64,000 nt of DNA from Cyanophora paradoxa CCMP329. Lineage: Eukaryota; Plantae; Glaucophyta. The notes under the pieces were generated by a model, which saw nothing but the letters and a program-made list of their open reading frames with translations, ran no database searches and was not told the DNA's origin. The number at the start of each line of letters is the position of its first letter. The stretch's first letter is position 1. The position numbers were made by a program, and so were the translations under genes. Of the stretch, positions 1 to 64,000 are shown one piece after another. The DNA is taken from contig QPMI01000318.1 of the NCBI GenBank assembly GCA_004431415.1, positions 21,503-85,502 on the forward strand. Direction: 5' to 3'.

Positions 1-515
1 GCCGGCGTCGAACCGGGCCGGCCAGGGCGCGCTGGAGCAGGCGGCCCCGCCCCAGGAGCACGTCCACGGCTACCCCGTCTACAACTGGGACCCCGTCGCG
101 CAGCCCGCCAAGCGGCCCTCGCCCCAGGCCCCCCGCCCGCCCAGCAGCAGCAGCGGAAGGGGCAGCCGGCGGGGGGCCCGGCGGGGGGCTTCCGGGAGCA
201 GTACGCGCGGGAGCAGGCGCGGGCGCGGGCGCACGGGGACGACTGCCTCGCCCACGACGAGCCGCCCTACGCCGGCCTCGCCGCCGACCCCGCCAAGGCC
301 CGCCCCGCCCCGCCCCCGGCCCCGCCCCCCGGCGCCTCACCGCAGGGCGCGCGCAGATGCCGCCGTCGGCGCCGCCGCCGGGGGCTCCGCGGTACGAGGG
401 GCGGCGGCCGCAGGACTCGGTGGTCTACCAGGTGTGGCGCAACGAGGAGAAGGCCCCCTCCGCCGGCAGCTCCCCCCAGCAGCCCGCCAAAGAGAAGAAG
501 AAGAAGCGCTGGTGA
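1..515 (+). CDS. 3' end of a spliced gene of unknown function (runs in from the window edge)
   Basis: Exon-like codon usage (ALEQAAPPQEHVHGYPVYNWDPVAQPAK...; last exon DSVVYQVWRNEEKAPSAGSSPQQPAKEKKKKRW, TGA at 513-515) separated by C/G-rich introns. Confidence 0.55.
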   Translation, partial: RRRTGPARARWSRRPRPRSTSTATPSTTGTPSRSPPSGPRPRPPARPAAAAEGAAGGGPGGGLPGAVRAGAGAGAGARGRLPRPRRAALRRPRRRPRQGPPRPAPGPAPRRLTAGRAQMPPSAPPPGAPRYEGRRPQDSVVYQVWRNEEKAPSAGSSPQQPAKEKKKKRW

Positions 516-699
516 CCCCGCGCGCCCCCAGAGCTCCCCTTCACAGCGCCCATTCATTCAGCGGCTCTCGCAACTGCCCGGCGACCGAGGCGTACCACGG
601 AGGTGGGCCCACATGCACGGGGCCCCTGCGCGAAGGTCGCCGGCTCCTGGACTCGAGACGCAGAGTCGCCGAGTCGGACCTTCACTGACCTTAGTGGGA

Positions 700-1900
700 A
701 ATAATCCCGGAGTCCGGTGATCATGATCCGGAGTCACTTCACTTAGTGAGCCAATTCCGAATTCGAACCTTTGAACTTTGGGACTTCGGAACGTCCCAAG
801 TTGGCAACGTTTAACGTTGACTAGCACTTGCCATTCATGCACTGCCGCAGTGCGGCAATGATTTGCAATGCCCGCGGCCGTGATGAACTTCGAAACTCGG
901 CTTAAAATCATGCCATGATGATCAGTGACTTATTAATACGTATACTTCAAGGCTTCAACTCATGATCATGATCAGTGACCGTCGGACTTGCAAGTCCATG
1001 GCCAGTGGCATGACTTGCCGCAGTGCCACTGGGCCAGTTGGCAGGTTGCTCAGCGCTCAGCGGCTGCCAGGCTGCCAGGCCGGGCTGTAGATCTAGATGT
1101 AGTAAACGGACCGTCGGGCCTGCAGCTCAGCCGCTAGCGCTGAGCGGCTGGGGGCCGGGCCCCGGGCCCTTCAGGCTTGGCTCAGTGAGATTTGCCATGG
1201 GCACCGTGGCACAGCTGCCGCAGTGCACTGCCGCAGTGCGGCAGCCTGCTATCCGATGATCCGATGATCAAATCAAACTTGAAATTGAATATTTATTGTG
1301 ACGTACACTGCGCATGCTGCCAGGCTGGTACTATCATATTATAGTATCATGATCATCAGCATGATATCTGATCGATTTCATGATCATGACTCATGATCAT
1401 GATCATGACTCATGATCATGATATCGATCATATAATGCATATGCATGATCAGTCCGACGCGTACGTCGACGGTCCCGGGTCGAGGACTTCGGATCAAATG
1501 CTTGCCGCATGCGCAGTGCCAATTAATAGTGCAACTTGCAACACGCGCGCGCGCGCTATCCGATGATCGCTCGCCGGCGCGCGCGCGACGTCGACGTCGA
1601 CGTCGAATCGGCGACTCGGCGAGCCGGCGTGGGGGCCGGTGCCACGGTGGGGGCCGGACATTCCCCCATGGGGCGGCGCTCGCGACCGCGCGCGCGCGCT
1701 CGCGCTCCGAGCTCGAGGCTCGCGCTGGCGCGCATGCATCATGATCCGCGATAAGCGTCGCCGCGCGGCTCATCAGAGTCATGTCTCACGGCGCACATGT
1801 ACAGCTAGCTGCAGGCTGGCTTGGCCGTTGCAATTGGCGGGATGCATGCCGGCGGAGCGTTCGCTCTTGAAACCCGGTATCCCGGTAGCTCCCACGAAAG
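700..1900. repeat. Palindrome-rich, lower-GC intergenic tract with (TCATGA)n, (GTCGAC)n and (GC)n
   Basis: 1345-1450 is a run of TCATGA/TGATCA units; GACGTCGACGTCGACGTCGA at ~1587-1606; GCACTGCCGCAGTGC hairpins at ~839 and ~1224. Confidence 0.85.
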
Positions 1901-2059
1901 CGTGGCCGGTTCGCACATTTCAACGCGGGACGGAGCGTAACCAGCTACTCCACCTGCTGTGCTATCCCGGCCCAGTCCGACGCCGGGCCTCAATCGGGCG
2001 CCCAGCGTCATTGAGTAAGGCGGACCCGGCCGTGGGGGTCAGTAAAGGCTGCAGCAGCA

Positions 2060-2773
2060 ATGGAAGAAGCATCGCATTCGACCGCGGATGCCGTCAAAGA
2101 TCTGCACAAACGAGTCCGGCGTCTTTCGATTGACACAAAGGAACGCCCCCGGCGCAAATCGCTGGACGACGCAAGTCCGACGACACACGACGTGGTGCTA
2201 CGCGACGAGGTGCGCGCCTACAACTCCGGCGCGCGCGGCCCCCCCCCCACCCGGCGTCGCGCGGACGCGCGCCCGACGCTGCACGTTCGGCCCGCTCCCG
2301 GTTCCGCAGGTCGTCGAAATGCTGAGCAAGCGTGAAGCGAACTCGAAACCGTACGGTGCACTCGTTCTCGCCTCGGCACCGGCGTGCCTCCGTGCTTCGC
2401 AAGAAGCCGCCGAGTCCGGCTGGCGCTTAGATCTAGGCGATCGTCGCGGGTCGGATGGGGGCGTAGATACGCTTATGCATTCATCGACGGGGGAAGCACG
2501 GCAGACACGATGAGCGTGCGGGAGGCGCGGGCGGCGCACATCGCGGGGCTCAGACGGGCGCCGGAAGACGAGGACTTCGATGTGCGCGTGACTGACCGCA
2601 CCATCCGCTGCGGGAAGAAGGAGGACCAGGGCGCGCCCCGCCCTGCCCCGCCCTGCCCTCCGCGGCGGCGGCCGACGAAGCGGGGCGGGGGCAGTCGAGC
2701 TCACCATCCGCGTGTACTCGCCACACCACATGCACGAGGCGGGGGAGGAGCTGCTGCCGGGGATTGTCTGGTT

Positions 2774-2804
<31 letters not shown>

Positions 2805-4209
2805 CCCTCCCCCCCAGTCGGGGCCAACGCCGTCCCCGCTCCTCTGATCCAGTCGGACCCCAGGGCCCATGGCGGTGGCTTTGTTTTGGGCAACCTCGAC
2901 TCTTGCGATGCCAGGTACCGCGCGCGTGCTCGTTGCATGCCTTTTCTAACTTCCTTCCATTCCAGTCTGCGCCTCCTCTGCAACTCCGCCCGCTGCGTCG
3001 TCGTCTCGTGCGCCCGCGCCCCGCCCCCCGCCAGCGCCCGACCCCTCGCTCACGCCCGTCGCCGGGGCAGCGTGGGTGCGGGGGCGGGGCGGGCGGGGCG
3101 GGGCGGGGCGGGCGGGGCGGGCGGGGGGCTCAGGGGGGGCGGGCGGTGCGCAGACTACCGGCTGGCGCCGGAGCACGCGTTCCCCGTGCCGGCGATGGAC
3201 GTCTACTACGCCACCAAGTGGGTCGCCACCAACGCCTCCGCCCTCGGCATCGACGGTCGCCCCCCGCGCCCCGACCCCGCCCCCGCCCCCGCCCCCTCCC
3301 TTCAGCTCACCTTCCCGCCTCTCGTCTGCCGCAGCGAGCCGCCTCGCCATCGGCGGAGGTGCCCCGCCCCGCCCTCCCCGCCCCCGCCGCCCCCGCACGC
3401 CCTGACATGTCGTGGGGACGGCAGACAGCGCGGGAGGTGCGGGCAGCGGGAGCGCGCGTGGGGGCGGGGGCGTGGGCGGGGTTGACGGCGGGGGGCAGGG
3501 AACCTGGCGACGATCGCGGCGATCCTGGCGAAGAAGAGCCGCAGCGTCCGCCTCGCCTTCCAGGTCCTCGTCTACCCCGTCACCAGTGCCTCCCCGGCCC
3601 CCCTCGCGCGCGCGCGCTGCCGGGGGGGCAGAGGGGCGCTGAGGGCGGGGGCAGACTTCGACCTGTCGACGGCCTCGTACCGGCGCTTCGCGAAGGGCTA
3701 TGGCCTCACCGCTGCCGAGATGCTCTGGTTCTGGTCCGCGCCCCGCCCCGCGCCGCCCCCCTGCCCCCGCCTCGCGCCGCCTCCCCGCCTTGCGCCGAGG
3801 GCCGCCGCAGGAGCAAGTACCTGCCGACGGAGGCGGACGGGAGCGACTGGCGGGCCTCCCCCTTGCGCGCCCCGCTCGTCCGCCCCGCCCGCCCCGCCCC
3901 GTCCCGCCGCGGGTGCCCGGGGCGGGGGGCTCAGCAGGGCGGGGCGGGGCGCAGGATGCGCTGCAGCAGCTGCCGCCGACGCTGGTGGTGACGGCGGAGG
4001 CGGACGTGCTGCGGGACGAGGGGGCGGCCTACGCGGCGCGCCTCGCGGCGGCCGGCGTGCGGGTCGAGTTCAGCGAGTACGCCGGCCTCATCCACGGCTT
4101 CTTCCGCCACAGCGACTGCCTGGCGAGCGCGCGCGAGGTCGTCCTCGAGATCGCCGTCGAGCTCTGCGCCGCCTTCTACCGCCCCGACGACCCCGACCCC
4201 GCCCGCTAG
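2060..4209 (+). CDS. Hormone-sensitive-lipase family alpha/beta hydrolase (esterase/lipase), multi-exon
   Basis: Spliced motifs [31 protein letters not shown] (nucleophile Ser), DVLRDEG and IHGFF; stop at 4209. The 5' exon structure is less certain. Confidence 0.92.
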
Positions 4210-4288
4210 CCCCGCCCCGCCCCCACCCCCTCTGCCGCCTCTGCACGCGCGTTTTTTGTGAACAGAGAGCGGGAGAGGGTGGGTGCGG

Positions 4289-7200
4289 CTAGTTGGGGCC
4301 CCTGGCGGCGCGCTTCTGCTCGAGGGTGCGGGCGAGGAAGGGGACGTCGGCGCGCGGGGCGCCCCCGGGGGCGATCTCGAGCTCGAGGGCCGCGGCGTCC
4401 ACGAGGCAGACCTCCTCGCGCCCCTGCGCGCAGTAGTAGACGAGCGCCTCCACGCGGGCCCGGCCGCGCCCCTCGAAGGCGAGCTCCAGCGGCCGCCCGA
4501 CGGCGAGGGCGCCCTCCTGCGCGCCCCGCGCGAGCCGCACGTCGCCCTCGAGCCGCAGCACCTGGTAGCGGCTCGTCGCGCCCTTCGTGGGGGCGTAGCC
4601 CTCGGGGAGGGCGGCGGTGAGGGCGAGGCGCCCGCCGCTGGCGAGGGCCGCCGCCTCCAGCGAGACCGCCCGCCGCGTCGCCAGCGGCGTCGCCTCCTGC
4701 CGGCCCCGGCCCCCCGTCGGCCCCGCCCCAACGCCCCGCGCGGGCGGCGCACCTCGGCGGCGGGCAGGGCGCCGGCGCGGGTGGCGGCGGCGGCGGCGGA
4801 GCGGGCGGCCGCGGCGGCGCGCGTCTCCGGCACGGAGCCGAGGTCGAGGGTGGTCACCTGCGGGGCGCGGGGCGCTCGCGGGGGCGGGGCGGGGCGCGGC
4901 GGGGGGCGGGCCTGGAGGGTGGCGAGGTCGATGGAGCGGATGGCGCCGTTGTTCGTGTCGGCGACGAGCAGGGCGCCGCCGCCCGGGGCCAGCGCCAGGC
5001 CCGCCGGCTCGCTGAACATCGCCTCGCCCGCCGCCCCGTCCCTGAACCCCGCCTTCCCCGTCCTGCGCGCCCCCTCAGGCCCGCGGCGGGCGGGGCGGGG
5101 CGGGGCGGGGCGGACCCGGCGAGGGTGCGGATGGAGGCGGAGGCGACGTCGACGCGCTTGATCCTGCCCGCCCCGCCCCGCCTCGGCTGCGGCGCGGCGC
5201 GGCGCGGGGCGCGGGGCGGACTTGTGGTTGTACGAGTCGGCGACGTAGAGGAGGCCGGTCTCGGGGCAGCAGACGCCGAGCGGGTGCTGCAGGCGCGCCC
5301 CCGACCCCGACCCGTCCACGTCCCCGAACCTGGCCCCGCCCCCTCAGCCGGGCGCGCGGCGCGGGGCGCTGGGGCGGGGCGGGGGCGGACGCGAAGAGGT
5401 TGGCGGCGAGGAGCGGGTCGCCCCCGACGAGCGTCCGCGTCGCCCGCCCCGCCTCGTCCACCACCCGCACCGAGCTGCTCTCCGAGTCCTGCCCCCGCCC
5501 CGCCCCGTCGCGCCGGCACGCTCGCGGGGTGGTCTGGGGCGGGGCGGTGGTGGCGGACGGCGATGTAGAGGACGCCGGTGGCGGGGTCGAAGGCGAGGCC
5601 CGACGGCTGCGCGAAGGCCGCCTCCGCGAGGTCCCGCCCGCTCACGTTCGCGTTCAGCTCCCGCCCGCTCCCCGCCACCCGCCGCGTCTCCCCCGAGGCG
5701 AGCTCGTGGGCCCAGATCTGGTGCGTCCCCGCCATCGCCACGTAGACCGCCCCGCCCCGCACCGCCACGTCCCACGGCGAGCTCAGCTCCTGCGCCGCCC
5801 CCTTCCGGCCGCCCTTGTAGTCCCGCCCCTGCCGCGCGCCCGCCGGCCTCGGGCGCAGGCGGGGGCGGGGGCGGGGGCGGGGCGGGCGGGGGCGGGGCGG
5901 GCCTGGGTGCCGGTGCCGGCGAGGGTGCGGACGCGGCCGGCGGCGAGGTCGACCTCGCGCAGCGCGTGCGCCTCCGTGTCCTGCGCACCCGCCCCTCACC
6001 CCAGTGCGCCCCGCGCCGGGGGGGGGGCCACCCGGCCGCACCGCCACGTAGAGGCAGTCGCGCGCCGCGTCGCTGCGGCGGGGCCCGTCGCGCGCGGCGG
6101 GAGGGGCGGGGCGCGCGCGGGCGCACTAGGCGAGGCCCTGGGGCCGATAGAAGCGCGCCGAAGCGAAGTCGCCATCCTGCAGGCCCGCCTCCCCGCTCCC
6201 CACCTGCCGACCCGCCCCTCGCACGGCGGCCGGGGCGGGAGCGGGCGCGGGGGGTGCGGGCCTGGTCGATGAAGCGGCCGGCGGCGTCGGTGATGACGAT
6301 GCGGTTGTTGTTCGAGTCGCTCACGAAGAGCCGCCCTGCGCCCCCGCCCGCCCCGATGTCGGCAGGGATCGGAGCCCCGGCGCAGCCGCCGCGGCAGCGC
6401 CGCCGCGCGCACCGCCGGCCGAGTCGACGGCGAGCTTGCCCGGGTAGCGGAGGGTGGAGGGGGCGGGGCGCGCGTCGCCCTTGTCCCGCTCGAGGGCGAT
6501 CGGGAGGGGCGCGGCGTTGAGGTCCTGTGCGCGCCGCGGGTGAGGGGCGCGGGGCGGGGGCGGGGCGGGGGCGCGGGGCGCGCGGCGGCGTAGAACTGGA
6601 GCGCGGCGGCGATGAACGCGTCGAGGTTATCCTGCGCCCGCCTCGGCGCCGGCGCGGCGGGGGGGCGGGGCGGGCGCACGCGCTGCTTCTCGCCGGAGAG
6701 GCGGGCGATGACGCGGCCGGAGCGGGGCGAGACGAGGGCGAAGGTCGGCCACGAGTCGACCTGGGGGCGGCGCGGGGCAGGTCGGGGGCGGGGCGGGGCC
6801 GGGCCGGGGGGCGGGTGGGCGGGTGGGCGGACGCCGAGGCGGGACCAGAGGCGCATGGCGGGGTCGTTGACGACCGGGTGCTCGATCTGCGCGCCCCCGC
6901 CCGCCCCCTTCCTCGCTCGCTCGCGGGGCGGGGCCAGGGAGGGCGCGGGGGGCGGGCGGGCCTCGTAGCGGAGGACGGCCTCGCGGATGTTGGCCGAGTC
7001 CTGCTCGTTGTCGAACTTGGCCGAGTGCACGCCCACCACCGCCAGCTGCGCCCCGCCCCGCTCTCCCGCCCCGCCCCCCCGCCCCGCGAGGCCCCGCGCA
7101 CCGCCTCGTGCCGGTACTTCTCCTCCAGGTAGGCCTGCACGGGGCCCTCGGCCCGGCCCCGGCGGGCAGGGCCCCAGGGCGCCCCGCGGCGCACCAGGTC

Positions 7201-8113
7201 CGGCAGCACGTGCTGCGCGGCGCCGGGTCAGCGGGGCGGAGGGGTACGGGGTGGGGTGTGGGGCGGGGAGTATACGAGATACCATACAGTTGATACAACA
7301 GTAGGTCCTTTTTTTTGCGGGGGGCCGGAGGGCGTCAGCGGGCCGGATGGGTGCGGGGCAGGGTCTGGGGCGGGCGGGCCAGAAGTCGAAGAGGACGAGC
7401 TTGCCCTTGAGCTCGCGCTTGGTGCTCAGCGGGCGCGACACGTTGAGCCACTCGAGGCCCTCGGGGAAGTCCCCCACATACAGGCCCGTCGGCGCCCGCT
7501 CGATCTCCTCCCTGCCGCCCCGCACGCGTCAGCCGCCCCGCCCCGCCCCGCCCTCCCGCCCCGCCGCCCCGCCGCCCCGCCGCCGCGCACAAAAACTCCA
7601 TGATTTCGCGCAGGTCGTTGTCCGAGCTACGCACCGCCGAGATGCGTTAGCGGGCCGCTTGCACAGAGGGCGTGCACGCGCGGGGGCGTATGCGCACTAG
7701 GTGGCGGCGTTGGCAGGGAGAACAGCGTTCATGAGGGCGCGCGGCGAGACCTGCGGGGGGTCAGGGCCTCGGCCCAGCAGCGCGGCCGGCAGCAGGGGGC
7801 GCACATAGCGGAGCATTTTGGTGCGATCGATCACCCACGCCATGGAGGCCGTGCCGGCCGCGACGGAAGTCCAGCGGAGGATCTCGCGGCGCGAGACCGG
7901 GCGCCTGCTTGAGCCCGACGCCGGCGAGCCCGGCGCATCAACAGGCTGATTGCCGGCATCCTCCTTCTCCGCCCGCGCGGCCGTGCGGGACGCCCTGTCG
8001 CTGCGCTGCGGCCTCGCGTGCGGTTCGGCCGGCGCGCGTACGGCTTGGCCCAGGAACGCGCGACGACCGGCGACGCCCACCGGCAGTGACGAAACAAACG
8101 CCAGCTGCTCCAT
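4289..8113 (-). CDS. SOQ1/NHLRC2-like protein: transit peptide, RR-containing membrane segment, thioredoxin-like domain, NHL beta-propeller, C-terminal domain; no HAD domain
   Basis: MEQLAFVSS N-terminus; SRREILRW + hydrophobic helix + SPRALMN; FWTYCCINCMHVLPDL; VVGVHSAKFDNEQD; NHL repeats (LRYPGK, SSPWDV, MAGTHQIW, FAQPSG, LQHPLGV, FSEPAG); YYC near the C-terminus. Confidence 0.9.
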
Positions 8114-8401
8114 CTGTGCGGTCGCACGTGCAGGTTGAGCCCACTTCCAGTTTGCGTACCCGGCAAACTTTCGATTTCGGGCATCGTAATCGTAATCGCA
8201 ACTGCCAGGGCCGGCCCCGGGCCCGCGCGCGCATAAGCATTCAGATTCAAGTATAGCTGGCGCGCTCAGTCTCTTCCCGAACTCACAGCCAAGCACTGTG
8301 CGTGTCGCTCGCCGCCGCCCTCCGAGCGCCACTCGCATGCGCTCATGTCAAATGTTTCGCAGCGCGCACCTCGCAACCGCGCGGCGGCGGGGCTGTGAGG
8401 G

Positions 8402-9926
8402 ATGGCGGCACGAGGCTTTGCTCAGAGGATTCGATTGTGTTTCTTCGCGACGCTGGCCGTGCAGCTGGTCTTCGTGGTAACAACAGGCTTCACGTACCGC
8501 GATGCAACAATTGAATCCGCGTTCAATGAGCTCACCGTGCTGGCGGACTCGGATTACGCGAAGAACGCGGCGAGCTTCGCGGCCACGCTTCCGGAGATCG
8601 ACAGCACCCTGGACTCTGTCGGGCTGCCTACGGACCGGGGCCGGCCGCTAGAGGAGCGGCGCTTCCTGACGGACAAGCGAAAGGAGCAGATCGCGGAGAG
8701 CGGGCGCTTCCAGATCGACGACCAGGCGCAGGGGGCGCCGGAGACGGACATCGCGCGGCTGCGGGCCTACGCGCGGCTCGTCGCCTCGTACGGCTCTGAC
8801 AAGGCGGAGCTCAACGCTCTCGAGCGCCTCCTCGCCCGCATCGGGCCCAGCGTCCGCTGCGAGCAGGCGCGCCCCGCCGCCCCGCCCCGCCGCCCCGCCG
8901 CGGCGAGCCGCCGCCGCAGTGGTGGCGGGTGTTCGGCCTGGAGCGGGGCCCCACGTCCCCCGACCTCAAGTTCATCGACACGTTCAACCGGTCCGCCCCG
9001 CGCCCCGCCGCCGGCCCCCGCCTCGCGCGCGCGGGGGGCAACGGGCGGGGGCGGCAGGCACGGGGAGGCGGTGCGGCTGTTCGAGAAGTGCATGCTGCCG
9101 TCGGTGTGCGCGGAGGGGGCGCACAGCGTGTCGCAGTACGGGCAGGAGCTGGTCGTGCTGCGCCGCCACGGCAAGCACCGCCCCGGCTTCTTCGTCGAGA
9201 TCGGCTCCGGCGACGGCGTCCGCCCCGCCCCGCCCCGCCCCCGCCCCGCCCCGCCCCGCCCCGCCCCCGGTGGCGTCGGACGCGCTGAGGCGGCGCAGGT
9301 GACGCACAGCACGACGTACCTGCTGGAGAAGTGCTGGGGCTGGGAGGGCATCTGCATCGAGGCGAGCCCGGCGCACGCGGGGGCCCTCGCGCGGATGCGG
9401 CGCTCGTGCCGGCCGCTGGCGCTGGCGGTGGCGGGGCGGGAGGAGGCGGGGGCGGCCTTCCGGCTCGCGGGGGAGCTCTCGGGGCTCGTCGCCCACTACG
9501 ACCGCCGCACCCTCGACCGCGTCGTCCGCCCCGCCCGCCCCGCACCCGCCCCGCCCCTCCGCATGACGCGGCGCCGCAGGAGCGGGACTTCCCCGAGGGG
9601 GCGACGGTGGAGGTGCAGGCGGCGTCGCTGCCGGCGGCGCTCGCCCTGGCCGGCGTGGGCGCGGGGAGGCGGATCGACTACCTGGCGATCGACGCGAGCG
9701 GGGCGGAGCTGGCGGTGCTGGAGGGGGCGGGCCTGCAGGGCCTCGACGTCGGCCTCGTGACGGCCGCCAACCTCTACCTCGAGAGCCACCTCTGCGACTT
9801 CATGAAGCCCCGCGGGCCCGCCCCCGCCCCCGCCCCGCCCCCCGCCGGGCCGGCGGCCGAGGCGGGGCGCGCAGGTTCGTGTGCGACCAGGTGGCGGGGG
9901 ACGACCTCTTCTACCGCCCCAAATAG
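8402..9926 (+). CDS. Membrane-anchored FkbM-family (Methyltransf_21) SAM-dependent methyltransferase
   Basis: N-terminal hydrophobic helix; SQYGQE, FFVEIGSGDG, TYLLEKCWGWEGICIEA, IDYLAIDASGAE; TAG at 9924-9926. Confidence 0.8.
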
Positions 9927-10209
9927 CCCCCGGCCGCGGGGACGGCGCCCCCGCCCCCCCCGCCTTCTCCCTGCTCTCGGCCCCCCCTCTGCTCCTCTCC
10001 GACGCGGCCCTTCCCGCCGCATGTCCCGCCCCGGGGCCTCCGAGGGCCCCCCACGAGCCTCGCCACGCGCATCCTCTTGCGCAGCGCCCCTCCCCGCCAC
10101 CTCCCGCCCTCCGCAGGCCCCGCCAGCTCTTCGAAGAGTTCGAACCAGCACAAGACCTCTGAAAGCAAATACCACAACACGGGGCGCCCCAGGCGCGCTA
10201 CGGGGCGCC

Positions 10210-11669
10210 TCAGGGGGCCCGAGGCTCGTCGGGCCCCTGGGCGGCGAGGGAGATGGAGGATGTGGGGCGCTGGGGGGCGTCCGGAGGGGGGCCCTCCCCC
10301 GGCGCAGTGACGGCCAGGCCGAGGGAGGCGACCGAGGCCGGCGGGAGGGCTTCCCGGGGAGGGGCGCCCCCGGGGAGGGATTTGCGCTGCTGCTCCTCCG
10401 ACCTGCACGCCGGTCAGCGGCGGGCAGGGAAGGGGTGGGGATGGGGGGCGGCGGCGCACTCGAGGCGCTGGGCGATCTGGCGGGCGCGCTTCTTGATCTG
10501 GTCGACCTGGTCCTGGGAGTAGTCGGAGGGGATCTGGTCGTAGAGCTCCATGAAGAGGACGTCGTCGCCGCGCTTGATCGCCGCCGCCAGCCGCTTCGCC
10601 AGCGACTCGTCCTGCTTCGAGAGGATCACCTCGCCGCCCTCCCCCGCCCCCTCCAGGTGCGCGTTGAAGAGCTCCGAGAGCGACTCCCCCTCGCCGGCGC
10701 TCGCGACCACCCGGTGGGCCACCGCGCGCCGCTCCAGGTCCCACAGCGCCGTCTTTGCCGCGTCGATGAAGCCCATGCCGCCCCGCGCTCCGGAGCCGCG
10801 CCGCGCCGTCGCCTCCCCCGCCCCGCCCCCCGACGCCACCCCCAGCAGCAGCGGCAGGCCCTCCAGCTGCGCCCCCGAAAGCGTCGGCCGGCGGGGCGGG
10901 GCGGGGAGGGCGGGGCGGGGCACGGGCGCACGGAGATGGGGGGCGGGCGGAGGAGGGAGGGGAGGCCGAAGTGCCCGAGGGAGGAGGTGGTGCGCAGCGC
11001 GTGCAGGCGGCTCTCCAGCTCCCGCCGCTGCACCGCCCCGCCCCGGGCCCCCGCCTGGGCCCCCATCTCTGCCAGCAGGTTCCGCCGCCGCAGCGGCGGG
11101 ATCGACTCCTTTTTGCACTTTTCCCGCTTCGCCGGCGTCATGCGCGTGAACGGGTGCCGCCTGCGCCCCGTCGCGCGTCCCGTGAGGCGAGCCAGACGGG
11201 GCTCGGTGGTGGGGGCCGACCCGACGGGCAGGACGACCGCTTGCAGCGTCGCCGGTGCCGTCCTCACGCGCTGGAGCGCCCTCTCGAAGGGGTTTGCTGT
11301 TTGCTCGCCCCGGCCCCCGCCGGGGCCCACCGCTGGCATCAGCGGCGGAGGCCGGGGCGGGGGGGGTGCTTGCGGCTCCTCCGGCACGCTGCGGGCAGCC
11401 GAAGCACCGCCTCTAGCTAAATCTAAACCTGCTTGGGCGTCTTTTGCTGCGGCAAGCTTTGCATCCTTCTCGGCTATCAGCCGCTTGCGGTAAGACTGGA
11501 ACCAGTCGGCGACAACTTGGTCAGAGCGATGCATCTGCCAGGCCGGAGCACGCGGCTGGCTCTGGTAATGATGTACAGGCCTGGGGCCGTGGACTGACGC
11601 CTGGAGCCCCTCATCGTCGTCCTCGCTGCCCCCTGTGGACGGAAACAGCGAGTCGAAGAAGCGGGGCAT
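10210..11669 (-). CDS. Hypothetical protein, spliced
   Basis: Long first exon from MPRFFDSLF, typical introns, helical C-terminal part (LAKRLAAAIKRGDDVLFMELYDQIP...), spliced stop at 10210. No family recognised. Confidence 0.6.
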
Positions 11670-11868
11670 GGGGCCGGCGGGGCCGGCCAGGCGCCGGCCG
11701 AGCGTAGCGCAACTCCTGCAGGCTGCTGTGTGGCCGTGCGGGCCGCCAGAGAGCGGCTAGGAGAGCAGCGCGGTTACTGGGTACGAGGCAGGAGTTACTG
11801 GCAGTTACTGGGTGCGGTGTTTTTTTGTTCACGCGGCCTCTTTCGGCGCGTTCGTTCAGTCCGCAAAC

Positions 11869-14265
11869 ATGGCGGGCAAGGATGCGGAGGTCACCTCCGA
11901 CCTGAAGATGACCAGCGCCGCGGGCGGCGGCGCCGGCATCTACCTGATTGTGCAGCTGGCGGTGGTCCTGGCTCTGGGCGCTTTCTCCTACTTCACCATC
12001 GTCCCCATGCTTGGCGACGCGACGAGCCTTCCGGCGCGCTTCGTCGCCTACACGCAGGAGAACGCCCTGGTCTGGCAGATTCCCGCGTTCTTCGTGTCGT
12101 GCTATGTGGCGTTCCGCCTGGTCTTCTCGCTGTCCAACTCGGTCAGCTCGAAGCCGGCGAAGCTCTACGAGCGCGCCAAGTCGAGCGATGTGCGTGATGA
12201 GATATCGCGCGCGCGCGCCGGAGGTCGGGCGCGGCTGACCAGGGACGCGTCCCGCGCTCTGCTGCTTCGTCGCGCAGGACTTCTACGATGTCGCCATCGT
12301 CGGCTCGGGCCCCAGCGGCTCGGTCTGCTCGTTCTACCTCACTCGTGATCACAAGGCGCGTGTCCTGGTGCTCGAGAAGAAGAAGTTCCCCCGCGACAAG
12401 TACTGCGGCGATGCCGTCCCCGCTGCCTGCCACCCCATCATGGTTCGCGCGCCGCCGGCGCGCGTCGGTTATTTTCGTGCTCACGCCGCCGCAGGACGAC
12501 ATGGGCGTGCTCAAGCAGATCCTCGACGCCAAGAAGGGCCACCCGGTACAGTTTTGTTTAGTTACGCGACTTCTTTCGCGCCTAAAATGACTCCGCAGGC
12601 CGACAACGGTGGCATGATCAGCCCCGGCGGTCTCACTTTCATTGGGCGCTCGGCCGGCGAGATCGGGCGCAACGCCGTCATCGGCATCCGCCGCATTGTG
12701 CTCGATGAGCACCTGGCCATGGCCTCCCGCAAGGCCGGCACCGACCTTAAGGAGAACAGCGAGGTCATGGTGCGCCGACGCCCGCCCCGCCCCGCCCTGC
12801 GCCGGGCGGGGCCCTCAGGCTTGTGCAGGGCGCCAAGTTCGACCGCTCCACCGGCCTGTGGACCATCGAGGTTAAGCGCTGGGAGGGCGGCGCCGACAAC
12901 GAGTGGGCCGTCGAGAACATGACCGGCGAGAACAAGTCCACCGGTCCGCGCGCCGCATCCGCCGCGCCATCCCGCGCGTTGGCTCACTTCGCGCTGCTTT
13001 GCAGAGGTGATCACGTACAAGGCGCGCGCGCTGGTGTGCGCGGACGGCGCGACCTCGACCCTTGCTCGCAAGCTCGGCATCGTCAAGACCGCCCCCGAGG
13101 GCGTCTGCTCCCGCGCCTACGTCCAGGTCCGTGCGCCGCTCCGCGTCCCGGCGGCGCGGGCGGGGCGGGGTGTGAGCGTGGCGGGGGCGCAGGGCGACTC
13201 GCACAACTTCAAGGCGGACGGCGTCGTCTTCTACCCGCCCAAGCTCCTGCCCGGCTACTGCTCCGTCTTCCGCGTCGGCGCCGACCAGCACGACCTCTCC
13301 TTCTGCTGCTACATCATCCCCGGTCCGCCCGCCCCCGCCCCCGCCCCCGCCGCCCCAGCGCCAACGTGATGAGAACTGGATTCCCCTTCGTGATCACTCG
13401 CTGAACGAACAAAAAACACAGCTCACTCTGATTCCGCGCCCTCCAAAAAACCAAATAAAGCTAGTTGCCGGCGGCGTGCGCCGGGGCGCGGCTGACGCGG
13501 GGGAGCGCTGCAGGCAACCCGAAGGTGACGGAGAAGGAGCTGCCGACCCTGCACCACGACATCATCAAGAACGACCCCTACGTCTCCAAGGCCCTCGGTC
13601 CGCCCGCCCGCCGCTCGCGAGCCGTGCGCGGCGGGGCCGGGGCGAGCGGGCGGGGGGGCGGCAGGCCCGAACGCCAAGCTGGAGCGCATGAAGGCGGCGT
13701 CGCTGCGCCTGGGCGGCGTGCCGAAGAGCTACGGCGAGCACGTCGTGCTCGTCGGCGACGCCGCCGGCACCATCGACCCGCTCACCGGCGAGGGCATCCA
13801 CACCGCCATGATCACCGGCAAGATGGCCTCGATCGTCCTCGGCGAGGCGATCAAGACCGGCAACTACAGCGAGGGCCACATGGCCAAGTACCACGCCATG
13901 TGGATGAAGGAGTTCGGCGCCGACTTCTACTGGTCGATGAAGGGCGCGCAGCTCCTGTACAAGTTCCCGCTGCTCCTCGACGCCGCCTGCGCGGCCGTCC
14001 AGCGCAAGGGGCCCGAGTTCCTCGGCGAGTGGGCCCTGGTGCGTTCCTTGGCCCCGCCTCGCCCCGCCGGCGCCCGGCGGCTCACGGGGGCGGGGGGCAG
14101 ATCATGACGAACCAGCGGCCGAAGATCGACCTGATCAAGCCGCGCATCGCCTTCCCGATCGTGACGGAGATCATCTCGCAGTTCGTCCAGCAGAAGATCC
14201 TCGGGCGCCCGACCCCGCGCTCCAAGATCGACAAGGAGCTCGCCGCCGCCAAGAAGGACAAGTAG
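11869..14265 (+). CDS. Geranylgeranyl-reductase-family FAD-dependent oxidoreductase with two N-terminal transmembrane helices
   Basis: DVAIVGSGPSGS, LEKKKFPRDKYCGDA, RIVLDEHL, LVCADGATS, LVGDAAGTIDPLTGEGIHTAM. Confidence 0.88.
13361..13436 (+). ncRNA. Intronic box C/D snoRNA, probable snR71/U29 (SNORD29)-like guide for LSU rRNA
   Basis: AT-rich island in an unusually long intron: box C GTGATGA 13366-13372, box D CTGA 13428-13431. The D guide AAACACAGCTCAC complements conserved LSU GUGAGCUGGGUUU (1 mismatch); a second guide GGATTCCCCTT complements LSU AAGGGGAAUCC (rRNA sequences from memory). Confidence 0.8.
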
Positions 14266-14400
14266 GCGGCCGCCCGGCCCGAGCCCTCCCCCCCCGCTTC
14301 CCTCCCCCCGATGGCAGCCCCATTCGTGCTGCACGGCAGCGAATGTCTGTAATTCTATGTTTTCCAAAGAGCAGTTTCCTTTCCTCCGACGAGCGCCGCG

Positions 14401-14470
14401 CCGCGAGTTACGCGTGCGGCAGTTGCGCGTGCGGCAGTTACGGCACAAGGCAGTTACTCGCAGGCAGTGC
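14401..14470 (+). promoter_or_regulatory. Cluster of (G)CAGTTRC MYB-type motifs upstream of the diflavin reductase
   Basis: GAGTTAC, GCAGTTGC and GCAGTTAC x2 within 60 bp, about 180-230 bp before the ATG. Similar clusters at 11771-11811 and 39564-39768. Confidence 0.4.
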
Positions 14471-14634
14471 ACGTGCGCGGATTGTTTACATAAAGAGATC
14501 GCAGGCGCTCTAGGACGTTAACGCACGGGTCACTGTGCAGAAATGGCGCGAATATTGATCGCAGGGTACGCCGTCCGCGCCAGTATCGATATCCCCCTCG
14601 AGCTCGATCCCGCTCCGCGCGGTGCCTCGGCAAG

Positions 14635-17377
14635 ATGCTGTGGCTCGTGTCCTGGGGCATCATCGCGGTCCTCTTCTACGTAGTTCTGAAGGGTTTCCGC
14701 GGCCCGCCGGCGGCAGCGCTCAACAAGGATGGCTTCGACCCGAACTCGCTCGACGCGTTCTTGCACACGAACTACTCGGCCGAGGAGCTCGTGAAGGGTG
14801 CGCCAGCCCGCCGCGCGCGCGTGCCCTGCCCGGCACTGCGTGCCGGCCCAGACCAGCTGCCCGGCGCCGCCAGCTCGACGCACGGGCGTCCCTCGCGCGC
14901 CCGGTGATTCCGAGTGACTGACTGAGCGCTGCGCGCCGCGCGCGCCGCGCCGCGCGTCTCCGTTGCAGCCGCGAAGCCGCAGCTGCTGGTGGAGGACAAC
15001 AACCCGGGGCGCGCGGTGCTCGTCTTCTACGGCACTGAGTACGGCGCCTCGAAGGAGATTGCCTTCAAGCTGGGCGACCGCCTCAACGAGGAGGGCGTCT
15101 ACAAGGCCCGCGTGATCAATTTGATCGACCACAAGGCCATCGACTTCTCCCAGGAGCAGGCCGTCATGATCGTCTGCTCCACCGCCGGCGACGGTCAGCG
15201 CCGCCCGCCTCCGCGCGAGCCGAGCGTTGCCCCGGGCTGGTCGCGACCTCGGCGGGATTGCTGACGCGAGCGCGCAGGCGTGCCGCCGACGGAGGCGAAG
15301 CCGTTTTTCGAGGCTCTCGAGGAGAGCAGCGTGGTGATCCCCGCAGGCCTGCCCTACTCCGTGCTCGCCCTCGGCGACAGCAACTACCCGCACTTCTGCC
15401 GCTGCGGCCGCACCATCGACGCCATGCGCGCTCCTCGCCTCTTCCGCTCCTTTCTGCCGGTCTCGCTGAGGCGTGCGGGCAGGATGGCGGAGCGGGGCGC
15501 GGTGCGCTTCTTCGAGAAGAAGGACGTGGACCAGGAGGACTGGGGGGTCATCAACTCCTGGATCGCCGGTGCGGGCCCCCGGCGGCGCCGCCGCCGCCGC
15601 CCGGCCCGACGCGGCGGCAGGCGTCCACCGCGCCCTCAAGGGCCTCAAGATCGAGGTCCGCGACGAGTACCTCGCCGGCCTCGTGCGCGACCGCCCCGCC
15701 CCGCCCCGCCCCGCCCCGCCCCGCCCCGCCCCGCCGGGGCCGCGGGAGGGCGAGCCGGGGGCGCAGGAGAGTATCGCGGGGAAGGAGGGCGGGGAGGGGT
15801 CGTACAGCCGCTCGAAGCCCTTCATGGCGCCCGTCGCGGTGAAGCGGACGATCACCAAGGTCGAGGCCAAGGGCGACTCGGACGTCATGCACATCGAGTT
15901 CGACCTCTCCGGTCCGCCCCGCCCCGCCCTCCCACCCCGCCCCGCTCTCGCACCCCGCCCCGCGCCCCGCCCACCCGCCGGCAGGTTCCGAGATCAAGTA
16001 CGTGCCCGGGGACGCCCTCGGAGTCTGCCCCAGCAACAACCCCAAGACCGTCGCCGTCCGCCCGCCCCCGCCCACCCGCGCCGCCCGCGCCGGCGTCCGA
16101 CGGTCCCGGCCCACGCCGCGCGCGCAGGCGATCCTCAAGCGCTGCGGCTGGTCGGGCAAGGAGAAGGTGGCGGCGCCCGCCTGGTACCCCAAGGAGGAGG
16201 TCCGCGCCCCACCCCCGTCCGCCGGCGCGGGGCCGGGGCGGGGTGCGAGGGCGGGTCGGGGGCAGGGGGAGACGGAGATGCCGCTGAAGGACGCGCTGGC
16301 GCACTGCTACGACCTCAAGACCGTCCGCGGCGAGCTCCTCCGCACCCTCGTCGACGAGTGGCTCCCCGCCGGCTCCCCGCAGGGGGAGAAGGCGCGGGGG
16401 CTGCTGGCGGGGGGCCTGGGGCGGGACAACGGGGCGCTGGCGGGGTACCTGGAGCCGCGCGAGGTGCTGGACGTGCTCGAGGAGCACCCGGCGGCCGCCC
16501 CCGCCCCCGCCGCCCTCCTCAAGGCCCTCAAGCAGCTCCTCCCCCGCTACTACTCCATCTCCTCCTCCCCCCTCCACGTCCGCCACCCTCGCCCGCCCCC
16601 GCGCACCCTCCCCTCGGACCGACGGGGCGGCAGAACGCGGAGCGGGTGAGCATCACGGCGGGGGTGGTGCGGTACGAGACGCTGGGGAAGGGGCGGGAGG
16701 GGGTGTGCACGACGTTCCTCTCGGACCGGGTTGCGGTCGGGGCCAAGGTGCCCATCTTCATCAGCCCCAACAAGGACTTCCGCCTCCCCGCCGACCTCGC
16801 CACCCCCATCATCATGGCCCGGCCCCGCCCCACCTCGCCCCGCCCCGCCCCGCCTGACGGCCGCGCAGATCGGGCCGGGGACGGGCCTGGCGCCGTTCCG
16901 GTCGTTCCTGCAGCACCGGGAGCTGGCGGCGAAGGAGGCCGGGGCGGCGATGGAGGCGGCCGCGAACGTGCTCTTCTTCGGCTGTCGCCACGAGGCCAAG
17001 GACTTCCTCTACCGCGACGAGCTCACCGTCCGCGCCCCCCGCCCCCGCCGCCCCCGCCCCCGCCCCCACCGAGTCCCCCGCAGAAGCTGGCGGACGGGAA
17101 GAAGCTGCGGCTGCACACGGCCTTCTCGCGGGATCAGGCGGCGAAGGTCTACGTGCAGCAGCGGCTGCGGGAGGCGGGGCCGGCGGTGTGGCAGGCGATC
17201 GCGGCCGGGGGCCACGTGTACGTGTGCGGCGACGCGAAGCACATGGCGGCGGACGTGCACGCCGCGCTGCTCGAGGTGGCGGCCGACCAGGGCGGCCTCG
17301 GCTCCCTGCAGGCCGCCCAGGCCCTCTTCGACGACCTCGTCAAGCAGCACCGCTACCAGCGCGACGTCTGGGCCTGA
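14635..17377 (+). CDS. Membrane-anchored diflavin (FMN/FAD/NADPH) reductase, cytochrome P450 reductase / CysJ-like
   Basis: N-terminal TM helix; flavodoxin motifs [26 protein letters not shown]; [52 protein letters not shown]. Confidence 0.9.
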
Positions 17378-17598
17378 TCATGACCCCGCCCACCCTCCCT
17401 CTTTCCCTCCCCCGTTCGGCGCCAGCCGGCGCCCTGAATACATGCACATCAAGAACGTAGCTCAGGCCCCAGAAACGCCCCGGCCCTCGCCGAGTCGGCG
17501 AGTCGGCGAGGCGCGCAGCGTCGCCGTCGGGGGCGGCAGCGGCAATAGTTACGATCGAAAGCAAGCGGGCGGGCGGGCGTGGGGGGCGGGGGGGCGGG

Positions 17599-19434
17599 CT
17601 AGCGGAAGCGGATGCGGGCGGCGGGGAGGGCGGAGCGGATGGCAGCGAGCTGGTCGGGGAGAAAGGGGTCGCCCCGCGGTGCCCGCACCTCGAGCTCCCG
17701 CAGGCGCGCCAGCGGGGCCAGGGCCCCCGCCGGGGCCCCCGCGCTGAAGAGGCGGCAGGGGGAGCGGAGGCGGAGGGCTGCGAGGGCGGGGGCGGCGGCG
17801 AGGGCGGCGACGAAGCGGCGCGGGAGGAAGGCGGCGGGCTCGGCGGCCTCGAGCTCGGCGCGGCGGAGGCGGCCCCACGCGCCCAGCGCCTCCCCGCCAG
17901 CTCCCGCAGCTCCCCGCCGGCACCCGCAGCCGCAGCACCTGCCGCCCGCACCCCGTCAGCGCCGCGGGGCGGGCGGGGCGGGCGGTGCCTGCCTGGAGTT
18001 CGGCGAGGGCGAGGAGGTCGGGGGCGAGGGGGGACCCGAGCGGGCCCCGGCGGGTGGCGCGCGGGGGCGGCGCGGGCGAGGGCGAGGGAGACGAGGGGGA
18101 GGGCGGCGAGGGGCGCGGCGGAGGCCCCGGGGCGAGCTCGACGTCGAGCTCGCGGAGGGCCCCGAGCGCCGCCAGCGGCCCCGCGTCCAGCAGCGGGGCC
18201 CCGATCGAGAGCGCGGCGAGGCTGCCCGCGAGGGGCCGGAGCTGGGCGAGGTCGGCCGGGGGCAGGGCGGGGGCGGCGGCGGTCTCGACGCCCTCGGCGC
18301 CGACGAAGCCGACGGTGAGGCGCTCGAGGCGGGCGAGCTGGCCCAGGGCGGCGAAGGCGGCGGGGAGGCCCATCGCCCCCGCGTCCCGCAGCGTCACGAG
18401 GAAGGAGACGGCAAGCTCGCGGAGGCGGGGCGCCAGCTGCCCCGCCAGCGCCCCGAAGAGCTGCGGGGCCACCGGCAGGCAGCAGAGGCGCAGCACCTCC
18501 AGCCGCTCCAGCGCCCCAATCGTCGCGAGGGAGGCCGGGGTGAGGATGCGGGAGAGGGCGACGGCGCGGCAGCCGTACTGCGCCGCCTCGGGCATCTCGA
18601 AGGAGAGGCGGCGGAGGCCCCCCGGCAGCGCCTCCAGCAGGGGCTCCGGCGCCAGCTTCGTCACGTGCTGCAGCGCCACCGACACCTCCAGCCCTGCGCC
18701 CGCATCGGGCCCCGCGCGGCGCCCCGCGCGGCGCCCCTCGCACCCTCCACGTGTATCTCTCGCAGGTGCTCCATCCCGGCCCGGCTCAAGCAGCAGGACG
18801 GCAGGCACAGCGTGTCGAGCTCCGGTCGGAGTCTCGCCAAGTTCCTCGCGTCCCAATCGGAGGCGCTCAAAAGCGCCATACGCCGATCCAGCAGGTGCTC
18901 TTGTATCACGGTTCTCCACCTGACCGTCAACGCCGCAGGTTAAAAGCTTGGGGTTGTCGCTTTCGGGTTGGGGTTCTGACCGTTTAGACACTCGCACGAG
19001 CGCAGCGAACACCGTGGCGTCGATGCTGTCGTATCAAAATGTTTTGGAGGGCGGCGCGCTCAGGTGCGGGGCGGCGCGGCCATGCGTGCGGGCAGGGCGG
19101 CGCACGCAGTGACGCGCTCCTGTCCCCAGGAACGCAGCCGAAGCGTGCGTTCCCAGCTCTGCCGGAGCAGTGTCAGTGCGACGGAACTCGGCGCGCACGA
19201 CTGCTGTCGATAACGCGGGAGTCGGAGAGCGGGGCGCACGATTTCCATCGATAACTTGGCGATGACCCATACCAGGTCGTCTGGCAGAGGCTCGAAAGCG
19301 TCGGGGTCCGCATGCGGCAGGTATACATCGTCTGCGCCGCCAGAAGGCCCAGCTAGCGGCGGCTCATCGACGTCGCCTGAACGCGTCCCAAGCTCAGCGC
19401 TAGCTGCGGCCGGCTCCGGCGGCTCCGGGTCCAT
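17599..19434 (-). CDS. F-box / leucine-rich-repeat-like protein
   Basis: [15 protein letters not shown] is F-box-like; repeated LxxLxL units ([33 protein letters not shown]). One apparent 1-nt frameshift near 17890. Confidence 0.6.
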
Positions 19435-19526
19435 GCGTGGGCCAGCTGCAGCAGCAGTCACTGCGGTAGCAGGGGGGTAGGGGCCGGGGGGGTAGGGGCC
19501 CGGAGGCGAGTTCCGGATCCTGCTGC

Positions 19527-19830
19527 ATTACGATCGTAATTAATTACGATCGCGAATTCACGTGAATTCGAATATATAGACGCTGCTGCAGCGCCTAGGC
19601 CGGGCGCCGGCAGCGCTGCGATTACGATCGTAATTAATTACGATCGCGAATTCACGTGAATATCAATCAGCGCTGCGGCGCCTTCGAGCTCGAGCTCGAG
19701 TGCGCTATCATATATATATAGTATATATAGCTAGCGCTGTACGCACGTATACATGCATATATACATGTACAGTGCGTCGAGCTCGAGCTCGACTCTAGAT
19801 CGATATCTTGATCTAGATCTCGAGCTCCTC
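19527..19830. repeat. Nested perfect palindromes; a 41-bp block present twice
   Basis: ATTACGATCGTAATTAATTACGATCGCGAATTCACGTGAAT at 19527-19567 and 19621-19661; (GAGCTC)n, (TA)n and TCTAGATCT runs. Confidence 0.9.
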
Positions 19831-19959
19831 TCACTTGGCGGCTAGCTAGGGGCGCGGGGTCACTTGGCGGCTAGCTAGGGGCGCGGGCTCACTTGGCGGC
19901 TAGCTAGGGGCGCGGAGATCTCGAGATCTCGGGCTAGCTAGGGGCGCGGGGTCACTTGG
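19831..19959. repeat. 29-bp tandem repeat that copies the HisRS stop-codon / 3'UTR junction
   Basis: TCACTTGGCGGCTAGCTAGGGGCGCGGGG units start at 19831, 19860 and 19889, plus the native copy around the stop at 19952. Confidence 0.9.
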
Positions 19960-22900
19960 GGGCGCGGCCGAGGGCCTTGAGGGCGGCCTGGGCGACCTCG
20001 GCGCGGGGCACGGGCTCCTCGGTGCGGGCGTTCAGGTCCTTGAGCTTGACGAGGCCCTGCTTCAGCTCGTCCTCCCCCACGATGACCACCAGCGGCACCC
20101 CGCCCTCGAGCGCCGCCGCCAGCTGCTTCTGCAGCTTCGGCTCTGCCGCGTACATGAACTCCGCCTTGACGCCGGCGGCCCAGAGCTCGGCGGCGATGCG
20201 CATGCGCTCCTCGAGCAGGCCGGCCCCGATCTGCGCCACGTACACCTCCGTCTCGTTCTCCCGCACCTGCCCCGCCTGCGCCCCGCCCCGCCCCGTCACG
20301 CCCCGCCCCGGGGATGGCGTCGGGGCGCGGCGGACCGCCTTGGCCTTCTGCTCCATGATGGTGAAGATGCGCTCGATGCCGATGCTCACGCCCACCGCCG
20401 GGATCTGCTGCGCGCTCAGACCGGCCCCGGGCGGGCGGGGCGGGGCGGGGCGGGCCTGCTTGGCGGAGGGGTTGAACATGCCGACGAGGTCGTCGTAGCG
20501 GCCACCGGCGGCGATGGAGCCGACCTGGTCCGTCTCTGCGCGCCCCCCGCCTCGTCGGCGGCGGCCCCGGTGCCGGCGGCCTGGCAGGGGGCACACCGGT
20601 GAAGACGGCCTCGTAGATGACGCCCGTGTAGTAGTCGAGGCCCCGCGCCAGGCTCAGGTCAAAGCTGAACTGCGCGACGCTCAGCTCCCAGCGGGCGCGG
20701 CCGGGGCCGGGGCGGGGCGGGGCGGGCCTTGTCGAGGCAGCGGAAGGCGTCGAGGTAGGAGAAGAGGGTGGCCATCTCGTCGAGGGCGGCGCGACCGCCG
20801 GCGTGGGCGGCGAAGCGGCCCTCGTGCTGGAGGCGGGCGAGGAGGGCGCGGGGCTCGCCCTTGAGGCACACGAAGGTGCCGATGGCGTCGGCGACGGCGG
20901 GGGCGAGGCCCTTCTCCTCCACCATCTCCGCGCGGACGGCCTCCCAGGGCTCCTTGTCGAGCTTGTCGATGGCCGAGCAGATGGGGCGGAACTTGGCGGC
21001 CGGGACCCCCGCGATCTCGAGGATGGCGTCGAGGAGGCGGCGGTGGTTGATCTTCACCGCGTAGCGTCCGACGTCGAGGGCGTCGAGCACCTCGGTGAGG
21101 ATCTTGAGGATCTCGCTGTCCGGGATCATCAGCCCGTAGCTCCCCGCGATGTCCAGGTCCTGCCCGCAGAGCGTTCGGGGCCGGCATGGCGGGGCGGGGC
21201 GGGGCGGGGCGGGGCGGACGCATTGGTAGAACTCGCGGAAGCGGCCGCGGTTCATGGCGGGGTTGTCGCGGCGGTAGACGCGCGCGATGTGGTACCGCTT
21301 GATGCTCCCCACCCCGTTCATCGCCACGTACCGCGCGAACGGCACCGTCAGGTCGTAGCGCAGGCTGCAGATTTCCCCCCCCTGGTCCGCCAGGTCGTAG
21401 ATCAGCTTGCTCTCCTCCCCGTACTTCCCCGTGAGCGTCTCCTTGAGCTCGAAGACGGGGGTGTCGATGGCGACGGCGCCGTGCCGCTTGAAGACGCCGT
21501 GGATCGTCGCGAAGGCCTTCTCGCGGATGGCCATCTGCTCGGGGGCGAAGTCGCGCGTGCCCTTGGGGATCTTCGGCTTGCGCCGCGCCTGCGAGACGCT
21601 GAAGAGGCCCGTCGCGAGCTCCGCCGTCGCCCGCGCCAGCGGGTCCAGCGCGGCGGCGATGGCGCGCACGCCCTCGGCGGCCTCGACGCGGTCCACGGGG
21701 GCCGCCCGGTACACGTGCTCCCGCAGCCCCTGCGAGCCCCGCCCCAGCTGCAGCGGGCCCCCGCCCTTGCGCCGCTCCTTCTTCTCCTTCTTCTTCTCCT
21801 CGCCCTTGGCCGCCTCCGCGGGGGCGGGGGCCGGGGCCGGGGCGGCGCCCTCCTCGGCGGGGACGCCGCGGGCGAGGTCCTGCGCGTACAGCGAGTGCAC
21901 CGCCGCGTACGCCTCCGCGCTCAGCGCCTGCCGCCCCCGTCGCCTCCCCCGCCGCGAGGCGCCGCGCGCGCCGGGAGTGGCGGGCGGGGCCGCACGGTGT
22001 GCGCGAACTCGACGGCGGCGGCGGCTGCGAGGGCGGTCTGCATCCCCGCCGCGCAGTAGTGCGACCGCCGCTCCGCCGACGCCACGCTCGGCGCAACCCC
22101 CGACGCCAGCTGCCGCCCCGTCGCCCCCGGCCGGGGCGGGGCGGGGCGGGCGGGGCGGGGCGCACGAAGGTGGAGGCCTCGCGGGAGGCGGCGATGAGGT
22201 CCTGCACCTCGGCCGCCTCGAGCGGGCGCGCCGCCGCCGCCCCTCGACGCCCTCCACGGGGCCGGGGCGGGGGCGGCGAGGAGGGCGGCGACGCGGGTCT
22301 CGGCGGCGTCGGCGAGGATCGCGAGCGCCTGCTGCAGGCACGAGAGCGCCGTCGCCAGCGGCTGCGCGCTGAACTGCTGCCCCTTCGACTTCGCCGCCTC
22401 CGGCCCCGCCCCCTCCCCGCTGTTCAGCTCCACCTGCACCGCCGCTGCGCGGGCCCGCCTCGGCGCCGGCGGTGGGAGCGGGGCGGGCGGCGGGGCGAGG
22501 CGCGGGCACCGGAGGCGGACTTGACGAGGTCGCGGGCGGGGCCGTTGTACTGCGGCGTGGCGTGCACGCTCTGCAGCTCGGCGCGCGGGTCCGGCTTCGT
22601 GCCGTCCACCGACTTGCTCCCCTCCACCATCGCCCGCATATTCCCCGCCGAGTCGCACTCCCCCTGCGCGCCCGACCCCCTCGGCCTCGGGCACGCCGGC
22701 CGGCTGGGCGGGGGGCGGGGCGGGGCGGACGCGGTGCGGGCGGGAGACGTCGTGGGCGGCGGTGCCGAAGGCCTCGGAGGAGGCGTGCAGCGCCTCCGCG
22801 CTCAGCGACGCCACCGCGTCCGCCACCTCCACCAGCGTCTGCCCCCCGCTCAGCGCCCCGGCCCCGCCCCAGCCCCCGCTGCCCCGCACCCGCGCCGAGT

Positions 22901-23641
22901 AGGCGACGAGGGCGCCGAGCGCGGCGGCGGGGTCCGTGGCGGTCCCGCGCTTGACGGCCGCCTGCTCAGCGGCCTCGAGGTGGGGGCGCTGCAGCCCCGC
23001 CTTCGCCAGCGCATCCTTCAGGGGCGCCGCCTTGCCCGCCACGGTGCACTCCCCTGCGCGGCGCGGCGCGGCTCGGGGGCGCCCGGCCCCGGACCCCAGC
23101 AGCGGGGCGCGCACCGGCGCCGCAGGTGGCCGCGTAGAGCGCGTCCATGACCGCCTCGTCTTCCGCCACCGCCGGCAGCTGCGGCGCCGTCGGCCGGCAG
23201 GAGACAGACCGTGGCCGCACCCGCGCACCACGGGGAGGATGTTGCGGTTCAGCAGATCGGCGTAGTACTCGCACACCGCCACGCCCACGGGGGCTCGCGC
23301 TTGCATGAATGTCACCAGCCGCGTGAAAAGCACAGCCCGGACTTGCCGCTCGCTCAGGCGCGCATCGGCGGCCACCGGCGGTGGCGCAATGCTGTCAGAA
23401 GGCATCGCAACGGAGATGGACGCCGGCTGCGAGCGGTCAGCCTGTGCGAAAACGCGCGATCGCTGACGGGACGACGCACGTCGGGCGCGTCGCCCTTCTT
23501 GGACTTCGGTTTGCTCGCCGCACGCACGGCCTCGAGCGCGGCGGTATCCAGCACGACCGTCGCATTGTGAACGGAGACCTTCACCAGGTCCTCGAGCGTG
23601 ATGGTCCGGTTGCCCACGAGCACCTTCGCGTGCTCGCTCAT
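19952..23641 (-). CDS. HARS: Cytosolic histidyl-tRNA synthetase with N-terminal HAL/PAL-like domain
   Basis: [73 protein letters not shown] and an anticodon domain. The N-terminal half has ammonia-lyase-like motifs ([27 protein letters not shown]). Confidence 0.96.
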
Positions 23642-24028
23642 ATTGATGCTGGGCCTCTTTCCTCGCGCTCCCTCTGCGACGTGCAGCTGCAGCCTGGCGT
23701 GCGGCGCCGACCTCACTTCTTGCGAGCTGTACCCCGCTTGTGATCCCACAGGTCCCTCTGTCTAGCCTAGATCTCCACACTGAGTCCACAGTCCCACCGA
23801 GTCCCGCGTTTCCCACGCAAGGCAAAACCTCGCGAGCTCGAGAGCTCACGCGTACGCGGCCTTCACTAGGGATGCCGTGCCAGGAGCACATAGATTCAGA
23901 CTGAACCGGTCGCCCTGGGCAAGCTCGGCAGCTGCACAGAGACCCTACTGAGCCTACTCTCTCGACTGGGGCCGGCTGCCTCGAGCGGAGGGCGCGGGGG
24001 GGTGCGGCCGGGGACTGGCGAGGCCCGC

Positions 24029-26514
24029 TCACATGACGAAGGGCTCGGTGGCGGGGTCGCAGACGAAGTTGGTGGAGAGCTGCGGCACCTGCTCGAAGCC
24101 CTTCTGCTTCACTGCGCGCCGCGCGGCCGACCCCGTCGGCCGCGGGATTCACCGGGCAGCGGCGGGGCGCGGGCGGCGCACTGAAGTCGCGGAGGGAGGA
24201 GAGGATGTTGCCGAGGGGCTGGCGCTGGCCCGACTTCATCATGACCTCGATGGTCATGTTGAACGCGTACCTGCCGCCCCGGCGTGAGGGCCGCGGCCCC
24301 GGGGCGGACGGCAGGCAGGGCCGCACGTCATGGCGCCGGCGGCCTTGCCCGAGAAGTGGGCATCCGCCGAACTGCGCCGCCGCCTCAGTCGCGGCCGAGG
24401 CGGCGGCGGGCGGGGAGGGGCGCACGTCTGCTCGTCGCGGCAGCCGGACCAGAGGATGACCTTGCCCTGGGAGCCCGGCGGGGCGGGTCCGGGGCCGGCG
24501 CGGGACTGGTAGCCGCCGGCGGCGTATGCGTCGCGCTGGCCGTCGAAGCCGTAGTCCATGCCGGGGCCGGCGCGGGACTGGTAGCCGTAGCCGCCGCGCA
24601 TGCCGCGGGCGGCCTGGCGGGAGAGCTTCGAGGTGAAGAGGTCCAGCGAGCGCATGTTCCCCAGCGAGCTGAGCAGGCCGCCCAGCATCCCGCCCTGCGC
24701 GCCCAGCGTGAGCTGGGCCAGGGCCCGAGCCCCGCAGGGGGCCCGCACCATGCCGCCGCCCATGCCGCCCATCTGGCCGCCCATCATGGGAGCGCCGCCC
24801 ATGGGCCGCATCATGCCGCCCTGGGGCGCGCAAGGGGCGTGAGGCGCGGGGCAACAGCGGGGGAAGGGGCGGCGGGGCGCACGAGGGAGCCCATGCCGCC
24901 CTGCATGAAGAGGGCGAGCTGCGCGGCGGCGACCTGCTGCAGCGAGGCGCCGCCGCCGAGGCCGAAGCAAGAGAGCAGGCCGCCGAGAGGGAGGCACGAG
25001 AGCAGGCCGCCCGAGGAGGGCCCGTACGACGGCGACGGCGCGTAGCCCTGGGGGGCCCCGTAGCCGCCGTAGCCGCCCTGCGGGGCGCCGTAGCCGCCGT
25101 AGCCGCCCTGCGGGGCGCCGTAGGACGGGGCCGGGGCGCCGCCGCCGAACATGCCACCGAGCATGGAGGAGAGGGTGTCCTGCGCGCGCGTCGACGGGGC
25201 GGGCGGCGGGGAGCGCTCTGGCGGGGGGCGCACGACGGCGCCCGGGTTGTTCTGGATCTGGGCGACGGCGGGGGAGAAGCTGTTGCTGACGCGGTGCGTG
25301 TACTCGAGGTCCATCCCGGTGCTGCCCCGCCGCTCAGGCCGAGGGCGCGCGTGGCTGGCAGGCCCCCGCCGAGGCGCACCCGGAGTGGCAGCAGTCGAGG
25401 ACGACGACGAGGGTGGCCCCCGGGGGCAGCCGGTTGACCAGCACCTGCCGCAGCTCGTCGTCCACGATGTACCCGCTCGGGCCCTGCTCCATGCAGTCCA
25501 CTGCGCCTCCCTCAGCGCCCGCGTATCGCCGGGGGGCGCGGGGCGCCGCACCGGGGCAGAGGGCCTCGTCCTGGCCGTCGGCCTCGTCGCCCGAGCGGTC
25601 CGACACCTGCGTGCTGCCCGGCCCTCGGCGCCACGCTTCGACGCAGCGCTCGGGGCGGCGCACCCGTGGCCGGAGTACTGGAAGAATAGCTGGTCGCCAG
25701 GGCGGGCGCCGGAGGCGAGCCAGTTGAGGGCCGCCATGATGTTCCGCTTCGTCGGCTGGCGCTGCGCACCCGTGTCGGCAAAAGGACGCGCACGGAGGCC
25801 GCGCGAGGCGCCGGCGGACCTCATAGCCCACAGACGGATCTGAGAGGAAAGAATAAGAAGACGGTGAGAGAGGGACGCGGCGGGGACGGGAGGCGCCCAC
25901 CCTCGATGAGGACCTTCGCGAGTCGGGGGGAAGGACGAGAAACGAATGCGTTAGCAGCGCGACGTACGTACTCATCGGAGACGCCTTCGGTCACACACCT
26001 GCACGTTCTGTTTTGGGCAGCAGATCAGCGATCAGCGACACCAACTGAAGGCTAGAGAACGAATGCCAGGAACTCATTTGAAGGTGGCGAGGGACTTCTT
26101 TTAATGTATTCGATCTCAAACTTAACCGGAAGGCAATCGGATGCTGTGCTAGAGGATCGCCAGGCGGGCCACTGGGCTGATCTCGGGAAAACGGGGAAAG
26201 CGATCAGACGTACCTGGTTCGGGTAACCAAAGTAGGACGTGAGCAGATTGTGCCTGTGAGACGCGTTAGACGCTAGTCTGACGGCCAGGACGCCCAGGGC
26301 AAGAGTAACGGGTCGTTAACGCGTGTGCAACGGGCCAAGGGGTCTTCGCACCAAGTCTTCGTGTCGTTCACGCAACCGGCCAGCTTGCCCTGAGTCCTGT
26401 AACCGGAAACAAAGCAAGGTTCGGCCTTGCCAAAGCCACAACCCCAAACCCAACGCCCGCCGCATACCAGTTGTTGTAGTTGATGCCAACCAGCACAGCC
26501 TTTTTGTCGCCCAT
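24029..26514 (-). CDS. Metacaspase (peptidase C14B) without prodomain, with a long Gly/Met/Tyr-rich linker
   Basis: MGDKKAVLVGINY...LAGCVND, PTKRNIMAALNWL, FQYSGHG (catalytic His), LDCCHSGT (catalytic Cys), SGCRDEQTSAD, AGAMT, QVPQLS. Confidence 0.92.
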
Positions 26515-26712
26515 CTTTTCGAGCTTCCGTGAACGTGGGGCTGTAGGACAGGTCTCCCGACAGGTTCGAACGTGTAGCCCCCTTGAATTCCAAGGGGGGC
26601 GTGGGCAGTGCAGTTACGAGCACACGCACCCGAATAAGCTACGAAAGCATCTAGAGCCTCGTCCAATCGACCAGCGCGGCGGTGCGGGGTGCACCGCACC
26701 CGAGCTGCAACA

Positions 26713-29104
26713 ATGTATCACAGGTCTGTCCGCCCGAGGCCTGCGCGTTGCCTCGCTTGCTGCGGTGCAAAAAGCTGATCATGCGTTTCCCTTGCGTGTG
26801 CAGCTTTATGGTGAGCCGAATAGCTCCGGCAGTCCACCGGTCTGCCGAACACACAGTGATACGCGCAGGTCTGCGGGACGCGTTTCGATGTTGACACACG
26901 ATACCAGCTCATAAAGCCCATCGGGCAAGGAGCCTACGGGTGCGCAGCAGCGTGGCTGTGCTCGGACCGGTTGCGTCTGAGCGGGCGCGGCAGGGTCGTC
27001 TGCTCCGCGCACGACTCGCAGGCGGACGAGAAGGTTGCGATCAAGAAGATTACGAAGGCGTTCGACCACGTGACGGATATCAAGCGGACCCTGCGGGAAA
27101 TCAAGCTGCTGCGGCACTTTGACCACGAGAACGTGATCTCCATACGGGACATCCTGCGCCCCATCAGCAAGGCGCAGTTCGAGGACGTGTACATCGTGAC
27201 GCCGTTGATGGACACGGACCTGCACCGCATCATCCAGTCCTCGCAGCCCATCTCCGACGAGCACTGCCAGTACTTCCTCTACCAGGCGCGCCGGCCCCCG
27301 CCACGGCCGCCCCCCGCCCGCCCCCGGCAGCGCCGCGCGGGGCATGGCGAGCGGCTGCGCAGGTGCTGCGCGGCCTCAAGTACATCCACTCGGCGCACGT
27401 CCTCCACCGCGACCTCGTGCGGGCCCCGCCCCGCCCCCCGCCGCCCGCCCCGCCCCCCCGCCGCCCGGCGCCGAGCCCCGCGCAGAAGCCCAGCAACCTG
27501 CTCGTCAACCGCAACTGCGACCTGAAGGCCCGCCCCGCGCCGCGCGGCTCGGCGGGCGGACGCGGGGCTGAGGCGGGTGCGCAGATCTGCGACTTCGGCC
27601 TGGCGCGGCTGGCGCGCCCCGACGACCCATGGTCGAAAAGAACATGACCGAGTGCGCCGGCGCCGCGCCGGCCGGGGCGGGCCGGGCCGGGCGGGGCGAG
27701 CGGGCGGGGCGCAGGTACGTGGCGACGCGCTGGTACCGCGCCCCCGAGATCATGCTCTCCTCCCGCGAGTACTCCAAAGCCAGTCCGCCCGCCCCCGCCC
27801 TCCCCTCCGCCCCGCCCCGGCCCCCGCGGCGCCGACGCGGGGCGCGGCAGTCGACGTCTGGTCGGCCGGCTGCATCTTCGCCGAGCTCCTCGGGCGCAAG
27901 CCGCTCTTCCCGGGCAAGGACTGTGCGCGCGGCCCGCGACGGGCAGCGGGAGGAGGGGGGCGGGGGTGAGGGGGCGGGGGCGGGGGCGCAGACATCCACC
28001 AGCTGAACCTGATCCTGGACCTGCTGGGGTCCCCCGCGGACGAGGACATCGCCTTCATCGAGCTCGAGAAGGCCCGCCGCTTCATCAAGGAGCGCCCCTA
28101 CAAGGCCCCCGTCCACCTCTCCAAGCTCTTCCCCAACGCCCCGCCCCTCGGTCCGCCCCGCCCCGCCCCGCCCCGCGCCCCGCCCCGCCCCCGCGCCGGG
28201 GGGCCGCCGAGCGGGCGGCAGCGCTGGACCTGCTGCAGAAGATGCTCGTCTTCAACCCCGCCAAGCGCATCACCGTCGAGGCCGTGCGCCCCCGCCCCCG
28301 CCCCCCCGCCCCGCCCAATGGCCCGAGGCCGAGGGGCGCGGGCGCAGGCGCTGGAGCACCCGTACCTGGACTCGCTGCACGACGCGTCGGACGAGCCGGT
28401 GGCGCACGCGGCGTTCAGCTTCGACTTCGAGAGCGCGGCGCTGACGGCGGCCGTCCTCAAGGAGGCTGTGTACAGCGAGATGCTCCAGTTCCACCCCGAG
28501 GCCGCCGAGGACGACCCCGAGCCCTCCCCCACCCTCCTCTCGTCCGCCCCGCCCCCGCCCCCGCCCCGCCCCTCCCCCCGCCCCCGCCCACACCCCAGCG
28601 CCAGGCCGGACGCGATGGAGATCACGCAGGCGGGGCGCGCGGGGGGCGCCCTCGTCCAGCCGCCCACCTTCGCCGGCCGGGGCCGCACAGGCGGCCGCGT
28701 GGGCGGCCGGGGAGGGGCGCGAGGGCAGAGCTACGGGGCCGGGGGCGGCGGGGCGGGGGCGCCACAGCTCCTCAACGCCGACTATGGCGGCTCCGAGCGC
28801 GCCTTCCCCCGTGCGCCCGCCCGGCCCGCCTCCCCCGCCCGCCCCTCACGCACGCGCCCCCTGCAGAGGCCGGCCCGCAGTGGACGCAGCAGCAGATGCA
28901 GGCGCAGGCGCAGCACTGGCCCGACCCGCCGCCGCGTGGGGCCCGGGGGCGCCGGCGCCCGGGCAGTGGGCGCAGGGGCGGCGGGGCGGGGCAGGCGGGG
29001 CGGGGGCGTTCGGGCAGTACGGGCAGGTGGCGGGGCGCGGGGACGCGGGCGGCTTCGGGCAGCACGCGCTCGCCCCGCCCTCCCCTTCCCACATGGTCTC
29101 CTAG
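26713..29104 (+). CDS. Mitogen-activated protein kinase, TEY type, with a C-terminal extension
   Basis: [68 protein letters not shown]. One apparent 1-nt indel near 27627. Confidence 0.95.
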
Positions 29105-29416
29105 CCCCGCCCCGCCCCGCCCCCCGCCCCGCCCCGCCCCGAGCCCCGCTCCCTCCCTCCCCTCGCCCCCCGCCCACCCGCTCCCGCCACGCTCCGCACC
29201 TTCCCCTCGCCTCGCTCTCTGCCACCCGACTATCGGAGTCGCGCCCCTACGCTTTCTCACTCCCCTCCCTTGATCCCCGGTTCCCCGGCTCCCTTCCAGC
29301 CGACCCCTCGCCCTTGCTCCCCTGGCAGCCCCACGCAGTGCAGCTCCCCTCCCCCGCAGTCAGTGTCGAGAGGCCTCTGTGCTCCGCTCCCATGCAGCAG
29401 ACGCCGAGGCAGCAGG

Positions 29417-31026
29417 CTACAGGGCGCAGCGGGAGGGGGCCGGGGCGGGGTGCGGGAGCTCGACGATGCAGAGGGTGTTGTAGTAGCTCGCGGCGGCGCA
29501 CAGCACGCGGCCCGGCAGCTCCACCGCCCTCGGCGTCCCCTCCCTGCGCCCCCCGCTCAGCAGCGTGCCGGCGGGGGCCGGGGCGGGGGCGGGCGCCTGT
29601 AGAGGTAGCGGTGGCCGGCGGCGTCGGGGTGCCCGAGGCGGCCGTCCGAGCCGCAGCCCCAGGTGAGGAGCGCCCCGTCCTCTGCCGGCGTCGTTCACGG
29701 CCCACCCGCGCGGGGAGCCCCGGGGCCGGGGCAGCGCACGGGTGACGCAGGCGCTGTGGATGCCGCCGGCGGCGGCGGCGCGCACGGGGCGGGCGGCGAG
29801 GCCCTCGACGGGGCGGGGGGAGGCGACGCGCGCCGCCCCACCGGCCTCCACGCCCAGCTGGCCCTTGTACGTCGCCCCGAACGCGTGGAGCGCCCCGGAG
29901 CCTGCCGCGCCCCGCTCGGCGCTCGGCGGCCGGCGGGCCGGGGCGGCGCGGACGGACAGTCGAGGGCGAGGGTGTGCCCGTGGGCCTCCCCCGCGCTGCA
30001 CGAGGCGGCGGCGAAGCGGCCCGGCGCCGACCGGCGCACCTCGGCGGGGGCGGCGCGCGAGGCGGCGGCGGCGGCGCCGGCGCCGAGCTGGCCCTCGTCG
30101 TTGGCGCCCCAGGCGAAGAGGCGGCCCTCCTCCGTGACCGCCGCCCCGTGCGCCCCGCCCAGCGCCACGCACCGCACGCGTCCGCCCAGCGCCGCCGGGT
30201 CCACCCGGCACGGCACCCCCCGGCTCTCCTCGTCCCCGAGCCCCAGCTGCCCGCCCCGCCGCCGGCGGTCGGGCGCGGGCGCGGCGGCGGGCAGGGGCGA
30301 CGGCCGGGCGTGGGGTGACCTTGCCGCGGCGGTTGCAGCCCCAGACGAAGAGCTCGCCGGCGACGGTCACGGCGGCCGTCGCCTGCCGGCCGCAGGACAC
30401 CGACGCCACCCGCGCCCCCGCCAGCGCCTCCACCCGCCGCGGCCGCGCCTCGTCCCCCGCGCCCCATGCCCCAGCGCCCCCCGCGAGCCGCAGCCCCACG
30501 TGTAGACACGCCCCTCGCCTGCCCCCGCCCCACGCGGTCAGCGGGGCCGGGCCGGCGGCGGTGCAGAGGCAGCGTGGTGCGCACGGTCGAGGGCGGCGCA
30601 GTGGGCGTCCCCGGCGGCGACGGCGGCGACGGGCGGCAGGCCGCTCACGCGCACCGCCTCGTGCCGCTCCTCCCCGTCCCCCACCCCTAGGCGGCCCGAG
30701 CGGTTTAGGCCCCACGCCCACACCTGCCCTAGGCGTCAGCGGCGGCCGGGCCTCGCTGGCGAGGTGCGCACCTCGCCCTCCTCGGTCAGCAGCAGCGCTA
30801 AGTGTGACCCGCAGGTGACCTGCGCCGCCACGCCAGGCACGCGCTGGGCGACCCGCACGGGCGTGATCGCCTTCGGCAGCTTCGAGGGCGCCGCGCAGAG
30901 GACCCCGTGCCTGCCCGCCGCGCGTCAGCGATCCTTGCGCGACGCTGCCAGGCTGCGGGCGCACGAATTGAGACCCCATCCCATCACTATCCTCGATCCT
31001 CCCGTCGGAGCAGCGCTCGAAGACAT
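29417..31026 (-). CDS. RCC1-repeat beta-propeller protein
   Basis: Repeated RCC1 units: VWAWGLNRSGRLG...VAAGDAH, LFVWGCNRRG, VALGGAHG, LFAWGANDEGQLG, SAGEAH, AAGGIHS, WGCGSDGRLGH. Confidence 0.88.
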
Positions 31027-31637
31027 TGCACGTCGACTTGCGTTGGTCACTCAGCGGTTGCAGGCGCGGCTATGTACAGCTGGTGGTTCGAGAGTACTGG
31101 TTTCCGGATGCAGATACGAAGTTCTATGAAAGAAGTGCGTGTTGTGTGCAATGCAAAAATCCCCGGCCCGCTCTAGCTAGATCTGCCGGCTTCAAATTTA
31201 GGCGCTCACCCGACATGTCATATGACCGCGCGCTGAATCGGAGATCTAGCTTTGTCGGTGTCTGCATGTCCGTTTGCACGCGCTGAGACCCGGAGAGGCC
31301 GCTGACCACGATTAACTTCTCGCGCCTGAATTTCGATCGATCGCTGTACCACGGGGGAAGAAGGGAGGGGGGAAGAAGGGAGGAAAAAAAGAGGGGGGGT
31401 AGCGAGTTCGGTGCAAGCTGCAGCGAACGACGGTCTCGAGCTCGTACATACGTATGTGAGATCAATCTGCGCGTATTCTCTGCATCATGCCTCCCGCAAG
31501 GCCGCCAGTGCGACTGCGACTACAAGGGTGCGTCTTCGCCTTCGCTGCGAGCACTCGTTGAGCGGCCACGCGACGTTACTTGATCGTTATTTTGTGGCAC
31601 GAGCTCACGCGGACGCAGGTGGGAAGATGGAGAACCG

Positions 31638-32722
31638 ATGGATCGCGTCGTGGAGGTCTTCGACAGGTGCTCGAGCTCGCCTGGACATGCGGCGCGCTCG
31701 TCTGCGCTCCGCACGCACCTGAGGCGGTACAGGTGGGAAGCGCACGGGGCGACGTCCATCACGATCATGATGCCGGACGGCGTCGAGGTCGTGTTGCGGC
31801 AGCGGCCCAACGAGCAGGGCGCCAAAAAGATCGGCGTGGGCGCCTGCGTCTGGGAGGGCGAGGTCCTGCTCGCCGCCTTCCTTGCCGAGGAGCTGGCGGG
31901 GGCCCCGCGGGGCGCCGAGCCCTTCCGCGGCAAGACCGTCCTCGAGCTCGGCGCCGGGCCCGGCGCCGCCGGCCTCTACCTCGTGCGCGGGCCGGCCTTG
32001 CGCGAGGCGCAGAGGGGCGGGGCGGGCTCGAGCCGGCGGGCGGGCGCGGGGGGCGCCAGGCGAAGCTGGGGCGCGGGTGGCGGTGACGGACATGGCGAAG
32101 GTGGTGCCCCTCGCGGAGGAGAACGTGGCCCTCAACGCCGCCGACGTCGCCCGCCGCGGCGGCTCCTGCGCCGCCGCCGAGCTCGAGTGGGGCGCCCCGG
32201 GCTACGAGGCGCGCCTGCGCGAGGTCGCAGCCGCGCTGGGGAGCTCCGACGGGCCGTCGACTTCGTCATCGCCGCCGACATCTGCTACGAGGCCCGCCCG
32301 CCCGCCCCGCCCCGCCCGCCCGCCCCGCCCCGTCCCCCGCCTCTCACCCCGCCCCACCAGCAGGAGAACGTCCGCCTCCCCTCTCCCTCCCTCCCCCCCC
32401 TTCCCCCCCCCCCCCCTTCACGACGGCGGCGCAGGAACTGCCGAGCCCGAGTATGCCGCACTTCGTGCGGGCGTGCCGCCTCCTGTGCGACCCCGCCCGC
32501 ACCCGCGTCATCATCTCCTTCGAGGCGCGCGCCCCGCCCGGCGCCGGCCCCCCGCCTGGCCTGAGGGTGCCGGGGGGGCAGGTGCGGACGGCGGCGGCGC
32601 GTGGGGCGCTACTGGCGGCGGCGGAGGAGGCGTTCCGGGAGGTGCGGCGGGTGGCGGGGGAGCGGGTGCCGGCGCAGTTCCGCCACCGCGACCACCTCGA
32701 GCTCTTCGAGCTCCTCCCCTGA
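31638..32722 (+). CDS. METTL21/EEF1AKMT-like (Methyltransf_16) protein lysine methyltransferase
   Basis: GVGACVWEGEVLL, KTVLELGAGPG, VAVTD, ELEWG, DFVIAADICY, IISFE. One apparent 1-nt indel near 32253. Confidence 0.88.
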
Positions 32723-33412
32723 ACGCGCCCCCCGCCCCGCGCCCCCCGCCCTCGCCGCCCCCGCACCCCTCCCCTCCGAGGCGCTCGCTCCTCCCCCACG
32801 CCGGCCCGCCGGCGCCGGCGCCCTCCTTTACGCCCCAGGTCCCGGCCCCCACACCGTTTAATTTCGAGATGCACTTCGAGTTCCCGAGTCAGTCCTTCAG
32901 TGCACGTGGGTGGCAGCCGGCTAGCTGCCAGATCCAATACCAATAATGCTGACGATGAGCATAGGATGCCGCCGCGCAGTAGTAGCCTTGTAGAGTCCCA
33001 TCCCGGGTGCCCCCGAGCTGGAGCCCGCGGCTGGGACTGCTATGCCATGATGGGGAGCCTGCCCCTAGGCCCTCAAGCCTCGGAGCCGGACGAGGCCATG
33101 GCCACATCATGGCATCGATATCATGATCATGCATATGCATACTATCATATGTAGTACTACGGTATGAATTTCGGCGAACTTCGGAACTTCGGAACTCAGC
33201 TGCAGCTAGCGCTAGAGCTAGAGCTTCGAATTCATAATCAAGGCTTCGGCCCGGGCGGAAACCGTTGAACCTCGCCGCCGAGTCGACGCTCCGAGTCGAC
33301 GTCCGAGGCTTCAAAGGCTTGCGCATGCACTACGGTACTCAGTGACTACGGTACTACGTATACGGTAGGCGCTGCCAGGCCCTGAGGCTGCGCGAAATTT
33401 TAATTTGGGGAG

Positions 33413-34568
33413 TTTTGCAATTCCAAGTTCGAATTCGAATTCAACTTGCAAATTGCAAGACTCTGATCATGAGATGCCATGATGATCATGATTAGATCCA
33501 AATTGCAATATTAATATCTGCACCGATGATCGGTCTAATGTGTCATGATCAGTGCACGTGCACGTGACAAGCTAGCAGCCTGGCAGCAACCCTAAGGCCT
33601 GCTGTGCCGCAGTGCACGTGCGCAGGCCCCTGATCATGAGGCACTGCGGCGTGCACAGCGCTACTACTAGGCTAGGCTATATCCTTCGAACTTGATCGAC
33701 ACTGCGCATGCAACCGTTGAAATCGACGAACTAAACTTGAAACTCGAACCGTTCATGTAGCCCTAGAAGCCGCGCTTGTTTTGCTGCAAAAACTCTACAT
33801 CTAGAGCCCCGCAGGAAAACTTCACAGCCCCAGCCCTTTGACATTCGGCGACTTACTTTGCGCACACCAGTAATACCACCCGAAGCTGTTTTGCAATTCG
33901 AATACAACTTGCAAGATGATCATGATCAGATCATCGGATCCAAATTGCAATATTAATTGGCAACTTGCAAGTTGGCCGGGCAATGAATCGGTGACTGATT
34001 AATTGATATTTGAGCATCATGGCGTGCGCAATTGCAAGGCTTCATTATCAATTGCAAGCTTGAAGGCTTAAGCTTCGAATTCAATCATTTGAATATCGAA
34101 CCAGTACTAGTCCGTCGGTCTCATGTCTCAGAGTCTCTCAGAGTCTCATGCATATATGATCAGTGACCAGCCTGGCAGCCCCCCCCCCTCCCCCGCGCGC
34201 GGTCGACGTCGCGCGGCGGCCTGCTGGTATACATCTGCAGGCCCCTGATCATGATCATCAGGCACTGCGGTACTGCGGCGTGCACAGCGCTAGCGCTACT
34301 AGGCTATAGCCTTGCAAAATCGACACTGCGCATGCAACCGTACGTTGAACTCGACAAACTAAACTTCAAACTTGAACCGTTCAAGAAGCCCTAGAAGCCG
34401 CGCTTCAAGGCTTGTTTTGCTGCGAAAACTCTACTTCTAGAGCCCCGCAGGAAAACTTCACAGCCCCAGCCCGACGCCGTGACTCAGTGACGTCGACGGA
34501 GCCGCGCGGCTTCCTCTTGACATTCGGCGACTTACTTCGCGCACACCAGTAATACCACCCGAAGCTGT
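33413..34568. repeat. Diverged tandem duplication (about 33413-33888 and 33889-34568) inside a palindrome-rich intergenic tract
   Basis: Both copies begin TTTTGCAATTC and end CACACCAGTAATACCACCCGAAGCTGT. The best-aligned blocks are 33622-33888 and 34237-34568. Confidence 0.88.
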
Positions 34569-34725
34569 CTGCTGGAGGGGACGGCGGCAAGCCCCGCCCG
34601 CTGCGCGCCCCGAGCGAACACTATGCCGCACGAGGCGAGCGATTGCACACACGCGGCTGCACTCTAACTGCGGCGCTCCCCTAGGAGCGAGGGGAGGGAA
34701 GATGCGCCACTTGCGGGTAGGGGCC

Positions 34726-36673
34726 TCAGATGAGGTCCGCCACTGCGTGGGGAGTGTGAGGCGGGGGCGGGGGCGGAAGCTGCGCGCGGGGGCGGGGGCG
34801 GAGGCGGGGGCGGGGCGGACCGTTCATGGGCATTTCGTCGATCTGGGTGGAGTAGAACTGTTCGATATCGCGGAGGATGCGAATGTCGTCGTTCTTCACG
34901 AAGTTGATCGCCACACCCTTGCGCCCGAAACGGCCCGAGCGCCCAATCCTGCACGCCCCGTGAGCCGCGCCGGCTGCAAGGCGGGGCGGGGCGGGCGCCT
35001 GTGGATGTAGAGCTCGCGGTTGTTGGGGAGGTCGTAGTTGATGACGAGGGAGACCTGGGCGACGTCCAGCCCGCGCGCCCACACGTCCGTCGTGATCAGC
35101 ACCCGGCTGCACCCCCCTCCGTTGAGCGCGGGGCGGGCGGGGCGTGAAGCGGGGCGCGGGTTGGGGTGGGCGCGCCTGTTCCCCTGGCGGAACTCGCCCA
35201 TGATGGCGTCGCGCTCCTTCTGCGGCATATCGCCGTGCATCGCCGACACCGTGAAGTTCGCTTTCCGCATCTTCTCCGTCAGCCAGTCCACCTGCGCGGG
35301 GCTCGGGCCGGCGCGGCGCGGCGGGCGGGGGCAGGCGGGACGGGCCTTCCGGCGGGTGTTGCAGAAGATGACGGCCTGGGTGATGGTAAGGGTGTCGTAG
35401 AGGTCGCACAGCGTGTCGAACTTCCACTCCTCCTTCTCCACCGCCACGAAGAACTGCTTGATCCCTGCCGCACCGTCGGCCCCCGCCCGCCAGCTAGCCA
35501 GACCCCCCGGCCACCGCCCGCACCCTCGAGCGTCAACTCATCACGCTTCACCAGGATGCGAACGGGGTCCGTCATGAACTTGTTCGTCATCTCAAGGATC
35601 TCGTGCGGCATGGTAGCCGAGATGAGGATGACCTGGCCGCGCACATCAGGCCCGGCGCGACCCGTGACCGGCAGAAACCCACCTGGGTCGCGGGGGGGAG
35701 GTAGCGGTACACATCGTAGATCTGCTCCTTGAACCCGCGGCTGAGCATCTCGTCCGCCTCGTCAAGCAGCAGCATCTTTATGGAGCGCGTGCGCAGGTTC
35801 CGCCGCCGGATCATATCTGGGCGCAGCGCAGGGTCGAAGAAGACTCAAAAAGAAAGGAAAGCCATAAAGCTAACCGAAAACACGGCCCGGAGTGCCGGAC
35901 ACGGCGTGGACGCCGTTGTCAAGATTCCGGATGTCATCGCCGATGCTCTTGCCACCGATGCAGGCGTGAGCCTGCACGTTCATGTGATCGCCAACAGCTT
36001 TCATGACCTGGGCGGGCAGACATCAGAGCGAATCGCGCAAGGTACGGCATGGTCAGCGATGGGCGGACCTTCTGGGTCTGCGTCGCCAGCTCACGGGTGG
36101 GAGAGAGCACGAGAGCCTGAACCTCCCGGAGAGAAGTATCGATGCACTGCAGGATCGAGATGCACATAAGAGTTGTCTTGCCCGTGCCGGACTGGGCCTG
36201 TGCAATCACGTCCCGGCCCTTGCAAATGGGCACGATGGCACGCTGCTGAATGGCTGAAGGCTTCTCCATGCCTGCGCGTCCGCAGAAAACAGCAGCGGTC
36301 AGCCGGTGGCGGCCACGAAAACTTCCGAGTATCGCTGGCGGCTACGGCAGACCATATCCGTAGATTCCGCGCAGCAGGTCATCACGCAGGCCCATGGAAT
36401 CGAACGACTTGATGACATCGACGCCCGGCGTGGTCTCGAACTCCCTGAAATGCGGGGTCACACGGATGTGAACGCGAATGGAACGAGGACGCACAGCTTG
36501 GAGTCGTCGACATCTGTCTGGCGGGTGGCTGCGACGAGTGTAAGAGACAAACGAAATCGGCGGAGGCCACAGAACCCGCGAGGGCGGGATGGTCGGGGGG
36601 CTAGAGGACGGGAGGGCGCCGAGGATGGCCCGAAGCCGTGCGACGCCACGTACGAACCTCTCCGAGGCTCCAT
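34726..36673 (-). CDS. EIF4A3: eIF4A-III / DDX48 DEAD-box helicase (exon-junction complex core)
   Basis: [98 protein letters not shown]. The WARG and GRSGR variants point to eIF4A3. Confidence 0.96.
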
Positions 36674-36769
36674 GCTGAAACTAGCTCTACGCGACTTTGC
36701 CTGTTTCGCCGCGGAACAAGCCCGAGCAGCTGTACCCCCCAGTGGAATTTGTTCGACGCAAGAGCAGCA

Positions 36770-39282
36770 ATGGGCAGCCTCGGCAGCGAAGAAACCGTGG
36801 ATCTGCTCGTGATCGGGAGCGGACCGACTGGTCTGGGGGCCGCCTACCGTATCCATGAGCACGTCTCGACGTCGGCGCGGAACCTGTCGTGGCTGCTCGT
36901 GGACGCGGTGCGCCGGCGCGTACGCAATCAGCGTGGCTTTGCTTGGGTTGTTGAGGCCGTCGGAGCCCGGCGCCTAGCGAACCGCTCGGGGCGACCCGCT
37001 CTCCCGAGGAACAGCCTCTCACTCGTGGGCGCGGCGCAGAGCCCGACACCCGGCGGGCTTGCGTGCTCAGTCACTGACGAGAAGGGCTTTGTTTGGGACA
37101 TGGGGGGCCATGTCATTTTCTCGCACTATGAATACTTCGACAAGCTGCTCGACGCTCTCACGGTTCGCCGCGCGCGCCCCTCGCGCCTCGCGGTCGCGCT
37201 GACTCTCCTTCGCAGCCGCACTGGAATAATCACGTCCGGGAGTCCTGGGTCTGGATGCGCGACCGCTTCATCCCTTATCCGCTGCAGATATCCTCGGGCC
37301 GCCGCTGCGCCGCTGCTCCTCCGCCTCTTCGCGCCTTTGTGCCGTCCTTGATCTCCGCCATCGCACAATAATGTGTGGCAGCTGCCGGAGGAGGACCTGA
37401 TCCCGTGCCTCGAAGGGCTCGTGAAGGCTCGCCCCGGCCCGCGCCGTACCGCGCCGCGCCTCGCGCCCGACGCGGCGCGCTCGAGCGCAGGCGGCGACGC
37501 AGCAGAGCGGGAGCCAGGGGCCGTGCAAGTCGTTCGCCGAGTGGATCCTGCGCAGCTTCGGGCAGGGCCTCGCCGACGCCTTCATGACCCCGTACAACTT
37601 CAAGGCGCGCCGGCGCCCGCCCGGTCGGGCGGCGGGGGCGCGACGCGGGGCCAGGTGTGGGCGTACCCGACGACGGAGATGACGTCGCACTGGGTGGGCG
37701 AGCGCGTCGCCACGGTCGACCTCGCCCGCATCCTCCGCAACATGGTCCTCAAGAAGGCCCGCCCCGCCCCGCCCCGCGCCCCGCCCCGCGCCGCGCCCGG
37801 GCGGGGGCGATGGGCGGGGCAGAGCGACGCGGGGTGGGGCCCGAACGCGACCTTCCGCTTCCCGAAGTACGGCGGCACGGGCGCCATCTGGCAGGTGCCC
37901 CCGCCCCGCCGCAGCCGCCCGGCCCGGCCCGCCTGCCCGCGCCCCTCAGCGCCCCGCAGGCCCTCTTCGACCGCCTCCCGCGCGAGCGTTGCCGCATGGG
38001 CTCCGCCGTTGTCAAGGTCGAGGGGCGGGGCGGGGCGCCGGGGCCGGGCCGGGGCCGAGGCGCGGCGCAGGTGGACCCCCGCGAGCGGAGGGTCGAGCTC
38101 GCCGACGGGACGAGCATCCGGTGCGCGGCGCTGGCGCGCAGTGCGGGTGGCGGGGCGGGGCCGAGGGGCGGGGCGGGGGGCGGGGCGGCAGGTACGGGAA
38201 GCTGATCTCGACGATGCCGCTGGACGAGCTGCTGCGGCGGCTCGTTGGCTTCCCCGAGCTCGCCCTCCACGCCCCCCGCCTGAAGTACTCCTCTTCCCAC
38301 ATCGTCGGCGTCGGCGTCGACGGCAAGGCCCGCCCCGCCCCGCCCCGCACATCCCCGCCCCGCCCCGCCCGCGCTGAGGGGCGGGGCCGGGGCAGACGCC
38401 GGCGCACCTCGCGACGAAGTGCTGGCTCTACTTCCCCGAGCCTGACGTGCCCTTCTACCGCGTCACCGTCTTCTCCAACTACTCCCAGCACCACGCGCGC
38501 CCGCTCCGCCCCCCCGCCCGCCCCCGGGGCCCCGGCGGCGAGCGTGGCGGGAGCAGGTGCCGCGGCCCGGGGAGATGTACTCGCTTATGGCAGAGGTGAG
38601 CGAGAGCGCGGTCAAGCCCGTCGACGCCGCCACCGTCCTCGAGGAGACCATCCGCGGCCTCGTGAAGGCCCGTCCCCGCCCCCCCCCGCCGCGCCCCGCC
38701 GCGCCCCGCCGAGCCGGCCGCAGGTGAAGCTGCTGCCGGCGGACGCGAAGATCGTCTCCCGCTTCCACCGGCGCCTCGAGCACGGCTACCCCACGCCCTT
38801 CATCGGGCGCGACGAGGCGCGCCCCGGCCCCGCGCCCCGCCCCGGCCCCCGGGGCGACGGCGGCGCAGATCTTCGATGCGGTGGACCCCGTCCTCCGCGA
38901 GCACGGCATCTACAGGCGCCCCCGGCCCCGCCGCCCTCGCCCGCCCCGCCCCCCTCACCCCCCGCAGCCGCGGCCGCTTCGGGGCCTGGAAGTACGAGGT
39001 GGCCAACCAGGACCACTCCATGATGCAGGCGCGCCGTGCCGCCACGCTCCGCCTCGCCTCGCCTGGTCCGGGGGCGAGCCTGCCAGCAGGGCGTCGAGTG
39101 TGTCGACCACCTCCTCTTCGGGGCGGAGGAGATGACCCTGCGGTGCGCCGCCCCGGCCGCCCGGCGTTCCCGAGCTCGCCGCGAGCGGCGCCCTCCGCAG
39201 GCACGCCAACCTCGTCAACGCCAGGAAGGACGCCTCCCGCAAGCTGCTCCTCCAGGCCGCCCCCGCCCCCAAGGCCTCCTAG
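36770..39282 (+). CDS. UGM: Eukaryotic-type UDP-galactopyranose mutase, 17 exons
   Basis: [101 protein letters not shown]. Confidence 0.93.
37288..37366 (+). other. U12-type (minor spliceosome) AT-AC intron in UGM
   Basis: Donor ATATCCT, branch site TCCTTGAT at 37345-37352, acceptor CAC. Removing these 79 nt joins YPLQ|NNVW in frame and restores the conserved UGM motif. Confidence 0.92.
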
Positions 39283-39995
39283 ATGCCGCCCCCGCCCCGC
39301 CCCTGCACCTCGAGCTGCGCGCACGCGCGCGCGCGCGCTTAGGATCAGGCCCAGGATTTGACGCCGCGGAGCTGTACAATACAATGCCCCTTGGAAACTG
39401 TAGCTTCCATGCCCATATGTACAGCTGCACGAGCAGCGCGGAATTCGAAGCCAGCTGCGGGCCCGGGGCGCGAGCGCTGAAGCTGGTCTTGGTCTAAAGC
39501 TAGGCCGTGTGCACGTGCGACGGTGCTATTGTCGAGCTGTTTCGGGGGCGGCAGCTGCAGCTGCAGTTCCGGCAGTAACGTCAGATACGCAGTTACGGCA
39601 GCAGATTCGCCCCGTCGCCGCAACAGCTACGTATACACGTGGCCGAGGCGCATCGCTAGCCAAGAAACATTCGAAACCACTGTCGCACCCCGCGGCTGGC
39701 TGGCTTTAACACGCTGAGCCAGCTGCGGGCGCGAGCGCAGTAGTTGCGCTGACTTGCGGCAGTTACCGTCAGATTGGGGCGCCGCGCCCCGCAATAGCTA
39801 CGGGTGGCCGAGGCGCAGCTAAGGACCGTCCGAAACCACCCCGGCCGGTTTCGACAGGTTCTTGTCTGAGTCTTCTCGAACTTCCAGGGGGGGCGAGTCC
39901 CTTCCGGGTACGGGACGAAATAGGTGTTAGTGCAGAGGGTTTCTCGCAGCGAGCTCGAGCCCCGTTCGTCGTAGCCGAGCAGCCACTAAACAGCC

Positions 39996-40909
39996 ATGTC
40001 GTGCCTTCCTCGTGAGCCGACCCAGGCCGTCGACGTCGTTGAGACGTACGACCCGAAGAAGGTCTACTTCTACAAGCACGATGAGCCGTGCCCGGCTCCC
40101 CAGGGCCCCAACGAGAAGTGCTACGTTGAGGTCGCCTGCGCGCCGGCGAAGCCTGGTTCGTCTGGATCGTAGATAGTTTGTACCGTAGATTCGGGTGGGC
40201 ACGGCGGTTACTCTGGACTGGACTATCGACCCAGCCGGCAGCCATGCTGGAGGTGTTATAGGCCATCCGTTAGTGGGACGAGAGGTTTAGGAAGCAGCCC
40301 CATCGTCCGTAGAGGGGAATCTATGCCCGATTTTGGCGAGCGCGTTCGACCCGGCTAATCGGGGTTCCGCGCAGTGATCACTACCCTCTCGGCTGAGTAC
40401 AGCACCACCAAGGCCAGCTGCGGCTGCGTCGAGGGCCCGGAGGACTGCGCTGGCTACTATGACATGAACACCGACACCTGCATCGAGGTAACGGCAGATG
40501 TACTTTTTCATGCGTTCTCTTCCCATGCTAAGGCGCATCTCAGAACAACTTCAACACCCCGGAGGTTGATATCAAGTACAAGTGCGTTGATGCGCCGAAG
40601 GCGGATTGCCCGGAGTTCGATTGCGACAAGGCGATCAACGACTGGATGACCATCTTCCCGTCGTGCGCTGGCGACGTGAAGATGCAGAAGACTGAGGCCT
40701 GCAAGCCTCAGCTCGACAACGACAACCAGGTCGTTGAGATCGATGCGGACCTCCAGGTCGAGAGCACCGCTGACGTCGCGTACACCGACGACGTACGCTT
40801 TTTTCCGTTTTTGAAATACAGTGTTCTCAACTCACCTGTTTCACAGTCGTCCGACGACCTCGTCGGCGCCATCTGCGATTCGAGCGCGGAGGAGTTCGCT
40901 CTCCTTTAA
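39996..40909 (+). CDS. Small acidic Cys-rich hypothetical protein, about 5 exons
   Basis: Spliced frame MSCLPREPTQAVDVVETYDPKKVYFYKHDEPCP...CGCVEGPEDCAGYY...DCPEFDCDK...AICDSSAEEFALL*; GT-AG introns; strong codon bias. Confidence 0.7.
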
Positions 40910-41663
40910 ACTATTACTGGGCCCGAGGCAATAGGCCTCAGCAGCCTCCAGCGGCGGTAGCCAGGCTGTCAGCTTCCTTCTTCAGCTTGGGAGGTCGGCA
41001 GCCCGGCGCGAGGATGTACCAGACGGAACCACTGTCCAGGCAGCGTGACGGGAGCAGTTAGGCTTCCACCGTCTTCCCTTTGGCGATTCTCTGTAATATG
41101 ATAATGAGGTCTTTCAACCTGTCAATCGGGTCTCGCCTGAGGTAGTGTAAAGCATGTTTGAATGAACGAGCGATCGTTCTTTCTGGTCTCTCCTGCACTT
41201 TCGGAAGCTGGCTTTGAGTTGTTTTGGAAGGGATGGGCGCGGTTTGAGCTTGGGTCTAGCCGTGGACTCTTCTTTAAACTTTTCAAAACACTGCGAAGGC
41301 CTCAGGGCCTGCAGCTTTTTTCATACTGCGGACTGGCCATGCGCATGCTGTCAGACGGTGTCTCCAGATCTTGAGAAGCACACTGCGTTGCACTGTGCAC
41401 GGCGCCGACCGTCGCCGACGTCGCCGAGCCTTCTTCGAGCGTTCAGCGCCACCTGCAGCTGGGTGTGTGTGCATGGGGTTTTTTTTTGGGGGGGGGGCGG
41501 GATCGGAGGGAAGGTGGCAAGTTCGTCAGAATTGAGCGCTCGAGTCCTTGTATAAGCTTGGCCCGCAGCAGCTGAGACTCGAGCTCGCACACTCAGTCGA
41601 ACCGGAAGCCAGCGTGTTGATCAGCTCAGTAGCCCCGGGAGCGCACGCTAAAGCCTGCGTACT

Positions 41664-42347
41664 ATGATCGTCCGGTGGCTCCAGCGCGGCCCGCTGCGGT
41701 TGCACGCCGCAGTTGCTTCGTCGGCTCTCAGATCACCTTCAGCCTTCCTACGTCTCCCGCCGACGCCTGCGCGGCTCGACGCGCACACTGCCTTTCGCCG
41801 ATGCCTCGCGTCCTCGGCCGCTGCAGCGCCTGTGAGCGAGCCCGGGGCACAGGAAGACATCGTTTTCACTGACAAATGCGTCAAGGTGCTGCCAATCCGC
41901 GCCGCTCCGCTGGGAACCTCTCATTTTCAAGGCAGCGCGTGAAGGCACTCGCCGCGAAGGGGGGCAAGCCGGCCATTCTGCGCGTAGCTGTATCGGGAGG
42001 TGGTTGCTCTGGGTTCCAATACTCGTTCGCTCTCGACGAGAATGTCGAGGCCGGAGACCGGTGCGTCTCCGATCCGTCGTTCTTCGCGCCGCAGCTGAGC
42101 ACTGGCTTTGCTGCGCAGGATATTCGAGAGAGATGGAGTTAAGATCGTAGTCGACGATGTGTCGCTTGGGTTCCTGCGGGGGAGCGTGCTTGACTTCGAG
42201 GAGGAGATGATCAGGTGCCGCCGCTGCGCAGCCGCCTTGCACGCGTCGCCACTGCTGAGAAGCATCCGCAGATCTGCTTTCAAGATAGCGTCGAATCCAA
42301 ATGCAGCAGCTTCATGTGGGTGCGGGAGCTCGTTCACCGCGAAGTAG
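41664..42347 (+). CDS. ISCA2: Mitochondrial A-type Fe-S carrier IscA2
   Basis: Arg/Ala/Ser-rich presequence; [39 protein letters not shown]. Confidence 0.92.
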
Positions 42348-42913
42348 CGAGTGGGCATATGCATCTCACTCGCCTTACTTAGCCGGCCAGAGCTACAGTA
42401 GACTCGTGTGTGGATATGAACAGGTAGACAGCCATGAACAGTTACCAAGTTAAAATCTGCATCTTGCGCGGGGCGGCGGGCCGAGGCAAGGCGGGCGTCG
42501 GCCGCAGCGGAGCGCAGCTGCAGGGCGGATCGAGCGCGCACGCAGGAGGCCGCCGCCCACGAGGGCGCCGCCCAGCGCGTGCCAGTTGCAGCATACGCGC
42601 ACGGCGCTCAGCGCTAGCGCGCACCAGCTGCAGCATGCCCACGGAGAGCGCGCGCACGAGAGCGGCGCATGTACAAGTCTGACGAGGCGTCGATCCAACA
42701 GCCGCTGAGCGCCGTGAAACTGATCTTGTTGAACCTTTGCATCGCCAGAGAGCTAGCTGCTGAGCCTACGCAAGGCGTACGTTCCTAAGAGAATAGTGTG
42801 TAACTGCATGGAGACAAACTGCTCTTGCGGCGAGACGCTCCCGTATCTGTGACCGGCCTGGGTCACCGCGCTCCGCCGCGCTACCGCCGCTATGCCGGGG
42901 TTTATAAAAGATG

Positions 42914-43209
42914 TCATCTCCGCTTCGTTGTCTGTGCCCAGAAGTCTCCGGCTTGCCAGATCTGTGGGCCCGTGAGGAAGACGTGCACAAATGCGCGTCA
43001 TGGAGCTGGAGGAGAGCGGAGATCCGCGGGCTGGACGAACTGACATAGCTAGCGTCGCGCGCTTCATACGCACGCACCTTGCGGTTTCGAACGACTGCGA
43101 TGCCGAGCGGGACGACGACGCCAACAACGAGGATGACCGCGCCGATGATGTACCGCAGCAAATCAGGGGGTTCAACACGCATCAAGACCTGCAGCGCTCG
43201 CTCAGACAT
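42914..43209 (-). CDS. Small single-pass membrane protein (about 59 aa)
   Basis: MSERALQVLMRVEPPDLLRYIIGAVILVVGVVVPLGIAVVRNRK followed by a GTGCG donor; likely second exon IWQAGDFWAQTTKRR* (3' exon uncertain). Confidence 0.55.
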
Positions 43210-43622
43210 TCGTTTGTTTGCTCGCTCGAAGATGGGCGAACCATCGAAGGACGCCTCAGGAACTGGCGCGTCGGTGGCCCAGATGGGTATTTATGCCTGA
43301 TGTGGCAGATATAACCGTATACTAACAGTTTCCGCGGCGCCGCACGACAGTGACGACCAGCTCGCGAGTGTACCCCATCACCAGTGGCACTGCGGGACTC
43401 AGCCGCCAGCACTGCGGCAGAGTTGCGGCACTAGCACGGCTGCGGCAGCTTAGCGGCTGGAAGCCAAGCTGAGCGGCAGCTACTGGCGCTCCCGGGCAAT
43501 GGGAGCCTCGGAGAACGCTTTAGCTCAATTGCCGGCTTCGGCGGCGAGGGGCGTACGTGTCGAGGAAGAAGAAAGCTGGGGGAGCGCGGCGGGGCTAAAA
43601 AGCAAGGGCTATAGATACAGGC

Positions 43623-45742
43623 CTATGGTGCGGCCGACTGGGAGGACTGGCGCCTGCCGGGGGTGCGGAGGCGCTCGATCTGAGAGGGGGCGGGTACGTT
43701 GACGCGGGAGATGGCGCCCGCCGGCGTCAGCAGGAAGGCAGTCGCCGTGTCGGCCGCGTCGCTCGCCCCGCCGGCTGCCGAGAGCCTGAAGCCGCCCGGA
43801 AGGAGCCTCGAGCCCTCCGGCACCGTGCACGCCGCCGTGCGCTTCCCCTGCGCCGAGCCATAAGGGGCGGGGGGAGCGGGCCCGGGCGGGGCGGCGCACG
43901 AAGGGCACGTCCCAGACCTCCACTGCGAGCGGCGCAGGGGCGTGCGTGAGCGCCGGGCGGGGAGGGCGCCCGGGGCGACGCACCGAGGCCGCGGCGCGGG
44001 GCGTGGATGACGAGGTGGAGGGGGCGGGGCGCCGCGCTCTGGCCCTCCGGGGCGGCGGCGAGGGGCCGCGAGGTGGGCGACGCGCGCGCCGGGGAGGCGA
44101 ACGATGCGCGAGAGCCAGCGCCCTCGGCCGCCGAAGGGCCGTCGATGAACGCCACCTGCGCGTCCCGGTACCCCTGCGGGGCGGTCGGGGCGGGCAGGGG
44201 CGGGGGGCGGGGCGCGGGACTGGAGACCTTGAAGACGCGGAGGAGGAGGAAGGTTGGGGCGTCGGCGAGGAGGACCCGCCCGAGGGAGTCGGCGCAGGCG
44301 AGCAGCCGCCCGAGCGCGTCGCCGCCACGCGCAGCCCGCCCCGCGGCGGGTCGTGCAGCGCCTCCTGCGCCGCCACGCTCGCCGGCGCCTCCAGGTCGGG
44401 GCCCGCGCCTCCGCCCGCGCCGCCTCTGCGCCCCGCACTCGGCGCCGGCCGGCGGCGTGGGTGGCGGGCGCGGCGCACCGGCGGGGCCTGGGCGGGGGCG
44501 CTCTTCCAGAAGCTCTGCGGGGGCGGGGCTCGGGCGGGGCGGGGCGGGGCGGGCGGGGCGGGCGGGGCGGGCCTTGGCCATGGAGAAGACGGTGGAGGTG
44601 GCGAGGCTGGTGACGGCGCCGATGACGGAGGAGGCGAGGGCGACGGCGCCGACGCGCCCCTTCTCCGCCTCCCCCGCCACGTGCCGCGACACGAACGGCT
44701 CCCCCGCCGCCGCCACGAAGCTCACCCGCCCCCGCCCCGCCTCCAGGCCCGCCCCGGGGCCCACCTCTGCCGCCCCCTCGGTGGCCAGCGCCAGGGGCGG
44801 GGGCAGGCGCGGGCGGGCACCGGCGCAGGCGGCGTCGCGGAAGCCGGAGAGACCAGCGAGCTCGTGCTTTGTGCAGGGGAGGGGCATCGAGGGCCCCGCC
44901 TCTGAGATCCCCATTGAGACCTGCCCGCCCGCCGCCCGCTCGCCGCCGGCCCCCGGCGCGGGCGCCGGCGCGGGGCGGCACCTGCACGAGCCGCGCTTGC
45001 AGCTCTGAGAAGACGTTGTACGAGTCGAGGCGGACCATCACGCCGCCCTCCTGCACGAGCACCACCTCCGACCTGCGCCCCCCGTCGGCCCGCCGCGAGC
45101 GCCCCGCCGGCGTGCGCGGCGCACGAGGGCAGCGCGAGTGTGCCGGCGGCTCGGAACTTGATCTCAAGGACGGAGCTCCTGTGAAAGACCTGCGTGGTGA
45201 GCAGCTGCCCCTCCTGCGCCCGGCGTTCGTCGGAATGGCGGATAGAGCAGAGCTCGAGGCGGAGCATCCGCGGGCGCGCGCACCAGTGTGAAGAAGGAGA
45301 GCGTGCCCTTCGAAGAGCCCGTCACGGCCACGCTCTTCTCGCGGCCGCCATCCGCCTCGCCCGCAACGCCGACGAGGGTAAGAATCGTCGCCGCCGTCAC
45401 GGTCTCACTGCACGATGCTTAGCTAAGCAATGCGAGCCGTCCGAGGGGGCAGGCCACGCACCCGTCGGGGGCGGCGGCTGACAACAATCCTGTGATGGAA
45501 CTCTTGCCGGCGTTGCGCGCGGAGCGCGCGTCCCTGAAGCGGAGCAGCACGCCGCGCCCACCGAGACAGATGCAGGCCCTCTTGCCATCCTGCGAGAGCC
45601 CGCAAACGAGCCCCGCGGCTGCGCCGATGGATGCTGGCGCGTCGTCTCCTGGCTTGAGGCGCTGCAGCACGTCGCCATCGATCAGGCCGCATGCTGTGAG
45701 TGGCGAGAGTGTCAGCCGGGGCGCTTCGGCTGCTCCCGCCAT
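43623..45742 (-). CDS. Rab3GAP non-catalytic subunit (RAB3GAP2) N-terminal-domain protein
   Basis: DSLGRVLLAD...LRVFKGYRDAQVAF and LVIHAPRRGLVEVW match the RAB3GAP2_N signature. Confidence 0.85.
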
Positions 45743-45844
45743 CGTCTTCGGCTGATGCCGCTGCTGCTTGTGGATCGGGGTCCGCGCAACGCGGCGACGC
45801 TCACAGCGCACTGCTGTGCCACCTGAGGCGCCTGCGTTCTGTGG

Positions 45845-45890
45845 CGGACAGCCGCGGACAGCTGCGGACAGCAGCGGACAGCTGCGGACT
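45845..45890. repeat. Short tandem repeat (GCGGACAGC-type units) between divergent genes
   Basis: GGCGGACAGCCGCGGACAGCTGCGGACAGCAGCGGACAGCTGCGGAC between the RAB3GAP2-like and WD40 start codons. Confidence 0.75.
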
Positions 45891-45955
45891 CAGTGGCGGG
45901 GTACGGTCGACGGAAGCACCGCGCATTGGCTAACGCCGGCGCGGCGAGTACTTCG

Positions 45956-47944
45956 ATGCAGGCTCTTCGTTTTGAGGGCGAGCTGGACGCGCACGCCTTG
46001 TCGGAGATCGCTCAGGTGCGCCGACGCCGTGCGCGGCGATCTGCGACGCGCATTCGATTTGGCGCTGCGCAGGTACTCCGACGAGCAGTAAACGTGCGAC
46101 GCGCCGACGCGTCTTCCTCTGCACTCGATCGTGGTTTCGCGGGAGCGCCCACAGCGCCACCAACGCCGGCGCACGCTCCACCGCAGCACACGCATGCAAT
46201 TCCAACGCAGCCGCCGCCGCAAACGGCCCTCGAACAGCACGCACAAGCGGCGGCGCAACCAGCCCAAGTGCAGCAGCATCCGTCGTCTGCCGCCCTCAAG
46301 CAGCACACGCAGTACACGCAAGCGGCGGCGCATGCAGCACCGTCTAGTCAGCCGCACAGCGACGCACTTCAACGACATGCACAAGCACCAGCGCAAGCGA
46401 AGTTTTCGGCGCAGCATACGCAGCCGCCAGCTCTAGCTGCGAGTGCCTATGTGGATGCATCCGCACCAGCGCCGCCCCGGCCGGCAGGTCGCAGGCGATG
46501 GATACACACGGCCACGGATAGCGCAGATCACGCTGGCGAGGGCGTGCTGCGCGTGATCCACGTCCCGGCTGTCGCTGGAGTGCCCGCGGCAGACAGCGGG
46601 TTTCTCGTTTCAGGTACGATTCGAGTCGCATACGACTTCTCATCCCTCTCTAAGCAGCAACTTCAGCATCAAAAACATGGCTGAACCTCTGGATGCGGGA
46701 GGAGGACTCTGGATATCTCATCAACGTGCACAGGTCTGCGGTCTCTGAAAAGCGGCTGCGCCCGACCTCGAGCCTCGGTGTGACCGTCGGGCCTGCCCGG
46801 CAGCACAAACGTGGACGTGCACATGAGCAGCGTCGAGTACCTCGCTCCCCGCCTGCTCCTCGCCTCGGCGCAGTCGCGGGCAGACAAGAAGAACGTGCGC
46901 CCGCGGCCGGATCCGCCGGCTGGGGCCCCGCGGCTAGAGCTCGCCAAATTAAAGTGCTAACGGCGGGCGCGACGCCGGCGGCAGCTGCTGTGCACGTACG
47001 CGATGGACGGGAGCTCGCTTTTCCGCCTCCAGATGAAGTTCGAGTGCCCGAAGCCCGTCGGGGCGCTCCTCTCGCTGCAGCCGTGCGGCGGGCCCCTCGC
47101 GAGCTCCTTCGCCGCTGCCTCCGCCGGCTCCGTATACGTCTTCGGTCCGTTCGGGTCCCCTCTCCGCTGGGCCGGCGCCGCGCCGGGCGAGGCAGCCGGG
47201 CGGGGGGCGGGGCGCGGGGCCGAGGGGCGGGGCGGGGCGCAGACGTCGGGGCGCTGCACCAGGCGAAAGCGAACATCGCGGCGCACGCGGAGGCGGTCTC
47301 GTGCATGCAGCGCGTGCACGGACGCACCCCGATGTTCGCCACGGGGGCCAACGACGGGGCCCTCCACCTCTGGTCCCTCCAGTCCCCGCCCAGGTGACCG
47401 CCGCCCCCGCCAGCAGCAGCCGGCCCCCGCGCCCCGGGCAACGCCGGCGGCGCAGGGAGCCGGTGCTGCGGGTGCAGGCCCACGCGAAGCGCGTCACCTC
47501 CATCGCCTCCCTCGACGAGAACCTCCTGGTACCGCCCGCCCCCCGCGCCACCCGCCCCGATCGCCGGCCCGCCTGACCGCCCCCGAGCTCACGGGGAGCG
47601 TGGACACGACGGTGCGGGTGTGGGACCTGCGGCGGGCGGGGGCGCCGCTGGCGGCCCTCCCGCTGGACGGGCGCTGCGTGCTGAAGCTCGCCCACGGGGC
47701 CGGCCTCGTCGCCGTCAGCACTCTCAAGCACGCCCTCTACACCCTCCCCGCCGCCGCCCTCGCCGCCCCGCCCCCGGCCGGCGTGCCGGCGCCCGAGCCG
47801 CTGCTGGAGGCGGTGCCGGCGGAGGAGACGAGGCGCATCTGGCCGGACATCGCCATCGCCGAGGGCCGGGGCGCCGTCTACGCCGGCAGCATGGCCGGCC
47901 ACATCGACGCCTTCCACCCCGGCATCGCCCCCAAGCATTACTGA
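45956..47944 (+). CDS. WD40-repeat protein with a Gln/His/Ala-rich N-terminal region
   Basis: AHAEAVSCM...FATGANDGALHLWS, AHAKRVTSIASLDENLLLTGSVDTTVRVWDLR, VYAGSMAGHIDAF; TGA at 47944. Confidence 0.8.
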
Positions 47945-48222
47945 GCCGCCCAGATCTAGAGGCCGCCGCGCCCTCCCCCCGCCCCCGCCCCCGGTCCCCA
48001 TGCACGGCGGCTTTGCGACGCAACTCCTGGCGCCTCGTGCTGTGCCGTCGCTCTCGTGCGGGGCGAAACCCTGCGATACTGCCAGTGGGGAGCCCGGGGA
48101 GAGCGGCGGCGGCGGCGCTCGGCTTCACGGTGCCCGCAATTGTTGCATTGATGTAGAGCTCAGACAAGGTCAAGCCCGGGGGAGCTGAGCCGGTCCCGGG
48201 GGGCTAGGCCCTTCGGGAGAAG

Positions 48223-49027
48223 TTACTCCGGGATGGAGATCTCGCCGGCCTTGATCTTGGCCTGGATGGAGGTCGGGGCCTCGCCGTCAACGGTGCAGCC
48301 GACCGAGTTGCAGGTGCCGAGGATCTCGAGCACGGTGCCGGCCATGGCCTTCGCCATCGAGCGGTGGCGCATCTTCTTCGCCACGCCGATAACGTCGTCG
48401 AGGGTTAGGTTGCCGCTGTGCTTGACTGCGCCCGGCGGGTAAGGCCGAGGGGGGACACCTTCTGGGCACCGGGGACGCACTGTTCTTGACCTTCTTGCGA
48501 TCGCGCTCCGGCTCCTTAAGGGCCTTGATGATGAGCGCGGCCGCCGAGGGGATGACGGAGATGGTCGCCTGACGGTTCTGAACCGAGAGCTACGAACCGC
48601 CGGCACGGCGCTCAGCCCCTCCTCCTGCACAAGAGAGGAGCGAAAGAAACGGAACCTGGCAAGTAACACGGAGGCCCTTCCAGTCAGTGGTGGCCTTGGC
48701 AATGTCCTCACCGACCTTCTTGGGGGACTGCGGGGGCACACGCGGTCAAGAGGGGGTTTCCGAGCCCCAGAGAGCCCGCGGCGGGCGTGTTAGGCGATGC
48801 GGGACGGCGAAAAGCGAGGACTAGAGCGCCACGTGCGACAGCAGGCTCGCGCACCAGACCGAGGGGACCGATCTTCGGGGCGAGCGCAGTGACAGCGCCG
48901 ACCTCACCACCAGTCACACGGACGGTGACTGCACAAGGTTGAAATGACGGGGAAGAACGCAGCTAGCGCGCGCAAGCGAGGGCGACGCACTGATCTTGAC
49001 CTCGCTGGGATCGAACTTCGGCGGCAT
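48223..49027 (-). CDS. RPL12: 60S ribosomal protein L12 (uL11)
   Basis: [76 protein letters not shown]. Confidence 0.97.
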
Positions 49028-49604
49028 CTTGTTGAATTGCGGGCTGTGCGGAAACCGAAAAAGAGGTGTCGGATGACCTGCGCCAGGCGGAGAGGAGCGT
49101 AAGCTCCACGCAAGCGGAAAGCGATCGCGAGCGGCGGGAGGCCGCAGCAAGCAGCAGATGTTTGCTCACCTCGTTAAGAGGACGACCGAAAAGTTGCACC
49201 TGCCGACGGGTCAGCGCGGCTCGGCGCTGCGAAGCTGGCTTCCGCACCTCTTGAGACTGTACCCCCTGTTCGCGGCACGGGTACAGTTGCTGAAGGTGCG
49301 CACTTTCGCGGCTTGCGCGGCCGGGGGTGATAACGTGAAGCCGTGATGGCGGTTAGCTTCGCACCGCCTTATCTCACCGCCCCGAGGTGTCGGTTACCTT
49401 ACCGAACTCCGTCGTCGCCCGATGCCGGCGTCTAGCGGGTCGGATTCATAGCAAGAGGTTTTTGGGGCTGGGCCTTAGCTCGACCTGGGCCGCTAGCTCG
49501 TTCCGTGATCTTCCGGCATCCTCCGTTACAACTTGCGAGCTGCCCTGGTCGTTGACCCGTCGCTTGCGTGCGCTTGCTAGGCAGTTCGACGAGTCCTCTG
49601 AAGA

Positions 49605-51504
49605 TGCAGGTTCGCAAAGGCTCTCGTCGCTTTTCGTCGAGCCTGACCGTCGCGCGACTGCCGTGCGCAGCCGTTCGACGAGGATGTGCGTGAGACTCTG
49701 TCAGTGATCACCGGCGATGCCTGACCGAACCTCCCCCAGGTCATGCTGCTGGTGAACGACAGCTCTCCGGACCCCTCGCTGCAGCGCCTGAGCCACTTCG
49801 GGAGCGTGGGGGCGAACGTAACTGGAGCGGGCGTGAACGATAACAATGGGTAAATCTTCAGATGATTGTCCTTCCTCGGCCGCGAGAGCTAGCGTCTAAC
49901 CTCGTGTAGCTTCCTCTCGGCCATCGCGTTCACTGGCGACGCCAAGACCACGCGCGACGTCGATGCGCAGGCCCTGGAGCGGCTCGTCGAGCGTGCGTTC
50001 GCGCGACGCGCTGCACGGGGCGCCGGCGGGGCCCTGACGCCGCGAGCAGACGCGAAGAACATCCACAGTGGCGTCGTCAGTCAGCTTGATGACGACGTGC
50101 GGGGCCCGGCCCCCACGTGCGGCAGGCGATGCCTGACCGAACCTCCCCCAGGTCATGCTGCTGGTGAACGACAGCTCTCCGGACCCCTCGCTGCAGCGCC
50201 TGAGCCACTTCGGGAGCGTGGGGGCGAACGTAACTGGAGCGGGCGTGAACGATAACAATGGGTAAATCTTCAGATGATTGTCCTTCCTCGGCCGCGAGAG
50301 CTAGCGTCTAACCTCGTGTAGCTTCCTCTCGGCCATCGCGTTCACTGGCGACGCCAAGACCACGCGCGACGTCGATGCGCAGGCCCTGGAGCGGCTCGTC
50401 GAGCGTGCGTTCGCGCGACGCGCTGCACGGGGCGCCGGCGGGGCCCTGACGCCGCGAGCAGACGCGAAGAACATCCACAGCGGTGTCGTCAGCCAGCTTG
50501 ATGACGACGTGCGGGGCCCGGCCCCCACGTGCGGCAGGCGATGCCTGACCGAACCTCCCCCAGGTCATGCTGCTGGTGAACGACAGCTCTCCGGACCCCT
50601 CGCTGCAGCGCCTGAGCCACTTCGGGAGCGTGGGGGCGAACGTAACTGGAGCGGGCGTGAACGATAACAATGGGTACATCTTTAGATGATTGTCCTTCCT
50701 CGGCCGCGAGAGCTAGCGTCTAACCTCGTGTAGCTTCCTCTCGGCCATCGCGTTCACTGGCGACGCCAAGACCACGCGCGACGTCGATGCGCAGGCCCTG
50801 GAGCGGCTCGTCGAGCGTGCGTTCGCGCGACGCGCTGCACGGGGCGCCGGCGGGGCCCTGACGCCGCGAGCAGACGCGAAGAACATCCACAGCGGTGTCG
50901 TCAGCCAGCTTGATGACGACGTGCGGGGCCCGGCCCCCACGTGCGGCAGGCGATGCCTGACCGAACCTCCCCCAGGTCATGCTGCTGGTGAACGACAGCT
51001 CTCCGGACCCCTCGCTGCAGCGCCTGAGCCACTTCGGGAGCGTGGGGGCGAACGTAACTGGAGCGGGCGTGAACGATAACAATGGGTACATCTTTAGATG
51101 ATTGTCATTCCTCGGCCGCGAGAGCTAGCGTCTAACCTCGTGTAGCTTCCTCTCGGCCATCGCGTTCACTGGCGACGCCAAGACCACGCGCGACGTCGAT
51201 GCGCAGGCCCTGGAGCGGCTCGTCGAGCGTGCGTTCGCGCCACGCGCTGCACAGGGCGCCGGCGGGGCCCTGACTCCGCGAGCAGACGCGAAGAACATCC
51301 ACAGCGGTGTCGTCAGCGCCGAGACGGCGGAGGAGGAGGTGCGCGCGTCGGGCGGGGTCTCCGGGGTGTGTGCTGGAGCTGACGGGGCGGCAGGCGATGG
51401 CGCCCTTCGGGACGGAGAGCGCGGCGGAGCTGAACGTGGAAGCCTTCGAGGCCGACATCGACGACCTCGTCGGCGAGGCCATCGAGAGCCCCTTCGACCT
51501 CTAA
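49605..51504 (+). CDS. Protein with four near-identical 80-aa repeats (possibly ACT-like fold) and an acidic tail; N-terminus uncertain
   Basis: Each 412-bp unit splices as exons of 110+83+47 nt (240 nt) and GT-AG introns of 60+57+55 nt, staying in frame. The last exon is AMAPFGTESAAELNVEAFEADIDDLVGEAIESPFDL*. Confidence 0.72.
49713..51317. repeat. 412-bp tandem repeat, about 3.9 copies
   Basis: Units start at 49713, 50125, 50537 and 50949 and differ by only a few substitutions. Confidence 0.97.
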
Positions 51505-51699
51505 CTAAACCCAGCCCCCGCGCGCCCTCGCCGCCCTCTAGATCTACTTCGTGGCCCGGTTGCGGGCCTTCGCGTGCAGTGGGCCCGCCTTAGTACTTTC
51601 TCTTCAAAATCACTGAATACTTTGTTGTGAACCCGGGGCGACTCGGCGAAAGTGAGGCATAGGAACTCGAGATTGGACACGGCCAACAGCGGCCGGGGG

Positions 51700-52891
51700 C
51701 TACTGGTCGGGGTCGGCGGGGCGGACGACGATGGTGATGGCGAGGCCGATGAGTCCAAGGGCGACGATGGCGAAGACGTATGAGGCGAGGAGGGCCCCCA
51801 CCTCGAACGCGTCCCGGAACTTCTCTGCGATCTGCCCCCCGCCCCGCCCCGCCCCGTCTGAGCGAGCGTGCCCCGGGCCGCGTCGCGGCAGCGGCCACGC
51901 CGGACGGGCGGGCGCACGGCGGCGGTCACGGGGTTCGGGAAGGTGACCGGGTTGTCCGCGAAGGTCGTCTTCAGCGTGATCGTCGCTGCGCCACCGCACG
52001 CGTCAGCCGCGGGCCGCGCGGCGGGGGCCGGCCAGCGGGCGCGCCCTGGTTCATGCCGTAGGCGAGGACGGCGGAGAAGGCCGAGCCGAAGGCCGCCGTC
52101 GACGCGTCCAGGTCCTCGAGGTAGCCGCCGAACCTGCCGTCCAGCCGTCCGCAACGCGCCGCGCCCCGGGCCCCCGCGCGCGCGCCGCGCCGCACCGCGC
52201 GACGCTCGCGTTTGGGTCGATCTCCTTCTTGCCCTCGGTCGGGAGCTGGCTCGGGTCCTACAGCGGCTGCGCCTCAGCCGCCGCGCGGCGGGGCGAGTGC
52301 TTGCGGCAGGGGCGGCGGACGGTGATCATGGCGACCTCCCAGGCCTCCTGCCCGGCGTTGTAGCGCGACTCGACGGGCCGTACGTTCTCATCCCGCTCCA
52401 GCACCGTCGCTTGCCGCTTGTCTTCGGCGTAGTACGCCTTGCCGCCGAAGCCGCCCACCTTCTCGAAGGGCTTGATTTCGATCCGGCCCTCCGCGTCCAC
52501 ACCGACCACCTGCCCAACCGCGTACTGCGTCTCGCCGTTCACGCCCTTGTACGGCGATACGTATCTGCGAAGTAGATGAGATTGCGCAGCGAGAAAAGGC
52601 GGCGCGGGCGCACTCGACGATGTCTCCTTCGGCCATCTTGCATACGACCGCCGGTGGTGCCGGCGACGCCGCCGCCGGCGCGAAGCCATCGAAACGCAGG
52701 CGCCGGGCAAAGAACTTAACGGTCCGATCACCGGCGACGAAGCCGCGGCGGCGGCTTGGGAGGGCGAAGGCCGAAGCCGGCGACGGCGACGGCGCCGCCC
52801 GCGCGCTGCACACCCGCGCGGGGACCAGAAGGAAAGGCTTGCATGAAGATGGCGCGACGGCCGCCTGGGATGCGAAAAACGCGGCGGACAT
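51700..52891 (-). CDS. Plastid-targeted membrane protein with a C-terminal DUF3082-like domain and an extra beta-rich N-terminal domain
   Basis: Transit peptide MSAAFFASQ...VVCK; C-terminus AVLAYGMNQATITLKTTFADNP...LASYVFAIVALGLIGLAI resembles cyanobacterial DUF3082 (from memory). Confidence 0.72.
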
Positions 52892-53545
52892 TTTCTCACT
52901 GATCGTGCACGCTGTACCCGGGTCACCAGACTCACCTCCGCTACCGCTCGCTTCCGGTCCGCGTCACATGCCTGACTGCATTTGTCGTGCGCTGCTAGAT
53001 CGTTGCTAGCTTGATTGCGCCAGTGATATGCCGGACGAGGTTCTCGGCTGGGTACGACGATGAGGCGTGAGTCAAGCTTCAGGAGCTAGTTTCGTCATTT
53101 CCGCGTGAGAGCGCTCTTGGTCATCATTCCAGAGCAGCATTTTCAGAGCTCATCAGTCCAGTTCGTACCGCGGAGCACCTCCCCCTTACCGCGGAGCACC
53201 GACTCGGATAAAGATCAAAAGCGCAAGCCACCACCCAAGCTATCAGATCGCGCAATGGTGCGGGCGCCTGCATGAGCCGGCGTGTCATCCAACTCTTAAT
53301 GACATAGAAGAAGATTACGACGCCCCCGCCCTCCTCCCGCACGCTAAAGTCTGGGCGAGCGCAAGCGCTCGGCATCCGTCCAGTGTATGCTGCTCTAGAT
53401 GTAATTGTCGCTCTAGATGTAATCATTCTCCGTGATTCCGTGATGCGCTTGCGTGACGCTGCTCCCCACCCTGGCCGACCGCCCAGCAGTCGCACCCGCC
53501 CGCGTGCGCGCGCGTCACCGCGTCCTGACCGCTGTGCCTGCGCAG

Positions 53546-53828
53546 TCGTCGGCAATCTTCCACGCGATCGCTGTCGGAATGGCGGGAGGCATCACCATTG
53601 GTTTCCTGGCCGATCGGGTTGGCCTCCTCGCGTACGTTATCTCCGCCTCGAAGCCCGCCTCGTGCGCGGCCGGGCTGACGCTGTGGCGGTGTCAGGGTCG
53701 AGGCGCAGCCGCACTCGCAGTGGCACAAGCGGATCGCGTCCGATGACGCGAGCAAGGAGCTGCAGCTCAACGCGAGCCTTGTCCAGATCTCCGACGCCCA
53801 GATGGCCGCGTTCCTGAGGAAACAGTAG
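53546..53828 (+). CDS. Last two exons of a small membrane protein (start not located)
   Basis: SSAIFHAIAVGMAGGITIGFLADRVGLLA|VEAQPHSQWHKRIASDD...AFLRKQ* with typical acceptor and donor sites. Confidence 0.45.
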
Positions 53829-54121
53829 GCGCCCCAGCTGTCTCTCTCCAGGCGCATTTTCCTTTTGCTTCTTTCAAGGCTAGTGATAGGCAGGCGGGCG
53901 GGTGGGTGGTTGGCGGCTGTTTGAAGGGAGGTACTTCGAATTCGGTATACGTAGTTTGTCAGCGCGGTCGAGCTTTTTTGGCTCTGTACAGGATACTCCG
54001 CATCCTCGATCGGTTCAGTTTCAATGCTGAGTGTTTCTGTAGACGTACAATATTTTCTGCTTGCTAATAGATTAACAGCGAAAGACGACGCGCAGCGCTA
54101 GCAGCAGGCCCAGGGGCTCGC

Positions 54122-56021
54122 TCAGGCGGCGGGGATGGGGGCTGGGGAGCCGTGGGGGCGGGCATGGGCGCTCTTGAGCTGGCCGCAGGCGGCCATGATG
54201 TCGCGACCGCGGGGCCAGCGGACAGTGGCGTACTGGTTGAGGTCGTTGAGCAGGGCGGCGAACTTGATGATCGTCTCCTTGGAGGAGCACTCGAGGCCCG
54301 AGTTCTCCCAGTTGTTGAAGGGGATGAGGTTGACGAGGCTGGGGATGTGCTTGAGGAGGCGGGCGAGCTCGCGGGCGTCGGCGGGGCTGTCGTTCACGCC
54401 CCGCAGCATCGCGTACTCGAACGTCACCCGCCGCGCCCACGAGAGCTCCGGGTACCGCACAACCGCCTCCAGCAGCTCCTTCAGCGGGTACGTCTGCCGC
54501 GGGGTCAGCGAGGGCCGGCCCCGAACGGGGCGGGCCGCGGGGCACCTTGTTGATGCCCATGAGCTCGGAGCTGGGTGCACGCGGACGTGAGGCGGGGCGG
54601 CGGGGCGCGGGGCGGGGCGGGGCGGGGACCGGAGGTCGTCGCGGGGGGCGTGGAGGGAGACGGCGAGCTGGACGCCGAGCTCGCGGCCGAGGGTCTCGAT
54701 GAGAGGCGCCACGCCCGCCGTCGAGACCGTGATCTTGTGCCGCGAGATCGAGAGCCCCTCCGGGTCCATCAGCGTCTGCGCCCCCGCCCTTCACGCCCCG
54801 CCCAGCCCCCCCACCCCGGCCCCCGACTAGCCTGGATCGCCGCCTTGACGTTGCGGTAGTTGTAGAGCGGCTGCGCGCCGGCCGGCGTCAGGCGGGGCGG
54901 GGCCGGGGCCGGGGCGGGGCGAGGCCGGGGCGGGGGTGCGTGCCTCGCCCTGCCCCATGAAGACGACGTGGGTGAGGGCCTTCTTGGTGGGCCCGCGGCG
55001 CTCGGCGAAGTCCCCGAGGGCACGGCGGGCGAGGATCACCTGCCCGACGATCTCCGAGGCGTGCAGGTTGCGCTCAAGCCGCTGCGTCCCCGTGTGGCAG
55101 AAGCGGCAGCTCAGGCTGCACCCCGCCTGCGACGAGACGCAGAGCGTGCCCCGCGCCAGCCCGCCCTCCTCCGCCTCCTGCGGGATGTACACCGTCTCCG
55201 CCGCCACCCCGCCGAAGGAGACAAGCCACTTCCGCGTGCCGCACCTGCCGGCCGCGCCCCGCACCCCGTGAGGCCCCGCAGCCGGCGCGCTGGGCGCGGG
55301 GCGACGCGGGGCGCACTCGGCGGAGGTCCGGTCGTCCTTGACGGCCCCCGCGCTGATCTCGAAGTGCTCCGCTGCACGGCCCCCGCGCCGCCCATCGGTG
55401 GCGTGCTTTTGGCGGCTCAGAGAGGCCGCACCGAGCTTCTCTTTCAGCTGCCGGTTGATGTTCTTCATGCCCGCGAAGTCCGAGACGCCATGGTGGTTGA
55501 TCCAGCTGCAAGCGGCCGAGTGTCAGTGCGGGCTGTCGTGCTCAGAGGCGCGCGATCCGACTGGACTCGCCTGAAGACTTGTTGGTGCCGGAACGACTCG
55601 AGTCCAATCTAGGCGCTAAACTGTGAGTGCAGGCGGTCGTGAACCGTGGCAGGGCTCGCCTTCGCGAATTCCTCCTTCATCACCGACCGCGGCATCCCGA
55701 TGAGGTTCTTGCGTGTCTGCGCACGGCCTCTGGTCAACGCGCACGCCATCGGCCGCGAGCGCGCATGCGCAGGCGATCGGGGAGGAAGCAGCAGCACACC
55801 GGCGCCGCAGCCGATGTCGGCGCGCTCTCGTTGCGAGGTCCCGCGCGAGCCAGCACCGCTTCGGGCCGGCTACATCCCGCGGCCACCGAATCGAGCGTTC
55901 CAGGCGGCGGTGCAGGGGCCTCGTGGGCGTCTACGGCGCTCACCCCGACCAGACGCCGCACCCCGCGCTGCACGTGGCACCTCGCAGCCGAAGCGAAAAG
56001 CGATCCACCGGCACGCTGCAT
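54122..56021 (-). CDS. rlmN: RlmN/Cfr-family radical-SAM RNA methyltransferase, probably organellar
   Basis: [19 protein letters not shown] (CxxxCxxC), [48 protein letters not shown]. Start codon approximate. Confidence 0.93.
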
Positions 56022-56221
56022 GAGCGCGCCGACGCCGTCCCGGAGGCCGCGCTACGCTTGAGTTGCCTAAATTAATTCGAAGCTCCTCAGGCTCCGGAGG
56101 CTCCCTCAGGCTCCTGAGGCAGCAGTGAGGCAGCACTGAGGCTCGCAGAGGGGGTACCGACGACAGCTGACCTTCGCCTGGCCCCCGGCCCGCTTGCTAT
56201 TGCCGTATTGCAGAGCACTGC

Positions 56222-59200
56222 ATGGCGTGGCAGCAGCACGGCGTGTGGCAGGGTCGCGTGGCTCCGCCCGCGTGGGCTTCCGATCCGCCTCCAGCGGCCC
56301 TGCAGCCGAGCTTCTCGCTCTCCGGTTACGTGCACGCGCAAGCGTTGAACATGGCACAACAGCCCCCACCGCCGCCGCCTCTGCGATCGGCGCATCGACA
56401 GTCCACAGCTGTGAGCAGCGCTCGACAAGCACAGGCTTCGTTCGTAGCCACAGAGATGGCCGCCGTGTCGCGCCCTGTCCCGAGCGGACCTTTTCTCACT
56501 CCGAAGGCGCGCATGCACAACCGCCTCCGCGCATGCGCCCAGTTAGATCATGCGCCCAGCGTATTATCCCGCGCCGTTCACGCCCCTCTGGTCTTGTGCC
56601 CTTTTTCAATCGATGGCTGACATGGTTCGGGCGCAGGACCCCTTCACAGACCCGCTTCCCCTGCAACCGGTGGCCACCTTTCACGTCAGTGACGACACGC
56701 TGCACCCAGGCATCCAGCGGCTCCCGCACACGACGTGCGCGCTCCCTTCTTTCCTCGATGCGCCCCCGTCGCCTCCCCTGACAATTCAAGAAGGACCTTC
56801 AACCTTCTGGTGGACAAGGCGCACTGGGCTCGAGTCCACAGGTGCGGGCATCGCCATTTTGCTCCCTAAGAACGCCCAGCCGATCGGAGTGGTCCAACGC
56901 GCAGGGGACCGCCGCCATGCGAGCCTCGGCCGGGGGAGAGCCGCGTTCGCCTGCAGCTCATGACCTTCGCACAGCAAGCCCCAAGCGCGCCTTTCCTGGC
57001 CCAGTGGCCCGCGGGCGTTCGCCTTCAGATCAACGGGCGCCTGGTCAGCGTCGAGCAGAAAGTCCGCTCTGCCCGCCCCGCCCGCCCCGCTCGGCGACTC
57101 AGGCGAAGCGGGGCGCGGCACAGAAAAACCGGGCGGACCGAGGGCTGGACATCACGGACTACATCAGGCCGGGAAGCAGCAGCCGGCTGGAGTTCTTCAC
57201 GGAGACCGGCAGGGTGCGCCCTTGCGCGCGCTCCCGAGGGCGGCGGGCGCGGCGCGCGTGAACGGGGGCGGGGCGGCAGGCGTTCGTGGGTGTCGTGCGG
57301 CTGGTGCGGGTGCGCTCGGTCGCGGAGCTGGCGGCGAGCGTCCAGGAGCGGGAGCGGGAGAGCTACGAGGAGGCGATCGAGGGCGGTAGGCGGGGCCGGG
57401 GCGGGGCGGGGGGGCGGGGCGGGTGCGAGGGGGCGGGGCGGGGGGCAGTGCGGCGGCTGCTGGGGCACGAGGACGAGGAGATGGAGGCGGTGTCGGCGCG
57501 GCTGCCGCTCCTCGACCCCCTCTCCAAGCAGCGCATCGAGGTCCCCGCCAAGGGCGACCTCTGCCGCCACGTCCAGGCCCGCCCCGCCCCGCCCCCCCGC
57601 CACGCGAGGGCGCGCGCGGGGGCGCTGAGGCGGCGCAGTGCTTCGACCTGAGCACGTACCTCGCGATGAACGAGCGGGCGCCCACGTGGAAGGTGCCCTG
57701 CCCCCCGCCCCCGCCCGGCGGAGCGGGGGAGGCCGGGGCGAGACGGGGCGTGCCTGCAGTGCCCGGTGTGCAGCCGGGAGGCGCTCTTCGGGGGCCTGCG
57801 GGTGGACGCGTACCTCGAGCGCGTCCTCGCGGAGGCCCCCGCCGGCACCCCCGACGTCGCCGTCCACCCCGACGGCCGCTGGGCCTCCCCCGGTGCCCTT
57901 GCGCCCCCACCCGCTCTCCCCGCCTCTGCTCCCGCCCCGCCCGCCCTCTCACACGCCGGTGCAGGGGCCCCGGAGGCCGGTGGCGCGGGGGCGCTGGGGG
58001 AGGAGGCGGGGGCGGGGGCGGGGGCGGGGGCGGGGCAGGCGGCGGGCGTGATCGCGCTGGACTCGGACGAGGAGGAGGCCGGGAGCGAGCCGGCGCCGAT
58101 GCCCTCGCCCCCGTCCCCCGCATCCTCCCCCTCCCCGGCCCCGCCCCGCGCTCCTCCCCGCCCCCGCCTCCAAGCGGGGCCCTCGCCGAGCAGCCCCGCC
58201 GCGACCGCGACAAGCGCCACCGCAGCCACCGCGCCGCTCCCCGCCCCCGCCCCGCCCCGCCCCCGGCCCCCGCCGCGCCCCCGCCGGGCGGGGGCCGGCC
58301 TCTGGGGGCGCCGTCATCGACCTCACCGCAAGCGACGACGAGGATGCCCCGCCGCCCGCGTCGCCCCTGCCCGCGGTGCGCGCCGCCCCGCCCCCGGCCC
58401 GGCGCGCGCGTGGGCGCGCGCGAGTGCGAGGGGGGGCGCAGTGAACGCGGCGGCGCCGCCGTACACGTTCGCGCTGGCGGCGCAGATGGCGATGAACGAG
58501 AGGGCCCTGGGGCCCCTCGGCGCGGCGGAGAGCTGGCGCTTCGAGACGCTCCGCCGCCACGCCGCCGCCAGCATGCGCCCCGGGGCGCCGGCGGCGGCGG
58601 CGGCGTACCGCTCCTCGGACGGCGAGGACGACTCGACGGACACGGAGAGCGAGGAGGATGAGGAGGCCGCCGCCGCCGCCGCCGCCGAGCAGGCCTCCGC
58701 GCAGCGGGCCCAGGCGCGCTTCGCCCGCCTCGCCGCCGAGCGCCTTGCGGCGGCCGAGGCGGAGGCGCGGGGGGAGCAGTCGCGCGGCCGGCGCCGGCTG
58801 CGGCGCCTCGCCTCCTCCTCGCCCGAGGACGGGGGCTCGGGGAGCGATGACGACGAGCCGGCCCCGGCCCGCATGCCCGCCCCGCAGCCGCCTGCCCCGC
58901 CCTCCAGGAGCCCCCGCCCTCCCGCCCCCGCAGGACCGTCGGCGGCAAGCGGCCGCCGCCCTCGCCACCCCGCCGCCGCCGCCGGCGGCCGCGGCGGGGA
59001 GGCGGTCCGGGCGGGGGCGAAAGGGGAAGGAGGCCGTGCGGGAGGGGTCGCCGGCGGGGCGGGGCAGCCCGCGGCGGGGCGGAGCTCGCGCGGCGCGCCG
59101 GCGGAGGGGCGGAGGCGCGCGCCGCCTCCCCGCCGGACTCGCCCCCGTGCCCCATGCCCGACGACGAGCCGGCCTCGCCCGCCAGCGCCGCCCCCGACGA

Positions 59201-59875
59201 GGCCCCCGCTTCCCGCTCCTCCCGCCCTCCCTCTCCTTCCGCCGCCCCCTCTCTGTGCGCCCCGCCCCACCCCGCCCCGCCCCGCTGCCTGTGACGGCCC
59301 GCGCAGGCCCCGCCGGCCCCGAGTCGCCCCCGAGCCGGTGCGGATACGCGCGGCGGCGGCGCCCCTCGCGGCGGGGGAGCAGCCGCCGCCGGGCGCCGTG
59401 CGCGTGCGGGCGGCGCGGGACGAGCCGCCCGCCGCGCCCTCGGCGGCCGAGCCGGCGCGCCTGCGCCCCATCCGCGTACGCATGCGCGGCTCCGCCAACG
59501 CACCGCCGGCCGGCCCCGCACCGGCCGCCGGCGAGAATGCGGCGGGGAGGGGGGCGGGAGGCACCGAGCCCGGGGTGGCGGCCCCTGCAGCTCTCCACCG
59601 CCGCCGTCGCCGCCGCCGCGCAGCCGCAACAGCCGCAGCCGCAGCAGCGGGCGGGCGGGGAGCGCCTCTGGGGCGCCATGCGCGATGCGCCGGCGCCGGC
59701 GGCGGCGCCTGCTCCGGCAACGGCGGCGGCGGCGGCCTCGTCGTCGGCAGCGGCGGCGGCTGCGGAGGGCGTGGGCGGCGAGGCGGGGGCCGCCGGGGCG
59801 GGGGACGGGGACGTGGACGAGGACGAGGCGATGTGGAACGGCATCTTCCAGCAGCTCATCCGCGAGGGCCACTGA
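56222..59875 (+). CDS. SIZ/PIAS-like SP-RING (MIZ zinc finger) SUMO E3 ligase with a long low-complexity tail
   Basis: LPLLDPLSKQRIEVPAKGDLCRHVQCFDLSTYL...TWKCPVC; SIM-like VIALDSDEEE and VIDLTASDDE. The tail has apparent frameshifts. Confidence 0.85.
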
Positions 59876-60006
59876 CGCGCCCCTTGCATGGCGCGCGGCG
59901 CTGAGCGCAATCCCACCCGCCCTGCCTCCCTCTCCTCCTCTCTCCCTCGCTTTCTCTAAATTGAATAAGTCGGCACGTCACACGGCGTGCGTGGGGCGGG
60001 GCGGGC

Positions 60007-63000
60007 TCAGGGGCGGGGCGGTGCTGCGAGAGCGACGAAGGCGTCCTCGAGGGAGGGCGAGGAGGGGGCCCAGGCCGCGACGGGGCCCCCGGGCAGCAGG
60101 CGGCCCCGCTCGAGGGCCTCGCAGGCCGCCCGGAGCGCCCCCGGGGGCACCCGCGCCACGAACGAGGCCTCGTGCAGCGAGACCACCCGCGCCTGCCGCC
60201 CCGCCCGCCACCCGCTCGCCCGGCGCGGGGCGGCGCGGGGCGGCGCGGGGAGGCGCAGCGGGGTAGGGCGCGTGCGCACCGCGGGGGGAGGAGGGCGAGG
60301 GCGGCGGCGCGGCGCCGGGGGCCGGGGCGCAGGAGACGGCGAGGGAGAAGCGGTCGAGATCGGGGCCGGCGGCGGCGAGGAGGGCGCGGGGCGGGTGGGC
60401 GGTCGCGACGAGGCGGCCCTCCGCCAGCACCGCCACCCACGTGCACAGCGCTGCCCCACCCCCGTCAGCGGCCCGCGAGGCGGCCGCTGGAGCGGGGCGG
60501 GCGCGGGAGCAGGGCGGGCCCTCGTCTCGGCGGCGCTGTGGGAGGTGAGGAGGTGGCGCGGGAGGGGTGGCGGGCGGCGGCGAGGAGGGCGGCGGCGGCG
60601 CGGCGGTGCTTGGGGTCGAGGGAGGAGCCGAACTCGTCGAGGAGGAGCAGGCGGGCGCCCCCGCGAGGGCCACCGCCAGCTGCAGCCGCCGCCGCATGCC
60701 CCCGCTCAGCTCCCGCGCCCGCCGGTGGCCCTCCCCCTGGAGGCCGACCTGCAAGGGGGTGAGGGGGCGGGGGCGGTGCGGGCGCGGGGGGCGGGGGCGG
60801 GGGCCTGGGCGAGGAGGGCGGCGGCCTCGCAGGCGGCGTCGGGCACGCCCCTCACCCGCGCGAAGAGCAGCACGTGCTCCCCGGCCGTGAGGTCCCCCCA
60901 CAGGGCCTCCCCCTGCGGGCAGTACCCGATCGCCCCGCCCCCCGCCCCCCCGCCCCGCAGCCGCCTCCCCTCCAGTAGCACCGCCCCGCCCGACGGCTCC
61001 AGGCGCCCCGTGAGGACCCTGCCAGCGCCCCGCCCGCTCAGCGGCGCTCGCGATCAGACGCCGGGGAGAGACGGCCCCGCACTCGAGGAGGGTGCTCTTT
61101 CCTGCCCCGCGCGCGTCGGAGAGGAGCCTCGGAGGCGAGGCAGAGGGAAGCGGGGTGCTCACCGGCGCCGTTGGAGCCGACGAGCCCGAGGAGCTCCCCG
61201 CCGCGCACCTCCAGCGAGACCCCCGCCAGCGCCGCCCGCCCCGCCCCCTCGTACCGCTGCCCCCCGCCCCCCGCCCCTCGCCCCCCGCGGGGCGCAGGCG
61301 GTGGACGAGGCGGGCGCACGACGGTGAGGTCCCGCACCGCCAGCAGCGCCGGCGCCCCGGCCCCGGCCCCGCCCCTCGCCCCTCCACGTCTCTAGCCCCT
61401 CCCCTCCCCGCCGCGCCCTCCTCGCCGCTTCCCCGGTCCCTGTGCGCGGGCCCGTCACGCGGCACCGGCGCCGGCGGCGGGGGCCAGCACGGGACGCACA
61501 GGAGGGCGGCGCGAGCCGGCTCATCGGGAGCGGGGTGCGCGGGCGGCGGAGGCGGCGGAGGGCGCGGCGGAGCGGGGCGAGCGGGGAGGCGGCGGGGCGG
61601 GCCCGGGTCGAGGGCGAGGGCGAGGGCGGCGAAGGCGGCGGCCTGGAGGGCGAGGGGTGGATGTCTGAGCTCGTGTACACCGGGGGTGTATACCTGGAGT
61701 CCGAGGGCGGCGAGGGAGGAGCGCAGCTGCGGGACGCTCCCGTCCAGCAGCGCCCCGGCCCCGCGCACCGGCCCGCCCCGCACGCCCCCGACAGCGCCGC
61801 CACCGCCCGCGAGGCCGCCGCGTGCGGCAGCGCCGCCGCCCACAGCGGCAGCCGCTCTGCCACCGCCCCGTGAGGCCGCGCGGGGCGGGGCGGGAGGACG
61901 GCGGGCGGCGGGGCGAACGATCTGGGTAGGGTACACGGCGCCGAGGGCGATGGCGATGAGGGAGAAGAGGAGGGCGGCGGCGTAGCCCAGGGCGGCGGCC
62001 CGCGGGCGGCGCACGAAGGCGGCCGCGAGGTGCGCCAGGCCCACCTGCGCCCCGCGCGGTCGGGCGCGAGGCCGGCGCGGGGCGGCGGGGCGGGCGGTGC
62101 CTGGGCGAGGCCGAAGAGGGCGGCGAGGGCGGCGAGGAGGGCGGGGGAGGTCTGCGTGAAGAAGCGCGCCCGCAGCAGCAGCGCCCCCGCCCCGCGAACG
62201 CTGCGCCGCCCTCGCCCCCGAGGCGGGCGGGGAGGCGGGCGGGCGGGGGGGCGGGCGGACCGAGGCAGGAGGCGGCGTAGAGGAAGAGGGCGGCGGTGGC
62301 GTGCGCGGCGTGCAGCACCACGGCCCCACCCGGCCTGCCCGCCTCGCCCGCCCGCCTCGCCCCGTCCGCGGCGCGGCGCGGGGGCGGGGCGGGGCGCACG
62401 AGGGCGAGGAGGCCGGTGAGGCCGGCGCTGCGCTCCTGGACCAGGGCCGCAGCGCGGCGGGCAGGAGCGGGGAGAGGGCGAGGGGTACAGGGCGGCCTCC
62501 AGGGCCGTCAGCACGCGCCCGACGAGGGCCGCCAGCGCTTCCTCCCGCGGCCACGCCTGCAGCGAGGCCCGCACCCGCAGCCCCGCCCCCGCCCCTGCCA
62601 GTCCCCGGCCATCAGCGGCGCGCGGCGCACGGCGCGCGGGGGCGGGGGGCGCCGTGGGCGGCGGCGAGTGCGTGGGCGATGGAGAGACGGGCGTGGGCGG
62701 GGTCGACGCGTGTGCCGGTGCCGTCGTCGAAGAGGGCGAGGTCGTTGCGGCGGTGGTTCTGCCACAGCGCGTTCTCGTTGGCCTGCACCGTGAAGCGCAG
62801 CCGCCGCGGGCCCGCCTCCTCCACCTCCACCACCCCGTCCGGCACCTGCGCCACGCACAGAGCCGCGCGCGGGCGGTGCTCGCTGTCAGGAAATGCACTC
62901 TAGCTCCGGGCGATGCGCGGGAGCGTGGGGGGCCGGGCACGGCGTCGCGGAGGGCGGAGCGCTTGATCTGCTCGACGGAGCGCCGGTTGTACTCCCGCAG

Positions 63001-63921
63001 CGCCGCCGCCACCGCCTCCTCCACCGCCCTCCCCGCCCCCGCCCCGCCCCGCGCCGACGTGAAGTTCTCTGCAGCCACCCTGCCCCGGCACGCGCGCCCG
63101 CTCGCCGTCATGATCAGGCGTCCCTCCAAAGCCCCGAGGGGGGGGAGCGCGCCAGTAGGGGACCTGCGTGCGGGTGGGTGAGGGTGGCGGGACGGCCGGG
63201 GGCGCGAGGGCGCACCAGGATGAGGTTGTGGAGGGGGTCGAAGGGCGAGGGGCCCCGCTCCCAGTCCCTGTAGTCCCGGCAGATCGCCTGCTTCACCCGC
63301 CCCAGGAGCCCTGCCGCTGCAAGCGCGCGAGGGTCGGCGGCCACGCGTACGGGCGCTCACGCGCACGAAGGCGGACCCGATCCCGCCGGGAGACGAGGCT
63401 CCGACGCGTTCACGTCGAATCCGTCGCGGCCGCTAAAGCCGAGGAACGCCGCGGCTCCGGGCGATGGATCGCTGTTAATCACGACGAAGTACTCGTTGCA
63501 CTCCAGGCCTTCCGCCCACGTCCTCTCCGTCTGCGACTTGCAGAATGAGAACCCAAGGCGTGCGCACCGCGGCAACCGGACCGCATTCGGGAGAGCGCCG
63601 CGTACGCGCGGGTCTAGCTAGCGCCTCCGCTTGCGCACCTCTGCACCGAGCGGACGCGGCGGCCAGTAGACCGGGAGAGAGCCGAAAACTTTTGAGCGGA
63701 TAAGCAACTCCAATGAGGCGAGCAGCGCGATCGCCACGAGCGGAGATAGAATTTGGCACAGCGTGTGAGATCGCGCGCGCCACTGTAGAGTCGCGTCCTT
63801 GGCAATCTGCATGAGTACGTTTTCGTGCGCGCGCGCCACGGCGCAGGCGAGCGAATGGGCTATGCACACGCATGCGCACCAGAGCGTAGAGTGTGCGGGC
63901 CGCCCGCGGCGCGCGGGGCAT
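60007..63921 (-). CDS. ABCA-subfamily half-size ABC transporter
   Basis: N-terminus AL|IAKDATLQWR...QILSP + TM helix; TM bundle; Walker A GSNGAGKS, IGYCPQ, signature LSGGMRRRL, Walker B LLLDE, H-loop LTSH, SLEDAF. Apparent indels present. Confidence 0.88.
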
Positions 63922-64000
63922 GTTGGCGTTTCAACTCCTGTACCCCACCTTCCGCAGCGTTTCGGATTCCAAGCGAGGCTCAGCTGCAGCTTCCGCAGTT

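Follow-up and report, generated by a model that had tools for sequence, protein, structure and literature searches.

Whether coding DNA encodes the positions of nucleosomes, and whether chromatin dictates the layout of exons and introns, are long-standing questions for which the usual evidence consists of faint genome-wide averages. They are raised at the scale of single exons by a 64-kb stretch of the genome of Cyanophora paradoxa (hereafter the window). In this genome (67.6% GC, with 9.2 short introns per gene; PMC6704402), a first-pass annotation had noticed that gene bodies in the window alternate between C-rich and G-rich blocks, roughly every 150–250 bp and irrespective of strand, and had attributed the alternation to chromatin phasing. 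What sets this wave is the question considered here.

The analysis covers this one window. Its 23 genes were parsed with a compact gene finder, for which two RNA-supported genes served as the training set, and then curated, the models being mostly computed. They retain 171 introns with GT or GC donors, a median length of 61 nt and a GC content of 87%. At four points the parse skips what looks like a single-base slip in the assembly, solely to maintain codon phase, and gene names other than that of histidyl-tRNA synthetase (HisRS) were assigned by reading the translations. The HisRS model is 99.3% identical to its counterpart in EukProt (EP00741 Cyanophora paradoxa tig00001339_g8272). Between 11800 and 17500, RNA-type contigs from three runs show ten joints, further joints fit by length, and the RNA and short-read DNA contigs carry no differing letters; from this agreement it follows that the wave is not an assembly artefact.

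Third codon positions carry the wave, as the first-pass annotation had proposed. Against shuffles within gene and within codon family, the choice between G and C at 4,581 G/C-ending four-fold sites of the 23 gene models has an autocorrelation of +0.36 at 1–20 nt (z +50) and of −0.17 at 81–120 nt (z −17 to −19), followed by a weak peak near 170 nt (+0.03) and a bigger one near 310 nt (+0.09, z +10), so that a length scale is present at the four-fold sites themselves. The direction of the wave is the same in genes of both strands. A four-fold site is G in ~79% of cases in a G-rich neighbourhood versus ~15% in a C-rich one, in all twelve flanking contexts. Since gene-body silent sites are 97% G+C, the sole freedom remaining to them is which strand bears the G, and this G/C state is set regionally and identically on both strands. 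Codon positions 1 and 2 are nearly flat along the wave, though Glu and Val go up and Asn goes down in the G phase. Blocks are ~100 nt long (median 104 for C and 96 for G) and full cycles span 100–500 nt, a wider range than the one first given. The sharp spectral period equal to a nucleosome repeat that had been anticipated is not there: the skew spectrum of the raw sequence has a broad hump at 220–360 nt and no single sharp period.

The wave occupies the downstream parts of gene bodies: within a gene, its amplitude is nil over the initial 300 nt and reaches a plateau past ~1.2 kb. Intergenic DNA lacks it (r 0.011 versus 0.048 in genic DNA, the non-genic part of the window being only 9.5 kb at 61% GC). 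It runs through the bodies of an esterase/lipase gene (2505..4209, + strand; G-to-C flips near 2594, 2765, 3198, 3536, 3695, 3854 and 4074), a thioredoxin-like/NHL-repeat gene (4289..7800, − strand; 12 G-to-C flips), MAP kinase (+), RCC1-repeat (−) and methyltransferase (+) genes (26870..32722) and a flavoprotein gene of amine oxidase/mutase-like type (36770..39282, +), the 3′ parts of two WD40-type genes (−, +; 44480..47944), and SIZ/PIAS-like (+) and ABC transporter (−) genes (57030..63341), whose models are only partly reliable. Between convergent 3′ ends, at 29104–29417, a C-rich stretch is followed by a G-rich one. Amplitude differs between genes: it is weak in RPL12, in eIF4A3 and in a FAD-dependent oxidoreductase gene with RNA-supported introns (11869..14265, +; r 0.13), and strong in the RNA-supported diflavin reductase gene (14635..17377, +; r +0.37/−0.35), where G-to-C flips lie near 15019, 15339, 15537, 15853, 16308, 16494, 16760, 16971 and 17282.

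Individual exons display the switching directly. In an RNA-supported 312-nt exon of the diflavin reductase gene (16266..16577, +), the succession of G, C, G and C blocks that had been read by eye agrees with the third-base counts at four-fold sites, namely 6G/0C (16266–16300), 1G/16C (16301–16376), 22G/2C (16377–16475) and 0G/21C (16495–16577); the C-to-G flip near 16377 occurs inside the exon, without an intron. The HisRS gene (19952..23641, −) has 17 G-to-C flips, many of them 140–180 nt apart, and its 708-nt exon (21220..21927, −), in which the wave had been said to persist, indeed contains four G-to-C flips (near 21281, 21569, 21701 and 21878) and three C-to-G flips. Several interior flips are also found in a 560-nt exon of an LRR-like gene (18140..18750, −).

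The spacing of the G-to-C flips bears on chromatin phasing. Silent sites were segmented into G and C blocks under 36 segmentation settings, all 36 of which gave a best G-to-C period of 160–172, with spacing modes at 140–180, 300–340 and ~460 nt; C-to-G flips and donors show no quantised spacing. The period holds in genomic coordinates (R 0.42) versus spliced ones (R 0.06). The lengths of a C block and of the next G block compensate (R 0.43 versus 0.18, block-length shuffle p<0.0002), on + genes (p 0.002) and on − genes (p 0.005) separately, and spacings cluster near 170, 160 and 320 with 0, 1 or 2 intervening introns. With ~96 G-to-C spacings, the lattice withstands four nulls (a unimodal fit, redrawing of flips within exons, shuffling of exons and introns, and shuffling of block lengths; p<0.001), and exon mirroring is borderline (p 0.05). 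A hidden-phase model gains a modest 9–13 units of held-out likelihood for 156–180 bp only; in it the G-to-C rate is concentrated 7-fold at a single phase, and introns are most frequent at the opposite one, 80–90 bp either side of the node. Some nodes appear to be skipped: in the RlmN-like radical SAM gene (54122..55700, −), flips at 54389, 54704, 55034, 55344 and 55658 are 315, 330, 310 and 314 nt apart, that is, at every second node, and intervals of 290–350 nt show a dip in intron density and a partial reset of skew at the skipped node. G-to-C flips are thereby tied to a genomic ruler of roughly 162 bp (156–180), with skips at 320 and 460 bp. The lattice is seen on annotated silent sites only, being absent from the raw sequence analysed without gene models, and models with free blocks give a better fit than strictly cyclic waveforms, although the latter peak at 162–174 and 312–336. 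Neither start nor stop codons phase the wave significantly; an eye-catching ladder from the ATG failed a shift test.

The reading given the best odds, at about 55%, is that the wave may be an unusually strong nucleosomal signature written in G and C only, with nucleosomes on exons and introns between them. The sequence runs from G-rich to C-rich across each node, and skew ramps back between nodes. On this reading the ~162-bp lattice would be the nucleosome repeat; nodes would be dyads lying on exons, and the ~61-nt introns would straddle linkers, as in Paramecium (PMC8997360), the assignment of nodes to dyads or linkers being by analogy only. More weakly, the skew may be maintained by selection, itself weak, on silent sites and not by repair asymmetry alone, and the selected skew could act as a signal, in synonymous codons and introns, for positioning or for the direction of remodellers. 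A base profile that is asymmetric and palindromic regardless of gene strand, together with a nucleosome-sized genomic repeat of G-to-C flips (160–172 bp, on annotated silent sites), is what a nucleosomal signature should have; presence in non-transcribed DNA is not seen in the 9.5 kb available. The wave works like such a signature and is a candidate member of the class. From these spacings, we infer that chromatin may phase the wave: of the original proposal, the genomic rather than spliced spacing of G-to-C flips at 160–170 bp stands, whereas the raw sequence, the ATG and the strong splice anchoring offer it no help. A literature search turned up neither a map of nucleosomes in C. paradoxa nor a value for their repeat length.

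Splice sites indeed anchor the wave strongly, and the foremost alternative, unlikely but substantial, is selection at the RNA level, whereby C-rich donor and G-rich acceptor sequence would mark splice sites assumed to be weak (many GC donors, no polypyrimidine tract) and ~160 nt would be the modal exon-plus-intron length. In sense orientation and on both strands, donors are C-rich from −60 to +40 and acceptors G-rich from −20 to +60. As the first-pass annotation had suggested, introns often span the C-to-G switch and exons the G-to-C switch: 67 of 85 C-to-G flips fall in introns, 20–60 nt past donors, versus 4 of 92 G-to-C flips, for an intron content of 33%. Below 170 nt, exons flip in the middle, at a position that scales with exon length (slope 0.56). 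Above 170 nt the slope is 0.12 ± 0.23 and single flips lie ~40–90 nt from one end (the 35–95-nt exon-end window was picked after inspection of the data), so that the gradient lengthens in the average although each single exon switches abruptly. Exons of 260–450 nt mostly hold one G-to-C flip, a real point in favour of either splice anchoring or frequent node skipping. The donor spacing mode is 140–160, exon/intron architecture alone is mildly periodic at 160–168 (p 0.014–0.05), and the midpoints of flip-bearing exons give R 0.39, near that of the flips, so that lattice and gene architecture are entangled. When exons and introns are shuffled with their own flips, however, R falls to 0.22–0.26 (p<0.001); shuffles that preserve architecture lose the lattice.

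Distance to splice sites nevertheless fails to explain the wave fully. Within exons no shorter than 240 nt, four-fold sites lying 60 nt or further from every splice site retain z +16.6 at short lag and −7 at 81–120; the state of neighbouring silent sites is a better predictor of codon choice than is the distance to a splice site (cross-validated AUC 0.81 versus 0.74; 0.80 versus 0.64 in exons of at least 260 nt), and residual autocorrelation persists after a splice-distance model. Only 53 of the 171 introns are of the C-to-G type, whereas 50 are all-C and 19 all-G, and the G/C state carries over between each exon and the intron half next to it (rho 0.49 and 0.36). One all-C intron without a flip (17028..17083, +) lies where the 342 nt between RNA contig pieces equal two modelled exons; the RNA contig has the length expected once this intron is removed, and splicing thus needs no C-to-G flip. 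The same C trough is found upstream of stop codons, where no donor exists, and 5′ exons, although also spliced, are without the wave.

A neutral mutational footprint is improbable. It would keep the lattice of the nucleosomal reading and change its cause: strand-polar damage, repair or lagging-strand synthesis at positioned nucleosomes would push silent sites from G to C on one flank and from C to G on the other, and would become visible through their GC saturation. The exact symmetry of k-mer content between the strands (r 0.79 against the reverse complement) suits it, as does an amplitude that follows four-fold GC (82% to 98%), both from gene to gene (rho 0.59) and along the gene, with RPL12 and eIF4A3 weak; a 5′/3′ asymmetry of repair across dyads is already known (PMC6961582). 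Yet it demands a ~20-fold swing in transversion odds, on account of which selection is, in the authors' judgement, favoured over repair asymmetry alone. The rare A/T-ending codons keep a constant frequency with phase, the choice of AGY versus TCN serine codons, a two-step change, follows phase (odds ratio 3.1), and the wave is absent between genes; neighbour-base copying and phase-dependent loss of A/T were both tested, with negative results. Formation of the blocks by pre-mRNA hairpins or by slippage of a self-spreading (CCCCG)n microsatellite, suggested by the complementary composition of intron halves and by common pentamer repeats (from which the intron peaks at 5 and 10 stem, a 10-bp periodicity being negative), is largely refuted and very improbable, since the folding of introns does not surpass that of locally shuffled sequence (z +0.08) and falls short of that of two-intron chimeras, and since four-fold sites isolated by flanking T and A still follow the wave (0.81 versus 0.15), for which slippage cannot account.

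Returning to nucleosomes, the spacing of G-to-C flips by ~162 bases, or two or three times that, suggests that a second code, spaced by chromatin, may be superimposed on the one for protein. In its boldest form, a tentative one with the odds somewhat against it, every silent G/C site in gene bodies would belong to a near-digital, selected nucleosome-positioning code, codon choice would follow from chromatin position and not from translation, and dyads and intron positions would be readable straight from the sequence of a single gene. Since four out of five synonymous choices within a single exon are settled by the signal, it can be tested locus by locus. Models of codon bias and synonymous divergence in glaucophytes need changing, and, in C. 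paradoxa, the wave could help to predict genes and to design transgenes better. Even if the splicing explanation were true, an undescribed exon-marking scheme would be at hand. As for the G-quadruplex/i-motif potential also put forward, the window holds 185 pattern matches, which represent potential only.

A literature search found no description of the Cyanophora wave, which is far weaker in the HisRS genes of other GC-rich algae: with one gene per species, orthologues from Raphidocelis, Chlamydomonas incerta, a pedinophyte and eight GC-rich metagenomic eukaryotes give r −0.07 to +0.09 and no significant trough, versus +0.27/−0.15 in C. paradoxa. Splicing-coupled strand asymmetries and G-run enhancers produce skew steps at splice sites, as does the wave. 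Its order, however, is reversed, with the donor side C-rich and the acceptor side often G-rich, and it dominates synonymous codon choice and extends far from splice sites; both known phenomena have been reviewed (PMC10030826). Asymmetric repair across the dyad would likewise yield dyad-antisymmetric skew on both strands, but the work describing it concerns UV lesions and C-to-T changes and does not show near-digital G/C blocks (PMC6961582).

The analogy first drawn with Dnmt5 algae does not hold beyond a nucleosome-scale sequence periodicity in gene bodies. In those algae, Huff and Zilberman reportedly described a periodicity of linker CG methylation in 2014. In Cyanophora, CpG/GpC is flat across the lattice (0.93–1.12, no trend, no linker-phase enrichment of CpG) and the wave is without CpG-specific modulation. 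The algal periodicity is summarised in PMC12695648, and C. paradoxa is described as having DNMT1/DNMT3 and as lacking methylation in gene bodies, where levels only increase somewhat in the direction of the gene ends (PMC12344493).

Closer parallels are found in yeasts and a ciliate. The signatures of fission and budding yeast (Quintales 2015, PMC4422121; Gonzalez 2016, PMC5088595) are likewise asymmetric, palindromic about dyads, nucleosome-scale, independent of gene direction, present in coding DNA and writable through synonymous codons, where they can position nucleosomes (PMC5088595). They emerge when tens of thousands of nucleosomes are averaged, are mainly in A/T, and occur at all codon positions and also in intergenic DNA, whereas the Cyanophora wave is in G/C only, can be read from one exon, is restricted to gene-body sequence beyond the first ~300 nt, hardly involves codon positions 1 and 2, skips nodes, and is known from sequence rather than from mapped nucleosomes. 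In Paramecium tetraurelia (PMC8997360), introns lie at nucleosome edges, and short introns between nucleosome-sized exon units are common to both organisms, with a repeat of ~151 bp there and a putative ~162 here; its introns are AT-rich, 25 nt long and accompanied by a GC-content signal, whereas those of Cyanophora are GC-rich, 61 nt long and part of a strand-skew signal.

GC donors, carried by 40 of the 171 confident introns, are frequent throughout the window. They reach 9/16 in the flavoprotein (amine oxidase/mutase-like) gene at 36770-39282 (+) and are rare among all-G introns (1/19). The AT-AC intron at 37288-37366 (+), with a U12-like 5′ end, a branch-like motif and a reading frame restored by its removal, points to a minor spliceosome. 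Conserved motifs, namely the esterase GDSAGG region and the thioredoxin-like CxxC, are encoded by microexons of 5 nt (3071-3075), 12 nt (3425-3436) and 25 nt (7283-7307).

Repeated sequence includes an intragenic 412-bp unit (49713-51317; 3.9 copies, 99% identity), reflecting either recent amplification or an assembly error. Downstream of the HisRS gene, its stop region recurs as 29-bp tandem copies (19830-19963). AT-richer intergenic tracts made of short palindromes occupy 700-1900, 19500-19830 and 32900-34600, and the intergenic segment 33600-33880 is found again at 34230-34570. Apparent single-base indel errors affect assembly G or C runs at 27627, 30455, 32069, 32248 and 15946, the last base being missing from a short-read contig.

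Short 3′ regions between convergent genes (4209-4289, 17377-17599, 29104-29417 and 59875-60007) are C-rich then G-rich, an order like that of an intron. Across the window, both GC content and the amplitude of the wave (alternating G-rich and C-rich blocks) rise toward 3′ gene ends, which parallels the 3′ methylation of expressed genes, reported and unexplained (PMC12344493). No synonymous wave was found in a metagenomic green alga (L015; 77% GC), whose introns (8460-8870 and 11250-11407 on L015) are G/purine-rich in their 5′ part and C/pyrimidine-rich in their 3′ part, a polarity opposite to that of C. paradoxa.
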